NCBI RefSeq assembly: GCF_036365525.1
Contig: NC_090419.1
Span: 13,206,001 to 13,270,000 of the forward strand
DNA from: Heterodontus francisci
Lineage: Eukaryota
Direction of reading: 5' to 3'
DNA length: 64,000 nucleotides
In this document: piece after piece, positions 1 to 64,000 of the stretch
How positions within the stretch are numbered: the first letter of the stretch is position 1
How the letters are laid out: each line of letters opens with the position of its first letter
The notes under the pieces: model-generated
What the model was told of the DNA's origin: nothing
The model's database searches: none
The model's input: the letters and a program-made list of their open reading frames with translations, nothing else
Program-made: the position numbers and the translations under genes

Positions 1-657
1 CTCCGAGTACACCTAGACTGGTCACTGGGATCTTTTAGGACGGTTCTTTTCAGGTGGCGTTGAGAATTAATTTAGCTGGCTTTTCTTCGAAGACAGGAGA
101 TGAAATGAATTGACACAGTGGACTTCTCAGGGTCGTTTAGAGAGGTGCTGGAAAGCTGAGCTGGGTTGTGGTCTTCGCTGATTCCTTGGGAACTCTCTTC
201 TCCTTCTGCAGGCTTGATTCTTCAAATATTCAGCGAGGATCTGGTCTCTTCCTCCATGACACATCTTCAGCAGGCTAACTTTATTTCATTCCAGAAGATA
301 AACAATGCCACTACAACCAAAAGCTTGTGAGTTTGCTGCTGCTCCCGGGCTTGTGCAGTCAAGGCGACTGTCACTTCTCTGCCCACATGTTCCTCAGTTA
401 CCAGGGTTTCTGTTCTATTTTTTAACTTGAGTCATGGCACAGCCAATAAACATTGTTGCCAAACCACTTCTTTCAGTGTTCTCTTGACAACCCTCTTGAA
501 ATAAAAACTAGTCCAACATTTCTTCAGTTTGACTGAATTCCTCCAAAGAAATGTTAACAAAAAACAGACGTAACAACGTCTCCCAGAACATTTAAAATAT
601 GAGGAAATACTCAGACTGTTGTTATGCAAGCAGATGTGATGGCCGGTTCCCACACAA
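1..657. mobile_element. Probable LTR-like repeat fragment, truncated by the window edge
   Basis: Composition resembles the solo-LTR-like elements at 4820-5702 and 8533-9614. No TSD can be seen and the right boundary is approximate. Confidence 0.3.
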
Positions 658-1099
658 GTTTCACAAACAGTAATGAGTAGTAGTTAATGGGTTTCGGGTG
701 TTGGTTGAGGGAGGAATGTTGGCCAGGGGAATTTGCTGCTCTTCATCCTATAGTGGAAGGAATACGATCTTTAACATCCACCTGAACAGGTAGATGGGGC
801 TTCAGGTTAATGCCTCATCAGAAGGAAGGCATCTCGGGCAGTGCTGCACTCCCTCAGTTCTGCACTGTAGTGTCCATTTAGAGCTTACGTCACGGGTAGT
901 TGGTGTGTGGGAGGGCTTGTAGCCGCAACTTTTTCACAAGAGGGAGGGTTAACACAAATTGAGCCAAGCCAACATTTGATAAATGCTCATTTCTGTTCCT
1001 TGCAAACTACCAGTCCGTCTCCCACCCCCACCCCCGACTTTCCTCTCCAAAGTCCTTCAATCTGCTGCTTTCTCCCAGATCCATGTTCAACTTTTTCCA

Positions 1100-1500
1100 T
1101 AACTCTCCTTGGAGCAAAGGAGATTGAGGGGAGATTTGATAGAGGTGTATTCGATGATGACAGGTAGACAAAGAAAAGCTGTTCCTGTTAGCTGATGGTA
1201 CGGGGACTAGGGGATACAGATTGAAGGTTTTGGGTCAGAGATGCTGGGAGGTGGGGGGTGGGGGGGGAGGAGGATGCGAGGAAGAACTTACGCAGCGGGT
1301 AGTAATGACAGGGAACTCGCTGCCCACGAGGGTGGTGGAAGCGGAGTCGATGAATTATTTTTAGATGGGAACTTGAGGGAAATAAACCTGCAGGGCTCCG
1401 GGGATAGAGTGGGAGAATGGGACTGACTGGATTGCTGTGCAGAGGGCTGGCATGGACCCAATGGGCCGAATGGCTGCCTTTTCCGCTGTTATGACTCTAA
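1100..1500 (+). mobile_element. CR1-type LINE 3' fragment
   Basis: Resembles elasmobranch CR1 3' ends (ggagattgaggggagatttgatagagg ... atgggccgaatggctgcct). Related pieces recur at 12750-13220, 24615-24850 and 37735-38185. Confidence 0.6.
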
Positions 1501-1569
1501 ATTCCATTTTTTAACCTTTCCAATCAGGTTCCTACCTGTGCCACAGCAATGAAATATCCCCAATCTAAG

Positions 1570-2190
1570 TCACAAATGATATCCTCAATGACCGTTTTGC
1601 ACCTCCCCTCCTCGTCCTCCTCGACCTGTCTGCACCCTTTGACACGGATGAACCACACCATCCTCCTCCAACGCCTCTCCGCTGTCGTCCAGCTGGGTGG
1701 GACTGCACTCACCTGCTTCCATTCTTATCTATCTCACCGTAGCTGGAGAATCGCCTGCAATGGCTTCTCTTCCTGCTCCCACCCCATTACCTCTGGTGTC
1801 CCCCCAAGGATCTATCCTCGCCCCCCCCCCCTATTTCCCATCTACATGCTGTCCCCTCGGCGACATCATCCGAAAGCACAACATCAGGTTCTGATAGGTC
1901 CGCTGATGGCACCCAGCTCGACTTCACCACACCTCTCTCGGCTTCTCCACTGCTTCAGAACTGTCAGACTGTGTGAGCAGAGACTTCCTCCTATTAAATA
2001 TTGGGAAGACTGAAGCGATTGTCTTTGGTCCCTGCCACAAACTCCGTTCCCTCGCCACTGACTCCATCCCTCTCTTTGGCCACGGTCTTCGGCTGAACCA
2101 GACTCTTTGCAATCACAGAATTGTTCAGAGTGGACCCTGAGCTGAGTTTCTGAGCCCATATCATCTCCATCACAAACACGGCCTATTTCA
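1570..2190 (+). mobile_element. Degenerate L2/CR1-group LINE RT fragment
   Basis: Broken RT-like motifs (LDLSAPFDT, SGVPQG-like, LLLNIGKTEAIVFG) with frameshifts. Confidence 0.6.
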
Positions 2191-2543
2191 ATGCTTTAAT
2201 TCACGTTTTTAATTCAGATTCAGTTCCCCATATCTATTTCTCTTGTAAAAACCATGATGGATTCTGCTTCCATCACTATTTCTGGTATAGCATTCGATGT
2301 CCGAACAACTTTTCATATACTGAATTACTAACGAGTGGAAATATTTTGTCCAAATTACTTTACAAACCCGTCAAAACTTTGAACAACCTCATCCGGATCT
2401 TCCTTCTCCTAATTGGGAATCACCAAATTCTCGATGAGTAATCCGTGTTAAATGCACAGATTTAGATGTGCACTGTGTTCCACTTAGTATAACAGCAGTC
2501 AGGTAGTGTGTTAAAGTGAGGAGGAGGGTAATAACCTACTCAC

Positions 2544-2625
2544 CGCTCGAACTGTCCACCACATCCAGAACAGAAGCAGCCGTGACAGCAACAGCCACAA
2601 GCACCCATCTGTAGAAAACTGACAT
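2544..2625 (-). CDS. Signal-peptide exon 1 of a divergently transcribed gene, probably MHC W-category beta chain (WB); the rest lies outside the window
   Basis: ATG at 2625 gives MSVFYRWVLVAVAVTAASVLDVVDSSS+G (82 nt, phase 1) followed by a GTGAGT donor. It has a hydrophobic leader and sits head-to-head 1.4 kb from the WA ATG. The WB identity is inferred from this arrangement only. Confidence 0.7.
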
Positions 2626-4025
2626 CTCGAAAGGACGGTGATGAATCTCCTAGTGGGCCTGAATTACAGGTGAGACTGATTGAATTGAGGAGTCCGCTAA
2701 GACTTGCTTTGAATTCCTGAGACACGCTTCCATTGAGATCACTGACTCCACCCACTGAAGCTTCCAGATCGCAAAAAAAACACACGATTGAAGATTCCGA
2801 TTACACCTGAGGTTTTTCTGACTTTCTCTTCCTCGTGCTTTGCAGAAAAATACATTAAAGGGATAGTTTCTCTTAAAGGGATAGTCTTGTGATAAAGCCA
2901 CTAGTGAGGGCTCAAATTCACACTTGTCGATTGCCTGATGGCCATTATTTATATTCGTGGTGGGGCACTGGTTTGGAGGGTGGGGAGAGGGGGGAGGTGA
3001 GTGATGTTAGTGGAATGTCTTTGGGATCAAGTTGGCCCCTCTGGTGATGAAAGATTGGAGTCGAGTCAGCTTTCTGGGACAGATTCATTAATCTGATATC
3101 TGAGCCAGGCAGTTCCTTAGCTACTCCAGGACACTGTTGGTGACTGACCGACCACTCCGGCTCATTGATGGGGACAGGAAGGGTAGAAGCATCACTGGGG
3201 CTGGGGGTCCTCCCAATGGGCTCCAGACAACCATGCAGGCTGGTGCCCCAATGGGTGGGTTGTTCCTACCTAGACAGGGAACGGAAGGTCAGCAGCGATC
3301 TTTGATGAGAAGCTGCATAGTTTTGCTGTAAATTCCGGACCTTGGAGGCCTCTATGTCCCAGCCCTGCCCATCTGTACCTCATCTGTCTGATCTTGGGTA
3401 AGTGGGGAGCTTCAACCCCAGTCCCGAGTGAGACTGACTCGAGAACACAAAACTGCCCACGTTTCAGGACAATTGGCAATCTCACTCCAACAGCCCACAA
3501 GAAATGACTGGAGTAAGAAATGTTCATCTCAGCAGCGGGCACTCAGGTTAGGTTAGGTTAGAGGGGGTGAGCTACCTAGGAGGGAAGGTTCCTTTTGGTT
3601 TCTGGCACTGTAAACATGTTCGAGAAGACCAGAGGAAATCTCTCTCTCCCTCCCCCCTTTCCCCCCCCACCCCACCCCAACTTCACCAAGGCCACAGACA
3701 GATCTTTACTCCTCCTCTAGACAGGAGAACAGACCTCTTTTTGTGCTATAAATACTGTGTAGAATTTCCCCAGTGTATTTAAACTCACTGTTTCCCGAAC
3801 AACCGGCTTCTGCTCTTGAACCTGTGCCAAGTGACAGAGGAATGATGATTGTAATCAATGCCATTAAAATGACAGGGTTTTAGAAATGTGTTTGGATGGT
3901 GAGATTGAGTTACATCATTGAAACAGAACGGAGTGGTTCGCAGCTGCACCGAGCAATCGTGAACAGAAACGGCTGCATTCACATCACTCGGGTGCTCCTG
4001 GAGAAACAAGAAGTCCTTTCCCAAC
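2626..4025. promoter_or_regulatory. Putative bidirectional promoter interval
   Basis: Lies between two divergent ATGs. Contains an Ets-IRF composite-like GGAAGAGAAAGT (minus, 2821-2832), TATAAATA (~3747-3754) and a kB-like GGGGAAATTC (minus, 3762-3771). Confidence 0.5.
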
Positions 4026-4089
4026 ATGGAACTCTGTGGCTTCCTAATAATCATCGCCTCACTTACTACAGTAACAAGGGCAGCGATCA
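4026..4089 (+). CDS. MHC W-category-like alpha chain (WA), exon 1 (leader)
   Basis: CAACATGG start context; MELCGFLIIIASLTTVTRAAI+A, phase 1, GTGAGT donor. Confidence 0.85.
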
Positions 4090-4819
4090 GTGAGTGTATT
4101 GTGTGGACACATTGGGGATTGGCTTGTGACCTGGTGTGGAGCTTAGATCACAGAATTGATCTTGTAGTGTGCTGGTGCAATCTCTGAGCTGCCCTGCTCT
4201 CTTGCTGGGGAATCTGAGCAAAATGACCTCAAGGAAGATCCAAGTTAAGGCACCTCGGGGTGGGGGGGGGGGGGGGGGGGGAGGTGGGGGGTGGTGCTTG
4301 GGTTCCAATCCAGTCCTGACTGATGGGATGAAAGTCTGAGTATGAGCTGCTAAATTCAGCCTCCAAGAGTGAGTGTCTCATGATTGTGACCTTCAGAGTT
4401 AATGTTTCTGAATTTTTTAAAACTAAACTGCAGAAAAACATGAGCACGGCTCTTTTGAAAATGTGCTCCAATCTTAACTTTTAAAAAAAATTGTGCTTTG
4501 CTCACACTCAGATTTCAGTATGCTAAGTGTTTCAGTCTCTCAGTGAGGTCTCGCACCTACGGAGGATAAATTGTACAGCTCGTGCCTCGGGTGAAAAGCT
4601 TCATGTGACAGAGACACATTTCGGAATTTGAGCGCAGAAATCGGTGCGCGTGGTTTCCAGGCCTGATGATTTGCACAGTGGATCTTACGAGTTAAATGAA
4701 TGGACGGGAAGTTGTGCGAGGTCACGTGTCGAGGCACTGACCTCTGCACACTAATCCCCGATACCCACTCCCCACTGCACAGAGCTCTGGGTCAGGCACG
4801 TTCAGTCATAAAATCTACC

Positions 4820-5702
4820 TGTTACGACCAGGTGAGAAAGGTGTCTAGGGGGTCTTTTACTGTCTTCACCTGGTCTTATTGTAACAGGGTTTGATTTTTA
4901 AACACACTGTGTTTTGAGCTCCTCCCCTTGGTGATTCCTTGTTCAGCACTTTCCAATTATAAGGCAAAGAAATGAGCACACCAGGTTTTCTTAGATTTAA
5001 AGAAGAAAAGTGAAATTTATTAAAACATAAACTCTAATTCGGTTAACGCCTAGGGATATACGACGCGCCCACGCTGGCATGCACACGCGATGCACACTTG
5101 CTAATAGGGACAAAAAAGAGCAGAAGGAAAATAGAGAGGTTTGAGGCAGTCTCTGAAGGGGGTTTCTTGTTACTGTTTCTGTGTTTCCAGCTCACCGTAG
5201 AGTCTTTGATTGTAGACAGCTCTTACTTTTCGTTGGGGCCCAGTATTCTTCTTAAACCTTGTTCACTGTAGGAGACTTTTCTCTCATGGGGTTCATATGG
5301 CTTCAATGGTTTCTGAAGCTGGTGAAAGCGGGATGAGAGCAGACAGGAGAGAGGTCTTTTCCAGTCCAGGAGCGAACAGCTTTCTGAGTTTTAACCCTGT
5401 GGCTAGTCATGTGACTAAACTGGTCTGACCTCGTCTGTTTGTGTATTCGGCCATCTTAGTAGTTAACCTGGAATGCTTCAACGTCTGGTAATCAAAAGTC
5501 CATTGTGGATTAAATTGGAGCAGGGAATTGCTCCTTTGTCCCTTGTTGATATTGAAGTCTGTTGATATGCTAATGTCTCTCTCCAGCCAAAGTCTCCAAC
5601 TGTTTTTTGAAGCAAGTTCTTTTTTCACCAACAGTGTAAAATCAATGTTCATGTGGCAAAATGAATTTTCCTCATTCTTGGCAGGTGGGGGCTCACCTGA
5701 CA
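4820..5702. mobile_element. Solo LTR (Gypsy-like) in WA intron 1
   Basis: TGTTACG...CCTGACA termini with a perfect 4-bp TSD TACC (4816-4819 and 5703-5706). Confidence 0.75.
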
Positions 5703-6230
5703 TACCCCATATTATTCCAAACTGGTTTTATGTAGAACTTGCTTTTCATGTAGCGATGTGATGTACAGTTTCTCAAAACTCCTTCTGTACGTTACTCCTG
5801 ACAGTTCCTCGGGACGGAAATGGTTTCAGTCGGTCACAGGTTTTGGATTTAAGGCTCCCTCCCAGACTTGAGTCCCCAGTACATGCTGAGAGTCTCGCAC
5901 ATTGAAGGGTTGCCGCACTGTCAGATCAAAGATTGAATCCAGGCCCTGTCTACTAGTTTAGCTGGATGTTAAAGATACCATGGCACTATTGGAAGTTTTC
6001 CTATTGTCCGAGCCAACATTCCCTCCTTCAGGCAACAAAAGCAATAAATGGGAACAATGGGTCATTCAGATCACCGTTCTTTTTGTGTTTATTGCCCTTT
6101 ACATTAATTATTTGCATGTGAAAACTTTAGCAATATTTTAGAGAAACATGATAAGATGCAATATAAGTATAAATGTCTAATTTCTCTCTCTCTCTCTCGC
6201 TCTGTTTTCTCCGCCATTTTCCCTGACTAG

Positions 6231-6500
6231 ATGTTGAAACTGTGACTGCAGAGTTGTACTACGGCCACACTCCAGACTCAGAAAGAACCGCGGGCATCTT
6301 CAGCCTAAATTCCATTCCCTTCATGTTCTACGACTACGGAATGCGGAAGTTTGTTTTAAATGGGAATGTGACAGACGGGATAGAGGAACTGGGCCAAGAA
6401 ATAGTGACTTATTTTACAGTGAGGACACGTGGCTTCCAGGAGCAACTGGGAATCATGAGCAAAGAGCTGATAAAGCAGACAGGCACAAGGAGGGTTGGCA
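6231..6500 (+). CDS. WA exon 2 (alpha1 membrane-distal domain)
   Basis: Polypyrimidine tract plus TAG acceptor, 270 nt, phase 1/1, GTAAGT donor. Encodes NVETVTAELYYGHTPDSERTAGIFSLNSIPFMFYDYGMRKFV...ELIKQTGTRRVG, a strand-then-helix pattern with typical MHC exon size. Confidence 0.85.
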
Positions 6501-7987
6501 GTAAGTTGCTCATTGACAGTTTTCAAAGCCACTCCCGGTGGCACCACTGAGCATGAACCTCATTAGTGCTGGCGTTCAGTGATGTGGGGGAGGTGAGACC
6601 CGGGCTCAGGTCCTGTGCTGTTCACAGCCCAAGCTGGGTGGGGGAGGCGGTGGGCAGAGCTCGCTACACCTTCCAGCAGGCTGCAACAGGAAAGGGGAAT
6701 AGAGCTGCCAGGTTTGTCGGTATTGAGAATGATTCGGAGACGGTCGAGCGGAACCTTGTGCCCACGCTGTCCAATCCAGGTGGTCAATTTTAACCCTAGC
6801 CATCCAGCAGAAACTGGGCGGGTAGGAAGCCAAAATGGGACTGGGTGACTTATCGGCTGATCCCACTGTCTTCGAATTTAACCTTCTCCTCTGAGCAGGT
6901 AGTAAAGGCACTCGCCTGAAGCTGGTGGGGTCTTTCAGTGTGCAGTTCGGAGCTCCAGTGAAGCCATTTCCGTAGTTAGTGGGTTCCGAGTGTGCTGTGC
7001 GCCATGTGCTCTCCTGATACAACTGAATGTCCGATGAACTAATTCCATTGTATAACTGAGGTGCTGGGTGGTAGTTTGTGGTGGTCTCACATCTAATTTA
7101 CAGCTCAGAAACAGGCCATTCGGCCCATCTGCTGTGTGCCGGTGTTTCTGCTCTACACAAGCCTCCTCCCACCCCTCGCTCCATCTCCCCGTATCACCAT
7201 AACCCTCTATTCCTCTCTGCATCATGTTTATCCTTAAATACATCGATACTATTCACCTCAACCGCTCCCTGTGGTAGCCAGTTCCACATTCTCACCGCTG
7301 TCCAGCAGTTTGTCCTGAATTCCTTCTTGAGATAATTCGCGACCTCCTTTCATTTATGACCCAAGCCCACCAAGTCTCCTAATGACTGTGTTGCTCGGAG
7401 CATTGACCTCTGGGTTCCTACCAGTTGCACGAGCAGCATTGTGCTCCATGAGGATTTAGCCTTTCCCAACTGGCCAAGCCCACGTCAGCCTTTGGTCTCA
7501 TTGTGTGGAATCGTCACGCTGTGACAGTCAGTGCGTACAGGACACTGGAAGCCCCATGTTGAGTCCAGTGCTCTTGGCGTGCTCTGTGTGAACAGACACA
7601 GGAGTTGAGCACGTCCTCTGACTCACCGGGAGCAACGCCACGGGAGATCGGCGAATTGCACTAACAGTCTTACACCAGGAGAGGGGAGGTGCCAGGGACG
7701 TGGGGTTTAGCATGGGGTACGAAACAAAACCTCGGCTACAGTATCATGGCAAACCTCTACTGTCACATTCTCTTGCCCAACCCTCTCACTTTGCACCTGC
7801 TCTCCCCAGTTTGAAAAGCCCATTGTAAATGCACTCCTCGAACCGTCCCTTTATTCACTGTCCTTACTGCTCTCCCACTTCCTCCTCAGGTCTCCTGGAT
7901 CCCTGTAAAACAAGGGAACATTGTGTTATGTGAAAGTGCTATCGAGGTACATGTCATTATTACAGTTAACTGTTATCTCTGTTACAG

Positions 7988-8269
7988 AAAAGCCAGCTGT
8001 GCACATCTACACTGAGGATAACTACACACCACATCAGTCAAACACCCTGTACTGTTACGCAGAAAAATTCTACCCGCACGAAATCGACATTACCTTCCAA
8101 ATCAATGGGAGGCGATTCACTGGGCTGGTTAATTCATCACAAACAGTGTTTGAGCAGGACTGGACATTTAACATCTTAAAGTACATCAGGATCGATCCAC
8201 ATGATGGGGGCACGTACAGCTGCCAAGTAGCTCATATGAGTCTCGAGAAACCACTGACTGTTTTGTTGG
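7988..8269 (+). CDS. WA exon 3 (alpha2, beta2m-like IgSF C1 domain)
   Basis: 282 nt, phase 1/1. Encodes KKPAVHIY...NTLYCYAEKFYPHEIDITFQING...TVFEQDWTFNILKY...YSCQVAHMSLEKP, with the C1 cysteine pair and a beta2m-type F-x-x-D-W-x-F motif. Confidence 0.92.
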
Positions 8270-8359
8270 GTATGTGACATACCGTAGGTTAGGTGTTAAG
8301 TTACTGTGGACGTCATTTAAAGGATTATAAGAATTCTGCAGAGGATCAGGTGTTTACAC

Positions 8360-8532
8360 CAGAGATTCCCGGGACCCCCTGTAAATACTGACACACTCAC
8401 AGGAATCCCCTTTAAATACTGACACTCCTGGGAAACCCTGCAAATACTGACACTCCTGGGACCCCCTTAAATACTGACACTCCTGGGACCCCCTTAAATA
8501 CTGACACACTTCTGGATGTCCTGTAAATACTG
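8360..8532 (-). repeat. Short array of the ~30-33-bp repeat (reverse orientation), left part
   Basis: Repeated ccctgtaaatactgacacactcc units, the reverse complement of the 33130-35585 array. Confidence 0.85.
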
Positions 8533-9614
8533 ATTACGAACAAGGCGGGAGCAATGCACTGTTAATTCAGTCCCACTTCTCCACGGGTCATGGCATATCA
8601 ATAGATTTTTCCCACCTACCGAAGAGTAGCCAATTAGACTCTATTTGTCCCCCAGAATAAAGCACACCAACCAGATTTCTTTACATAACAAGAACATTAA
8701 CTATTCATTAAAAAAAAGTCTTAACCACTAATGAGATAAATCTATATGGATGAAAGCTCCTTATTTCCCTAGTCCTCATGCACCCACATATACATTCAGA
8801 AAAACTGGTTAACCGGGAAAGGAAAAGGTTTTGGTTTACAGCTGTTTCATACGAATAAAAGGAATAATAAAATAATTCAGTTTGTCACGTACTGGTATGA
8901 AATTCTTCGATTGGGTGAGGTGTCCCAGAGTCGAATAGTCGGATGCCACTCAAAGTCTCTCCAGGCGAGGTTGGGGAACAGTCTGTGATCGATAGGCATT
9001 CGAGGCAATTTAACTATAGCAAGTGTCACATAGGTCTTTCAGCAGGGGTGTAGCAACAGGTCTGCTTAGGACTCACAGCAGCAGTATAGCAGTAGAAGCT
9101 TTCTTCAGGTTCCAGGATTTCCCAAAGCACAGGAGGCAACAGGAACCACATCTGGATTCGGGAATTCTTCAGAGACAGGAGACAATAGGAATCTGCCACC
9201 TTTCAAATACAGGGTTTCTTTTCAAGAATTGCACGTTTCCTTGACAGAGAGAGGTCTATTTCTGGGTCTTCCACTTTGATCCCCAGGCAGCTCAGAAACC
9301 GAATTTCAAATGCCTGCTCTTTGTCCAACTCACTAGCTGTTTAAAGGGACCAAAGTGGAAATAAACCTTCCTGAGCCAGTCAATTGACCAGACACAGAGT
9401 TTCCCTGTCATTCAAAGTGTTGTTCTGAGGAGTTCTAAATCCCTGGATGGTTTTCTTGAAACTACTTGCTCTCCTGTCTTGTATACAAAGTCAACATCCA
9501 AAAGTTTCAGCTGTTTGCAGGTGTCCATGTCCATTGAAAAATCCTTTTTTCATTTTTTTTTATAAAACACACAGAATTCTAAGATTTTAGTACAAATATA
9601 AAACCCTTGTAACA
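8533..9614. mobile_element. Solo-LTR-like element inserted in the 32-bp repeat within WA intron 3
   Basis: Ends in TGTAACA and begins with a degraded (TG)ATTACG. ACTG(A) is duplicated on both sides, and the element splits the repeat array. Confidence 0.55.
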
Positions 9615-9745
9615 ACTGACAATTCCAGGGATCCCCCGTAAATACTGACACTCCTGAGATCCCCTGTAAATGCTGACACACTTCCCGGGGACCCCCTGTA
9701 AATACGGACACACTCCCCGGAGACCCCCTGTAAATACTGATACCC
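9615..9745 (-). repeat. Short array of the ~32-bp repeat (reverse orientation), right part
   Basis: ccccgtaaatactgacactcc units resume after the insertion. Confidence 0.85.
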
Positions 9746-9961
9746 TCTTCACTCAAGACAGACTAAGTAATCACTGGTCCCATCCCTATGTACAAAATGG
9801 CAGCTACATGTACTGACATATTAACAGTCAGTGGACTTCAAATAATTCATTGCATGTGACGCACTCTCAGATCATTCTCAGGCATTGTACCAATGTAAAT
9901 CTTTCTAATTCTGACCATCAGTGAATACCTGATAATTTGCTGCCCTGATTGTATTGAACAG

Positions 9962-10073
9962 ATCAGCCTCCTGCACTGCCCGACGCTGGGACCATTGTCT
10001 GTGCTGTTGGAGTTATTGCAGGAGTTCTCGGCTTGGTGATAACTCTGTACCTGGTGACAAAAATATACAAGAG
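9962..10073 (+). CDS. WA exon 4 (connecting peptide and transmembrane segment)
   Basis: DQPPALPDAGTIVCAVGVIAGVLGLVITLYLVTKIYK carries the class II-alpha-type TM motif T-x-V-C-A-x-G-xxx-G-xx-G. Phase 1/2, GTGAGA donor. Confidence 0.9.
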
Positions 10074-10188
10074 GTGAGATACTTTTCTTTGTTGTGACTG
10101 ATCTGTTCTCTCGTTATCTGAAGGTTCTGGTTTTTTGTTGGAATTTATCAAGCTACGTCTTCAACCTGTTTCATACTTTTGTTTACAG

Positions 10189-10228
10189 ACGAGGAAAGCT
10201 TTGCTCTGAACAGCTCCGCAAACAATAA
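10189..10228 (+). CDS. WA exon 5 (cytoplasmic tail and stop)
   Basis: ttttgtttacAG acceptor, phase 2, RRGKLCSEQLRKQ*. The summed CDS is 768 nt = 255 aa plus stop. Confidence 0.8.
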
Positions 10229-11434
10229 TTTAGTGATCGAGGATGGAAAGGTCACTCGTAAAGGTCAGTCTCGTTAATTCACCAGAAAATTCTATTCATT
10301 TTAACCAAGGTGTTACTGTCAGTCAGACACTCTAGTCAAATAGGATCAGGTGTCTTGGCACACTGAACTTGCCCCTCAAGCAGTGTAAGATAGTGAGGTT
10401 ATTGTAGTTTGACTGAGATATATTCCAAGCAAAAATCACTCATGATTTGTGATGTAGATTAACATCATAAGCAAGGAGAGGAAAAGTTCAGATCCACAGC
10501 ACAACATTACCAAGACATCAACACAATTTATCAATTTCACTCAAAGAAGGTTGGTGTAGAAATTGGAATTATCACAATTTACAGTATTGTTGAGACAGCA
10601 ATAGGTAACTTTTACTCTGTATCTGTAAATCTGAGTTCTTTTTGCCTTCAGTCTGGTTCAGTAAATATACCGAGTCGGATGTGTCGGTAAAATCAATTAC
10701 TTTATTTGCGCAGTCGCCAGCGGACTTACTCTGAGAACAGCGGCACTGACTCCACCAGAGTCTGTCGGGTCCCCCCCCCAGAGTAAGTGAAGTTTGTGAT
10801 ACAGGTACTACATTAAGATTCATGCTACACCTCCTTGTTTAACCAATCAGTGCGGTACAATTCGACTTCACCCACGTGGTGACATGCAGTACATCTGTTA
10901 CTGAGGTTACAATACACTCCATTCTCAATACATACTTGCTACTAATAAAATATTGTTTTGTACCAGCAAGATAAAACAAAGCGGACAAGCAAGCTAATTA
11001 GCAAGAGCATAGGAATCATCAATAACCATGCTGGTCTCACTCCCTACATGGATCATGAGTTCTGCATCCTGCTCTCTCTATTAGGTTTACATTCCTGAGT
11101 GTTTCGTGCAGTCTGCAGCTACAAGTAGTGGCAGTTCATGAAGATAAGAGGGGCCTAGCACTCCTTATCACTCACACAGGGATGGACATCATTTGATTCA
11201 TATGAGTCCATCTGCTTCAAACCACAGGGAGTCATATACTCAGGCCATAAAGAACAGATGTCTTTGCAATTACCAGTGTCGGCTAGTCTTTACAGTCTCA
11301 CACTTTCTGCCTTTACTTTTAACTATTTCATTGTGGTTTCTGCCACTTAAAATCAAAGCTCAGCAAAGCTACTATTCCTAACTTGGCTATATTTCCCATT
11401 AAGCATAGTGCCATGCCTTTCTGCTCACTTCCAC

Positions 11435-11725
11435 ATATCTAACCCCGTGCTGTACCTGCCCTGGGAGTGTTTGATGGGGACAATGTAGAGGGAGCTTTAC
11501 TCTGTATCTAACCCCCGTGCTGTCCCTGCCCTGGGAGTGTTTGATGGGGGACAGTGTAGAGGGAGCTTTACTCTGTATCTAACCCCCGTGCTGTCCCTGT
11601 CCTGGGAGTGTTTGATGGGGACAGTGTAGAGGGAGCTTTACTCTGTATCTAGTCCCGTGCTGTACCTGCCCTGGGAGTGTTTGATGGGGACAGTGTAGAG
11701 GGAGCTTTACTCTGTATCTAACCCT
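11435..11725 (+). repeat. 70-bp tandem repeat, ~4 units
   Basis: Unit gctgtacctgccctgggagtgtttgatggggacagtgtagagggagctttactctgtatctaacccccgt. Confidence 0.95.
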
Positions 11726-11749
11726 AGCAGTGCTCGATTCCAACACCTA

Positions 11750-12210
11750 ACGGCATAGTGGCGCAGTGGGGTTAGCACCACAGACTCACAGTTCCAGCGA
11801 CCCGGGTTCAGTTCTGGGTACTGCCTGTGCGGAGTTTGCAAGTTCTCCCTGTGACTGCGTGGGTTTCCGCCGGGTGCTCCGGTTTCCTCCCACAGCCAAA
11901 GACTTGCAGGTTGATAGATAAATTGGCCATTATAAATTGCCACTAGTGTCGGTAGGTGGTAGGAGAATTGAGGGAAGGTGGGGATGATGTAGGGAGTATT
12001 GGATTAATGCAGGATTACTATAAATGGGTGGTTGATGGTCAGCACAGAGACGGTGGGCCGACTAAAGTAGTTCAAGAAGGCAGCTCACCACCACCTTCTC
12101 AAGGGCAATTGGGGATGGGCAATAAATGCTGGCATAGCTAGTGACGCCCACATCCCATGAATGAATAAAAGAAAGGGTCTGCTTCAGTGCTGTATCTCTA
12201 AAAAAAAAAC
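11750..12210 (+). mobile_element. tRNA-derived V-SINE (HE1-like) with a short internal insertion
   Basis: tRNA-like head, V-domain gggtttccgccgggtgctccggtttcctccca and a CR1-like tail. Confidence 0.8.
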
Positions 12211-12749
12211 ATTAAGAGCAAACATTGTTTCCCAGATATCCCATATAATGAATATCTTTCCTGTCTGCTTTCACTCTAGACTTCAGCGAGAGAAGACGGA
12301 ACAAACATTTTCACCTGCAGGATGTTTCTGAATTATTTTGTACAACAGAATGTAATATCAAATACTAATCGGGGGCTCATCAATTGTTTGTGACCTGTTA
12401 GGACCGCAGACAGGATACTTCAAACGGGACTGGGGAAATTCTCTGTACATCTACTCAAAACGGTCAATAAACAGAATTGTACCATGCCTGTGGTTTCTCG
12501 GGCAGTGAGATTTGCTGAACGAGATACCTGAGGTGATAACTGATGCTGAATGAAGCAAACGACACCAAGCTCGACCTCTCTACCAGCTCGCTCAAGCCCT
12601 CCACTTGTCCACGTTAGACTGACTGTCCCACATGGAGGCAAATGAGATCAATGGGCAAATCACCAGTTACCGGTGGTGTTGTCCCGGACGCCAGGCTACA
12701 CCTATTGCGTTCAGTATGTGGTATAAACGTAGAGAATGGGACAGCTCAG

Positions 12750-13220
12750 CTCAGAAGGAGACCATTCGGCCCCTTGTGCCCGTGCCGGCTCCCTCTCCCC
12801 CGCTGCTCTTTCCCCCCACAGCCCTGCAAATTTTCCCCTTCCAGTATTTCTCCAATTCCCCTTTTTGAAAGTTACTATTGAATCTGCTTCCACCGCCCTT
12901 TCAGGCTGCGCATTCCAGATCACAACAACTCACTGTTACCCACCCTTCTGCCAATGGGAACAGTTTCTCTCCATTTATTCTTCCAAAACACAATGGTTTT
13001 GAACGCCTCTATTGAATCTCCTCTTAACCTTCTCTGCTCCAAGGAGAACAGCCCCAGCCTCTCCGGTCTCTCCATGTAACTGAAGTCCTTCATCCCTGGG
13101 ACCATTTTGGTAAATCTCCTCCGCACCCTCTCCAAGGCCTCGACATCCCTCCTGGGGTGCGGTGCCCAGAATTGGACACAGTGCTCCAGCTGTGGGCTGA
13201 ATCCTGTGTTTTATAAAGGT
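12750..13220 (-). mobile_element. CR1-type LINE 3' fragment
   Basis: Translates to ERVRRRFTKMVPGMKDFSYMERPERLGLFSLEQRRLRGD, the CR1 ORF2 C-terminus. Confidence 0.8.
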
Positions 13221-14382
13221 TTCGCATCATTGTCCTCTATAGGCTGGGATTTACACATCGGCAGACGGGAGCCGGCCACCAACTGAAAAGTCGATGGCGA
13301 ACCCGCCTCCGCCTCGCCTGGGGATCCGACCCGTATTTTGCAGGTCGCCGGGCTTCAATTGGTGTGAGGCGGGACTTCCACCCGCTTGAGGTAGGAAGTC
13401 CCACCTAATAGAGCCGCCGGCCAATCGGCGGGCTGGCAGCTCCTAGACTCAGCAGCGCCACCGGGAGCGGTGGCCGCTGCTGGGACGACAGCCCAGCGTG
13501 AAGAGAAGACGTCGGGGGAGCCGGGAGCAAAAGGTAAGTTTTGGTTGCCTCGCCGGGGGTAATCAGTCAGACTGGGGGGGGGGAGGGAAAGCGGGTGTGT
13601 TGGGGGTGGTTGGAGTAGCGGGGGCGGCCCTCTGTCGGGGCCCCCAGCTCCCTCTGATCCTGCATCCACTTTCCGCCGAGGGCCGGCCTGGTCTTGATGG
13701 GCCGAATGGCCTCCTCCTGATGCCATAAACGACTCTGCAGCATTTAACATAGGTTTCCCTTTACTGCCTCGTTTTAATCTCCGTTATCTGTAATATCAAT
13801 GGAAAGATTCCATTTCTAAATTCCTTTCTGCACAAGGAAAGCTCGTGTGGCCCAGTTCCTTCCTTATGGACAGCAATCCCCTTGTATCAGGGTGTCTCAA
13901 ATAGCTGGAGGCTCTGCCCAAGAGTAGGCAAAGGATGTGAACTGAACTGTGTCCGTTAACGACAGAATGGTGCAATAGATTTATTCAGGTTAAAGAAAAA
14001 CTGGGCACATTCCACTCACCCAGACAGAAACAGCCAACCAGTTATATCAACAGCGTATAACATTCCCCCGTAACCTACCCCATCATTTAGATTCATGAGT
14101 CCCGTGCCATGATGGGGAATTCTGACTGCTTTACCATCAGATTCTGGCTCCGGGAGGCTCCCACACCATTGCCTCCCTCTCCGCTCGGCTTTACAAAGAG
14201 ACAGGTGAGCGGCCCTTCTGAAACGTCTCGAATTTGCCACATAGAATGGACCAGTTTCCGGCGATTGCGTTTCCCGGGAAGACACGAACTAGGACTCAGA
14301 ATGGGGAAGAGTCGTCGAGTTGGAGTGAATAGGAAGGCCTTATTCCCCTTGGACCAAGAGCTGGAGAGTGGGATTAGGCTGA

Positions 14383-14743
14383 GGGCGGCACAGTGGCGCA
14401 GTGGTTAGCACCACAGCCTCACAGCTCCAGCGACCCGGGTTCAATTCTGGGTACTGCCCGTGTGGAGTTTGCAAGTTCTCCCTGTGTTTGCGTGGGTTTC
14501 CTCCGGGTGCTCCGGTTTCCTCCCACATGCCAAAGACTTGCAGGTTGGTAGGTAAATTGGCCATTAGCAATTGCCCCTAATGGAGGTAGGTGGTAGGGAA
14601 ATATAGGGACAGGTGGGGATGTGGTAGGAATATGGGATTAGTGTAGCATTAGTAAAAAAAAAAAAATGGGTGGTTGATGGTCGGCACAGACTTGGTGGGC
14701 CGAAGGGCCTGTTTCAGTGCTGTACCTCTAAACTAAACTAAAC
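14383..14743 (+). mobile_element. HE1-like V-SINE, full length
   Basis: A/B-box tRNA head, V-domain and (CTAAA)n tail. Confidence 0.85.
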
Positions 14744-15454
14744 TCTGTATTGACTGGAAAGGACAGGGGCAGGCCGATTAGCTGCCTTCTGTGCCGTAAA
14801 TTTGTCTACGTTCCTGTGACCCTGACCGCCTCGTCCGGGAAGGTGGAGGCGAAGGGCGGCTCCAAAGGTTAGTGCATGCCCCCGTCTTCAGTTTTCCGGT
14901 TGGAGTCCGAATTTTCAGCAGTGCGCTCCCTTCATACTGCGTGCGGTGTCAATCCATCTCCTAAAAGACAGAAGGAGGCTGAAGGCAGTACACGGTGCCC
15001 GTGCGCAAGCACGCTCTCACCGGAATCAAACTGCCGACCGGACGCCCCAGGTGATAGCCAATATGGCAGAGATTGGAGGATTAATTTGCGATTAATCTGC
15101 GAGAACATACAGAAGCTGTCTTTCTCGGACTGGAGGAGAGAGGGGCTCCAGCAGTCCAGTGAGGAGGGCCAGGTCTTGCCTAGTCTCTGTCCTGGATACG
15201 TGCAGAGAAATAGAGGGATGCTGCTCCCAAGGCAGGGTTGGGCTAATCTGAATACCATGCGCACATCCACTAAGATTGGTTCCCGGGATGGGGGTGGGGT
15301 TGGGGGGGGGGGAGCTTGACCCTGTGAAGAGAGACGGTGTAAATTGGGCCAGTATACTCTCCGGGGTGTCGAAGAATGAGAGGCGACCTCAGTGAAACAG
15401 ACACGATCCTGAAGAGGCTCGACAGGGCAGTAATGACAACCAACAACCCCCTAC

Positions 15455-15565
15455 CTTGATGCTTCTAGTAAACGATCCCTTCACCCAGCACACTGCGGAT
15501 TCCTACAATTCCGGACAGTATCCCGATAATGGCAGCAGGAGACAGCGAGCACTTTCTTTGGGGAC
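15455..15565 (-). pseudogene. Degenerate MHC beta-type (WB/class II beta-like) transmembrane exon
   Basis: 111 nt, phase 1/1: (V)SQRKCSLSPAAIIGILSGIVGIRSVLGEGIVY*KHQ+G with a GTAGGG donor. It has an in-frame stop, charged residues in the TM, and a broken acceptor (ttgca|TG) after a good polypyrimidine tract. Confidence 0.65.
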
Positions 15566-15664
15566 ATGCAAGACGGCAGAAAGAAAAAACAGAATTAAAA
15601 CAAAACAGGAAACTGTCATGCATTCAACCACAAGAAAACTCTACTATTTACACTTCCTACCTAG

Positions 15665-15869
15665 TGTTAGATACAGAGTAAAGCTCCCTCTACACTGTCC
15701 CCATCAAACACTCCCAGGACAGGTACAGCACGGGGGTTAGATACAGAGTAAAGCTCCCTCTACACTGTCCCCATCAAACACTCCCAGGACAGGTACAGCA
15801 CAGGGGTTAGATACAGAGTAAAGCTCCCTCTACACTGTCCCCATCAAACACTCCCAGGACAGGTACAGC
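15665..15869 (-). repeat. 70-bp tandem repeat, ~3 units, ending exactly at the Tx1 5' junction
   Basis: ttag recurs at 15667, 15737 and 15807 (period 70). The last unit stops at ...GGTACAGC. Confidence 0.95.
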
Positions 15870-16632
15870 GCTGGGATTGGCTGGGCAATTTGGAGCACTT
15901 CCTGCCAGCAATCAGGGGGAGCAGCTGCACCTGTGCTGCAGCAACTGCAGAGTGGAGTGTGGAGAGTGGAGAGTGGAGAGTGGAGAGTGCAGCAACTGGT
16001 GAGAGGAGAGTGGAATAACTGCAAAGAGGTGACTATAGAGTGGAGACAGCTGCATTTACTGAGGAACTGTTGCACTTTTTCAACGATTAAGAAGACCTGC
16101 AAGTCATTTTGGAGAGGTGGGTGTTGGAGCACCAGAGAACTGTTGGTTGTTTGGACTGTTGGGGGAGGGAGGAGGCACCGGAAGATCCAGGGGTGGGGCT
16201 GCCAAATTCTATAGGGAGCCCTTGTATTTGGTCTTGTGTTTATCTGCCATCCTGCACAGAAGGGGCTCCCTCCCCACCCCCAACTGTGTGGCTCGGGATG
16301 GCTGGAGCTGCCCGGCTGAAGACTATCTTAATACAACAACAGAAAAGGGAGAGAACCGGGCGGCTCTAGCCGACCCGGGCGAAGAGCCCTCCCCTAACTG
16401 GAAGATTGAATTGTAGACTCTGCAGGAAGGTGCTCCAACCACCAAGTGAACTGTAACATCCTCGCAGCTGTTCTCTCTCTTCCATCACTCGGCCACCTAT
16501 CCTCTCCTCTCCTTGTCCTTTTCAACCCTATCCTCCTCTACTCCCATCCCCACCTCCCCCATCATATTGTTTGTGTTTAAGAAAACTGTCGTGTGCTTTG
16601 TTTCTTGGGGGTGGGCGTAGCTCTGCGACCCC

Positions 16633-18674
16633 ATGGCAAGCCCCTCTTCGCCGGTGGCGGGGCCTTCCCGTTCATATGCTGCTGCGGCTGCTGCAGCTGC
16701 ACCTGTTGCCCCGTCACCGTTTGCTTTATTAACATCGAAGCATGGGGTCAAGAGCTACGTCCACCCGAACATGACTATCGAGGCATGCGTGAAAGCAATG
16801 GCCGAGGTTGTTGGCCCTTCGGCCATTGTTGCAGCCTCTAAAATGTATGGGAAGGCAGTGTTGTTCCTGAGGACCGAGCGGGCGGTGTCCCTGGCTCTGA
16901 GCAAGGGGCTCACCGTGGGCGGGACCTTTCTGCCAGTGGACCCCCTGGAGGCCACTGCGCAAAGGCTCATTCTATCCAATGTCCCGCCCTTCATTCCTGG
17001 TGAGCTCCTCCTTCCCCACCTGCACCATCTGGGGGAGGTAAAGACGGGGCTCACCCCAGTCCCGCTCGGTCTTCGGGAGAACAGCATCCGACACGTGTAC
17101 TCCTTCCGCCGCCAGTTATTCATGCAGCTGGCGCGGGAGGAGGTGACAGAGGGCCACTTTAATGTAGAATTCCAGGGGACGGCCTACCGCGTCTTCTGGA
17201 CCTTGGACGGGGTGCGGTGCCATGTCTGTAAGGGGGTGGGGGCATGTTCGTAAGAACTGCCCCAACCTCCCGGCTGCCAACTCCAACTCGGTGGCCCAGG
17301 GTGGCGACGCTGCATCTCCTCCCACCCCCCCCACACCTCCACCAGATACCATTCAGTCGGTACCGGAGGCTGTGGTTTTCACGGCCTCCGGCAGGGAGGG
17401 GGGTGACCGTCCAAGTGGAAGGAAGGCGCGGAGGAGAAATAAACATCGAGAGGCGCGTCCCCTGGACACCGTGACACTACCCGAGCCTGAGCTCAGCCCA
17501 AGGCCCGATCTCGGGAAGTCAACTTGCCCCAGGGCTGGGCTCAGGCCCAGGGTGAATAAAAAAAAGGAGAGTGTGGAGGTGGAGGCCTCTGATGATATGG
17601 AGGTCTCTGAGCCTCCACACACAACTGGGAAAAAGAGGAGAAGGCACCCCTCCACAGAGGTAACAAGGGGCCCTGAGGCTCAGGGCCCATCTGTTGGAGG
17701 GGAGCTGTCTCCTGTTTCGGGTCCCCAGGTTTCCCCTACCGCCACCACCAAGGCTGCAAAGTCCGGGCAGGAGCACTCTATTCCTCAGGATGGAGGGGAG
17801 GGGAAGGCCCCGGTACTTGAGGCCCCTCCTGAAGGAGTAAGTGGGGCCCTGCTTGTGGTGGGGAAGCCTGGGGACGCCGCCCATTCTACCACTGCTACTG
17901 GGTCGGGTGCCCTGAATGAAGGGGAGGGCGAGGCCCCAGAGGGTCGGCCCTCCCAGCCGGAGTCTACCACCAACCGAGAGACACCCGACCCGGTTATAAC
18001 CGAGAATGCTGCCCCATCTGCTGGGCCTGTGGGTGCTGCCGGAGCGGGAGATGGCCTCCTCTCTCCGCCTCCAGTCTCGGCTCCGGCTGGTTTTCCGGAG
18101 TCGGGAACTTCTGTCTCCCCTGGACCACTCATTGGCTTGGGGACGGAGGTGGAGGGGGGGTCCTGAACCGCTGGTGCCTACAGGCTCCAGTTTCACAATA
18201 GAACCCAGAGAGGACTCCTCCGCCATCGATCCTGGGGGTGGGATCGTGACGGAGGCGGGACCAGCTGGCGCGGCCGGGACGTCCGCCCCACAGTGTGTGG
18301 TAGATGCGTCGGCCGCTGGCGGTGACGACCCGGAGGAGGATGGGGATTCGGTGCGGGGCACGGAGGATGATCTTGATTCCATCACCAGTGAGGTGGTGGA
18401 GTCCCTCGTGCCTCCCACCGAATCTCCTCTCATCCCCACGGCGGAACTCCGGGATTTCCTCGCGGCTTGCAGAGGTTGCCGCAATAAAGTTCAGCTGGCC
18501 CTCGACCGTTGGTCGAATCTGGCGCTGATCATACAGTCCGTCCGTGCCGCCCTTCAGATAGCGGGCAAGCGCGCGGACGTGAAACTGGTTGAGAGGCGCC
18601 GTTTTAATGTGTTCCTCAATGGGTTGCTGGGGGAATGGAGGGCCAGGTGCACTTCCACTCCCTCCTCACAGTGA
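16633..18674 (+). CDS. Tx1 ORF1 (gag-like nucleic-acid-binding protein), split by two +1 frameshifts in G runs
   Basis: ORFs 16633-17253, 17222-18166 and 18006-18674 lie in successive frames. Removing one G near 17240 restores the CX2CX4HX4C knuckle CHVCKGVGHVRKNC. Confidence 0.8.
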
Positions 18675-18706
18675 GGTGTTTGTGACGGGTTTTAATTACC
18701 TTTGAC

Positions 18707-21700
18707 ATGAAGATAACCATAGCCAGCCTCAACATCAACGGCAGCAGAGGGGCTCACCGCAGATTTCACAATCTCTCAGTCCTTAGGGAAGGGAGATACG
18801 CGATGAGCTTTCTGCAGGAAACCCACACCGTTCCGGGAGACGAAGCCACCTGGCTCCTGGAGTGGCAGGGTGGGGTCTACATGAGTCACCTCACCCCTAT
18901 TTCCAGTGGGGTGGCTATCTTGTTGGCCCCGACTTTTCAGCCGGAGATCTTGGGGGTCAAGGGGCTAGTGCCGGGCCGCTTGCTCCACCTCACCGTTCGC
19001 CTGGGTAGCGTGCCGCTCCACTTTGTGAACGTGTACGCGCCCAGGCCCGGCGCGTTGCAAGCGCGCTTCTTTGAAGAAGTGTCCGCTCTCTTGAGCTCCA
19101 TCGATAGCGGCGAGTGCATCATCCTCGGGGGGGATTTTAACTGCACCCTCGAGGTGGGGGATCGCTCCGGTCCCCAGCGCGGCCAAGCGTCGGTGGAGAA
19201 GTTGAGGGGACTGATCAGCTCCCTTAACTTGGTGGACGTCTGGCGGAATCTCCATCCCGACTCCAGCGCCTTCACGTGGAGGTCTGGAGGAGGGGGGTCG
19301 CGAATCGACCGCCTCTACATTTCGCAGGCGTACGTCTCCCGCGTTTCGGCGGCCTCCATGCGGCTGGTGCCGTGCTCGGACCACCGCCTGGTGTGGGCGG
19401 AGTTCACTCCGCTCCGCACGCGGGCGGGGTCCGCGTACTGGCACTTTAACAACCGGCTGCTGGAGGACGTGCGATTTCGGGACTCGTTCTGTCGATTCTG
19501 GGCCGACTGGAGAAGGAAACAGGGGGGCTTCCCCTCCTTGAGGCTATGGTGGGATGTGGGCAAGACTCACATCCGCGTCTTCTGTCAGGAGTACGCGAGG
19601 GGGTCGACCAAGAGGCGGGAAGCCGAGATCGGGCGCCTTGAGAGGGAGGTGCTCGACTTGGAATCCCGCCTCGGTCATGCCGTCGCGGACCCGGTCCTGT
19701 GGCAGGCGTACAAAGAGAAGAAGGGCGCGCTGAGGAACCTGCAGCTCATAGGGTCCCGAGGCGCGTACGTGAGGTCGCGGATCCAGATCCTGGAAGATTT
19801 GGACCGTGCCTCACCCTTCTTCTACTCGCTGGAAAAATGGCGGGGGGTCCGTAAGCAGCTCGTTGAGCTGCTGGCCGACGACGGATCCTCCATCACGGAT
19901 CCGGAGGGAATGGGCCTCCTGGTCCGGACGTATTACAGTGCGTTGTTCTCTCCGGATCCGTCCAGCGAGGATGCGCGCAGAGTTTTGTGGGAGGACCTGC
20001 CGCAGGTCAGCCCGGAGGGCGCCGAAGGATTGGAGGCTCCGCTCACGTTGGCGGAGCTGACTGGCGCCCTCCACCAGCTCTCGAGGGGCAAATCCCCAGG
20101 GCTGGATGGGTTGACCGTGGAGTTCCTCAGGGCGTTCTGGGACGTCCTGGGGGACGATTACGCGCGGGTCCTGGGGGAAAGCCTAGCGACCGGGGAGATG
20201 CCCCTCTCGTGGCGCAGGGCGGTCATCGTCCTGCTGCCGAAGAGGGGCGATCTCCGCCTGCTTAAAAACTGGCGTCCGGTCTCCCTCCTCAGCACGGATT
20301 ATAAGATCTTTGCCCGGGCTATGTCTACCCGCCTGGGCTCCATGCTGGCCCACATGATCCACCCCGACCAGTCCTACACGGTCCCGGGCCGGTCCATCCA
20401 GGACAACATCCACCTGGTCCGGGACCTGATCCATCTTTCCCAGAGGACTGGTCAGTCGGTCGCCTTTCTCTCCCTCGATCAGGAGAAGGCGTTCGACAGG
20501 GTGGATCACGATTACCTTTTCGGGACTCTGCGCGCTTTCGGACTCGGGCCGCATTTCGTGGCCCGGGTCCGACTTTTAGACGCCGCCGCAGAGTGTCTAG
20601 TCAAAGTTAACGGGTCCTTGACGGCGCCCCTTCGCTTTGGGAGAGGAGTGCGTCAGGGGTGCCCCATGTCCGGCCAATTGTATACCATCTGCGTGGAGCC
20701 CTTCCTGTGCCTGCTTCGCAGGAGGTTGACGGGGTTGGCTCTGCGCGAGCCGGCCATGCGGGTCGTCCTCTCGGCTTACGCCGACGACGTGCTCCTCGCA
20801 ATCACAGATCCCGTTGACTTGCGGAGGATGCGCGACTGCCAGCAGACCTTTTCTGCCGCGTCCTCCGCGAGGATCAATTGGGAGAAATGTTCCGGACTCC
20901 TGGTTGGTCAGTGGCGGGTGGACTCCCTGCCGGAGGAGATGACACCTTTTGCGTGGAGCACCACGCACCTCCTCTATCTGGGAGTCCACCTTAGCCCCGC
21001 TGAGGAAGCCTGGCCGGCAAACTGGCAGGAGTTGGAGGCGAAAGTCACCGCTCGGCTGGGGCGCTGGACAGGACTGCTCCGAGTGCTTTCCTACAGGGGC
21101 CGAGCATTGGTCATAAACCAACTGGTGGCCTCCATGCTGTGGTACCGGTTGGTCACTTTGGCCCCGCCCCCTGTATTTGCCACCAAGATCCAGAAGAAAC
21201 TCGTCGATTTCTTCTGGGGCAAGAGGAAACACTGGGTCTCTGCCGCGGTCCTGAGTCTCCCGATCGAGGAGGGCGGTCAGTCGCTGGTGTGCGTCCGCAC
21301 CCAGGCTGCGACTCTCCGCCTTCGGACCCTGCAGAGATACCTGTACGTCGAGCGTCCTCCCAGATGGTGTGCGCTGGCGACGTATTTTTTCCGCCAGTGT
21401 CACTGCCTTCAAGACGACACGCAGCTCCCGGTGGAGTCCGTTAGCCGCGCCTCTCTGAGGGAGTTGCCTGTCTTTTACCGGGATCTTTTCCGAGTCTGGA
21501 ACATGGTCGCCTCCAGTCAGGGCGCTCCCCCGCCGGCGGAGGAGAGCGCCTCGGCTGTCCGGGCGGCCGACTCCGGGGACGGTCCGGCGGGCGGAGGAGT
21601 AGCCGGAACCCCCGGGACGCCCCTCACTGCGGGTGGCGAGGGGGCTCGGGAGTGCGGAGCGATCCCGGCCGAGCTGACCCCCGCTCGGCCGGAACTGCTC

Positions 21701-22486
21701 ATCGGACCCAGGCCCCGAAACCCTCCTCGGGAGCCGGTCCCGCACAACCCGAGCCGCCTCTCGGAAATGCCCTCCGTGCCATTCCAATCGGCGCGGAGGG
21801 GTTTCCTGTACTGGCTGCTCCTGCACACTCTCCACTTCCTCGCCCTCGTCAGCCGGCCGGACACGCCCTGGCGGTCCGCGTTGCCATCTGGCGGCGAGGG
21901 GAAACCCCGATGGAGGTCTCTCTACGCGGGAGTCTTCCCCCTTTACATCGGGGAACTGGGGTGGAGGGTGCTGCACAGAGCAGTCCCGTGCAATAGGCTT
22001 TTAAGTAGGTTCACGGACTCCCAGGCCAGCTGTACTTTCTGCGGCCTGGACGAGTCCGTGTTCCACATTTATATGGAGTGTGCGAGGTTGCAGCCCCTAT
22101 TTGAGTATCTGAAGGGGCTGCTCCTCAAATTCTGGCTGCACTTCAGTCCCACGCTCCTGATCTTTGGGCACCCGGTGCGGAGGGGCTTGGGCCGGGAGGA
22201 GGATCTCCTCGTCGGTCTGCTCCTGGGCCTGGCCAAGGTGGCAATTCACAGGTCCAGTTTGCGGGCCGTCGGGGGGTCCGTCCTCCCCGATTGCCTGCCC
22301 CTCTTCCGCGGTTACGTTCGCGCCCGGGTGTCCCTGGAAAGGGAGCATGCGGTGTCCGCCGGTACGCTTGAGGCCTTCCGCGACTGGTGGGCACCGCAGG
22401 GACTGGAGTGCATTGTCGACGCCGAGAATGGCATTTTTAATTTGAGTTTTTTGTTTATTTATCTGGTTTTAATAAAGTTATTTTAA
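18707..22486 (+). CDS. Tx1 ORF2: AP endonuclease, reverse transcriptase and C-terminal Zn finger (1259 aa)
   Basis: APE motifs SLNING, LQETH, GGDFN, SRIDR, SDH; RT motifs KSPGLDG, WRPVSLL, DQEKAFD, GVRQGCP, YADD; Zn finger CTFC...ESVFHIYMEC. Confidence 0.95.
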   Translation: MKITIASLNINGSRGAHRRFHNLSVLREGRYAMSFLQETHTVPGDEATWLLEWQGGVYMSHLTPISSGVAILLAPTFQPEILGVKGLVPGRLLHLTVRLGSVPLHFVNVYAPRPGALQARFFEEVSALLSSIDSGECIILGGDFNCTLEVGDRSGPQRGQASVEKLRGLISSLNLVDVWRNLHPDSSAFTWRSGGGGSRIDRLYISQAYVSRVSAASMRLVPCSDHRLVWAEFTPLRTRAGSAYWHFNNRLLEDVRFRDSFCRFWADWRRKQGGFPSLRLWWDVGKTHIRVFCQEYARGSTKRREAEIGRLEREVLDLESRLGHAVADPVLWQAYKEKKGALRNLQLIGSRGAYVRSRIQILEDLDRASPFFYSLEKWRGVRKQLVELLADDGSSITDPEGMGLLVRTYYSALFSPDPSSEDARRVLWEDLPQVSPEGAEGLEAPLTLAELTGALHQLSRGKSPGLDGLTVEFLRAFWDVLGDDYARVLGESLATGEMPLSWRRAVIVLLPKRGDLRLLKNWRPVSLLSTDYKIFARAMSTRLGSMLAHMIHPDQSYTVPGRSIQDNIHLVRDLIHLSQRTGQSVAFLSLDQEKAFDRVDHDYLFGTLRAFGLGPHFVARVRLLDAAAECLVKVNGSLTAPLRFGRGVRQGCPMSGQLYTICVEPFLCLLRRRLTGLALREPAMRVVLSAYADDVLLAITDPVDLRRMRDCQQTFSAASSARINWEKCSGLLVGQWRVDSLPEEMTPFAWSTTHLLYLGVHLSPAEEAWPANWQELEAKVTARLGRWTGLLRVLSYRGRALVINQLVASMLWYRLVTLAPPPVFATKIQKKLVDFFWGKRKHWVSAAVLSLPIEEGGQSLVCVRTQAATLRLRTLQRYLYVERPPRWCALATYFFRQCHCLQDDTQLPVESVSRASLRELPVFYRDLFRVWNMVASSQGAPPPAEESASAVRAADSGDGPAGGGVAGTPGTPLTAGGEGARECGAIPAELTPARPELLIGPRPRNPPREPVPHNPSRLSEMPSVPFQSARRGFLYWLLLHTLHFLALVSRPDTPWRSALPSGGEGKPRWRSLYAGVFPLYIGELGWRVLHRAVPCNRLLSRFTDSQASCTFCGLDESVFHIYMECARLQPLFEYLKGLLLKFWLHFSPTLLIFGHPVRRGLGREEDLLVGLLLGLAKVAIHRSSLRAVGGSVLPDCLPLFRGYVRARVSLEREHAVSAGTLEAFRDWWAPQGLECIVDAENGIFNLSFLFIYLVLIKLF

Positions 22487-22769
22487 AAATATAAGTGTGT
22501 ATATAAAGGGGGCCTGAGGAATAAAGGCCCCCTCGACATAAAAAAAATATATAAAAGGGGCCTGGGGTATAAAGGTCACCTTAAAAAAGAAAAAAAAAAA
22601 TGGGTTTTCTGGCCATCTTTTGGAAAAAAGCCAGAACCCCAAATCTGACTGAAGTTGGGAAACGGCTGTTTCTGATGTCAGCAGCTGTCAGTTGGGAGAG
22701 TGACTTGCGATCTTGTAAAAAAAAGATTGACCAACCATCTACTGAGCATTCCCGCTCACTGCAATCATC

Positions 22770-23200
22770 AGAGAGAGAGAGGGGACAGGGAGAGTAAAAG
22801 GGGGGAGCAGGGAGCGAGATAGAGGGGGGGACAGAGAGAGAGAAAGGGGGAGAGGAGGAGACAGGGAGAGATAGAGGGGGGACAGAGAGAGAGATAGAGA
22901 GAAAGGGGGAGAGGAGATGGGAGAGAGGGGGAAAGAGGAGGGGGATCAGGGAGAGAGGGGGAACAAGGAGAGAGAGAAAGTGAAGGTGGACAGAGAGAGA
23001 GAAAGGGGAGAGGGAGGGAGACAGAGAGAGAGGGGGCGCAGGGAGGGAGAAAGGGGGAGGGGGATAGAGAGAGAGAAAGGGGAGAGAGAGGGGGGCAGAG
23101 GGAGTGAGGATGACACGGGGGGAGGAACAACTCAGAGAGGTGAGATCACGGGGTGGGTGGGGGGGGTCACAGAGAGGGGATAACAGGGAAAGAGAGTGAT
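22770..23200. repeat. GA-rich low-complexity tract
   Basis: Degenerate (GA)n/GGGA repeats. Confidence 0.9.
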
Positions 23201-23660
23201 CAAGATCAGTCCTGGCAAATGGACATCTATCCAGAACACTCCACATTGCTACAGGTGTGCGGGTGGACACTGACTACTTGTGCAAGCGAAAAAAAATGCC
23301 AGGTGTCTCACTAAATCAGTGTTCAACATAGTGATGAGAAAGTAAGTCACTAAATTTGTCTTCTCATTTAAAGCTTCTTCACAAAAATGCACATTTGTTT
23401 GTGCTTTGATTACGAGTAAGATAACTTTTTAACGTCTTTGTCTTTCTAAAATTGTCTCACTGCCCCACCCCCCATGTAAGACAAAAATTATAATGTGCGC
23501 CCCGCCCCCGTCCCACACGAAAAGTTTGGACAACCCTGCTCTACACATTCCCATCCATAGAGGAGAAGTCAGATTATAAACTACTGTATAACTCACTCTT
23601 TTTCACAAGGGACATCCGACCTATTGTTAAACGTACACGTCGAGGGTCTTCAGTACATAC

Positions 23661-23925
23661 CCCAGTCCATAAGAAGCCCCTGCGAGAGGGAGGCGTGCTC
23701 CACCGAGCAATTTGGGTCAGTGTTGATGAAGGCAGCTTTCAGAAAGGTCTCATCGCTGTTTGGGAGGACCTGGGTCTGTATCCCTTCGTGTCGGAGGCTC
23801 CCACCATTTCTTAGCCAGGTCATGTTGAGGGCTCCTGGACAGTAGCTGGCAGCTGTACACTGGAACTGGCTGGAATGGCCACAGGCCCCCAGATCATGGA
23901 AGGAGACGGTCACTGCCAGGAGACA
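23661..23925 (-). pseudogene. Degenerate MHC C1-domain exon (WB beta2 / class I alpha3-like)
   Basis: ttctcAG acceptor and GTATGT donor (phase 1). Encodes ...QCTAASYCPGALNMTWLRNG...QVLPNSDETF...DPNCSVEHASL...MDW. Its 265 nt fit a 282-nt exon with a +1 frameshift near the start and an 18-nt loss before the second Cys. Confidence 0.8.
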
Positions 23926-24429
23926 CTGAGAATAGACGGTTACTTTTAATTCTGCGCTCCTCCCCCGCCCCCCCCCCCCCACCCCACCCCACCAACCTAC
24001 ACTTTCCCCAAGGAAAGCCCCAACTCTCACTGGGATACAGCCTCCATGGGCACCGACTGGTACCACACCTGAACTGGGAACGTAGGAACCTCAGGAGGCC
24101 ATTCAGCCCCTCCAACCTGTTCCGCCATCCAACAAGATCATGACTGATTAGTATAGATTGGCTTTATGGTCGGCATGGACGCGTTGGGCCGAAGGGCCTG
24201 TTTCTATGCTGTACGACTCTATGACTGATCTGCGGCCTAACCCATATCCCCGCCTTTGCCCTCATATCCTATACCTTTGCCTAACAAAAATCAATTAATC
24301 TTACAGATTTAATATTAACAATTGATTCCAGCATCGATCGCCGTTTTCGGGAGAGAGTTCCAAACTACTACCGCCCTTTGTGTGCGGAAGTGTTTCCTAA
24401 TTTCATTCAGGTCCATTCAGGCTAAATTG

Positions 24430-24615
24430 CTGAAAATAGAAACACGTCGTCGAAGCTTTTCATCTTGCACTCATCAGGACAGTCCGCAAGAATACCAATG
24501 TGAGGGAAAACAACCACTTTATACTGTATGAGAAGAGAGTGCGGATTGGTTGGCAAGTGAACTCTGATTGGCGGAGGCGTTGCCTTGGAGAGTGCACCAG
24601 TTGGTGGTGACTGAC
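24430..24615 (-). mobile_element. Penelope-like element fragment with a minimal hammerhead-ribozyme-like motif
   Basis: The minus strand 24482-24449 reads CTGTC-CTGATGA-GT-GCAAG-AT-GAAA-AGCT-TC-GAC. Confidence 0.55.
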
Positions 24616-25537
24616 CCTCTCAGAGGGTCGTGAGTCTTTGGAACTCTCTCTTCCTCAAAAGGTGGCGGAAGCAGAGTCTATGAATATTTTGAAGGCAGAG
24701 GTAGATAGATTCTTGATGAGCAAGGGGGTGAAAGGTTATCGGGGCGAGGCGGGAACGTGGAGCTGAGGTTGCAATCAGATCAGCCGTGATCTTGTTGAGC
24801 GGCGGAGCGGGCTCGAGGGGCCGAGTGACCTCCTCCTGCTCCTAATTCGCATGCTCGTGTGAATACACCGCTGAACCTCATCAGATTTGAGGTGGAGTGG
24901 GCTTCTGGGCCTACGTGGCTGTCCTCAGCATTGTGGGTGGGTTTTCCTCGTCGCGGGTCAGCTCTGCCAACAACTCAACGGGGGGGGGGGGGGGGCGAAG
25001 CAAGGAGGAGGCGGGCAGTTCCTGACTGGCGCAATTTGAATTTAATTAATGAATAAAAACGTGGAATTGAGAGCCAGTCTCAGTAATGGTGCCCTGAAAC
25101 ATCATCGATTGTCGTAAAATAAAACATTCACTAATGCCCTTTAGGGGAGGTAATCCGCCGCCCGTGCCCGGTCTGGCCTACATGTGACTCCAGGCAACCC
25201 CCCCCCCCCACCCCACCTCCCCCCACAGCAACGTGATTGACTCTTAAATGCGATCGGTAATGGCCTCGCGAGCCACTCAGTTGTCACGGGCAACCGCCAC
25301 CTTACCTTTTTGCTTAAAAAAAAAACAATCGCTCGTTCACGGGATGTGGGCAAACGTGCCCACGAACAGAACTGAGCTCGTCTCGTAAAATGCCCTCGCA
25401 AATCCCACCAATGGCACTTCAGCAGCGGCGTCACGGCCCCCCCCCCCCCCCCCCCCACCCCCGGAAGGTTCTGCGAGAAAAAGACTTTTGAAATCTTTTC
25501 ACCTGTTGTAACCGGTGCTCCTCAAGCAGAGTTTCAC

Positions 25538-25550
25538 TGTGGTTTCCTGT
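25538..25550. promoter_or_regulatory. RUNX-ETS composite-like motif ~1 kb upstream of the SIT1-like start
   Basis: TGTGGTTTCCTGT = TGTGGT (RUNX) abutting TTCCTG (ETS). This is a motif match only. Confidence 0.35.
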
Positions 25551-26523
25551 TCTTCTTTTGAAGCATCACTTGCTCTGCAAATTGCTCTCAACACTCCCGA
25601 AGCAGTCTGAATATTACCCTTTTGAACTCTGACTTGCAGCCCCTCTCTCTCTCAATTTTTTTTTCTTCTAACCTGTAATTCGGAATGGGTTTATTTTTTC
25701 GACCTGTCGCCCTGCCTTTTTGTTTTCCGGTGGAGCGTTGGGATCCAGCGTGCAGGAAGCGGGCAGCAGCTTGGCCCTCGCCCCGTGTCTCTCTTGCGGT
25801 GAAACCTCAAAGATTCTGCGATGTCGTTGGCCCAGTGTTCCTCTCAGGGAGAAAGAGGGGCGGCGTCGACATGAAGTGGGGAGCGAGAGAGAGAGAGAAT
25901 CTGAAGGAAGTTGCAGGCAGAGAGAGAGAGACGCACACACTCAGAGTGAGAGAGAGAGAGAGACGCAATAACAGATAGGATAAAAGGGAGTAAGATAGAA
26001 AGAGAGACAGAGACAGAAAGGGCAAGAGTAAAACAGAACGAGCAAAACAGCGAGTTACAGAGGCAGGGAGCGAAGTGGAGTGCGGGGATACAAATACAGA
26101 GAAAGAGACACTGCGGAAGATGACAAGGGAGTTTGCACAGGTAGAGGCAAAGAGGAAGAAACACAGGTGTATGTGAAGACGGACAGGCACAGCGGCAGAA
26201 ATAGAGGCGAGCAAGTGGATCTCGATACGGAGCCAGAGTTCAGCGTGCTGGACTCACAAATATTCGGTTGCCTGCTGGAATTTCCACAGACAGGAAAAGG
26301 GCAAAAACAAAACAAAGCCCCAGAGTAGAAGAGACTTTCTCTGCAATCCAGATGGAGGGGCCCCATGTGAAGTGGTGACCAGGACTCCAGACCCAGCGGA
26401 TCAAACAGAGCTGTAAACTGAACCCCCCTTCCCCACCACCACCCTCCTCCCCCCCACCCCCCCCCCCCTCCCCCGCCACCATCGACTGACTGGCGCCACA
26501 GAGGCTGTCGCAAGGGGGAAGTT

Positions 26524-26563
26524 ATGGAGATGGTCGAGAACAACCAAACGCAACACTGTTATG
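26524..26563 (+). CDS. SIT1: SIT1-like adaptor, first identifiable coding exon (short ectodomain)
   Basis: MEMVENNQTQHCY+G, phase 1, GTAAGG donor, with an N-Q-T sequon and a Cys. An upstream exon cannot be excluded (acceptor-like cacAG at 26500-26501). Confidence 0.6.
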
Positions 26564-26599
26564 GTAAGGGATCAGAGCTGTTTTGGAAGGGGTTGGGAA

Positions 26600-27110
26600 T
26601 AGAGAAAGTTGGTCTCTTCTCGGTGGGAGGAGGTGGCGGGTTTGGAAGGTGCTGTCCAAGGAGCTTTGGTGCGTTGCTGCAGTGCATCTTGTAGATGGTA
26701 CACACTGCTGCCACTGTGTGTCAGTGGTGGAGGGAGTGAATGTTTGTAGATGGGGTGCCAATCAAGCGGGCTGCTTTGTCCTGGATGGTGTCGAGCTTCT
26801 TGAGTGTTGTTGGAGCTGCACCCATCCAGGCAAGTGGAGAGTGTTCCATCACACTCCTGACTTGTACCTTGTAGATGGTGGACAGGCTTTGGGGAGTCAG
26901 GAGGTGAGTTACCCGCCGCTGGATTCCCAGCCTCTGACCTGCTCTTGTAGCCGCGGTATTTAAGTGGCTGGTCCAGTTCAGTTCTGGTCAACGGTGACCA
27001 CCCGAGATATTGGCCGGTGGGGGATTCGGCGATAATGATGCCACTGAATGTCACGGGGAGATGGTTAAACTGTTGGTGGAAGAATGGGCATTGCCTGGCA
27101 CTTGTGTGGC
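26600..27110 (-). mobile_element. LINE (CR1/L2 group) ORF2 3' fragment in a SIT1 intron
   Basis: RT-tail-like translation (KYRGYKSRSEAG...). A related fragment lies at ~28330-28620. Confidence 0.6.
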
Positions 27111-27381
27111 ATGATTGTCACTGGCAGCACAAGGGTGAAGCACTCTCGAGGCAAATTCAGGCCAAACCACGACAGGACAAAGGGCCAAGCTGAGCAGAGA
27201 GGAATACAGAAGTAATTGGACATTTGGCATTGCAAGAAAATGATCCATACTTGGAGAAATGGAGGCAAAAAACCCAACAATGGTAGGAGAGGAGGGAACA
27301 GAAGGGTCTTTGAGATCGATGACTCGGAACAATACCTTCCTCTGTGTTTGTCTAACTTTGTGATCTGTGTTGACATCACAG

Positions 27382-27498
27382 GATTGCAGGACCTGTGCTG
27401 CAGTTCCCTCATGTGGGTCATCTGTGGAGCCAGTGGATTCCTTCTATTCCTCTCCCTGACCTGTAACATTCTCTGCTGCGCTCGGAGTTACAGAAAAG
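27382..27498 (+). CDS. SIT1: SIT1-like transmembrane exon
   Basis: GLQDLCCSSLMWVICGASGFLLFLSLTCNILCCARSYRK, phase 1/1, GTAACT donor. Confidence 0.82.
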
Positions 27499-28063
27499 GT
27501 AACTGGCCTGCGGGCAGCATGCGCCACAGAGGTACCTCGGCGGGGTGTGGGGGGTTGGGGGGGGGGGGGAGCGGAGGGAGGGACGAGAGGGTTAAGTACG
27601 TTCTCCGCAGTGGGCTCATTAACGGGACCCACAGAGGTGGCCTCTATCACTGGGGGCTACGACTGTTAACACTGCGCTCTAGAAACCCCTGTCAGTCAAT
27701 GCAAATGGTCCTGGCTGGACACAGAGCGGGACGTTTTCCCAGTGTCTGCTCGCCTCCGAGTCAGAAGATCAGCCCAGGGACCTGCGCGCCGAATCCAGGC
27801 TGACACTCCAGGGCAGTACCGAGGGAGTGCCGCACTGTCGGCGGTGCGGTCTTTCGGATGAGACATCAACCAAGGGCCTCTATCTAGCCTCGCGGGTGGG
27901 CGGATAAGATCCCACGGCCGCTGCTGGAATTCACTGGCTGTAATCCCGAGATTGCGAAAGGCACGATAGAAATGCACGTTTTCCTTTCCTGAGTTCCGAA
28001 AGTCACGGTGGGTGGCCTGGCGAAACTGTTCGACAAGTCATTAACGGTGCCTCTTCCTTCCAG

Positions 28064-28100
28064 ATAACTCCAGAAAGTTCCTGCCTCGCTTCCGGAGAAG
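28064..28100 (+). CDS. SIT1: SIT1-like micro-exon (basic juxtamembrane segment)
   Basis: ctcttccttccAG acceptor and GTAAAG donor. The 37-nt phase 1/2 exon bridges the neighbouring exons exactly: DNSRKFLPRFRR. Confidence 0.75.
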
Positions 28101-29401
28101 GTAAAGCAAAACTTGAGAAACAATGCAGGCGTTTGCCTGGTTAATTTGTGTCTTTCGAGCCCCCGGCTACGGTTTGACCTCCAGAGCGTTTGCTGGGGGA
28201 GCCCGGGGATGGTAGGGCGGGGGGTGGCGGGGGGGGGGGGGGGGGGGTGTTATTTATGTCGCAAGTGCAGTGCGCTGGGTGGATGACACAGAGATTCGTT
28301 GCACCAGAATATGCTGAGGATTAGGGGGATTCATTCATGGGATGTGGGCCTCGCTGGCCAGGCCAGCATTTACTGCCCGGCCCTAATTGCCCCTTGAGAA
28401 GGTGGTGGTGAGCTGCCTTCTTGAACCGCTGCAGTCCGTGTGGGTAGGTACACCCACAGTGCTGTTAGGGAGGGAGTTCCAGGATTTTGACCCAGCGACA
28501 GTGAAGGAACGGCCGATATAGTTCCAAGTCAGGATGGCGCGTGACTTGGAGGGGAACTTGCAGGTGGCGATGTTCCCATGCGTCTGCTGCCCTTGTCCTT
28601 CTAGGTGGTAGAGGTCGCGGATTGTAGCCTAGTTAAAAGACAGGAGCAAGGGGTGAGACCGATAGCAAAAAGGTAGAAGACACTTGGTTAACATTAACCA
28701 GCATCAAACCTGGTTAGAGATTGCCAGAAAAACACTTGCAGGCGGCCCGGAACAAATGCCTGGCGGGATTCCGACATCCTGCGGGTTAACTCCTTTGAAT
28801 CAGGGGCAGATAACTGCACATTGGAGATGTGGGGGACCGGTGAATATGCTGGAGTTTTTTCTCGCGATCATATTTTGGGGCCTGAGATTACTCATGCAGG
28901 GTGGAACCTCGGAGATGAAATGGGTTGGGAGAGTGCATGGGAGGGCGGAGGTTCAGGAACGCAGGATCAGGAGACCATTCAGCCCCTCTAGCCTGTTCTG
29001 CCATTCAACGAGATCACGGCTGATCTGTGATCTGACTCCATATCCCTTAATACCCATTGGTTGACCAAAAAAAAACGGTCAATCTCTCAGGTTTAAAATT
29101 AACAATTGACGCAGCATCGATTCTGTTTGCGGGAGAGAGTTCCAAACCTCTACCACCCTTTGTGTGGTCGAACCGATTCTGTGAAGGTTCCCCTCAATAT
29201 TTTGAAAACTTTGATCAAATCTCCCCTTAACCTTCTAAATTCCAGGGAATACGACGCAAGTTTGTCTAATCTCTCCTTGTAATTTAATCCTTGGAGCCCG
29301 GGTATTATTCTGTCTAGGATCCGAACTCTGCAGTTGCGAGACTGTTACCGGTTTCTATCTGACTCACTGATCGGTTTCAGCTTTCACTCATTCTCCCTCA
29401 G

Positions 29402-29469
29402 TTTTAGCTTCAAGTCGAACGAAGTCGAGGACAACCCCGTCTATGGGAACATCAACTACATTTACACCG
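29402..29469 (+). CDS. SIT1: SIT1-like exon with the YGNI motif
   Basis: SFSFKSNEVEDNPVYGNINYIYT, compared with human SIT1 EEVPLYGNLHYLQT (recalled). Phase 2/1, GTGAGC donor. Confidence 0.88.
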
Positions 29470-29779
29470 GTGAGCAGCTCCTTAACTGCCTGCGCGGAAC
29501 AAATTGTTCACCACGTGTGGGGGTCTGTCAGATAACCAAGTGACAGCGGGCGCTCCCTTCTCGGCCCTTCTGAATGCTCCCAGGTGACAGTCACGGCAGC
29601 TGCCGCGCAGCTCTCTGACTCAAAGCGCTGCAGCTCCTTGAACACGGACTGACAGCATCACAAATTCAGTTGAGGGAGATTTACACTGCCCTGGGTTTCC
29701 GTGGGCAAAGTGGGTTTCCGTGGGCAAAGGCACATCAGGGTTGTTCATATCAAACTGTGTGTCAGCCACAAAATGAGCA

Positions 29780-29960
29780 CATACACAGGCAGACATACAC
29801 ACACAGACATATGCAGAGACACACACACCCAGACACATGCACGCACCCACACACACGCGCGCGCGCACACACACACACCCAGACACATGCACGCACCCAC
29901 ACACACGCGCGCGCGCGCACGCGCACACACCCAGACACATGCACACACACATATGCACAC
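29780..29960. repeat. (CA)n/(CG)n compound microsatellite
   Basis: Directly visible, with an internal ~50-bp duplication. Confidence 0.9.
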
Positions 29961-29988
29961 ATTATTAATTTGCTCATTATGCCTTCAG

Positions 29989-30041
29989 GGATGGAGAGAC
30001 AAAGCAGTGGACAGCTGGTGGAATCCGAGACTGGAGTAAAG
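29989..30041 (+). CDS. SIT1: SIT1-like linker exon
   Basis: ccttcAG acceptor, AAG|GTCAGT donor, phase 1/0: GMERQSSGQLVESETGVK. Confidence 0.72.
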
Positions 30042-30989
30042 GTCAGTGTTGATGTCGAGTTGAGAATCACAAGCGTTTGTTCAGGTTCAGGATGCTTGGC
30101 ATGGGTTTGCCAGTCTCCGAGTGTGGCTGCCAACAACATGTGGGAGGTGCCCTTTCTTGGCTTCAATGGACTGGCAGGGCTTAAAATCATGGTCCCGCTG
30201 TTGGCGGGATCTTGCTGTGCGGGAGGCGGCTGCCCATCCGCCTGCGCGCGGCCAGCTTCAGAGCGAGCGGCCGGGCGTGCAAGCGTTCCGGGAGCGTCTC
30301 CCGGCAGACCCGACCCGGCTTTCACGCAAAGCCACGCCCCCCCCCCCCACCCCCCGCGACCCTGCCCTGCCGGGAAGGACCTGCGCGAAATCTGCGGGTT
30401 ACGCTTTGTAGCAGAAAGATTTGAAACTCTGCTTCGCACAGGAAATTGAGGGCTTTTGTTGTTGCAGATTCAGGAGCAGTCGCGAGCGAAAGCGAGCAGA
30501 AATATCCAAACGATCCGCTGTTTGCAGACGGTCTCTCCCCAAGATGTGTTCAATGACAACATGTGCAGTGGCACAATTCAAACCCTCTTTGCTTTGATTT
30601 CTTCCTTCTGGGATGGAGGGGCTTGGCCTCAGTGTATGTGCCTAAACTCTGTGTTGTCGAGCTCTCCTAATCTCTTTCATAGGAGTTGTCAACCTGCCAC
30701 GCTTCCTGCCTCTGACCTAAATTAAGTTCTGCAGTTGCAACACACGAGTGCAGGGAGAGTCGGTGAGGGAAACTGCAATCATGTTGTAACTACAACGTGC
30801 GCAGCAACGCACGGTCTGCTGAATCCGCGTTCCGCCATTTCAAAGGAGCAGGAAAATGGGGATCAGACAGTCATTCCCAATTCTGGGATCTTCCAGGGCA
30901 CACTTGTTTCGGGATGTGAGTCTCCCCTCTGCTGATTGTTGGCCGTGTGGTGCAAAAGCTGCCATTTAGATGAGGGGGATATCAGGATG

Positions 30990-31767
30990 GCTGTACCTGT
31001 CCCGGGGAGTGTTTGATGGGGGACAGTGTAGAGGGAGCTTTACTCTGTATCTAACCCCCGGGCTGTACCTGTCCCGGGAGTGTTTGATGGGGACAGTGTA
31101 TAGGGAGCTTTACTCTGTATCTAACCCCCGTGCTGTACCTGTCCCGGGAGTGTTTGATGGGGACAGTGTAGAGGGAGCTTTACTCTGTATCTGACCCCCG
31201 TGCTGTACCTGTCCTGGGGAGTGTTTGATGGGGGACAGTGTATAGGGAGCTTTACTCTGTATCTAACCCCCGTGCTGTACCTGTCCCGGGAGTGTTTGAT
31301 GGGGGACAGTGTAGAGGGAGATTTACTCTGTATCTGACCCCCGTGCTGTACCTGTCCCGGGAGTGTTTGATGGGGACAGTGTATCGGGAGCTTTATTCTG
31401 TATCTGACCCCCGTGCTGTACCTGTCCTGGGGAGTGTTTGATGGGGGACAGTGTATAGGGAGCTTTACTCTGTATCTAACCCCCGTGCTGTACCTGTCCC
31501 GGGAGTGTTTGATGGGGGACAGTGTAGAGGGAGATTTACTCTGTATCTGACCCCCGTGCTGTACCTGTCCCGGGAGTGTTTGATGGGGACAGTGTAGAGG
31601 GAGCTTTACTCTGTATCTGACCCCCGTGCTGTACCTGTCCCGGGAGTGTTTGATGGGGACAGTGTATCGGGAGCTTTATTCTGTATCTGACCCCCGTGCT
31701 GTACCTGTCCCGGGAGTGTTTGATGGGGGACAGTGTATCGGGAGCTTTATTCTGTATCTAACCCCCG
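30990..31767 (+). repeat. 70-bp tandem repeat, ~11 units, ending at a Tx1 poly(A) junction
   Basis: Same unit as 11435-11725. Confidence 0.95.
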
Positions 31768-32662
31768 TTTTTTTTTATATAAGGTGGCCTTTATACCTCA
31801 GGCCCCTTTTATATATTTTATGTCGAGGGGGCCTTTATTCCTCAGGCCCCCTTTATACACATATTTTTAAAATAACTTTATTAAAAACAGATAAATAAAC
31901 CTAAAACTCAAATTAAAATGCCATTCTCGGCGTCGACGATGCACTCCAGTCCCCGCGGTCACGGAAGGCCTCAGGCGTACCGGCGGACACCGCATGCTCC
32001 TTCTCCAGGGACACCCGAGCGCGAACGTAACCGCGGAAGAGGGGCAGGCAATCAGGGAGGACGGACCCCCCACCCCCCCACTGACGGCCCGCAGCCTGGA
32101 CCTGTGAATTGCCACCTTGGCCAGGCCCAGGAGCAGACCGACGAGGAGATCCTCCTCCCGGCCCACGCCCCTCCGCACCGGGTGCCCAAAGATCAGGAGC
32201 GTGGGGCTGAAGTGCAGCCAGAATTTGAGGAGCAGCCCCTTCAAATACTCAAACAGGAGCTGCAATCTCGCACACTCCGTACAAATGTGGAACACGGACT
32301 CGTCCAGGCCGCAGAAAGTACAGGCGGCCGGGGAGTCCGTGAACCTACTTAAAAGTCTATTGCACGGGACTGCCCTGTGCAGCACCCTCCACCCCAGGTC
32401 CCCGATGTAAAGGGGGAGGACACCCGCGTAGAGAGAGACCTCCATCGGGGTTTCCCCTCGCCGCCAGATGGCAACGCGGACCGCCAGGGCGTGTCCGGCC
32501 GGCTGACGAGGGCGAGGAAGCGGGGAGTGTGCAGGAGCAGCCCGTACAGGAAACCCCTTGCGTGCCGGAGGGCTTTTCCGAGAGGCGCCTCGGGTTGTGC
32601 GGGACCGGCTCCCGAAGAGGGTTGCGGGGGCTTGGGTCCGATGAGCAGTTCTGGCCGAGCGG
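31768..32662 (-). mobile_element. 5'-truncated Tx1 copy
   Basis: Near-identical to 21680-22600 (IGDLGWRVLHRAVPCNRLLSRF...), with the same 3' UTR and poly(A). Confidence 0.92.
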
Positions 32663-33047
32663 TTGTCATTCATGCATTAATCTTTCTGAAAGTTGCTCAC
32701 CAGCACCCTCTGTAGGACCAAATTTGTAATGTGGCCCCTCACTGAAAATGTTGGACGCCCCTCGTGCAGAATGAGCTTTACTCTGTATCGAATCTAATCT
32801 GGTTGCCCAACCTGAAACCCGACAACATGGGTTTGGGTCGGGTCAGGACTGTACCGTTTCGTTTCGTACTGTTTTTGTTTTAATCTACGATTTTTTTCCT
32901 GTTGCATTAATATGTTCGTTATTTTTGGGTCGAGTTGGGCATTTAAAAAAATTAAAGGACACGAGAATGGGTAGGTTCTTGTCGGGTCGCGTTTTAATTT
33001 TATACCCAAGCCAGGCTTTAATCGAAACTCTGTTTTTTTTTTACCAT

Positions 33048-33126
33048 ATGCTGTACCTGCCCTGGGCGTGTTTGATGGAGACAGTGTAGAGGGAGCTTTA
33101 CTCTGTATCTAACCCCCATGCTGTAC
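33048..33126 (+). repeat. Single 70-bp repeat unit abutting the 32-bp array
   Basis: gctgtacctgccctgggcgtgtttgatggagacagtgtagagggagctttactctgtatctaacccccatgctgtac. Confidence 0.85.
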
Positions 33127-33129
33127 GCG

Positions 33130-35585
33130 TATTCACAGGGCGTCCCTGGGGAGTCTGTCAGTATTTACAGGGGTCCCCGGGGAGTGTGTCAGTATTTACA
33201 GGGGTCCCCGGGGAGTGTGTCAGTATTTACAGTGGATCCCCGGGGGAGTGTGTCAGTATTTACAGGGGATCCCCGGGGGAGTGTGTCAGTATTTACAGGG
33301 GGTCCCCGGGGGAGTGTGTCAGTATTTACAGGGGTCCCCGGGGGAGTGTGTCAGTATTTACAGGGGTCCCCGGGGAGTGTGTCAGTATTTACAGTGGATC
33401 CCCGGGGGAGTGTGTCAGTATTTACAGGGGGTCCCCGGGGGAGTGTGTCAGTATTTACAGGGGGTCCCCGGGGAGTGCGTCAGTATTTACAGGGGGTCCC
33501 CGGGGAGTGCGTCAGTATTTACAGGGGTCCCCGGGGGAGTGTGTCAGTATTTACAGGGGGTCCCCGGGGGAGTGTGTCAGTATTTACAGGGGGTCCCCGG
33601 GGGAGTGTGTCAGTATTTACAGGGGGTCCCCGGGGAGTGTGTCAGTATTTACAGTGGATCCCCGGGGGAGTGTGTCAGTATTTACAGGGGGTCCCCGGGG
33701 GAGTGTGTCAGTATTTACAGGGGGTCCCCGGGGAGTGTGTCAGTATTTACAGGGGGTCCCCGGGGGAGTGTGTCAGTATTTACAGGGGGTCCCCGGGGGA
33801 GTGTGTCAGTATTTACAGGGGTCCCCAGGGGACTGTGTCAGTATTTACAGGGGGACCCCGGGGGAGTGTGTCAGTATTCACAGGGGGTCCCCGGGGGAGT
33901 GTGTCAGTATTTACAGGGGGTCCCCGGGGGAGTGTGTCAGTATTCACAGGGGGTCCCCGGGGGAGTGTGTCAGTATTTACAGGGGTCCCCAGGGGACTGT
34001 GTCAGTATTTACAGGGGGACCCCGGGGGAGTGTGTCAGTATTCACAGGGGGTCCCCGGGGGAGTGTGTCAGTATTTACAGGGGGTCCCCGGGGGAGTGTG
34101 TCAGTATTCACAGGGGGTCCCCGGGGGAGTGTGTCAGTATTTACAGGGGTCCCCAGGGGACTGTGTCAGTATTTACAGGGGGACCCCGGGGGAGTGTGTC
34201 AGTATTTACAGGGGGTCCCCGGGGGAGTGTGTCAGTATTTACAGGGAATCCCCGGGAAGTGTGTCAGTATTTACAGGGGTCCCTAGGGGACTGTGTCAGT
34301 ATTTACAGGGGGACCCCGGGGGAGTGTGTCAGTATTCACAGGGGGTCCCCGGGGGAGTGTGTCAGTATTTACAGGGGGGGGGGGGGCCCGGGAAGTGTGT
34401 CAGTATTTACAGGGAATCCCCGGGGAGTGTGTCAGTATTTACAGGGCGGTTCCCGGGGGAGTGTGTCAGTATTTACAGGGAATCCCCGGGAAGTGTGTCA
34501 GTATTTACAGGGGGACCCCAGGGGACTGTGTCAGTATTTACAGGGGGACCCCGGGGGAGTGTGTCAGTATTCACAGGGGGTCCCCGGGGGAGTGTGTCAG
34601 TATTTACAGGGGGGGGGGGGGGGCCCGGGGAGTGTGTCAGTATTTACAGGGAATCCCCGGGGAGTGTGTCAGTATTTACAGGGCGGTTCCCGGGGGAGTG
34701 TGTCAGTATTTACAGGGAATTCCCGGGGAATGTGTCAGTATTTACAGGGGGGTTCCTGGGGGAGTGTGTCAGTATTTACAGGGAATCCCCGGGGAGTGTG
34801 TCAGTATTTACAGGGGTCCCCGGGGAGTGTGTCAGTATTTACAGGGGTCCCCGGGGGAGTGTGTCAGTATTTACAGTGGGGGAGCCCGGGGAGTGTGTCA
34901 GTATTTACAGGGGGGTTCCTGGGGGAGTGTGTCAGTATTTACAGGGAATCCCCGGGGAGTGTGTCAGTATTTACAGGGGTCCCCGGGGAGTGTGTCAGTA
35001 TTTACAGGGGATCCCCAGGGGAGTGTGTCAGTATTTACAGGGAATCCCCGGGGGAGTGTGTCAGTATTTACAGGGGATCCCCGGGGGAGTGTGTCAGTAT
35101 TTACAGGGGATCCCCGGGGGAGTGTGTCAGTATTTACAGGGGATCCCCGGGGAGTGTGTCAGTATTTACAGGGGGTCCCCAGGGGAGTGTGTCAGTATGT
35201 ACAGGGGGTCCCCAGGGGAGTGTGTCAGTATTTACAGGGGGTCCCCGGGTAGCGTGTCAGTATTTACAGGGGACCCCGGGGGAGTGTGTCAGTATTTACA
35301 GGGGGACCCCGGGGGAGTGTGTCAGTATTTCCAGGGAATCCCCGGAGAGTGTGTCAGTATTTACAGGGGGTCCCCAGGGGAGTGTGTCAGTATTTAGAGG
35401 GGGTCCCCGGGGAGTGTGTCAGTATTTACAGGGGGGTTCCCGGGGGAGTGTGTCAGTATTTACAGGGAATCCCCGGGGAGTGTGTCAGTATTTACAGGGG
35501 GGTTCCTGGGGGAGTGTGTCAGTATTTACAGGGGGGTTCCCGGGGGAGTATGTCAGTATTTACAGGGAATCCCCGGGGGAGTGTC
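33130..35585 (+). repeat. ~31-33-bp minisatellite in the last SIT1 intron
   Basis: Unit gggagtgtgtcagtatttacagggggtccccgg with variable G-run lengths. Confidence 0.97.
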
Positions 35586-35614
35586 TGGATTTCTCACGCT
35601 CTCTGTCTCCGCAG

Positions 35615-35932
35615 GCCGTCACTCAGCGGCAAATCTGCTACGCTAAACTGGAGCTGGCTTCGTCGCGGGAGCAGCGCGGCCGGAAGTTCACCAAGACGCA
35701 GTACACCGAGATCCTGGACATGCTGAAGGGCGACGGTGCGGAGGGGAAGGGGAAGCTGGTGGGGCCGGAGATCCGGGCAGACAACACCCTGAGCAGGACC
35801 TTGCCCAAAGCCCCCACGAGCCAGAGTCTGGACCTTGAGAACTCGGACCTTTACGCCTCTGTCCGGCTGGGCAGGCGAGAGGAGAAGACACAGAGTGAGG
35901 AGTACGCCAACAAAGAGAGCCTTAAAATCTGA
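35615..35932 (+). CDS. SIT1: SIT1-like last coding exon with four tyrosine motifs
   Basis: ctctgtctccgcAG acceptor, phase 0. ICYAKL, TQYTEI, DLYASV and EEYANK are colinear with human SIT1 CYTSL, VKYSEV, ELYASV and YANS (recalled). The summed CDS is 633 nt = 210 aa plus stop. Confidence 0.9.
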   Translation, partial: AVTQRQICYAKLELASSREQRGRKFTKTQYTEILDMLKGDGAEGKGKLVGPEIRADNTLSRTLPKAPTSQSLDLENSDLYASVRLGRREEKTQSEEYANKESLKI

Positions 35933-36357
35933 TGAGACCTTCGGCGATGCTGCATCGGGGGACAGCATTAGTTGCTTTACCCTGAAACTCTCAATCCCGA
36001 GGACCTCTCCCTCTCTCCATTTTCGAATCAATATTTCTGAACTGATGGACTAATGACACAATTCCAATGACCCACAGCCCTGCAGGCTGGCGGGTTCCCC
36101 AACCGTGAATCTGGATGCTTGGGAACAATTGCAGAACGGACCTGGACCACAGTTTTTTGGATAACTGTTCCGCACGCCGGGTCCCTCAGCAGCTCATTCA
36201 GGGATAAATCTGGACGCAGATGGTCGTCGATGACAGGAGATCGATCCCGTTGGCGATTGAGATACACTCTTTCATTCTGTCTCTCCCTTTCTCATTCCCA
36301 AGGCCAAATTCTCATCTCCCTTAGCTTTTAAGCGTCTCTTTCTGCAGACAAGATTCA

Positions 36358-37380
36358 GGGTATTCACAGGATGTCTCCGGGGAGTGTGTCAGTATTTACA
36401 GGGGGATTGTGTCAGTATTTCCAGGGGGTCCTGGGGAGTGTGTCAGTATTTACAGGGGGTCCCCGGGGACTGTGTCAGTATTTACAGGGGGTTCCCGGGG
36501 ACTGTGTCAGTATTTACAGGGGCTCCCCGGGGACTGTGTCAGCATTTCCAGGGGGTCCTGGGGAGTGTGTCAGTATTTACAGGGGGTCCCCGGAGACTGT
36601 GTCAGTATTTACAGGGGCTCCCCGGGGAGTGTGTCAGTATTTCCAGGGGGTCCTGGGGAGTGTGTCAGTATTTACAGGGGGTCCTGGGGAGTGTGTCAGT
36701 ATTTACAGGGGTTCCCCGGGGAGTGTGTCAGTATTTAGAGGGGTTCCCCGGGGACTGTGTCAGTATTTACAGGGGGTCCTGGGGACTGTGTCAGTATTTA
36801 CAGGGGGTCCCCGGGGACTGTGTCAGTATTTACAGGGGGTCCCCGGGGACTGTCAGCATTTCCAGGGGGTCCTGGGGAGTGTGTCAGTATTTACAGGATG
36901 TCTCTGGGGTCTGTGTCAGTATTTACAGGGGGTCCCCGGGGACTGTGTCAGCATTTCCAGGGGGTCCTGGGGGGTGTGTCAGTATTTACAGGGGGTCCCC
37001 GGGGAGTGTGTCAGTATTTACAGGGGGTCCCCGGGGAGTGTGTCAGTATTTACAGGGGGTCCCCGGGGACTGTGTCAGTATTTACAGGGGCTCCCCGGGG
37101 ACTGTGTCAGCATTTCCAGGGGGTCCTGGGGAGTGTGTCAGTATTTACAGGGGATCCTGGGGAGTGTGTCAGTGTTGATAGTGGATCTCAGGGTATGTGT
37201 CAGTATTTACAGGGGGTCCCCGGAGACTGTGTCAGTATTTACAGGGGCTCCCCGGGGAGTGTGTCAGTATTTACAGGGGGTCCTGGGGAGTGTGTCAGTA
37301 TTTACAGGGGTTCCCCGGGGAGTGTGTCAGTATTTAGAGGGGTTCCCCGGGGACTGTGTCAGTATTTACAGAGGGTCCCT
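36358..37380 (+). repeat. Second ~31-bp minisatellite array downstream of the SIT1 stop
   Basis: Same unit family with gactgt and ttccag variants. Confidence 0.97.
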
Positions 37381-37734
37381 GTCGATATTTACATGCCTGT
37401 GTTGGGTGCTAAAATGTCCCTGTTTCAACTCACTGAGATAATACAATCACTGCCTGAGATTAACAGCCTTTGGCACCACAAAGTGCCCAGGTAGATCGAA
37501 TAATCGGGGAACACTACATAAAGTGAACACACTCCGGGGGCAAACCTGAACTTCACAAATGTAGTCCAGGTTCCTCCCTGAGAGAGACAGGGCACCTGCT
37601 GCTCCAGGTACGCTGTAAAGAGATTTAACAAAAAGACAATCGGCAGATAAACGGCTTGAAATAAACATAATGGCAAAATAAAATGGTAAAAATTTAGTTT
37701 TCAAAAGTGACGAAAGATACACTTTCAATCACAG

Positions 37735-38185
37735 AATCGCACAGGCATAGGCCATTCGGCCTCTCGTGCCTGTGCTGGCTCTTTGAACGAGCTATCTAAT
37801 TAATCCCACATCCCTGCAAATTTTCCCCCTTCCAGTATTTCTCCAATTCCCCTTTTGAAAGTTACTATTGAATCTGCTTCCACCGCCCTTTCAGGCAGCG
37901 CGTTCCAGATCACAACAACTCACTGCGTCGAAAACATTCCCATCTCCCCCTCTGGTTCTTTTCCCGATTGCCTTAAATCTGTGTCCCTCTGGTTACCGAC
38001 CCTCCTGCCAGTGGGAACAGTTTCTCCTCATTTACTCCATCAAAACCCCTAATGATTTTGAACGCCTCGATTAAATCTCCCCTTAACCTTCTCTGCTCGA
38101 AGGAGAACAATCCCAGTTTCTCCCGGTCTCTCCACGTTAACTGAAGTCCCTCATCCCTGGGACCACTCTCAGAAATCTCCTGTGC
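37735..38185 (-). mobile_element. CR1-type LINE 3' fragment
   Basis: Highly similar to 12750-13130. Confidence 0.8.
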
Positions 38186-38824
38186 ATCCTCACCCGCGGG
38201 ATACAGTACTGAGGGAGTGCTGCACTGTCAGTGGTGCTATCTTTCGGAAGACATTAAACCGATGGGTTCACCCGCTGCATAACCAACATTTGTTAACATT
38301 TAATTGGCTGCCCCAGTGCCTTTCCCCAGTTCAGGAGGTTGCAAAGCGCCTCCCAGGCAACGCAGTCCTTTATTTTTGAAGTGTGGTCACTGTTGTAACG
38401 TAGGGAGTGCGGCAGCCGATTTGTGCACAGCAAGATCCCACGGGCCGCGTGATAATGACCCAGATCATCTGTTTTTTGGGGGGGCTTTGGTTGCGGGATA
38501 AATATTGGGTCCCTCTCTCTGGCAAGGACATAACCTGAGAAAATAGACTTCTTGTTGCTGCGTTCCTTATTGTATGTGTGTTTTTTAAGTCATAGTTTAA
38601 AGGTGGCAGTAGACTTTGCCAGTTGGGCACTGCCTTCCCTCCCTCCGGAACCTGGGTCCAGCGATGGGGTGAATGCTTCCGTTGCCACTGACCATATAAG
38701 TACTCCACCTGGGCAACCTCATCCCTATTCCGAGTGACTTCACACGGTTTTACTCTGTATCTAACCCCCGTTTTGTTTTCATGGGGACAGTTCAGAGCGA
38801 GCTTTACTCTGTATCCAACCCCGA

Positions 38825-41100
38825 TTTTTTTTATATATTATATATAAGGTGACCTTTATACCCCAGGCTCCTTTTATTGTGGATGAGGGGGCCTTTATTC
38901 CCCAGGCCCTCTTTATATACATTTTAAATAAATAACTTTATTAAACACAGATAAATAAACCAAAAACTCAAATTAAAATGCCATTCTTGGCGTCGACGAT
39001 GCACTCCAGCCCCCGCGGTGCCCACCGGTCGTAGAAGGTCTCAAGTGTACCGGCGGACACCGCATGCTCCTTCTCCAGGGACACCCGGGTGTGAACGTAA
39101 CCTCGGAAGAGGGGCAGGCAATCAAGGAGGACGGACCCCCCCCCCCCCCCCGAATGGCCCGCAGCCTGGACCTGTGAATTGCCACCTTGGCCAGGCCCAG
39201 GAGCAGACCGACGAGGAGATCTTCCTCCCGGCCCAAGCCCCTCCGCACCGTGTGCCCAAAGATCAGGAGCGTGGGGCTGAAGTGCAGCCAGAACTTGAGG
39301 AGCAGCCCCTTTAAATACTCGAACAGGGGCTGCAACCTCGCACACTCCGTATAAACATGGAATACGGACTTGTCCAGGCCGCAGAAAGTACAGGCGGCCT
39401 GGGAGTCCGTGAAACGACTTCCAAGACTATTGCATGGGACTGCCCTGTGCAACGCCCTCCACCCCAGGTCTCCGATGTAAAGGGGGAGGACTCCCGCGTT
39501 GAGAGACCTCCACCGTGGTTCCCCTCGCCGCCAGATGGCAACACGGTCTGCCATGGCGTGTCCAGCCGGCTGATGAGGGCAAGGAAGTGGAGAGTGTGCA
39601 GGAGCAGCCCATACAGGAACCCCTCCGCACCATGTGGAATGGCACGGAGGACATTTCCCAGAGGTGGCACAGCTTGTGCGGTTCCGGCTCCCAAGGAGGG
39701 TTTCAGCGCCTGGGTCCGATAAGCAGTTCCGGCCGAGCGGGGGCTAGCATAGCCAGCAGCGCTCCCGGGCACCCTCGTCACTCACAGTGAGGGGCGTCTC
39801 GGGGGCTTCGGCTACTCCTCTGCCCGTCGGTCCGTTCCCGGAGTCGGCCGCTCTCCTCCGCCAGCGGGGGAGCGCCCTGACTGGAGGCGACCATGTTCCA
39901 GACTCGGAATAGATCCTGGTAAAGGACAGGCAACACCCTCAGAGAGGCGCGGCTAACGGACTCCACCGGGAGCTGCGTGTCGTCTTGAAGGCAATGCCCC
40001 TGGCGGAAAAAAATGTCACCAGCGCACACCATCTGGGAGGATGCTCGACGTACAGGTATCTCTGCAGGGTCCGAAGGCGGAGAGTCGCAGCCTGGGTGCA
40101 GACGCACACCAGCGACTGGCCGCCCTCCTCGATCGGGAGACTCAGGACCGTAGCAGAGACCCAGTGTTTCCTCTTGCCCAGAAGAAATCGATGAGTTTCT
40201 TCTGGATCTTGGTGGCAAATACAGGGGGCGGGGCCAAAGTGACCAACCAGTACCACAGCATGGAGGCCACCGGTTGGTTTATGACCAGCGCTTGGCCTCT
40301 GTAAGAAAGCACTCGGAGCAGTCCTGTCCAACGCCCTAGCTGTGATGGAGGATCTGTCGTCGGCCAGCAGCTCAACGAGCCGCTTACGGACCCCCCGCCA
40401 TTTTTCCAGCGAGTAGAAGGGTGAGGCGTGGTCTAAATCTTCCAGGATCTGGATCCGCGACCTCACATGCGCACCTCGGGACCCTATGAGCTGCAAGTCC
40501 CTCAGCGCGCCCTTCTTCTCTTTATACGCCTGCCACAAGGCCGGGTCCGCGATGGCATGACTGAGGCGGGACTCCCAAGTCGAGCACCTCCCTTTCTAAG
40601 AGCCCGATCTCGGCCTCCCGCCTCTTGGTCAACCTCTTCGCGTACTCCTGACAGAAGACATGGATGTGAGTCTTGCCCACATCCCACCATAGCCTCAAGG
40701 AGGGGAAGCCCCCCCTGCTTCCTTCTCCAGTCAGCCCAGAATCGATGGAACAAGTCCCGGAAACGATCAATTCCCTCAACTTCTCCACTGACGCTTAGTC
40801 GCGCTGGGGACCGGAGAGATTCCGCCCCCCCCCCCCCACCCACCCACCACCGCCCCAAGGTGCAATCGCCGCTATAGACAGAGCTCAAGAGAGCGTCAGG
40901 CTGTTGGGAGGGTGGACCCTCACAGGTCTCGCCCCCCCCACCCAGGACACCCGACCCATCGGCCAAAGGAATGATTTCTCCCGTGTGGTCCACAGGCGCT
41001 CCCATCATGGGCGGGTCCCGGTCCTCGTGAGTTCCCAAAGCTACAGGGGCATCTCTCCCTCCTCCATACCGAGGGTCCCTGCCCAGGGCTTTCAGCCCTC
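38825..41100 (-). mobile_element. Internally deleted, more diverged Tx1 copy flanked by 70-bp repeat pieces
   Basis: ORF2 pieces (RFWADWRRKQGG, GSRGAHVRSRIQILEDLD, KFWLHFSPTLL, DAKNGILI*). Repeat fragments lie at 38748-38823 and 41103-41147. Confidence 0.88.
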
Positions 41101-42595
41101 ATGAGTGTGTTTGATGGGGACAGTGTAGAGGGAGCTTTACTCTGTATTTTATAGCGGGTGCCTGCGTGGATTAAGCAACGGGTTCTCTCAACTGAATGCG
41201 TGGAAAATTCAGACAAACAGATTGAAGTTAGTCAACAGTTCCAGTTCGAACAGTGACTGTATATGTGTGCGCTTTATTACTGCAACATACTGCGTCCAGC
41301 CCTATCAAGGAGTAAGAATTTAACTTTTAATAAAATGTCAAGTAAAATAAGTTAAAAAATGTATTTATTTTTCATGCTCTATAATTCACCCCACCTGGTC
41401 AGCGGGTCATGGGGAAGCCCACTCCTCTAATTTCATTATGGAGGGGCGCAGGGAGATGGAGGTTCCTTTCCGGGACGGGTTTGAGTGGAGTTGGAATGAC
41501 AAGATTTCTGAGGCTTTCGTCACTGAATCTTGTTAACACGTACTGATTTTATTTTTGACGAGAGACAGGCAAACAAGAGGCACTGAGATCCGGTGCCGTG
41601 TGTTGCACAACATCCTTAATTGCCTTGTGTCTGTCGAGCTGTTATCCGATATTTGTGGATCTACCTGTCCAATCAGCTTCAGTATTTCTGCATTTAACCC
41701 CCACATTGCCGCAAGCATTTTTTCAAAAATGGAAGAGAAATTTCAGACAGGTTTAGCGATGAGGAGATATTGGACAGGGCTGGGATTGTTATCCTTGGAA
41801 CAGAGGTGGCTGAGGGGAGATTTAATTGAGGGGTATAGAGGCAGAAAGCCTCATCGCATTTAAAACACACATGGAATGGGCATCTGAAGTGCCCTAACCT
41901 ACGGGGCCACGGACCAAGAGCTGGAAAGTGGGATACAGCTGGATAGTATTTTTTTTTGTCCCCCGAATGGCCTCCGTCTGCGCTGTAAATGTTCGGTTTC
42001 GATTATCGCGCCACCGGCTGGCCAGATCACGCAACTGCACCGTCACGGGCAACTGTTTACATGTTTTTATATGCTTTACAGTTCCGGGTTGCTCGAGCAA
42101 AGAGCTGGCGCAGACGTGGCGGGGCCGAATGGCCTCCTCCCTTCTCATGTCGATGGCTCGGCCTCTCACCAGCCCAGCAGTTCTTGCGAAACAAATGACT
42201 CGAGTGCCTGGGCGAGATGCTGGAGGACAGAATATCAAAAAAAAAAAAACAGGATGATAACGGTGAGCATCTTCACGGTGGGGCTTACAGTCCGGTGACT
42301 CCACCTTTCCTTGCTGCCAGCAGTGGCTCATTCATCACAGCAGAGATTGGAACTTTGGCTATCTAATTCAATGACGTTGGACATCCCCTCCCCACGTGCC
42401 CAGACTTCCCCCCACAATGCTCCCCAACTGGTACCTGTGCCAGCGGAGGCTTTAAAGTCGAGTTAGCTCCCAGGCCAGGGCACACTCTGCTGCTGAGCCT
42501 GTCCGACATCTCCGGAATGACAGGAGACCCGAAATGGTCGCTCGACCAGAAGCCACAGGCTTGAAGCGATCTTAAATGAGGAAACATGTACAGCT

Positions 42596-42948
42596 TTTTT
42601 TAGATTAGAGATACAGCACTGAAACAGGCCCTTCGGCCCACCGAGTCTGTGCCGAACATCAACCACCCATTTATACTAATCCTACACTAGTCCCATATTA
42701 CTATCAAACACCCCCACCTGTTCCTATATTTCCCTACCACCTACCTATACTAGTGACAATTTATAATGGCCAATTTACCTATCAACCTGCAAGTCTTTTG
42801 GCTTGTGGGAGGAAACCGGAGCACCCGGAGAAAACCCACGCAGACACAGGGAGAACTTGCAAACTCCACACAGGCAGTACCCGGAATCGAACCCGGGTCC
42901 TTGGAGCTGCGAGGCTGCGGTGCTAACCACTGCGCCACTGTGCCGCCC
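42596..42948 (-). mobile_element. HE1-like V-SINE
   Basis: Reverse complement of the 14383-14743 family. Confidence 0.85.
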
Positions 42949-44446
42949 TTTGCTCGTGGGTGCTCTGGCGCCTGATGCATGCGTGTGCTGTATTAGGTGC
43001 CACCGCTGTTTTCTGGCCACTGACTCCATCCCTCTTCCCTGGCAACTGCCCGAGGCTGACCCAGTCCGTTCGCAGCCGAGACGAGCTTACGATTGCGTCA
43101 CCGCGCCAGCTCCAAGACCGCCCGTTTCCGTAACTGTAACATCGCCTGACTCTGCCACGCCTCAGCTCATCCGCTGCTGAAACCCTCACCCGTGCCTTTT
43201 TTTTTTATAACCTCTGGACTTGACTATTCCAATGCACGCCTGGCTGGCCTCCCATGTTCCACCCTCTATCTGTGACCTCCTCCAGCCCCTACAACCCTCC
43301 AAGATCTCTGTAACCTCCTACAACCCTCCGCGATCTCTGCGCTCCTCCAATTCCGGCCTCTCGAGCATCCCAGATTCCCATCGCTCCGCCACTGGGGGCC
43401 GCGCCTTCAGCTGCCTGGGGCCCCCCTCCCTGTGACCTGGAATTCCCTCCCTACACCTCTCCGCTTCTCTCTCCTCAAAAAACCGACCTCTTGGTCATCT
43501 GCCCTAAAGTCTCCCCGTGTCATGGTGTCAAATTCTGTTTGTTAAAGCTCCTGTGAAGCACCTTGGGGCATGTTATAATGTGTCGATACACTCAACAAAT
43601 ATGTTGTTGTACAGTGGAGCAGTGCTTCATCTGGCCTGTCCCTTTCAGGGCCACTGTTTATGCACCCCCTGTAGGGAAGTGGTCAATAGGCCCATTCAAG
43701 CCAGAGGCTAATTTTTTGGTGAGATCCCTATCGAACAGCCCACTGCTTGCAAGACCCCAGTACCTGCCGCTGGGTCGAAGGTCAGCACAGAAACAGCTCA
43801 AAAGGCTCCTTGGCTCAACGTCCCCTCCGACAGCGCGGCGCTCCCTCAGCACTGCGAGTGTCAACCTCGACTTTGTGCTCGACTTTTCCAGAGTGGGACA
43901 TGGACCCACGAGCTTAGGATCCGGAGGCAGGAGCGCTCCCCCACTCTGCCACAGCTGACAAGCAGCAAGTTACGGGGCAAGCTGCAAACCCTCCCCTCGC
44001 CAAAGTCCAACTGAGCTCTGACTGACCCTGGACTGCCCGCAGCAAACTTGCGGCCTTTAAAGAGGCAGGCCCGGTTTAAACAATCCCACCACTGCGGCAA
44101 GACATAACTTACTGTGCGTTTGACAGCGTAAGCACTCCTGCCGGTATAGAACAGCATGCCACCCGCTTTATCGTGAGTGGGGCATGCGGACGTGTACAGT
44201 ACAAGCACCAGTATGTGGAACAGACAAGAGAGGTCAGTGTGCCTGGGCTCGAAGGAACAGCCTGACGCCCAAACGTTTAATCGGCACTTTCTCCACAGCA
44301 ACCATTTATGGCTGACACTTTTCCCAGTTGATCCTCATGTTATCCCGGCTGCATTCGCCCAATGTCCAATTCTCCCTCGATCAGCTGGGTCACATGAGGG
44401 GGCGGGGGGGGGGAAAGCACGACGATCCGACCATCCCAAACTGCTG

Positions 44447-44581
44447 CTACTTTTTCCGCCGTACGACCGTCCAACCGTCTTGGGCTTCCTCCTGGCGGGC
44501 GCCGGCGCCCGAGGCCGTTTGGGGCCGGGGGCTGGAGTTACCGCAGGGAGCGCCTGCAGCGTGGCTGTCGCAGTCCATGGC
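44447..44581 (-). CDS. TSR2: TSR2 exon 5
   Basis: AMDCDSH...EEAQDGWTVVRRKK*, the conserved TSR2 C-terminus. Confidence 0.92.
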   Translation of the reverse strand, partial: AMDCDSHAAGAPCGNSSPRPQTASGAGARQEEAQDGWTVVRRKK

Positions 44582-45060
44582 CTGGTGGCAGAGAGGGAAG
44601 AGGTGTCACTGAGCGGGAATGGGTGCGGGCCTGACTGACATCCCTTCCTGGAAGGGGCGAGACAACCGCCACCCCCCCCCCCCCGCCCCCCATCCCACGC
44701 CGCGCGCCCACGACGTCAGGGGGGGTCGGCGACTAGGATCGGGAAGCCCTGGCCAATTTCCACCCCACTCGCCACCCTTCCCGCAGTCCAGGAACCGGGC
44801 GCAGTCGCAGGACCTTTACTCTCCGCCCAGCTCTCAGATCAAGACCCGAGTCGCCCTGCCCTGTGTGCGCGGGGCTCAGTTCCCACCCCGAGCAAGATCA
44901 GGACGGAACAGGCCTTCACAGCCTGTGAGATTCCCTGGGCCGAGCATTTACCCAGCAGTGGGGGGGGGGGGGGGGGGGGGGGGCGGGCACATCAGAGATC
45001 ACCCAGGTCACCCCGCTCCCCCCCAACTCCCCACCCCCAAAGCAGCTTCCTCACACGTAC

Positions 45061-45234
45061 TTCCGTTCCTTCGCTGTCCTCCTCCTCGCCAGCCTCCTCG
45101 CCCTGGCTCTTCCCTCGCACCGCCTTCACCGTGACGCTGCATTTCTTCTGCGCGAGCTGCTGGATGTGACCCCTGACCTCTGCTTCCTGACCCCTCTGAC
45201 ACAGGCCGAAGGTGGTCCAGATCTGCTGCGCCAT
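45061..45234 (-). CDS. TSR2: TSR2 exon 4
   Basis: MAQQIWTTFGLCQRG...LAQKKCSV...EEEDSEGTE, phase 0/0, GTACGT donor. Confidence 0.9.
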
Positions 45235-45647
45235 CTGGGAATGGGGGGAGGGAGGGAAAAAAAAGACAGGGAGGGTTAGGGAATCGGATGGCTAACAGGC
45301 CAGGGAACCTGACACCCTGTCTGAGAACTGTCTTCAAATAAGGGGGGGGGGGGGGGGGTTGGAGGTGGGGGCTGTTGGTTGCTGACAGCATGCAGGCCGC
45401 GGGCAATCTCATGGAGAGCGGGTGGGGCCAGAAAACCAGCGAAAAGTAAACGACGGGGAATCCCAAAGCTGGAATCGCATCAGAAACTTCACTTATCCAG
45501 CACCATTACACTACTGCAACGTCCCAGGAGTGTGATCACTGAACCACATCTGAAGATATCGGGACTAGGAAGCAAATGCTCTTAAAAAGACCCACAACCT
45601 TCCGAGAGCAGCGAATCCAGCGACTGACCGAAGCAGACGCCTCTTAC

Positions 45648-45739
45648 CTCCGATAAGCTGCCGTCTTCTACGACTGTGTCAAACTCATTGTACATCATGT
45701 CGGCAATGAGCTCCTCCACCTCCTCGCTGTCCAGGTCAG
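45648..45739 (-). CDS. TSR2: TSR2 exon 3
   Basis: ADLDSEEVEELIADMMYNEFDTVVEDGSLSE, phase 1/0. Confidence 0.95.
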
Positions 45740-46304
45740 CTGTGGTGCAGGGAGCACAAGTGAGAAATGTATAAATACAGGAACCTTGCTCCAATCCCTC
45801 CTCGCCTACTGGCACCGACTTCTGCGTGGGTAAGGGGGGGGGGGGGTTCCAGGGCACATCTGGTACCTCACCCAAGTGGCCAAAAAAGATATTTATCCTC
45901 GGGGCAGAGGGTGTCGCTAGCAAGGCTGGCAATTATTACCCAACCCTGGGCCCCCTCGAGGTGGTGGTGGTGGGCTGCCTTCTTGAACCGCTTGCGGGTC
46001 CTGTGCGGGGACGGCGCACCCACATTCCAGCCGGAGCGCCAGACAGAGTTGGGAGGGGGAGGGAGACGCTCCGGACACATCGCTCCGCAGTCACCTTGTG
46101 GCCAGAGCCAGCAACTACGCGGCGATGGCTGGCATAGCAACAACGCGCACGGGGAACGTCGGTGCAGCAACCTGCCGAAGTGACAGGAAGAGTGGGGCCA
46201 ACATGGAGACAACAGCACGTCAAGGCTGCAGAGAGGAAGTGTACCCACGGGCGCAAGACTTTCAGCAACGTGGCAGAGCTCAGGCGAGATGCAGTCGTCA
46301 GATG

Positions 46305-46655
46305 CGGTGCAGTGGCGCAGTGGTTAGCACCGCAGCCTCACAGCTCCAGCGACCCGGGTTCGATTCCGGGTACTGCCTGTGTGGAGTTTGCAAGTTCTCC
46401 CTGTGTCTGCGTGGGTTTCCTCCGGGTGCTCCGGTTTCCTCCCACAAGCCAAAAACTTGCAGGTTGATAGGTAAATTGGCCATTCTAAATTGCCCCTAGT
46501 ATAGGTAGGTGGTAGGGAAATATAGGGACAGGTGGGGATGTGGTAGGAATATGGGATTAGTGTAGGATTAGTATAAATGGGTGGTTGAAGGTCGGCACAG
46601 ACTCGGTGGGCCGAAGGGCCTGTTTCAGTGCTGTATCTCTAAACTAAACTAAACT
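46305..46655 (+). mobile_element. HE1-like V-SINE
   Basis: Same family as 14383-14743, with a (CTAAA)n tail. Confidence 0.85.
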
Positions 46656-47445
46656 GCAGCAAGGCTGGTGGGTGGAATTTAACCCCCCTTTTTAAGTCAT
46701 GCACTCTCGACCTCATTTATTTACATCAGAAATTAATTTGCCCATATTTACAATAGGTGTCTATGTAAATGTCACACTACAACGAGCACCCTCCCATCAA
46801 CGGTGGCAATTATAGGAACGTTAGGAGGCCATTCAGCCCTTCGAGCCTGTTCCACCGCCATTCAATGGAATCGTGGCCGATCTGAGACTGAACTCCACAT
46901 CCCCGCCTTTTCCCCATATCCCTTCATACCTATCGTCTCACAGATTTAAAATTGATTCCAGCATCGATCGCCGTTTGCCGGAGAGAGTTCCAAACTTCTC
47001 CCACCCTCCGTGTGTGGAAGTGTTTCCTGATTTCACTCCTGTAAGGTCTGGCTCTCATTTTTAGTCTCTGCTCCCTAGTCCGAGACTCCCCAACCAGCGG
47101 CAATAGTTTCTCCGGAGAATCAGTCCGGGCATCTGGATTACTAGTCCAGTGACAGCACCACTATGCTACCGCCTCCCCGCCGGCCACACTGCCTCCAAGG
47201 CTGGTACATCCTCCTTGAAGGGAAGGTAGTGTACATTTACCAAAAGGAGATCTGGGCTCCAAGGGTTAAACGATAGCATGAGAGGTTTACATTATAAGAT
47301 GCAGACACAGGAGTTTATGATGGGAGGGGTTGACAGGAGAGTCAAGTAGAGGCAAGATTGTTAACTGATTAATAATAAGTAGAAAGAGCGCTGTTGCTCA
47401 GCGGGAGACGGTGCATTCACCCTCTGACAGAGTGGCAGAACTCAC

Positions 47446-47536
47446 CATTGTCGTGGAAATACTGTGCCACAGCAGTAACCATCCAGTCTGCTTTCTGCTG
47501 GCTGCAAGACCCACCGAATCCGTTCTCCACCGCTAC
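47446..47536 (-). CDS. TSR2: TSR2 exon 2
   Basis: [30 protein letters not shown], phase 0/1, GTGAGT donor. Confidence 0.95.
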
Positions 47537-47999
47537 CTGGAATTCAACATCAAAACAGCACCTCAGTCTCCAAGTCAAGGGAGGCAGCTCATTTCCCCCA
47601 TCTCTCCTGGAGCTGCCAACTCTCAGCTTCGAGGCTCAAAGCCAAACCGCCCACCCCCCCGACCAATCCACCCCGAGACTTAAGCCCATAATCGATCCTG
47701 ACATGTCAATGCAGCACTGAGTGATTATTGAAAGGAAACAGGCTCACACACATTACTTCAGAATGTCCGACAGCGCTGTGCAGCCAAGGAGTACTTTTGA
47801 AGTCGAGACATGACGTCGGAAATGTAGCAACCAGTTTGAGCATAGCAAGATCTCACAAACAGCAACGTAATGACGAATGGGCCACCTGTTTTTAGACATG
47901 TTGTTTGAGGGATAAAAATAAGGCCAGGAGACCAGGGAGAACTCCCCTGCTCTTCTCCAAATAGTGGCTGTGGGATCTTTTATGTCTCATTCAAAAGAC

Positions 48000-48155
48000 A
48001 GCACCTCCGACAGTGCGGCGCTCCCTCAGTACTGACCCTCTGACAGTGCGGCGCTCCCTCAGTACTGACCCTCCGAAAGTGCGGCGCTCCCTCAGTACTG
48101 ACCCTCCGAAAGTGCGGTGCTCCCTCAGTACTGACACACCGAGAGTGCAGTGCTC
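48000..48155. repeat. 33-bp tandem repeat derived from a dispersed SINE-like segment
   Basis: About four copies of cagtgcggcgctccctcagtactgaccctccga. Single related copies occur near 840, 27820, 38205 and 43830. Confidence 0.8.
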
Positions 48156-48159
48156 AGAA

Positions 48160-49562
48160 TTACAAAATAATACAGTGCAGAAGAGGCCCTTCGGCCCATC
48201 GAGTCTGCACCGATGCATTAAAGTCATCTGACCTGTCTACCTAATCCCATTTGCCAGCACTTGGCCCATAGCCTTGAATGTTATGACGTGCCAAGTGCTC
48301 ATCCAGGTACTTTTTAAAGGATGTGAGGCAACCTGCCTCTACCACCCTCCCAGGCAGTGCATTCCAGACTGTCACCACCCTCTGGGTAAAAAAGTTCTCC
48401 CTCAAATCCCCCTTAAACCTCCTGCCCCTCACCTTGAACTTGTGTCCCCTCGTAACTGACCCTTAAACTAAGGGGAACAGCTGCTCCCTATCCACCCTGT
48501 CCATGCCCCTCATAATCTTGTACACCTCGATCAGGTCACCCCTCAAGTCTTCTCTGCTCCAGCAAAAACAACCCAAGCCTATCCAACCTCTCTTCATAGC
48601 TTAAATGTTCCAGCCCAGGCAACATCCTGGTGAATCGCCTCTGCACCCCCTCCAGTGCAATCACATCCTTCCTATAATGTGGCCACCAGAATTTCACACA
48701 TTACTCCAGCTGTGGCCTTACTAAAGTTCTATACAACTCCAATATGACCTCCCTGCTTTTGTAATCTATGCATCGATTGATAAAGGCAAGTGTCCCATAT
48801 GCCATTTTCACCAACGTATTAACCTGCCCTTCTGCCTTCAGAGATCTATGGACAAACACGCCAAGGTCCCTTTGTTCCTCGGAACTTCCCAGTGTCAGGC
48901 CATTCATTGAATACTTCCGTGTCACATTACTCCTTCCAAAGTGTATCACCTCACACTTTTCAGGGTTAAATTCCATCTGCTACTTTTCTGCCCATTTGAC
49001 CATCCCGTCTATATCTTCCTGTAACCCAAGACACTCAACCTGACTGTGAACCACTCGGCCAATCTTTGTGTCATCCACGAACTTACTGATCCTTCTCTTC
49101 TCTGACCTCCTTATCTCGAGAGACAATGGGTAAGTGCCTGGAGGTGGTCAGTGGTGTGTGGAACAGCGCCTGGAGTGGCTATAAAGTCCAATTCTAGAGT
49201 GACAGGCTCTTCCACAGGTGCTGCAGAAAAATTTGTTTGTCGGGGCTGTTACACAGTTGGCTCTCCCCTTGCGCTTCTGTCTTTTTTCCTGCCAACTGCT
49301 GGTCTTATTGATCAACTTACTGATCCTACCCCCCACATAATCATCTATGTCGTTTATATAAATGACAAACAATAGGGGACCCAGCACAGATCCCTGTGGT
49401 ACACCACTGGACACTGGCTTCCAGTCACTAAAACAGCCGTCTGTCATCACTCTCTATCTCCTACAGCTAAACCAATTTTGAATCCACCTTTATCAAGTGA
49501 CCCTGTATCCCATGCGCATTTGCTTGCTTGATAAGTCTCCCACGTGGGACCTTGTCAAAGGC
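48160..49562 (-). mobile_element. CR1 LINE 3' ~1.2 kb (RT C-terminal half) in TSR2 intron 1
   Basis: SGVPQGSVLGPLLFVIYIND, MEFNPEKCEVIHFG, LYRTLVRPQLE, NFFTQRVVTVWNALP. Confidence 0.9.
49094..49313 (-). mobile_element. Short RTE-like LINE 3' end nested in the CR1
   Basis: Encodes CSTCGRACHSRIGLYSHSRRC. A 14-bp TSD AACTTACTGATCCT lies at 49080-49093 and 49314-49327. Confidence 0.75.
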
Positions 49563-49868
49563 CGTGATTATAGCCTCCGCCCGACTACCTTACACCTCAG
49601 AGGGGGAAGAACACGACCGGCGAAGCCACGACAGACACTGGTGGTGGGGGGGGGGGGGGGGGGAGGAGGGGGACAAGAGAGAGCATGCCAGGGAGTCAAG
49701 CCTCGCTACTCCATCCTCAAGCCACTGTAACAAAGAAAGAGATCATCTGCTCCATTGCTGGCTGTGGGATCTTGCTGTGCACTCAGGCACGCCCAAGAAA
49801 GTCACCAGCCAAACACCCCAGAGCAGTGACCCACACCCCACACACACTTCCTGATAACTGCAGTGCTC

Positions 49869-49949
49869 TGACGTCACTTCCGGACAGGCGGCCAAGCTAC
49901 GGGTGCCAACACGTCACTTCCGGTGAGGTCGCCTGCGCGCCGCCATCTT
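49869..49949. promoter_or_regulatory. CRE-ETS composite x2 plus YY1 motif at the 5' end of TSR2 intron 1
   Basis: TGACGTCACTTCCGG (49869-49883), CACGTCACTTCCGG (49910-49923) and CGCCATCTT (49941-49949) in CpG-rich DNA. Confidence 0.6.
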
Positions 49950-50092
49950 CTTTCGGATCACATTTTTCTCTCTTTCTCCCCCCCCCCCCATTCCCCACAC
50001 AGTTTGGGGCTTCGTCTTGCTTTCGACCGCGCCCGCCCTCTCCTCCCCGTTAATCCGCGCTCAGTGAGTTGTTTTTTTTTTTCTCTTTTCAC

Positions 50093-50173
50093 CTGCAAGG
50101 CGGGCCAGGCCTCCAGGGCGCTTCGGACGGCCTCGGCAAACAGCAGACGGGCCTGCTCCTTCAACGCCGCCAT
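50093..50173 (-). CDS. TSR2: TSR2 exon 1 (pre-rRNA-processing protein TSR2 homolog)
   Basis: GCCATGG Kozak context; MAALKEQARLLFAEAVRSALEAWPALQ|GTGAAA. The summed CDS is 573 nt = 190 aa plus stop. Confidence 0.95.
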
Positions 50174-53064
50174 GGCATTTCCCCGAGCATGCGCACAGAG
50201 CACCGCCTCCCGAAAGGGGGCGGGGAGAGGAGTGCCGAGCATGCGCGGTGGCGGCGGCCCGACAGCTGAGCGAGGAGGAGTTCCTTCCTGAGTGGCCAGA
50301 CTTGCCCCCAATTTTAACCACCACTCCTCCCTTTCCCCGTACAAGGGCTCCACCGCTGCCGCCCTCCAGCGTTCAGGAGGAGTTCCTTCCCCAGTGGCCA
50401 GACTTGCCCCCAATTTTAACCACCATTCCTCCTAAAGGCACTACCTTTTCTCTTTTAATGGGTTTTTGGGATTCTTAAGTTACCTGCTGCACCGGCCCTC
50501 CCCGTCAGAGCCCCGACAGTGAATCGTAGGGCGATGCGGCGCAGAAGGAGGCCATTGGGCCCATTGCGGCTGTGCTGCCTCTTCAGCAGAGCTATCCAAT
50601 TAGTCCCACTCCCCTCTCTTTCTCCAGAGCGCTGTAATTTTTTTTTTCTTCAGTGTTCAGATTCCCGCCATGGCCTCGCATCCCCCCCGCCATATCTCGG
50701 TAACCACCTCCAGCCTCTACAACCCTCCGAGATCTCTGCGCTCCTCCACTTGCGCATCTCCTGGATTCCCATCGCTCCACCATAGGCAGCCGTGACTTCA
50801 GCTGCCTGGAGCCCTCAGCTCTGGAACCACCTCCCTAAACCTCTTCACTTCTCTCTCTCTCTCCTCCTTTAAGACGCTCCTCAAAACCTGTCTACATGTC
50901 CTAATATCTGCTCGGTGGGGTATTTTGTCTCACTCGCACTGCTGTGAAGCAGCTTAGGACGTTTTACTACATTTAAGGCGGTATATAGGTGCAAACTGTT
51001 GCCCTGATAGTGAATCACGACGACATCACAACCCAGACGGCACCTTCCCTCGCCCGACACCCACACGTTCCCCCTTTCCAGTAGGAATTTGTTGCACTAG
51101 TCTCTGTGGAATTCCCGCAGCGATGTGGGGCTTTTTGGGAGGGCATTGCTCCCCAACATATGCCCAGCTGCTAGTGTGGAGGGGGGGGAGCCGCTTGCTA
51201 CTGTGGGCTGGGGTCGCCAAAATTGAAGCTACTGGCTTTTACTTAATGCTGGCAGACCTCCCGTGGCATTGCTCTTGGTTAGTAGGAGGGATGCGCTGCT
51301 TGATAAGGAGAGGATCGTTACTCTACGTTTACTATCATGGAGCCGACTCTGCTACATATTATCGCCCGGCAAGTTTGTCCTCGTTATTGTACTCTGGGAA
51401 TTGCATTGTGATATTGCTATATCCCAGTTTTTTGTCAAGCGTAAGCTTGTCATGGTTACTTAGCTCTGGATTTCCCTTTCTAAACCTCTCTGCCTCTCTC
51501 TCCTCCTTGAAGACGCTCCTTAAAACCAGTCGCAAATTTTTTACTGTTCCTGTGCAGCACCTTTAGACATTCTACTACATTAAGAGCACTATTTACACAC
51601 AACTTGCTGTTATTACTGGGAGCAAGACCCTCAAATCCTATCTGCTCTGTACCAAATCTCAAGTTCCCTCGGGGACCCAAAGTAGAGATCCCCAAACCCC
51701 CACCCAACCCTTGGGCCTGTGCCCTAGTGCTGAGTCCCCGTTGGGCCCCATGCCTCCGAACCTGGGACCCACGCACCAGTATCGAGAACCCCTCGGCTTG
51801 GGCTCCATTCAATGTAGCTTTCCCAATTTCCACTGATGGAATAGGGCCTGTCTGCCCTTATTTCATGTTAATTCAGTGAGCTGTGTGGTGTCCAAATGCG
51901 AGACCTTTTCTACCCCCCGCCACCAGCTTCTACCTTCGAGAGATGCATCGAGATGTGGTGTACAGCCCTGGAAGCCCAACATGCAACGCTTGACCAACCT
52001 TGGGACGTTATCCAGAAGCCAACTGATGTGACACTTGACAGACCCCCAAGCAGCCACCTTGACCGAAGAAATCTGGGCCTACCCTGCTAGGCCCAGTGCC
52101 TGCTGCAAGGAGGCCTGGCCCCGAATGCTCCTCACTCATTATCGAGATTCGTCTCCCCGTCCCTTAACCTGCCTCTAATGTCAACGTCCTGTGATTCCAG
52201 GAACTGTGACCCTCATTTTTTTTTAAAAAACACGGGCCACTCGGCCCATCAGTTCCAAGCTGGCGTTTCTACTGCCACATGTGCCCTCTCCCACTTTGCT
52301 GTGGTGGGCAATATTTATTGAAACAACCATTTGGCGTAATAAAACATCCCAAGGGGCTTGACAAGCATGTTATAAAGCAATATTTGACACCTGGCCACTC
52401 AAGGAAATATTAGGGACAGATGACCCAAAGCTCGGTCAAAGAGGTTGGTTTTAAGAAGCGTCTTAAAGGAGGAGAGAGAGAGGCGGAGAGCTTGAGGGAG
52501 GGAATTCCAGAGCTAAGGGACCCAGCCAGCTGAAGGCACAGCCACCAATGGTGGAGCAATGGGAATCGGGGGATGTTCAAGCGGACGGAATTGGAGGGTG
52601 CAGAGATCTCGGAGGGTTGTAGGGGCTGGAGGAGGTTACAGAGATAGGGAGGGGTATAGGGGCTGGAGGAGATTACAGAGATAGGGAGGGGAATAGCGGA
52701 TGGAGGAGGTTACAGAGATAGGGAGGAGAGAGGTATTTGTAAAACCTCTATTCCTTTAGTCTTAAGAATTCAACCAGCTTCCTTTAAATGCATATAAGCT
52801 TATCATTTCAACCAGAGGGTGCAACCCACAAAGTTGCCTTGGGAGGCTGCCACCCCCATCCTCCCCCCTCCTCTCCCCGACCACACCTGCAAGATTTGAG
52901 ACCTTGCTGCCCTTCCCACCAATAAAATTAGGTTTGGCAGCAGAGTTTTCAAAATGAACCAGTTTCAAACCGTGTGTTCTGTTACATCACAGATACATAA
53001 TTGAGTTTCCATGTGATGTCACAACCACATGCTCTTGTGTTTTAGCTGTTGCAGACAAGATACT

Positions 53065-56000
53065 GGGAGATACCCGGGAGTGAGGTACGCTCTGAAATCG
53101 AATCGAGGGGTTCGACTGGTTTATATATAGAATAACAGATACCCGGGAGTGAGTTACAGACTGGAATCTAATCGAGGGGTTCGGGGGTTTATATATAGAA
53201 TAACAGATACCCGGGAGTGAGTTACAGACTGGAATCTAATCGAGGGGTTCGGGGGTTTATATATAGAATAACAGATACCCGGGAGTGAGTTACAGACTGG
53301 AATCTAATCGAGGGGTTCGGGGGTTTATATATAGAATAACAGATACCCGGGAATCAGTTACAGACTGGAATCTAATCGAGGGGTTCCGGTGCTTTATATA
53401 TAGATTAACAGATACCCGGGAGTGAGTTACAGACTGGAATCTAATCGAGGGGTTCCGGTGCTTTATAGATAGAATAACAGATACCCGGGAGTGAGTTACA
53501 GACTGGAATCTAATCGGGGTGTTCCGGTGGTTTATAGATAGAATAACAGATACCCGGGAGTGAATTACAGACTGGAATCTAATCGAGGGGTTCGGGGGGT
53601 TTATATATAGAATAACAGATACCAGGGAGTGAGTTGCAGACTGGAATCTAATCGAGGGGTTCAGGGTGTTTATTTTAGAATAACAGATACCCGGGAGTGA
53701 GTTACAGACTGGAATCTAATCGAGGGGTTCAGGGTGTTTATTTTAGAATAACAGATACCCGGGAGTGAGTTACAAACTGGAATCTAATCGAGGGGTTCAG
53801 GGTGGTTTATATATAGAATAACAGATACCAGGGAGTGAGTTGCAGACTGGAATCTAATCGAGGGGTTCAGGGTGTTTATTTTAGAATAACAGATACCCGG
53901 GAGTGAGTTACAAACTGGAATCTAATCGAGGGGTTCAGGGTGGTTTATATATGGAATAACAGATACCTGGGAGTGAGTTACAGACTGGAATTTAATCGAG
54001 GGGTTCCGGGGGGTTTATAGATAGAATAACAGATACCCGGGAGTGAGTTACAGACTGGAATCTAATCGTGGGTATCGGGGGGTTTATCTATAGAATAACA
54101 GATATCCGGGAGTCAGTTACAGACTGGAATCTAGTCGAGGGTTTCGGGGAGTTTATATATAGAATAACAGATGCCCGGGAGTGAGTTACAGACTGGAATC
54201 GAGAGGTTCGGGGGGTTTATATATTGAATAACAGATACCCGGGAGTGAGTTACAGACTGGAATCTAATCGAGGGGTTCCGGTGGTTTATATATAGAATAA
54301 CAGATACCTGAGAGTGTGTTACAGACTGGAATCTCATCAAACGGTTCGGGGGGTTTATATATCGAATAACAGATACCCGTGTGTGAGTTACAGACTGGAA
54401 TTGAGGGGTTCGGGGGGTTTATACGTAGAATAACAGATACCCGGGAGTAAGTTACAGACTGGAATCTAATCGAGGGGTTCGGGGGGGTTTATATATAGAA
54501 TATCAGATACCAGGGAGTGAGTTACAGGCTGGATTCTAATCGAGGGGTTTGTGTAGTTTATGTATAGAATAACAGATACCAGGGACAAAAACAAGAAATG
54601 CTGGAATCACTCAGCAGGTCTGGCAGCATCTGTGGAAAGAGAAGCAGAGTTAAAGTTTCGGGACAGTGACCCTTCTTCGGATTTTGTTTCAGATTTCCAG
54701 CATCCGCAGTATTTTGCTTTTATTAACAGATACCAGGGAGTGAGTTACAGACTGGAATCTAATCGAGGGGTTCAGGGTGTTTATTTTAGAATAACAGATA
54801 CCCGGGAGTGAGTTACAGACCGGAATCGAGGGGCTCGGGGGGTTTATACGTAGAATAACAGATGTCTGGGAATCAGTTACAGACTGGAATCTAATCAAGG
54901 GTTTCAGCTGGTTTATAGATAGAATAACAGATACCGGGTAGTGAGTTACATACTGGAATCTAATCGAGGGGTTCAGGGTGTTTATTTTAGAATAACAGAT
55001 ACCCGGGAGTGAGTTACAGACTGGAATCTAATCGTGGGTTTCGGAGGGTTTATATATAGAATAACAGATACCCGGGAGTGAGTTACAAACTTGAATCTAA
55101 TCGGGGTGTTCCGGTGGTTTATATATAGAATAACAGATTCCCGGGAGTGAATTACAGACTGGAATCTAATCGAGGGGTTTGTGTAGTTTATATACAGAAT
55201 AACAGATACCAGGGAGTGAGTTACAAACTGGAATCTAATCGAGGAGTTCAGGGTGGTTTATATATAGAATAACAGATACCCGGGAGTGAGTTACAGACTG
55301 GAATCTAATCGAGGGGTTCGGGGGTTTATATATAGAATAACAGATACCCGGGAGTGAGTTGCAGACTGGAATCTAATCGAGGGGTTCGGGGGTTTATATA
55401 TAGAATAACAGATGCCCGGGTGTGAGTTACAGACTGGAATCTAATCGTGGGTATCGGGGGGTTTATCTATAGAATAACAGATATCCGGGAGTCAGTTACA
55501 GACTGGAATCTAGTCGAGGGTTTCGGGGAGTTTATATATAGAATAACAGATGCCCGGGAGTGAGTTACAGACTGGAATCGAGAGGTTCGGGGGGTTTATA
55601 TATTGAATAACAGATACCCGGGAGTGAGTTACAGACTGGAATCTAATCGAGGGGTTCGGGGGGTTTATATATAGAATAACAGATACCCGGGAGTGAGTTA
55701 CAGACTGGAATCTCATCAAGGGGTTCGGGGGGTTTATATATAGAATAACAGATACCCGGGAGTGAGTTACAGACTGGAATCTCATCAAGGGGTTCGGGGG
55801 GTTTATATATAGAATAACAGATACCCGGGAGTGAGTTACAGACTGGAATCTAATCGAGGGGTTCGGGGGGTTTATATATAGAATAACAGATACCCGGGAG
55901 TGAGTTACAGACTGGAATCTCATCAAGGGGTTCGGGGGGTTTATATATAGAATAACAGATACCCGGGAGTGAGTTACAGACTGGAATCTAATCGAGGGGT

Positions 56001-59000
56001 TCGGGGGGTTTATATATAGAATAACAGATACCCGGGAGTGAGTTACAGACTGGAATCTAATCGAGGGGTTCGGGGGGTTTATATATAGAATAACAGATAT
56101 CCGGGAGTGAGTTACAGACTGGAATCGATGGGTTCGGGGTGTTTATACGTAGAATAACAGATGCCCGGGAGTGAGTTACAGACTGGAATCGAGAGGTTCG
56201 GGGGGTTTATATATAGAATAACAGATACCTGGGAGTGAGTTACAGATGGAACCTAATGGGAGGGTTCGGGGGGGTTTATCTACAGAATAACAGAAACCCG
56301 GGTGTGAGTTACAGACTGGAATCTAATCGAGGGCTTCAGGGTGTTTATTTTCGAATAACAGATACCCGGGAGTGAGTTACAAACTGGAATCTAATCGAGG
56401 GGTTCGGGGGTTTATATATAGAATAACAGATACCCGGGAGTGAGTTGCAGACTGAAATCTAATCGAGGGGTTCGTGGGGTTTATCGATAGAGTAACAGAT
56501 ACCGGAAGTGAGTTACAGACTGGAATCTAATCGAGGAATTTAGGGTGTTTATTTTAGAGTAACGGATACCCGGGAGTGAGTTGCAGACTGGAATCTAATC
56601 GTGGGTTTTGTGTCGTTTATGGATAGAATAACAGATATCTGGGAGTATGTTACAGATGGAATCGAATGGGAGGGTTCAAGGGGGTTATGTATAGAATAAC
56701 AGATACCCGGGAGTGAGTTGCAGACTGGAATCTAATCGAGGGGTTCAGGGTGTTTATTTTAGAATAACGGATACCCGGGAGTGAGTTGCAGACTGGAATC
56801 TAATAGTGGGTTTTGGGTCGTTTATATATAGAATAACAGATACCCGGGAGTGTGTTACAGACTGGAATCTAATCGAGGGGTTCAGGGTGGTTTATATAGA
56901 GAAGAACAGATACCCGGGAGTGAGTTACAGACTGGAATCTAATCGAGAGGTTCAGGGTGGTTTATATATAGAAGAACAGATACCCGGGAGTGAGTTGCAG
57001 ACTGGAATCTAATCGAGGGGTTCAGGGTGTTTATTTTAGAATAACGGATACCCGGGAGTGAGTTGCAGACTGGAATCTAATAGTGGGTTTTGGGTCGTTT
57101 ATATATAGAATAACAGATAGCCGGGAGTGTGTTACAGACTGGAATCTAATCGAGGGGTTCAGGGTGGTTTATATAGAGAAGAACAGATACCCGGGAGTGA
57201 GTTACAGACTGGAATCTAATCGAGAGGTTCAGGGTGGTTTATATATAGAAGAACAGATACCCGGGAGTGAGTTGCAGACTGGAATCTAATCGAGAGGTTC
57301 AGGGTGGTTTATATATAGAAGAACAGATACCCGGGAGTGAGTTACAGACTGGAATCTAATCGCGGGGTTCAGGGTGTTTATTTTAGAATAACGGATACCC
57401 GGGAGTGAGTTGCAGACTGGAATCTAATAGTGGGTTTTGGGTCGTTTATATATAGAATAACAGATACCCGGGAGTGTGTTACAGACTGGAATCTAATCGA
57501 GGGGTTCAGGGTGGTTTATATAGAGAAGAACAGATACCCGGGAGTGAGTTACAGACTGGAATCTAATCGAGAGGTTCAGGGTGGTTTATATATAGAAGAA
57601 CAGATACCCGGGAGTGAGTTACAGACTGGAATTTAATCGAGGGGTTCGGGTGGTTTATATATAGAATAACAGATACCTGAGGGTGAGTTACAGGCTGGAA
57701 TCTCATCGAGGGGTTCGGGGGTTTATATAGTGAATAACAGATACCCGGGAGTGAGTCACAGACGGGTATATAATCGAGGGGTTTGTGTAGTTTACATATA
57801 GAATAACAGATACCTGGGAGTGAGTTACAGAGAGCAATCTAATCGAGGGGTTTATATCTAGAATAACAGATACCCGTGTGTGAGTTACAGACTGGAATCG
57901 AGGGGTTCGGGGGGTTTATATGTAGAATAACAGATGTCCGGGAGTGAGTTACAGACTGGAATCTAATCGAGGGGTTCGGGGGGTTTATATATAGAATAAC
58001 AGATACCCGGGAGTGAGTTACAGACTGGAATCTAATCGAGGGGTTCGGGGGGTTTATATATAGAATAACAGATACCCGGGAGTGAGTACAGACTGGAATC
58101 TAATCGAGGGGTTCGGTGTGGTTTATATATAGAATAACAGATACCTGAGAGTGAGTTACAGACTGGAAAATTGAGCGTTTCGGGGGGGTTTATACGTAGA
58201 ATAACAGATACCCGTGTGTGAGTTACAGACTGGAATCGAGGGATTCGGGGGGGTTTATACGGAGAATAACAGATACCCGGGAGTCAGTTACAGATGGAAT
58301 CTAATGGGAGGGTTCAAGGGGGTTATGTATTGAATAACAGAAACCCGGGAGTGAGTTACAAGCTGGAACCTAATCGAAGGGTTCGGGGATTTATACATAG
58401 AATAACAGATACCTGGGAGTGAGTTACAGGCTGGAATCGAATCGAGGGGTTCAGGGGGTTTATCGATAGAATAACAGATACCCGGGAGTGAGTTACAGAC
58501 TGGAATCTAATCGAGGGGTTTAGGGTGTTTATTTTAGAATAACGGATACCCGGGAGTGAGTTACAGACTGGAATCTAATCGTGGGTTTTGGGTCGTTTAT
58601 AGATAGAATAACAGATACCCAGGAGTGAGTTCCAAACTGGAATCTAATCGAGGGGTTCGGGGTGTTAATACATGGAATAACAGATACCCGGGAGTGAGTT
58701 ACAAGCTGGAACCTAATCGAAGGGTTCGGGGATTTATATATAGAATAACAGATACCTGGGAGTGAGTTACAGACTGGATTCTAATCGAGGGGTTCAGGGG
58801 TTAATATATAGAATAACAGATACCCGGGAGTGAGTTACAGGCTGTAATCTAATCGAGGGGTTCCGGGTGTGTTTATATATAGAGTAACAGATACCCGGGA
58901 GTGAGTTACAGGCTGGAATCTAATCGAGGGGTTCCGGGTGTGTTTATATATAGAGTAACAGATACCCCAAGTGAGTTACAGACTGGAATCTAATCGAGGT

Positions 59001-62000
59001 GTTTAGGGTGTTTATTTTAGAATAACGGATACCCGGGAGTGAGTTACAGACTGGAATCTAATCGGGGTGTTCCGGTGGTTTATAGATAGAATAACAGATA
59101 CCAGGGAGTGAGTTACAGGCTGGATTCTAATCGAGGGGTTTGAGTAGTTTATATATAGAATAACAGATACCCGGGAGTGAGTTACAGACAGCAATCTAAT
59201 CGAGGGGTTTATATAGAGAATAACAGATACCCGTGTGTGAGTTACAGACTGGAGTCGAGGGGTTTGGGGGGTTTATAGATAGAATAACAGATACCGGGTA
59301 GCGAGTTACAGACTGGAATCTAATCGAGGGGTTTATATAGAGAATAACAGATACCCGTGTGTGAGTTACAGACTGGAATCGAGGGGTTTGGGGGGTTTAT
59401 AGATAGAATAACAGATACCGGGTAGTGAGTTACAGACTGGAATCTAATCGAGGGGTTCGGGGTGGTTTATATATCGAATAACAGATACCTGAGAGTCAGT
59501 TACAGACTGGAATTGTGAGGTTTGGGGGGTTTATACGTAGAATAACAGATACCCGTGTGTGAGTTACAGACTGGACTCGAGAGGTTCGGGGGGTTTATAC
59601 GTAGAATAACAGATACCCGGGAGTCAGTTACAGACTGGAATCTAATCGAGGGGTTCCGGTGCTTTATCGATAGAATAACAGATACCCGGGAGTCAGTTAC
59701 AGACTGGAATCTAATCGGGGTGTTCCGGTGGTTTATAGATAGAATAACAGATACCCGGGAGTGAGTTACAGGCTGGATTCTAATCGAGGGGTTTGTGTAG
59801 TTTATATATAGAATAACAGATACCTGGGAGTGAGTTAGAGACTGGAATCTAATTGAGGGGTTCAGGGTGTTTATTTTAGAATAACAGATACCCGGGAGTG
59901 AGTTGCAGACTGAAATCTAATCGAGAGGTTCGGGGGGGTTTATCGATAGAATAGCAGATACCTGGGAGTGAGTTACAAGCTGGAACCTAATCGAAGGGTT
60001 CGGGGATTTCTATACAGCATAACAGATACCTGGGAGTGAGTTACAGACTGGAATCTAATCGAGGGGTTCAGGGGTTAATATATAGAATAACAGATATCTT
60101 GGAGTGAGTTACAGATGGAATCTAATGGGAGGGTTCAATGGGGGTTATGTATCGAATAACAGATACCCGGGAGTGAGTTACAGGCTGGAATCTAATCGAG
60201 GGGTTCCGGGTGTGTTTATACATAGAGTAACAGATACCCGGAAGTGAGTTACAGACTGGAATCGAGAGGTTCGGGGGGTTTATACGTAGAATAACAGATA
60301 CCCGGGAGTCAGTTACAGACTGGAATCTAATCGAGGGGTTCCGGTGCTTTATCGATAGAATAACAGATACCCGGGAGTCAGTTACAGACTGGAATCTAAT
60401 CGGGGTGTTCCGGTGGTTTATAGATACAATAACAGATACCCGGGAGTGAGTTACAAGCTGGAATCTAATCGAAGGGTTCGGGGATTTATATATAGAATAA
60501 CAGATACCCGGGAGTGAGTTACAGACTGGAACCTAATTGAGGGGTTCGGAGGGTTTATATATAGAATAGCAGATACCCTGGAGTGAGTTAGAAACTGGAA
60601 TCTAATTGAGGGGTTCAGGGGTTAATGTATAGAATCACAGATACCTGGGAGTCAGTTACAGACTGGAATCTAATCGAGGGGTTCCGGTGCTTTATCGATA
60701 GAATAACAGATACCCGGGAGTGAGTTACAAGCTGGAATCTAATCGAGGGGTTCCGGTGCTTTATCGATAGAATAACAGATACCCGGGAGTCAGTTACAGA
60801 CTGGAAACTAATTGAGGGGTTCGGAGAGTTTATATATAGAATAGCAGATACCCTGGAGTGAGTTAGAAACTGGAATCTAATTGAGGGGTTCAGGGGTTAA
60901 TGTATAGAATCACAGATACCTGGGAGTGAGTTACAGACTGGAATCTAATCGAGAGGTTCGTGGGGGTTTATATATAGAATAACAGATACCCGGGAGTGAG
61001 TTACAGACTGGAATGTAATCGTGGGTTTTGGGTCGTTTATAGATGGAATAACAGATACCCGGGAGTGAGTTACAAACTGCAATCTAATCGAGGGGTTTGG
61101 GGGGTTTATAGATAGAATAACAGATACCGGGTAGTGAGTTACAGACTGGAATCTAATTGAAGGGTTCGGGGTGGTTTCTCTATAGAATAACAGATACCTG
61201 AGAGTGAGCTACAGACTGGAATTGTGAGGTTTGGGGGGTTTAAACGTAGAATAACAGATACCCGGGAGTCAGTTACAGGCTGGATTCTAATCGAGGGGTT
61301 TGTGTAGTTTATATATAGAATAACAGATACCCGGGAGTCAGTTACAGACTGGAATCTAATCGAGGGGTTCAGGGTGTTTATTTTAGAATAACAGATACCC
61401 GGGAGTGAGTTACAGGCTGGATTCTAATCGAGGGGTTTGTGTAGTTTATATATAGAATAACAGATAACTGGGAGTGAGTTACAGACTGGAATCTAATTGA
61501 GGGGTTCAGGGTGTTTATTTTAGAATAACAGATACCCGGGAGTGAGTTGCAGACTGAAATCTAATCGAGATGTTCGGGGGGGTTTATCGATAGAATAGCA
61601 GATACCCGGGGTTGAGTTACAGGCTGGAATCTAATCGAGGGGTTCCGGGTGTGTTTATATGTAGAGTAACAGATACCGGAAGTGAGTTACAGACTGGAAT
61701 CTAATCGAGGGGTTTAGGGAGTTTATTTTAGAATAACGGATACCTGGGAGTGAGTTACAGACTGGAATCTAATCGTGGGTTTTGGGTCGTTTATAGATAG
61801 AATAACAGATACCCGGGAGTGAGTTACAGACTGGAAACTAATTGAGGGGTTCGGAGGGTTTATATATAGAATAACAGATACCCTGGAGTGAGTTACAGAC
61901 TGGAATCTAATTGAGGGGTTCAGGGGTTAATATATAGAATAACAGATCCCCGGGAGTGAGTTACAGACTGGAATCTAATCGAGAGGTTCGTGGGGGTTTA

Positions 62001-64000
62001 TATATAGAATAACAGATACCCGTGTGTGAGTTACAGACTGGAATCGAGAGGTTTGGGGTGTTTATATATTGAATAACAGATGCTCGGGAATCAGTTGCAG
62101 ACTGGAATCTAATCAAGGGGTTCGGGTGGTTTATAGATAGAATAACAGAAATCTGGGAGTTAGTTACAGACGGGAATCTAATCGAGGGGTTCGGGGGGTT
62201 TATACGTAGAATGACATATACCCGGGGGTGAGTTACAGGCTGGAATCTAATCGAGGGGTTCTGGGTGTGTTTATATATCGAGTAACAGATACCCGGGAGT
62301 GAGTTACAGGCTGGAATCTAATCGAGGGGTTCTGGGTGTGTTTATATATCGAGTAACAGATACCCGGGACTGAGTTACAGACTGGAATCTAATCGAGGGG
62401 TTTGGGTCGTTTATAGATGGAATAACAGATACCCGGGAGTGAGTTACAAACTGGAATCTAATCGAGGGGTTCGTAGGGTTTATATATAGAATAACAGATA
62501 CCCGGGAGTGAGTTGCAGACTGGAATCCAATCGTGGGTTTTGGGTCGTTTATAGATGGAGTAACAGATACCCGGGAGTGAGTTACAAACTGGAATTAAAT
62601 CGAGGGGTTCAGGGGTTAATATATAGAATAACAGATATCTGGGAGTGAGTTACAGACTGGATTCTAATCGAGGGGTTCAGGGGTTAATATATAGAATAAC
62701 AGATATCTGGGAGTGAGTTACAGATGGAATCTAATGGGAGGGTTCAAGGGGGTTATGTATAGAATAACAGAAACCTGGGAGTGAGTTACAAGCTGGAACC
62801 TAATCGAAGGGTTCGGGGATCTATATATAGAATAACAGATACCCAGGAGTGAGTTACAGACTGGAATCTAATGGAGGGGTTCGGTGGGGTTTATCTACAG
62901 AATAACAGAAACCCGGGTGTGAGTTGCAGACTGGAATCTAATCGGGGTGTTCTGGTGATTTATAGATGGAATAACAGATACCCGGGAGTGAGTTACAGAC
63001 TGGAATCTAATCGGGGTGTTCCGGTGGTTTATATATAGAATAACAGATACCCGGGAGTGAGTTACAGACTGGAACCTAATCGAGGGTTTCGGCGGGGTTT
63101 ATATATAGAATATCAGATACCCGGGAGTGAGTTACAGACTGGAATCTAATCGAAGGGTTCGGGGGGGTTTATATATAGAATAACAGATACCCGGGAGTGA
63201 GTTACAGACTGGAATCTAATCGAGAGGTTCGTGGGTTTATATATAGAATAACAGATACCCGTGTGTGAGTTACAGACTGGAATCGAGGGGTTTGGGGTGT
63301 TTATATGTTGAGTAACAGATGCTCGGGAATCAGTTACAGACCGGAATCTAATCAAGGGGTTCGGGTGGTTTATATATAGATTAACAGATACCTGGGAGTG
63401 AGTTACAGACTGGAATCTAATCGAGGGGTTCCGGTGGTTTATATATAGATTAACAGATACCTGGGAGTGAGTTACAGACTGGAATCTAATCGAGGGGTTC
63501 GGGGGGTTTATATATAGATTAACAGATACCCGGGAGTGAGTTACAGACTGGAATCAAATCGTGGGGTTCGGGGGGTTTATATATAGATTAACAGATACCC
63601 GGGAGTGAGTTACAGACTGGAATCTAATCGAGGGGCTCCGGTGCTTTATAGATAGAATAACAGATACCCGGGAGTGAGTTACAGACTGGAATCTAATCGA
63701 GGGGTTCCGGTGCTTTATAGATAGAATAACAGATACCCGGGAGTGAGTTACAGACTGGAATCTAATTGAGGGGTTCCGGTGGTTTATATATAGATTAACA
63801 GATACCCGGGAGTGAGTTACAGACTGGAATCTAATCGAGGTGTTTATATATAGAATAACAGATACCCGGGAGTGAGTTACAGACTGGAATCTAATCGAGG
63901 GGTTTATATATAGAATAACAGATACCCGGGAGTGAGTTACAGACTGGAATCTAATCGAGGGGTTCGGGGGTTTATATATAGAATAACAGATACCCGGGAG
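53065..64000. repeat. ~69-bp-unit satellite array (~11 kb, runs off the window end)
   Basis: Unit gaataacagatacccgggagtgagttacagactggaatctaatcgaggggttcggggggtttatatata. Confidence 0.98.
54586..54723. mobile_element. Short Penelope-derived insertion inside the satellite
   Basis: aaatgctgga...tttccagcat inverted ends. A 16-bp TSD TAACAGATACCAGGGA lies at 54570-54585 and 54724-54739. Confidence 0.7.

What the first reader, a model, noticed from the sequence alone, without database searches (positions are those of the whole stretch)
7988..8269. Membrane-anchored chain whose C1 domain carries beta2m signatures
TVFEQDWTF aligns with beta2m LSFSKDWSF (F56, W60, F62, the class I heavy-chain contact residues). 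The canonical IgSF C-strand Trp is replaced (EIDITFQING versus beta2m DIEVDLLKNG), and NTLYCY matches beta2m NFLNCY. Yet the domain follows a Cys-free alpha1 domain and precedes a class II-alpha TM. This mosaic is the proposed class II-to-class I intermediate.
Basis: partly seen in the sequence, partly recalled or inferred. Interest (0 to 1): 0.7.

Follow-up and report, generated by a model that had tools for sequence, protein, structure and literature searches.

The report
Shark W-category MHC alpha chain
This exon belongs to a shark W-category MHC alpha-chain gene, a published family built like class II but with class I-type contact residues, and its product likely pairs with the neighbouring beta chain; it is a real but already known kind of gene.

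Summary
Real, but already published. Window 7988-8269 is the alpha2 (C1-set) exon of a five-exon, 255-aa W-category MHC alpha gene (WA, DS5-like subgroup of Okamura 2021, PMC8713811). It matches the published zebra bullhead shark WA DS5L row at 87 of 94 residues. It lies head-to-head with a WB gene (leader at 2544-2625, minus strand), in a cluster of three WA/WB pairs.

The two defining marks hold: W61 and loss of W37. Both class II alpha exons tested from this genome have W37 and Y61. A predicted complex puts W61 against WB beta1 Q6/A32/G35/T37, the class I contact positions (score 0.74, best control 0.01; likeness to solved MHC structures may explain the pass).

Corrections: F57 is not a conserved mark. 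It is one base away from V in the paralog, absent from 10 of 10 relatives, and V in 3 of 3 covering runs. N-x-L-x-C and Y8 also occur in class II alpha. The chain is a living member of the proposed intermediate family, not the intermediate itself. Side findings: Ig exons homogenised between paralogs, and a likely spliced antisense transcript.

The parts
7988..8269 (+). WA alpha2 exon, C1-set Ig domain (the finding)
   Evidence: AG/GT ends; PF07654 E 4.5e-18; 87/94 identical to published WA DS5L row (counted by eye); joint 6500>7988 in 3 of 4 runs, 8268>9961 in 1 of 4 among the joints shown
8161..8163 (+). Codon of W61 (beta2m W60 equivalent), the residue that names the W category
   Evidence: Alignments; predicted contacts with WB beta1 Q6, A32, G35, T36, T37
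8095..8097 (+). Codon of F37, replacing the IgSF C-strand Trp
   Evidence: F here, L in beta2m (L005), W in class IIA (L004, L006) and IIB (L007, L013)
8149..8151 (+). Codon of F57 (TTT); V (GTT) in the paralog and in the runs laid
4026..4089 (+). WA signal-peptide exon
   Evidence: N-terminus like P0004-P0010; no leader-to-alpha1 joint among those shown
6231..6500 (+). WA alpha1 exon, Cys-free, 60% identical to the paralog's alpha1
9962..10073 (+). WA connecting peptide and class II alpha-type TM exon (CxxGxxxGxxG; fourth Gly is Thr)
10189..10228 (+). WA cytoplasmic exon to the TAA stop (CDS 768 nt, 255 aa)
   Evidence: joint 10071>10187 in 3 of 4 runs
2544..2625 (-). Signal-peptide exon of the head-to-head WB partner (Nds5-like, database protein P0011); its other exons lie just left of the window
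   Evidence: P0011 maps exon by exon, C49:13200.5-13208.6 kb; a 389-nt X4 contig covers this exon and beta1

Best explanation
This is the alpha2 exon of an intact, spliced shark W-category MHC alpha gene (WA, DS5-like), whose chain likely pairs with the beta chain of the head-to-head WB gene to form a nonclassical MHC-like cell-surface heterodimer. Shown: gene structure, family marks, pairing in the genome, splice joints. Predicted: the alpha2 domain wedges under the alpha1/beta1 platform as beta2m does, with W61 packing on beta1 Q6, A32, G35 and T37, and its ABED face meeting beta2 around P57. Inferred from class II and from the salamander W pair: the TM glycines help the chains assemble and reach the surface. 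Inferred: the groove serves a fixed or restricted ligand, not polymorphic peptide display, and the paralogous pairs differ in that groove.
For: 87/94 alpha2 and 45/50 CP/TM/CY residues match the published zebra bullhead WA DS5L rows (counted by eye). All 10 hits at E<=1e-15 (of 20 candidates) are shark proteins carrying a DS5-type alpha2 domain, including two Triakis entries that match the paper's WA DS5 rows. W61 and F37 are present; class IIA of the same genome has Y61 and W37. The partner has beta1 Q6, A32, G35 and beta2 P57, G61. Three head-to-head pairs, as reported for great white shark. The cluster is on C49 while beta2m, class I and class II exons are on C29, as reported for elasmobranchs. 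Splice joints in both genes. Complex model: score 0.74, best of 3 controls 0.01; the mark was reached by 51 of 78 solved and 2 of 108 mismatched microbial pairs (39 of 65 and 2 of 126 for eukaryotes); contacts agree >=91%, partner pLDDT >=81; the four lowest-error pairs are W61 with Q6, A32, T37, G35.
Against: The complex pass may come from memory of solved class I/II structures and does not tell which family member binds; alpha1 and alpha2 were folded as separate chains and alignments were not used. L55 is T, beta1 D37 is T, alpha1 V30 is I, and the fourth TM Gly is T. The assembled alpha2 differs from its paralog at three residues (F31H, V57F, D77G), one in the D-x-Y-x-C motif, so this allele could be weakened. 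The fold search cannot tell beta2m from class II alpha2 (Z 10.3-11.0, tied). No ligand is known. The runs are only guessed to be RNA and are contigs.
Confidence: 0.93

Rival explanations
1. It is a divergent classical class II alpha (DAA-type) chain, as the automatic names of its relatives suggest.
For: Class II exon layout and TM; relatives are auto-named 'class II ... alpha chain-like'; alpha2 is 32% identical to class IIA and 31.5% to beta2m of the same genome; WA+IIA grouping not rejected (AU p=0.33).
Against: Lacks W37 and has W61, unlike 2 of 2 own-genome and 8 of 8 published class IIA domains seen. 66-97% identical to WA DS5-type domains. Partner has P57/G61, not the class IIB W61. Not on the contig that holds the class II exons.
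Confidence: 0.02
2. The assembled copy is a decaying allele or paralog, and F57 is drift or an assembly error.
For: Three amino-acid changes against the paralog; 3 of 3 runs covering 8149 read V57, F31 and D77; a likely antisense transcript spans the gene.
Against: Open frame, canonical splice sites, intact Cys pair and W61. The window-type alpha1 is spliced to alpha2 in two organisms. alpha1 pN 0.21 versus pS 0.48 against the paralog suggests purifying selection. This rival concerns the allele, not the family.
Confidence: 0.2
3. F57 in alpha2 and Q6 in the partner's beta1 are a compensatory pair that re-creates the class I F56-Q96 contact.
For: Only this pair has F57+Q6; relatives have V/I57 (10 of 10) and H6 (5 of 5 proteins, 3 of 3 published rows shown). 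The model puts F57 on Q6.
Against: No difference is listed at the Q6 codon in 4 of 4 runs, while alpha2 is V57 in 3 of 3 covering runs (X1, X2 and X4 were laid on both). So Q6 occurs with V57 and the two are not coupled.
Confidence: 0.07
4. It is a membrane-anchored beta2m that serves class I heavy chains.
For: Single-domain beta2m chains lead the Foldseek list; W61 and non-W37 are shared.
Against: It has its own alpha1 exon spliced to alpha2, which would clash with the heavy chain's alpha1 (inference). A true beta2m exon exists on C29 (L005). It has a dedicated WB neighbour.
Confidence: 0.01

Closest known systems
MHC W-category alpha chain, DS5-like subgroup (Okamura et al. 2021, PMC8713811; commentary PMC8812513)
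   Same: Class II domain layout, W61, F37, Y8, class II alpha TM glycines, head-to-head WB partner, three-pair cluster; alpha2 87/94 and CP/TM/CY 45/50 identical to the zebra bullhead WA DS5L rows.
   Different: The alpha1 is not the one in the published zebra bullhead row (that row matches the paralog, copy A); it groups with the catshark '159K'-type alpha1 (93/92, unstarred). F57 and H31 in the assembled copy are not in any of the 8 published DS5-like rows.
beta2-microglobulin
   Same: W61, non-W37, Y8, F63, (F57 in this copy); C1-set fold; predicted position under the platform.
   Different: Has alpha1, TM and tail; T55 not L55; 31.5% identity to this genome's beta2m; different contig.
Classical MHC class II alpha chain (shark DAA type)
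   Same: Exon layout, TM Cys and glycines, N-x-L-x-C, Y8, A/B gene pair in opposite orientation.
   Different: Class IIA keeps W37 and lacks W61; its partner has beta2 W61, whereas this partner has P57/G61.

Membership tests
MHC W-category alpha (WA) | Class II layout: leader, alpha1, Ig alpha2, CP/TM/CY | tested here: met
   Five exons, 255 aa; three of four joints seen
MHC W-category alpha (WA) | W61 in alpha2 | tested here: met
MHC W-category alpha (WA) | F/L37 instead of the IgSF Trp | tested here: met
   F37
MHC W-category alpha (WA) | Y8 in alpha2 with P57 in WB beta2 | tested here: met
   Y8; partner P57. Y8 alone is not diagnostic (also 2 of 2 own class IIA)
MHC W-category alpha (WA) | L55 and F/Y57 in alpha2 (typical, not universal) | tested here: inconclusive
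   T55, as in 2 of 8 published DS5-like rows; F57 only in the assembled copy, V/I in 8 of 8 published DS5-like rows. The published subgroup itself departs from this feature
MHC W-category alpha (WA) | Head-to-head WB partner lacking beta2 W61 (mostly G61) | tested here: met
   Start codons 1.4 kb apart; P0011 G61
MHC W-category alpha (WA) | Class I-type platform residues: alpha1 V30; beta1 A32, G35, D37 | tested here: inconclusive
   I30, A32, G35, T37: two exact, one conservative, one not. Published DS5/Nds5 rows also show I30 (most) and T37 (3 of 3)
MHC W-category alpha (WA) | alpha2 clusters with beta2m in trees | tested here: inconclusive
   Best tree has the clade at 72/74; alternative not rejected, p-AU 0.33; 27 rows, 93 columns
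MHC W-category alpha (WA) | Forms a WA/WB heterodimer at the cell surface | not testable with these tools
   Model supports binding (0.74 vs 0.01) but does not show it; shown only for tiger salamander
Classical MHC class II alpha | Invariant W37 in alpha2 | tested here: not met
   F37
Classical MHC class II alpha | Partner beta2 with invariant W61 | tested here: not met
   G61 in P0011; W61 in L007 and L013
Classical MHC class II alpha | TM CxxGxxxGxxGxxxG | tested here: inconclusive
   4 of 5 positions; last Gly is Thr
beta2-microglobulin | Single soluble Ig domain without alpha1 or TM | tested here: not met
   alpha1 and TM exons are spliced to it

The most novel reading that the evidence does not exclude
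Shark DS5-type W pairs keep several ancient alpha1/beta1 groove lineages while gene conversion homogenises their Ig and TM exons within each species. The window pair would then be a distinct ligand-binding W lineage shared with catsharks, whose F57 allele meets a partner Q6 and rebuilds the full class I F56/W60-Q96 interface on a class II scaffold: a natural allele pair (V57 versus F57) for testing what the beta2m-type interface adds.
Probability: 0.15. Interest if true: 0.45.

Novelty: already known. Interest (0 to 1): 0.2.

Why it matters
The W category is the main sequence evidence that class I arose from a class II-type heterodimer, so the family matters. This copy adds one more shark member and a model that agrees with the published contact scheme. 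What is modestly new: paralog exons diverge very unevenly (alpha1 74% nt, alpha2 98%; beta1 about 70%, beta2 99%), an F57/V57 difference exists at one locus, and an antisense transcript likely crosses the gene. The function and ligand of W molecules remain open (PMC8812513); no W-category entry appeared among the rows shown by my PDB searches.

Tried and rejected
1. Frame 1 of 7988-8269 on either strand has stops; the exon starts in phase 1 and reads from 7990.
2. Pfam finds nothing for alpha1 or the TM exon, so Pfam cannot place them.
3. AlphaFold2 model of alpha2 (pLDDT 77) with Foldseek and VIA-align: beta2m, class II alpha2 and class II beta2 tie within 1 Z unit. The fold does not discriminate.
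4. Tree test of WA+beta2m: inconclusive.
5. NTLYCY and Y8 as beta2m marks: rejected. N-x-L-x-C is in 8 of 8 published class IIA rows seen and 2 of 2 own class IIA exons; Y8 is in 5 of 8 and 2 of 2. This genome's beta2m reads NVLLCH.
6. W61 plus a membrane anchor is not diagnostic alone: class II beta2 also has W61, with W37.
7. F57-Q6 compensation: not supported.
8. No RNA holder is listed on record; six runs are RNA by guess. X3 has no contig over 8149.
9. The window's own full-length protein was not among the 10 hits, so the complex was folded as alpha1 + alpha2 + WB 28-208.
10. A crude exon scan of window 10.5-64 kb plus 30 kb beyond found no beta1 or WA exon for the extra C1 exon; weak evidence.
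11. Paper search returned only unrelated papers. The search of earlier findings returned nothing near.
12. The SI Appendix PDF of PMC8713811 could not be read; it holds the species table, cluster maps and a W-molecule model, and may already describe the paralog pattern.

Full report
Observation. Window 7988-8269 (+) is a 282-nt exon with AG/GT ends. With exons at 4026-4089, 6231-6500, 9962-10073 and 10189-10228 it gives one open frame of 255 aa: leader, alpha1, alpha2, CP/TM, tail. The exon is a C1-set domain (E 4.5e-18). The quoted motifs are present and in the stated register against beta2m. alpha1 has no Cys. The TM keeps 4 of the 5 positions of the class II alpha string CxxGxxxGxxGxxxG.

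Identity. A paper search led to Okamura et al. 2021 (PMC8713811). I read parts 1-5 of 6 of the main text, part 1 of 7 of Dataset S1, parts 1-2 of 6 of Dataset S2 and searched rows of S1-S3. The SI Appendix could not be read. The paper defines W-category chains by class II layout plus W61 and F/L37 in WA alpha2, and P57/G61 in WB beta2. The window domain matches the 'zebra bullhead shark WA DS5L' row at 87 of 94 residues and its CP/TM/CY row at 45 of 50 (counted by eye). All 10 hits (of 20 candidates) of a search among longer proteins are shark proteins with a DS5-type alpha2, under misleading automatic names. P0003, P0011 and P0012, named Heterodontus francisci by their source, map exon by exon onto this contig, so the window is most likely horn shark.

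Neighbourhood. The window is C49:13,206,001-13,270,000. With 110 kb to the left and 30 kb to the right there are three head-to-head pairs: WA-DS5L copy A (-) with WB P0012 (+); WA-DS10L (-) with a WB-DS1L-type beta2 exon (+); and WB P0011 (-) with the window's WA (+). The start codons of the last pair are 1.4 kb apart. The paper reports three pairs in great white shark. Exons of beta2m, class I, class IIA and class IIB were found on C29, not C49 (labels are mine, from likeness to the published rows). Verissimo et al. 2023 report W genes outside the MHC in elasmobranchs (PMC10751288, passages).

First, the Trp is at the equivalent position: sequence alignments agree, and a three-chain model places it on beta1 Q6, A32, G35, T36 and T37 with errors of 0.7-1.0 A. 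Q6, A32, G35 and D37 are the class I positions that the paper names around beta2m W61. The score was 0.74 against a best control of 0.01; 51 of 78 solved and 2 of 108 mismatched pairs reached the mark (microbes; 39 of 65 and 2 of 126 in eukaryotes); contacts agree at least 91%, partner pLDDT at least 81. Many class I and II complexes are solved, so the pass may reflect likeness only. F63 was not named in the interface. Second, shark class II alpha does not share the marks: both own-genome exons have W37 and Y61, and 8 of 8 published class IIA rows seen have W37 and none has W61.

What was over-read. N-x-L-x-C is in 8 of 8 of those class IIA rows and both own exons; Y8 in 5 of 8 and both own exons. 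L55 is T. F57 is special to the assembled copy: the paralog differs by one base (8149) and has V; 8 of 8 published DS5-like rows and 10 of 10 database proteins (overlapping sets) have V or I. In 3 of 3 runs covering 8149 the letter gives V. In X1 and X2 that contig starts in the window-type alpha1 and keeps the window letters at 8127 and 8193, so it likely comes from this locus. F57 is therefore a recent change or an assembly error, not an inherited beta2m mark. The partner's Q6 (H in 5 of 5 related proteins) shows no difference in 4 of 4 runs, so F57 and Q6 are not coupled.

Results that do not help. The alpha2 model (pLDDT 77) matches beta2m and class II domains equally (Z 10.3-11.0). Identity to own beta2m (31.5%) and class IIA (32.3%, 31.2%) is the same. 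A 27-row tree holds WA with beta2m at 72/74 and does not reject WA with IIA (p-AU 0.33). The 'class II first' argument thus rests on the paper, not on my data.

Expression. Contigs of runs guessed to be RNA show GT..AG joints 6500>7988 (3 of 4 runs), 8268>9961 (1 of 4) and 10071>10187 (3 of 4), with 18 further joints not shown. The partner shows four introns joined, three in 4 of 4 runs and one in 3 of 4. The runs come from at most two samples and two organisms.

Mechanism. Shown: intact gene, family marks, dedicated partner gene, splicing. Predicted: beta2m-like wedge of alpha2 under the alpha1/beta1 sheet. Inferred: TM-glycine pairing and joint surface transport, as shown for salamander WA/WB. 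Inferred: a nonclassical role; the paper and Kaufman's commentary (PMC8812513, part 1 of 2 read) find neither full peptide-anchor sets nor high polymorphism in W genes.

Paralog evolution. Between the two DS5-type pairs, nucleotide identity is 74% for alpha1 and about 70% for beta1, but 98% for alpha2, 97% for the WA TM and 99% for beta2. Synonymous divergence is 0.48 in alpha1 and 0.03 in alpha2. In 10-row trees alpha1 groups across species (one starred cross-species clade; window with catshark P0010 at 93/92, unstarred), while alpha2 groups within species for Triakis and Heterodontus (both starred). Gene conversion of the Ig and TM exons is the likely cause (inference). The two Triakis variants in the paper already show the same pattern.

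Literature. Four searches found the defining paper, its commentary and passing mentions (PMC12619710 and PMC13399432, passages only). I saw no paper on this exact locus, but the library lacks most subscription journals.

Verdict. Already known: a horn shark member of the W-category DS5-like subgroup. Interest 0.2.

Noticed in passing
window 7903-9928 (minus strand): Contigs of X1, X2, X3 (one sample) join 7901>9928 with CT..AC ends, i.e. a GT..AG intron on the minus strand with a strong polypyrimidine tract. Likely a spliced antisense transcript that skips over the alpha2 exon; a second acceptor-like site lies at 10051. A heterozygous 2-kb deletion is the alternative. Not seen in X4.
   Followed up: partly
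window 23661-23912 (minus strand): A further C1-set exon (PF07654 E 2.6e-6) resembling published WB DS3-like beta2 rows, with P57 but six residues missing before the second Cys; no beta1 or WA partner found by a crude scan. Likely a relic of a fourth W lineage.
   Followed up: partly
window 6231-10073 versus G000:C49:13133.5-13141.3 kb; L029 versus L024: Ig and TM exons of the two DS5-type pairs are 97-99% identical while alpha1 and beta1 are 70-74%; likely gene conversion with old groove lineages kept.
   Followed up: partly
window 8077-8078, 8149, 8210: The assembled alpha2 differs from the paralog and from the runs at three residues (H31, F57, G77), the last in the D-x-Y-x-C motif; allele or assembly error.
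   Followed up: partly
P0001, P0002, P0003 (database proteins): Gene models look faulty: P0001 and P0002 fuse a WA-DS10-like gene to a WA-DS5-like gene, and P0003 starts with a repeat-like first exon instead of the leader at C49:13141217-13141279.
   Followed up: no
window 6501-6520: The intron after alpha1 reads on as SKLLI, like the end of the published catshark 159K alpha1 row, which may therefore include intron read-through.
   Followed up: no
window 16621-22486 (+): Near-complete non-LTR retroelement: ORF1-like frames and a 1266-aa endonuclease/reverse-transcriptase-like ORF; Tx1/L1-like by recall, not tested.
   Followed up: no
window about 53000-64000: Long tandem repeat array of about 68-69 nt period with strong GC skew.
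   Followed up: no
window 29875-30126 (minus strand): An exon-like open frame with an Ig-like stretch (LNSTSTLTFTP) appeared in the exon scan; untested.
   Followed up: no

Follow-up and report, generated by a model that had tools for sequence, protein, structure and literature searches.

A likely transcribed unitary pseudogene of WB DS3 in the W cluster of Heterodontus francisci

W-category molecules, whose function is still open, have been proposed to connect MHC class II with class I. A window of 64,000 nucleotides from Heterodontus francisci (NC_090419.1, positions 13,206,001 to 13,270,000) carries two minus-strand exon relics of an MHC beta-type gene, which raises the question of which gene they descend from, how this gene was broken and whether it still yields a product. 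Our analysis makes it very probable that the two relics and a small third exon represent what is left of the 3′ half of a broken WB DS3. The gene is likely a unitary pseudogene for which transcription likely continues, but it cannot encode an MHC chain.

Exon relics and their parent gene

The three exons of the relic are located as follows:
23661..23925, minus strand: beta2 (Ig C1-set) exon relic, probably of WB DS3, with a +1 frameshift, an 18-nt deletion and intact splice sites
15455..15565, minus strand: connecting-peptide/transmembrane (TM) exon relic, probably of WB DS3 by its identities to DS3 proteins, 111 nt
14932..14960, minus strand: relic of the terminal cytoplasmic exon, preceded by a pyrimidine tract and AG and reading GDGLTPHAV-stop

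The C1 relic was 265 nt long (282 - 18 + 1), and both its acceptor TATTCTCAG and its donor G/GTATGT were intact. One additional base near 23915 shifted the frame after three codons, and the six codons directly before the second cysteine (near 23711) were missing in comparison with all five DS3 orthologues used (94 residues each). The main frame was open across 84 codons with both cysteines included, SYCP replaced GFYP, and the Pfam C1-set profile scored 28.1 bits, above its cut-off of 21. The TM relic retained its donor G/GTAGGG, while CAT stood at the ancestral acceptor position and a stop codon TAG at 15467-15465. Analysis of the translation recovered both motifs named in an earlier sequence-only reading (VLPNSDETF and CSVEHASL), and the strand, exon order and phase 1 of the C1 and TM relics were as that reading had claimed. 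The four lesions that it had listed (frameshift, 18-nt deletion, stop and lost acceptor) were all real and could each be placed in the sequence. The size and the glycine pattern that it had described for the TM exon were also borne out; the class II beta-type glycines (G-ILS-G-IV-G...G) aligned to the DS3 TMs free of gaps.

The terminal cytoplasmic exon had been overlooked in the first reading of the sequence. It encoded GDGLTPHAV-stop, compared with GDGLTKHTV-stop in DS3, with a score that was reached by 0 of 200 shuffles and was the highest for the DS3 terminal motif across the 264-kb region. No middle cytoplasmic exon could be located: 184 of 200 shuffles reached the best score, and a candidate picked by eye near 15050-15100 was dropped because it scored at background.

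The C1 relic was aligned to the neighbouring gene, WB, class I and class II beta, as the earlier reading had proposed. Identity was highest to the five DS3 proteins (42-48 of 88 residues, 48-55%), and the other comparisons stayed at 29-37%: 32/87 (37%) for WB DS1, 24/84 (29%) for WB Nds5L left of the window, 29-36% for seven class I domains and 30% for two class II beta domains. The TM relic shared 14-20 of 37 residues with the five DS3 proteins, versus 10/37 with WB Nds5L and 11/37 with DS1 of its own genome; the DS3 TM profile scored 73.0 on it, compared with a maximum of 33.2 among 50 shuffles. The earlier reading would have been contradicted if the best match had been a non-MHC C1 gene or the heavy chain of class I, or if the two relics had come from different parents. 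Neither outcome was seen, as the C1, TM and terminal exons each scored highest with DS3. The top non-repeat match among 1.84 billion representatives was a catshark DS3 protein (51% over 84/84 residues), whose four relatives include a Triakis cluster with a record named WB_DS3_01, and in the reciprocal search white shark DS3 found the relic as its best match in the genome (E 8e-20). A homologue search that used the relic by itself gave 13 candidates, none of which scored. The contigs that encode DS3 proteins in white shark, sevengill and catshark also carry WA genes.

In the tree, the relic fell within DS3 (86/86), on an unstarred DS3 branch, as sister to four galeomorph sequences, a position that fits a bullhead shark. 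AU tests rejected the grouping of the relic with class I (p-AU 0.002) and with class II beta (p-AU 0.007), but not with Nds5L (p-AU 0.23) or DS1 (p-AU 0.12). Because these WB groupings were left unrejected and the DS3 branch was unstarred, the DS3 call rests mainly on the identities and on the shared motifs, including the DS3-specific strings SFHDL, HSSQ, SLSPAAI and the terminal GDGLT..V. In the beta2 domain of WB, P57 makes a contact of the class I type with the alpha2/b2m domain and residue 61 is not W, but mostly G, whereas class II beta has an invariant W61 and no conserved P57. The relic has P57 (its VLP57NSDE lines up with ILP57 in the Dataset S2 rows for WB) and E61 in place of W61; in the DS3 orthologues the residue at this position is N, K, R, G or G, and W61 is present in class II beta of the same genome.

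Judged by sequence comparison, the relic is in all probability the orthologue of the published WB DS3, which was found intact in five other shark species. The identities, the profile scores and the tree support the earlier proposal of a decayed W-category beta gene that is the single parent of both relics. The relic had been called a second beta gene; it is a decayed WB, but a member of the separate subgroup DS3 instead of a copy of the left-hand gene (C1 29%, TM 10/37).

The W cluster and the missing 5′ half

Other features of the window, and the gene at its left edge, are as follows:
2541..2620, minus strand: leader exon of an intact-looking WB Nds5L, with the gene body left of the window
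6227..10228, plus strand: alpha1, C1, TM and tail exons of a WA DS5-like gene, matching the DS5L rows in Datasets S2/S3 of PMC8713811
15871..22620, plus strand, antisense to the relic: LINE-type retrotransposon in the 8.1-kb C1-TM intron, ends approximate
25503..25535, minus strand: 3′ end of a non-MHC upstream exon joined to the C1 relic, donor CAG/GTGAAA, from a loose end of contig X5#8
26527..35932, plus strand: SIT1-like transmembrane adaptor gene, exons read in the sequence

The LINE fills most of the C1-TM intron, and its ORF2 is open for 1259 aa (18707-22483) with the Pfam domains RVT_1 and Exo_endo_phos. On the other side of the C1 exon, 2.6 kb from the relic, the expected place of beta1, leader and WA partner is occupied by the gene that we take to be SIT1-like. 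Pfam SIT had no match in the genome or on single exons of this gene; the name fits Suppl. Fig. 3 of PMC10751288. An FtsJ search gave four matches, none on contig C49, and was uninformative for synteny. The beta1, C1, TM and tail exons of WB Nds5L were read left of the window, and the WA DS5-like gene is the partner of this WB and lies tail-to-tail with the relic. Three intact-looking WA/WB pairs were located left of the relic, with three WB genes within about 80 kb, so this locus holds several WB genes; two DS5L/Nds5L pairs lie inverted, and 3.4 kb of their WB sequence is about 96% identical. The earlier suggestion that the locus held more than one WB thus stands, but it is not new. Earlier publications describe multi-pair W clusters in white shark (PMC8713811) and in both catshark and sawfish, with a pseudogene marked in white shark (PMC10751288, Suppl. 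Fig. 3). The MHC proper is on a different contig, C29.

The sequence-only reading had recognised no beta1 or leader relic at the locus, and shuffle tests agreed, the observed scores being reached by 74/100 and 58/100 shuffles. Across the genome, a DS3 beta1 query gave 0 candidates in a search run without a positive control, and no intact DS3 gene was found with the queries used. The partner gene WA Nds3L was not found in the genome with paralogues and short motifs as probes: the W alpha genes recovered by two WA probes were limited to DS5L (twice) and DS10L; no WA exon scored above background right of the relic; the WA profile and motifs recovered no WA genes beyond the three already known; short motifs of Nds3L and beta1 had only chance-like matches in the 264-kb region (about 245 kb readable); and none of the 20 matches of a protein search was recognisable as Nds3L. 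The absence of Nds3L rests on these paralogue probes and short motifs. Of the two-domain WB layout (leader, beta1, beta2, TM and tail), only beta2, TM and the terminal exon are present, and the relic is not paired head-to-head with a WA gene. An intact WB carries the class I-type residues A32, G35 and D37 in its beta1 domain, and its product pairs with WA as a surface heterodimer. The missing domains count against a WB protein gene, not against descent from WB. The C1 exon DNA had one match in the whole genome assembly, and the assembly had no intronless copy. The relic is disabled, lies at the orthologous site and has no functional copy found in the genome, as expected of a unitary pseudogene, a status that refers to one assembly and to the uncontrolled beta1 search. 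The second DS5L/Nds5L pair was considered as compensation for the loss of DS3, an idea that was rejected because two DS5L genes are likewise present in sevengill and in cloudy catshark.

Exon-bounded contigs over the C1 relic

Exon-bounded contigs over the C1 relic were found in all four RNA-like runs compared, which are only presumed to be RNA and have no DNA control; none of the runs that contain the stretch is on record as RNA. The contigs reveal neither strand nor expression level, and intron bins without coverage are no evidence in themselves. Two runs, X9 and X14, contained almost none of the sequence words, a result without weight either way. Contig X5#8 covered the C1 exon end to end with 0 differences, and its loose ends mapped to 25506-25535 and 15526-15555, forming two GT-AG joins, both seen in this single contig of a single run whose sample is possibly the source of the genome. 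The TM exon was entered at a cryptic, out-of-frame acceptor at 15555 and met a stop after 17 codons. A stop lying 21 codons upstream closed the C1 frame, and no Met preceded the first cysteine. With the cryptic acceptor and the new upstream exon, the observed splice form yields no MHC chain, and since the C1 frame is stopped upstream without Met and the TM exon is out of frame, the RNA would be non-coding or degraded. The DNA around the upstream exon was single-copy, and a by-eye resemblance of this exon to beta1 was dropped at a background score. Past the upstream junction, contig X5#8 has a further 2.1 kb without a map position.

Contigs from two further runs matched the C1 exon with 0 differences, frameshift included, and contig X8#32 of organism B spanned the site of the 18-nt deletion with 0 gaps, the frameshift site being uncovered there. 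The exon-only contigs came from two organisms and two studies. Depth was 3-5 in three of the four runs, and the value of 182 in X5 is a whole-contig mean that possibly comes from a merged neighbour.

Probable loss of DS3 and comparison with known systems

A single deletion may have removed the leader, beta1, the head-to-head WA Nds3L and the shared promoter, which would have released the remaining exons from selection. The point lesions and the LINE insertion would have come after this deletion, and the remaining splice signals may have captured the new upstream exon, likely supplied by divergent or antisense transcription of the SIT1-like neighbour.

It is very unlikely that a neighbouring WB (either DS1 or the left-hand Nds5L) was duplicated and that the relic is its decayed copy. 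This cluster does duplicate, as seen in the inverted DS5L/Nds5L pairs, DS1 was the top non-self match in the genome and the AU tests leave both groupings standing, but the C1 identities of 29% and 37% compare with 48-55% to DS3 of other sharks, and the DS3-specific strings are kept. An origin from a class I heavy chain, class II beta or a non-MHC C1 gene, or from two parents, is hardly credible in view of the AU rejections, the best scores of all three exons with DS3 and the separate contig of the MHC proper, even though the VLPNxDxTF motif is common to class I alpha3 and many lower-ranked matches were class I or II. Absence from the one assembly searched is not absence from the species, and the lesions could be assembly errors or a null allele beside an intact DS3; the lesion-bearing contigs of two further runs and the same deletion in organism B make this scarcely plausible, as does the zebra bullhead shark, represented by DS5L, DS10L, DS1L and Nds5L, with no DS3 or Nds3L row among the dataset rows considered.

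The spliced RNA could also have been retained for a new role, as a regulatory antisense or divergent RNA of the SIT1-like gene or as the template of a short soluble C1 fragment. The intact C1 splice sites and TM donor, the captured exon, the contigs in two organisms from two studies and the 84 open codons with both cysteines favor such a role. It is nevertheless improbable, since there is no in-frame upstream Met or signal peptide, the strand before the second cysteine is deleted, GFYP is changed to SYCP, the TM exon is out of frame and the depths are low apart from the possibly merged X5 value; moreover, leaky splicing of pseudogenes is common. There is accordingly little chance that exons left over from the loss of DS3/Nds3L in bullhead sharks were recruited into a spliced RNA that is driven from the SIT1 side and has a regulatory role or gives rise to a soluble, membrane-free C1 fragment; if true, this would mirror in present-day sharks the proposed origin of beta2-microglobulin from a W chain that had lost its anchor.

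The relic is thus likely a transcribed unitary pseudogene of a known WB subgroup. It indicates that bullhead sharks, which retain the other two subgroups, can dispense with one of the three ancient W pairs of sharks. Neither a new MHC lineage nor a new mechanism follows from it, and the birth and death of genes in the W cluster have already been published. The loss of DS3 provides a natural gene-loss lineage for the comparison of W subgroups and a note for annotators.

The closest known system is WB DS3 itself (banded houndshark WB_DS3 and white shark WB DS3L; Okamura et al. 2021, PMC8713811), which resembles the relic in exon sizes and phases, C1 (48-55%) and TM (14-20/37) identity, the terminal motif and a W cluster adjoining TSR2. 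The relic differs in that no leader, beta1, middle tail exon or WA Nds3L was found, and in its four lesions, the LINE in the intron and the new non-MHC upstream exon. The W-type clusters that elasmobranchs carry apart from the MHC (Verissimo et al. 2023, PMC10751288) have multicopy WA/WB genes with TSR2 and, in sawfish, SIT1 as neighbours, as here, and the pseudogene marked in white shark is a further likeness; the main text does not name Heterodontus, and the parts considered do not describe a lineage loss of DS3/Nds3L. A literature search, covering listings apart from PMC8713811 and PMC10751288, found no paper on this relic or on DS3 loss. WB DS1L and WB Nds5L of the same cluster share P57, the lack of W61 and the Gly-rich TM with the relic and lie within 80 kb, but they belong to other subgroups (37% and 29% in C1), and each has open exons and a head-to-head WA partner. 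Transcribed unitary pseudogenes are sole broken orthologues at the ancestral site that are still spliced, as this relic likely is, and no feature was found that distinguishes the relic from them.

A decayed WB gene of subgroup DS3

Three exon remnants of a W-category MHC beta gene (WB) lay on the minus strand. The first two had been recognized, in the same order and phase, in a reading made from the sequence alone.

23925-23661, minus strand, C1-set exon relic
15565-15455, minus strand, TM exon relic of 111 nt
14960-14932, minus strand, terminal exon relic, preceded by a good acceptor and encoding GDGLTPHAV-stop

The terminal exon was absent from that reading, and when the 1.45-kb stretch was shuffled 200 times its score was never reached. 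The C1 relic, at 265 nt versus 94 codons in the orthologues, had gained one base near 23915 and lost 18 bases ahead of the second cysteine; its Pfam C1-set score was 28.1 bits (cut-off 21). The TM relic carried CAT at the ancestral acceptor and TAG at 15467-15465. The frameshift, 18-nt deletion, stop and lost acceptor claimed earlier were thus all confirmed, and the recognition of a WB-type gene was correct. Of the W diagnostics, P57 and the TM glycines were present, and W61 was absent.

A protein search with the relic against 1.84 billion representatives gave 66 matches at E <= 0.001, among which a catshark protein was the only one above 50% over the whole query; a multi-domain repeat, at 32%, headed the ranking. 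The catshark protein led to four further relatives from Triakis, Carcharodon, Heptranchias and Pristiophorus, and a record named WB_DS3_01 sits in the Triakis cluster. When the relics were aligned to the candidate parents, as the earlier reading had proposed, DS3 gave the highest identity. The C1 relic was 48-55% identical to the five DS3 proteins, as against 37% for the genome's own WB DS1L and 29% for the WB lying left of the window, and TM identities were 14-20/37 to DS3 and 10/37 and 11/37 to the two other WB types. In a search of the genome with white shark DS3, the relic came first of 103 matches. In the main tree (19 rows, C1 and TM) the relic fell within DS3 (86/86, unstarred) as sister to the four galeomorph rows; in a tree built from C1 alone the galeomorph grouping recurred at 87/81, with the wider DS3 group left open.

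A class I heavy chain as parent was rejected by the AU test (p-AU 0.002), with 29-36% C1 identity (7 domains), and so was class II beta (p-AU 0.007; 30% over 2 domains). Placement with Nds5L (p-AU 0.23) or DS1 (p-AU 0.12), two other subgroups, was not rejected by the same test. Both the relic's origin from DS3 and its lesions are established.

The missing 5' half and its partner

Two genes lay to the right of the relic.

26527-35932, plus strand, SIT1-like adaptor gene
45627-50360, minus strand, TSR2 (Pfam WGG above cut-off)

We take the gene from 26527 to be SIT1-like; Pfam gave no confirmation of this identity. Its motifs were NPVYGNI, ICYAKL, QYTEI, LYASV and EYANK. The phases of its exons at 29407-29471 and 35615 did not join directly, so one exon may have escaped notice.

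Beta1 and leader scored at background between 23926 and 27600, in agreement with the earlier failure to recognize either. A frameshift-tolerant DS3 profile found no DS3 beta1 for the relic in the 264-kb region, where it picked up the beta1 exons of three paralogous WB genes. A genome-wide DS3 beta1 query, run without a positive control, gave no candidate. Probes for the alpha chain (WA), taken from paralogues of Nds3L, the head-to-head partner of DS3, found nothing beyond the three known WA genes. The relic C1 exon was 2.6 kb from the SIT1-like start, versus C1-to-C1 distances of 9, 12 and 17 kb in intact pairs. Given this spacing and the missing beta1, leader and WA, the simplest reading would be a deletion that took away both the 5' half and the partner.

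Probable transcription and splicing of the relic

The C1 exon was present in 8 of 14 listed sequencing runs, none of which was recorded as RNA. In all four of the examined runs that were guessed to be RNA (two samples, two studies; without a DNA control), cover near the exon was restricted to the exon. Contig X5#8 (2521 nt), from one such run, matched 23661-23928 without differences, and its loose ends mapped uniquely to 25506-25535 and 15526-15555. This gives two GT-AG joins on the minus strand: upstream, CAG|GT at 25503 meets the C1 acceptor, and downstream, the C1 donor meets a cryptic AG at 15555. Both joins came from this one contig, of which 2.1 kb was unmapped, and contigs give neither strand nor level. 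An intronless copy as the source of the joined form is unlikely because the assembly holds one copy each of the exon and the upstream DNA. Spliced RNA from the relic is likely. Once joined in this way, the main frame of C1 would hit a stop 21 codons upstream if the new exon exceeds 63 nt (33 nt appear in the contig); its first Met followed the first cysteine, and reading entered the TM exon out of frame, with a stop after 17 codons.

A contig from a second organism spanned the deletion site (206 nt, 5 differences, no gaps, depth 5.3) and left the frameshift site uncovered. The 18-nt deletion is therefore older than the split of the two organisms.

The DS3/Nds3L pair very probably died in the bullhead shark line with the loss of its shared 5' region. 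The promoter, the deletion and the point at which it fell among the other lesions are inferred. What remains would be decaying neutrally, with its surviving splice sites probably used by transcription coming from the SIT1 side; it has also received a LINE whose ORF2 is still open.

The surrounding W cluster

Five W genes occupied the 120 kb left of the window (G000:C49:13206001-13270000), followed by one inside it and then by the relic.

First, minus strand, WA DS5L
Second, plus strand, WB Nds5L
Third, minus strand, WA DS10L
Fourth, plus strand, WB DS1L
Fifth and last, minus strand, WB Nds5L
Inside the window, plus strand, WA DS5L

Names were given by comparing translations by eye with rows from Datasets S1-S3 in Okamura et al. 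2021 (PMC8713811), in which zebra bullhead shark rows, like Heterodontus-labelled proteins, were nearly identical to these genes; on this ground we treat the genome as that of a bullhead shark. The two DS5L/Nds5L pairs formed an inverted duplicate (window -7336..10326, G000:C49 ~13198700-13216300, versus ~13133400-13156900). The C1, TM and tail exons were nearly identical (WB 95.6% over 3.4 kb; WA C1 97% aa), whereas divergence was strong in alpha1 (61% aa) and in the beta1 region (67% nt); the membrane-proximal parts look gene-converted, with the groove domains kept apart. Basking and white shark database models P0077, P0078 and P0085 fused WA DS10L to WA DS5L, probably because annotation or read-through linked WA genes that stand in tandem.

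One LINE family had three copies in the window, at 15871-22620 (plus), 31768-32668 (minus) and 38821-40765 (minus). In the first, ORF2 was open for 1259 aa and the ORF1 region was split over frames. Two of the three adjoined arrays of a shared 70-bp repeat, meeting the unit at nearly the same position; this may reflect target-site preference. Long tandem arrays of short units at ~33100-37400 and 53300-64000 produced many spurious long open frames.

A different contig, C29, carried the exons for class I, class II and b2m; its MHC region (~32-67 Mb; L003-L015, L038-L047) held many class I alpha3 exons, together with b2m and two each of class II alpha and class II beta in close proximity.

A literature search covering work outside the SI Appendix of PMC8713811, which may bear on the point, found no account of this relic or of DS3 loss. 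The relic is real and likely an ordinary unitary pseudogene, of modest comparative value. The W family, the DS3 subgroup and multi-pair W clusters are already described (PMC8713811, PMC10751288), and TSR2 is a W-cluster neighbour (Verissimo et al. 2023, PMC10751288). The same source places multicopy W clusters next to TSR2, and in sawfish SIT1 too, and marks a pseudogene in the white shark W cluster.

What the first reader, a model, noticed from the sequence alone, without database searches (positions are those of the whole stretch)
15665..41147. Candidate new target-specific Tx1 retrotransposon homing to one site in a 70-bp tandem repeat
On the element strand the repeat unit reads ...CAGGTACAGC^ACGGGGGTTAGATACAGAGTAAAG.... 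The full-length copy's 5' end begins right after GGTACAGC (15869/15870). Copy 2's poly(A) runs directly into CGGGGGTTAGATACAGA (31767/31768). Copy 3's poly(A) runs into TCGGGGTTGGATACAGAGTAAAG (38824/38825), with more repeat at its other end (41103-41147). All three share the site (within 1-2 nt) and the orientation, despite different strands and ages. Known Tx1 targets are snRNA, tRNA and 5S genes, microsatellites and transposons; I know of no report of this repeat as a target. Inference: a sequence-specific APE uses a dispersed minisatellite as a safe harbour and may spread it by 3' transduction. Caveat: the full-length copy has no repeat on its 3' side.
Basis: partly seen in the sequence, partly recalled or inferred. 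Interest (0 to 1): 0.88.

Follow-up and report, generated by a model that had tools for sequence, protein, structure and literature searches.

The report
Shark Tx1 element targeting a 70-bp repeat
A jumping gene of the frog-Tx1 type has inserted three separate times at the same nucleotide of a 70-bp repeat in this cartilaginous-fish genome, which is the known site-specific habit of this group applied to a target I could not find described.

Summary
A full-length poly(A) LINE lies at 15870-22600 (+), with an intact 1259-aa APE+RT ORF2. Two 5'-truncated copies lie at 31768-32662 and 38825-40820 (both -). All three abut a 70-bp repeat in one orientation and at one position of the unit (GGTACAGC^ACGGGGGTTAG). 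ORF2 is 49% identical over 98% of its length to Xenopus Tx1 and falls inside the Tx1L lineage in a tree.

The two truncated copies are independent events: each has many private differences, its own truncation point and its own tail, and each has repeat on both sides. The repeat also occurs free of any element. Chance, segmental duplication and "the repeat is part of the element" are therefore all unlikely.

Contigs of a public run of the same organism show the repeat running, at this position, into long T-runs in 29 contigs. A true genome-wide flank table could not be made.

One exception stands: the full-length copy has no repeat on its 3' side, the side where insertion starts. There is no evidence for 3' transduction.

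Tx1-clade elements are known to be target-specific, and satellites are already listed among their targets, so this is a new member of a known kind. The scan has flagged the same thing in nine other notes on other pieces of this genome.

The parts
15666..15869 (+). 2.9 units of the 70-bp target repeat directly 5' of the full-length element. The array starts at unit position 8 (GTTAGATAC) and ends exactly at ...GGTACAGC.
   Evidence: (TRF: period 70, 2.9 copies, 99% matches).
15870..22600 (+). Full-length Tx1-clade non-LTR retrotransposon (6731 bp), made of 5' UTR, ORF1 region, ORF2, 3' UTR and an A-rich tail.
15870..16632 (+). Presumed 5' UTR, with an (AGAGTGG)n microsatellite at 15949-16014. 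The 5' end is defined only by the end of the repeat, because the window holds no second full-length copy.
16633..18674 (+). ORF1 region, split over three overlapping frames (16633-17253, 17222-18166, 18006-18674). The first change of frame lies inside a CCHC zinc-knuckle motif (CHVCKGVG / HVRKNCP), so ORF1 is broken in this copy as assembled.
   Evidence: No Pfam hit at E<=0.01.
18707..22486 (+). Intact ORF2, 1259 aa, with an APE-type endonuclease at residues 6-226 and a reverse transcriptase at residues 511-762.
   Evidence: PF03372 at 2e-15, PF00078 at 5e-38. (49% identity over 98% of its length to Xenopus Tx1 149-kDa protein, 1332 bits). (human L1 ORF2p only 263 bits). (tree).
22487..22600 (+). 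3' UTR with two GC-rich hairpins, each with an AAUAAA-containing loop (a 48-bp duplication), followed by the tail A6GA11. The flank from 22601 (TGGGTTTTCTGGCC) is not the repeat.
   Evidence: z = -3.6; hairpins kept in all three copies, no covariation.
30990..31767 (-). 11-unit array of the target repeat directly 3' of copy 2. On the element strand it starts at CGGGGGTTAG and ends exactly at ...GGTACAGC|CATCCTG.
31768..32662 (-). Copy 2: a 5'-truncated Tx1 copy (element positions 5812-6727) with a tail of 9 A. It is 94.6% identical to the full-length copy over the shared core, with 27 private differences and a private 10-bp deletion.
   Evidence: (the 10 bp are present in contigs of other runs).
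32663..33126 (-). 5' side of copy 2. It holds 101 bp of unrelated sequence (32663-32763), a repeat remnant at unit positions 12-28 (32764-32789), a 259-bp unrelated insert (32790-33048), and one full unit (33049-33126) that ends at ...GGTACAGC.
38740..38824 (-). Decayed repeat (about 1.2 units) directly 3' of copy 3. It reads T|CGGGGTTGGATACAG..., then CATGAAAAC-AAAA-CGGGGGTTAGATACAGAGTAAAA.
38825..41102 (-). Copy 3: an older, 5'-truncated and internally deleted Tx1 copy with a tail of 8 A. Positions 38825-40820 align to the full-length copy (89.4% over the shared core, 69 private differences). Positions 40821-41102 align only in short patches.
41103..41147 (-). Repeat on the 5' side of copy 3 (unit positions about 14-52, ...CATCAAACAC|). 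About 18 bp of the unit are missing between the two flanks.
11436..11724 (-). Unoccupied 4.1-unit array of the same repeat, with no Tx1 sequence beside it. A tRNA-like SINE head follows at about 11750.
   Evidence: (no ORF2 match nearby).

Best explanation
This is a family of Tx1-clade (L1-superfamily) non-LTR retrotransposons that inserts sequence-specifically into a dispersed 70-bp minisatellite of a cartilaginous fish.

Shown here: the anatomy of the element, its kinship to Tx1, the shared site, and the independence of the copies.

Inferred mechanism, by analogy with Tx1L and other APE-type site-specific LINEs:
1. The APE endonuclease of ORF2 recognises the unit and nicks the bottom strand at 5'-...TATCTAACCCCCG(T)^-3'. 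On the element strand this is between GGTACAGC and ACGGGGG.
2. The freed 3' end primes reverse transcription on the poly(A) tail (target-primed reverse transcription).
3. The top strand is cut at or upstream of the same position. This leaves no target duplication: the full-length 5' junction is flush, and the truncated copies have target deletions of about 18 and 42 bp.

The RNA ends in plain poly(A), so at most one nucleotide of the primer can pair with it. The specificity must therefore lie in protein-DNA recognition. The abundant repeat acts as a harmless landing site.
For: Kinship:
- ORF2 has an APE domain followed by an RT domain.
- It is 49% identical over 98% of its length to the Xenopus Tx1 149-kDa protein (1332 bits), against 263 bits to human L1 ORF2p.
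- In a quick ML tree it is sister to a stingray sequence, then sturgeon, then Xenopus Tx1, inside a clade with 100% SH-aLRT support that is separate from the teleost relatives.

Site:
- Three junctions fall at one nucleotide and in one orientation: full-length 5' end, copy 2 3' end, copy 3 3' end.

Independence of the copies:
- Copies 2 and 3 are 88.5% identical to each other, less than either is to the full-length copy.
- They carry 27 and 69 private differences, different truncation points and different tails.
- Both have repeat on both sides in a consistent register, as expected for insertion into an existing array.

The repeat is independent of the element:
- An array stands without any element.
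- In contigs of another organism (X6) the repeat and uninterrupted unit-to-unit joints are very abundant, while this 3' UTR is almost absent.

Beyond the window:
- In run X1 (organism A, the best holder of the stretch), 29 contigs read the repeat up to ...CTAACCCCCG and then run into T-runs longer than copy 2's.
- Nine other first-stage notes and one follow-up on other pieces of this genome describe the same thing. These are leads only.
Against: - The full-length copy has unique sequence, not the repeat, on its 3' side (22601 onward). That is the junction that target-primed reverse transcription creates first.
- Only three copies could be examined directly.
- The contig data cannot give the fraction of copies that sit in the repeat, and contigs drop rare flanks.
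- The 5' end of the element rests on a single copy.
- No nicking activity was tested.
Confidence: 0.8

Rival explanations
1. The 70-bp units are part of the element or of its transcript, as 5' monomers or co-transcribed upstream sequence. On this reading the junctions reflect composite or head-to-tail structures rather than recognition of a target.
For: - The full-length copy has units only on its 5' side, and they are 99% alike. Its 3' flank is unique.
- Two further repeat boundaries end exactly at GGTACAGC|.
Against: - The arrays behind the tails of copies 2 and 3 are not followed by any element body. The sequences behind those boundaries do not match the full-length copy.
- An array stands alone at 11436-11724.
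- Both truncated copies are bracketed by repeat on both sides.
- The repeat is abundant in a run that lacks this 3' UTR.
- A poly(A) that abuts the unit at one nucleotide still needs a site-specific event.
Confidence: 0.07
2. The copies and their repeat flanks arose by segmental duplication of one ancestral insertion, so the shared junction counts only once.
For: - Copies 2 and 3 lie 7 kb apart on the same strand.
- They share 19 positions that differ from the full-length copy.
Against: - They differ in truncation point: element position 5812 for copy 2, against at least 3292 for copy 3.
- They differ in tail (TATA9 against TATATAATATATA8), in flank length (11 units against 1.2) and in the sequence beyond the flank.
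- They carry 27 and 69 private differences, and a 10-bp deletion is private to copy 2.
- The full-length copy is on the other strand and supplies the other junction.
- The 19 shared positions fit an older subfamily.
Confidence: 0.04
3. There is no real sequence specificity. The element prefers A/T-poor satellite or open chromatin, the repeat is very abundant, and the common register is coincidence.
For: - The repeat is very abundant in the contigs and occurs seven times in 64 kb.
- One of three 3' junctions is outside the repeat.
Against: - The same nucleotide and the same orientation occur three times.
- At 2.3% repeat cover, the chance is about 1.7e-4 per junction.
Confidence: 0.03

Closest known systems
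Tx1L of Xenopus laevis, inserted in the Tx1D DNA transposon
   Same: - Closest named relative of ORF2 (49% identity, full length).
- APE+RT ORF2, an ORF1 upstream and a poly(A) tail.
- Insertion in a fixed orientation into another repetitive element rather than a gene. Kojima 2015, PMC4494074, states that Tx1 is inserted into Tx1D.
- From my memory only: the site is a fixed one in a tandem internal repeat (PTR-1) of Tx1D, and its endonuclease was shown to nick the target specifically (Christensen et al. 2000).
   Different: - The target here is a 70-bp unit found in short dispersed arrays with unrelated flanks.
- I could not show that it lies inside a DNA transposon.
- The host is a cartilaginous fish.
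Tx1 families listed with satellites ('Sat') as target in Kojima 2015 (PMC4494074, Fig. 3 legend)
   Same: Tx1-clade elements whose target class is a satellite.
   Different: The figure itself is not held, so I could not see which families or which satellites are meant. No cartilaginous-fish family is mentioned in the text that I read.
Kibi and Koshi ((TC)n and (TTC)n), and the crocodilian Tx1 families in (TTCC)n/(TTTC)n
   Same: Tx1-clade elements that use a tandem repeat as landing site.
   Different: - Those targets are microsatellites of 2-4 bp, where no single position is defined.
- Here one bond in a 70-bp unit is used.
- In the tree the window's ORF2 sits with Tx1L, not with the unnamed teleost relatives. 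Whether those include Kibi or Koshi is not known.
Keno (U2 snRNA), Mutsu (5S rRNA), Dewa (tRNA), and the crocodilian Tx1-Mar families (Mariner-N4_AMi)
   Same: Tx1-clade elements with one fixed site in a multicopy sequence.
   Different: The target here matches no Rfam RNA family, and I did not recognise it as a transposon.
R1, R2 and TRAS/SART site-specific LINEs of arthropods
   Same: The same logic: a multicopy tandem target serves as a safe landing site, and the 3' junction is precise.
   Different: - They belong to different clades. R2 uses a restriction-like endonuclease.
- Their targets are rDNA or telomeric repeats.

Membership tests
Tx1 clade of non-LTR retrotransposons (L1 superfamily) | ORF2 with an N-terminal APE-type endonuclease followed by a reverse transcriptase | tested here: met
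   PF03372 at residues 6-226 (2e-15) and PF00078 at residues 511-762 (5e-38), in an uninterrupted 1259-aa ORF.
Tx1 clade of non-LTR retrotransposons (L1 superfamily) | The RT/ORF2 sequence groups with Tx1L rather than with L1 or other clades | tested here: met
   - 1332 bits and 49% identity over 98% of its length to YTX2_XENLA.
- 263 bits to human L1 ORF2p and 85 bits to R2.
- inside a 100%-supported clade with Xenopus Tx1, sturgeon, stingray and turtle sequences.
- Limit: this was a quick tree, and no labelled Keno, Kibi or L1 references were included.
Tx1 clade of non-LTR retrotransposons (L1 superfamily) | An ORF1 upstream of ORF2 (about 80 kDa in Tx1L) | tested here: inconclusive
   about 680 codons of coding-like sequence lie upstream, with a CCHC knuckle, but split over three frames. 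No Pfam hit. Homology to Tx1 ORF1 was not tested, because the pieces are too short for the length filter of the protein search.
Tx1 clade of non-LTR retrotransposons (L1 superfamily) | A poly(A) 3' end | tested here: met
   tails of 9 A, 8 A and A6GA11.
Target-specific Tx1 families | Independent copies at the same nucleotide of the target and in the same orientation | tested here: met
   three junctions from three independent copies. The exception is the 3' junction of the full-length copy.
Target-specific Tx1 families | Most copies in the genome sit in the target | tested here: inconclusive
   - 29 contigs of run X1 show the repeat running into a long T-run at this bond, but contigs give no proportion.
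- The metagenome scans were blank.
Target-specific Tx1 families | The endonuclease nicks the target at the insertion bond in vitro | not testable with these tools
   This needs the recombinant APE domain and a 70-mer duplex.
Named families Keno / Mutsu / Dewa (small-RNA-gene targets) | The target is a U2, 5S or tRNA gene | tested here: not met
   the repeat matches no Rfam family, even at E<=1.
Named families Kibi / Koshi (microsatellite targets) | The target is a 2-4 bp microsatellite | tested here: not met
   the unit is 69-70 bp.
LINEs with tandem 5' monomers (mouse L1 type), considered as a rival | The tandem units occur only as the 5' part of elements | tested here: not met
   arrays occur without an element, and arrays lie behind poly(A) tails with no element body after them.

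The most novel reading that the evidence does not exclude
The element may carry and seed its own target. The full-length copy has three near-identical units on its 5' side only, a unique 3' flank and no target duplication. It could be an off-target insertion of a transcript that began in the upstream array (5' transduction). Such events would plant new short arrays around the genome, which would explain why the 70-bp repeat is dispersed in small arrays with unrelated flanks. Frequent cutting at the same bond would also explain why two other arrays in this window end exactly at GGTACAGC| without any Tx1 behind them.
Probability: 0.15. Interest if true: 0.6.

Novelty: new member of a known kind. 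Interest (0 to 1): 0.4.

Why it matters
Site-specific LINEs show how a mobile element can multiply without harming its host. Their endonucleases are also models for how an APE fold reads a long DNA sequence.

This element offers a Tx1L-lineage member with an intact ORF2 and a well-defined 70-bp target, which makes a convenient pair for nicking assays. It also documents a change of target within one vertically inherited lineage (ray, shark, sturgeon, frog, turtle).

For annotating this genome, the finding explains a frequent pattern: Tx1 fragments embedded in 70-bp arrays, including within the MHC-linked region covered by this window. It does not change what is known about the kind of system.

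Tried and rejected
- **Unbiased scan of JGI metagenome contigs:** a scan for a conserved 24-nt piece of the 3' UTR and a scan for a 36-nt core of the repeat both gave 0 matches. No shark DNA is held there.
- **Reads:** only Logan contigs were on offer. They show presence and some junctions but no proportions, and the table of bridging pieces was cut to a few rows.
- **Target duplication around [array + full-length element]:** none was found. The only shared words are A-runs.
- **The unexplained sequences next to repeat boundaries:** these are 30500-30989, 32790-33048, 32663-32763 and 40960-41102. None matches the full-length element or anything else in the window.
- **Rfam:** no match for the repeat and none for the whole window, so the target is not a recognisable small-RNA gene.
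- **3' UTR hairpins:** they are conserved but show no covariation, so they are not evidence of function.
- **Literature:** five full-text searches found no description of a cartilaginous-fish Tx1 family or of this repeat. Repbase and Dfam cannot be searched here.
rejected for this window, because the array behind copy 2 ends without a second tail.
Full report
**What is there**

The window has no N. Between 15666 and 41147 lie three copies of one LINE family and several patches of one 70-bp tandem repeat.

On the strand of the elements the unit reads ACGGGGGTTAGATACAGAGTAAAGCTCCCTCTACACTGTCCCCATCAAACACTCCCAGGACAGGTACAGC. BLAST of the unit finds seven patches:
- 11436-11724 (-)
- 15666-15869 (+)
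- 30990-31765 (-)
- 32764-32789 (-)
- 33049-33126 (-)
- 38749-38822 (-)
- 41107-41147 (-)

**The full-length copy (15870-22600, +)**

- A 763-bp leader.
- An ORF1 region of about 680 codons, split over three frames. The first change of frame lies inside a CCHC zinc knuckle.
- An uninterrupted ORF2 of 1259 aa with an APE endonuclease and a reverse transcriptase.
- A 3' UTR with two conserved hairpins, and an A-rich tail.

**The two truncated copies**

BLAST against the full-length copy defines both.
- Copy 2 is 31768-32662 (-) and holds the last 0.9 kb of the element.
- Copy 3 is 38825-40820 (-) in three blocks with internal deletions. Only short patches align up to 41102.
- A protein-level search of the window with ORF2 finds no further copy.

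**The observation**

- The full-length copy starts directly after ...CAGGTACAGC (15869/15870).
- The 9-A tail of copy 2 runs into CGGGGGTTAGATACAGA (31768/31767).
- The 8-A tail of copy 3 runs into T-CGGGGTTGGATACAGAGTAAAG (38825/38824).
- In each case the element has the same orientation relative to the repeat.

The first base of the unit after the break is A, so the two 3' junctions and the 5' junction define the same bond to within one nucleotide: GGTACAGC^ACGGGGG. The repeat covers 2.3% of the window. A given bond and orientation is therefore hit by chance about 1.7e-4 times per junction. Chance is excluded, and the real rivals are common descent of the junctions or the repeat being part of the element.

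**Are the copies independent?**

Yes. Over the shared 3' core:

| Pair | Identity |
|---|---|
| Full-length vs copy 2 | 94.6% |
| Full-length vs copy 3 | 89.4% |
| Copy 2 vs copy 3 | 88.5% |

- Copy 2 has 27 private differences and copy 3 has 69. They share 19 positions against the full-length copy, which fits an older subfamily.
- A 10-bp deletion is private to copy 2. Contigs of other runs carry the 10 bp.
- The truncation points differ, and so do the tails, the number of units behind the tail (11 against 1.2) and the unique sequence beyond.
- The full-length copy is on the other strand.

**Is the repeat part of the element?**

No.
- An array of 4.1 units at 11436-11724 has no Tx1 sequence beside it.
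- The arrays behind the tails of copies 2 and 3 are not followed by an element body.
- Both truncated copies have repeat on both sides in a consistent register, as expected for insertion into an existing array.
  - For copy 3 the 5' flank ends at ...CATCAAACAC and the 3' flank starts at CGGGG, so about 18 bp of the unit are lost.
  - For copy 2 a remnant ending at ...GAGTAAAGCTC lies 101 bp upstream of the truncation point.
- In contigs of another organism (run X6) the repeat reaches very high summed depth and many contigs join unit to unit across the empty site. The last 140 nt of this element are nearly absent there.
- The unit matches no Rfam family.

**What the element is**

- ORF2 is 49% identical over 98% of its length to the Xenopus laevis Tx1 149-kDa protein (1332 bits).
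- It is 92% identical to part of a horn-shark (Heterodontus francisci) gene model and 74% identical to part of a stingray one.
- Human L1 ORF2p scores 263 bits and R2 proteins about 85 bits.
- In a quick maximum-likelihood tree of 24 sequences, the window's ORF2 is sister to the stingray sequence, then sturgeon, then Xenopus Tx1. The turtle copies complete a clade with 100% SH-aLRT support, apart from the teleost relatives.
- Limits of the tree: the careful search did not finish, the root is at the midpoint, and no labelled Keno, Kibi or L1 sequences were available.
- The element is therefore a member of the Tx1 clade, in the lineage of Tx1L itself.

**Evidence beyond the window**

- Two scans of metagenome contigs were blank.
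- The sequencing-run index found 19 runs from 9 studies that hold part of the element's 3' end. All are kept as Logan contigs.

I laid four runs on copy 2's junction (31625-32700).
- Run X1 (organism A, the best holder of the stretch): 11,480 contigs fit, so the family is highly repeated.
- Contigs cover the last bases of the element next to the junction.
- In 29 contigs the repeat, read up to ...CTAACCCCCG plus the 9 T of copy 2, goes on as a longer T-run. That is the same bond followed by longer poly(A) tails.
- One difference 30 nt inside the element lies 52 letters from a contig's end, so at least one contig should cross the junction.
- Contigs cannot give the proportion of copies in the repeat, and they drop rare flanks. 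This is support, not the decisive table.

The scan's own notes list nine other first-stage findings and one follow-up (s1-872051) on other pieces of this genome that describe the same thing. I treat them as leads only.

**How it most likely works**

By analogy with Tx1L and other APE-type site-specific LINEs, the endonuclease recognises the unit and nicks the bottom strand after ...TATCTAACCCCCG(T). That 3' end primes reverse transcription on the poly(A) tail.

Top-strand cleavage at or upstream of the same bond leaves no target duplication. The full-length 5' junction is flush, and the truncated copies have target deletions.

The RNA ends in plain poly(A), so RNA-target pairing can contribute at most one nucleotide. 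Specificity must therefore come from the protein. These steps are inferred, not shown.

**What does not fit**

- **The full-length copy's 3' flank.** It has unique sequence behind its tail (22601 onward), with no trace of the unit and no target duplication around [array + element]. The 3' junction is the one made first, so there are two possibilities. Either this was an off-target event of a transcript that started in an upstream array and carried 2.9 near-identical units with it, or a later deletion removed the 3' part of the array. An empty-site allele would decide between them.
- **Two further repeat boundaries at the same bond.** Both fall exactly at GGTACAGC| with no Tx1 behind them: the far end of the 11-unit array (30990), and the unit at 33049, which is followed by a 259-bp unrelated insert after which the unit resumes. 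With about ten such boundaries in the window, two at one nucleotide has a probability of roughly 0.01.
- **A possible tail-only insertion.** In copy 3's 3' flank the next unit boundary reads ...CATGAAAAC-AAAA-CGGGGG. It lacks the same 18 bp as copy 3's own 5' junction.

Together these hints would fit frequent cutting at this bond, but they are thin.

**Comparison with what is known**

- Target specificity is the known habit of the Tx1 clade. Tx1 inserts into the Tx1D DNA transposon, Keno into U2 genes, and Kibi and Koshi into microsatellites. Crocodilian families insert into Mariner, Harbinger and LTR elements (Kojima 2015, PMC4494074).
- The legend of that paper's Fig. 3 lists satellites among the target classes.
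- That the prototype's site lies in a tandem internal repeat of Tx1D is from my memory, not from a paper read here.
- I found no description of a cartilaginous-fish Tx1 family or of this repeat in five full-text searches. Repbase and Dfam could not be consulted.
- Nothing in the window supports 3' transduction.

**Verdict**

- The spreading mechanism is not supported, and the novelty was somewhat overstated.
- This is a new member of a known kind, of moderate interest.
- The scan had already found it on other DNA of the same genome.

Noticed in passing
window 30990 and 33049 (with 32790-33048): Two repeat boundaries end exactly at ...GGTACAGC|, the Tx1 insertion bond, but are followed by sequence unrelated to the element. 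One is followed by unique DNA. The other is followed by a 259-bp insert that starts ATATGGTA11CAGAG on the element strand, after which the unit resumes at GATACAGAG.
   Followed up: partly
window 38749-38800: In the decayed repeat behind copy 3, the next unit boundary reads CATGAAAAC-AAAA-CGGGGGTTAG. The same 18 bp or so of the unit are missing as at copy 3's 5' junction. This may be a tail-only aborted insertion.
   Followed up: partly
window 22500-22596, 31777-31866, 38842-38916: The 3' UTR ends in a 48-bp duplication that forms two GC-rich hairpins with AAUAAA in the loops (z = -3.6). The hairpins are kept in all three copies, without covariation.
   Followed up: partly
window 11750-11900: A tRNA-like SINE head (GGCGCAGTGG...GGGTTCAGTTCTGG), followed by the widespread fish/shark core GTGCGGAGTTTGCAAGTTCTCCCTGTGACTGCGTGGGTTTCC, lies directly next to the unoccupied 70-bp array. 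Rfam reports nothing at gathering score.
   Followed up: no
window 33129-35584 and 36402-37379; also 8367-8507 and 9604-9747: Large arrays of a 32-33-bp satellite (GTATTTACAGGGGGTCCCCGGGGGAGTGTGTCA) lie between copies 2 and 3. Short arrays of the same unit occur on the other strand near 8.4 and 9.7 kb.
   Followed up: no
window 53068-64000: An 11-kb array (160 copies, 84% matches) of a different 69-bp satellite runs to the end of the window.
   Followed up: no
runs X5-X9 and X16-X19: Runs labelled as at least five organisms other than the best holder carry 33-62% of the sampled 31-letter words of the element's last 1.7 kb. Near-identical copies therefore exist in several labelled species or samples. 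In run X6 the ORF2 part is abundant but the 3' UTR is not.
   Followed up: partly
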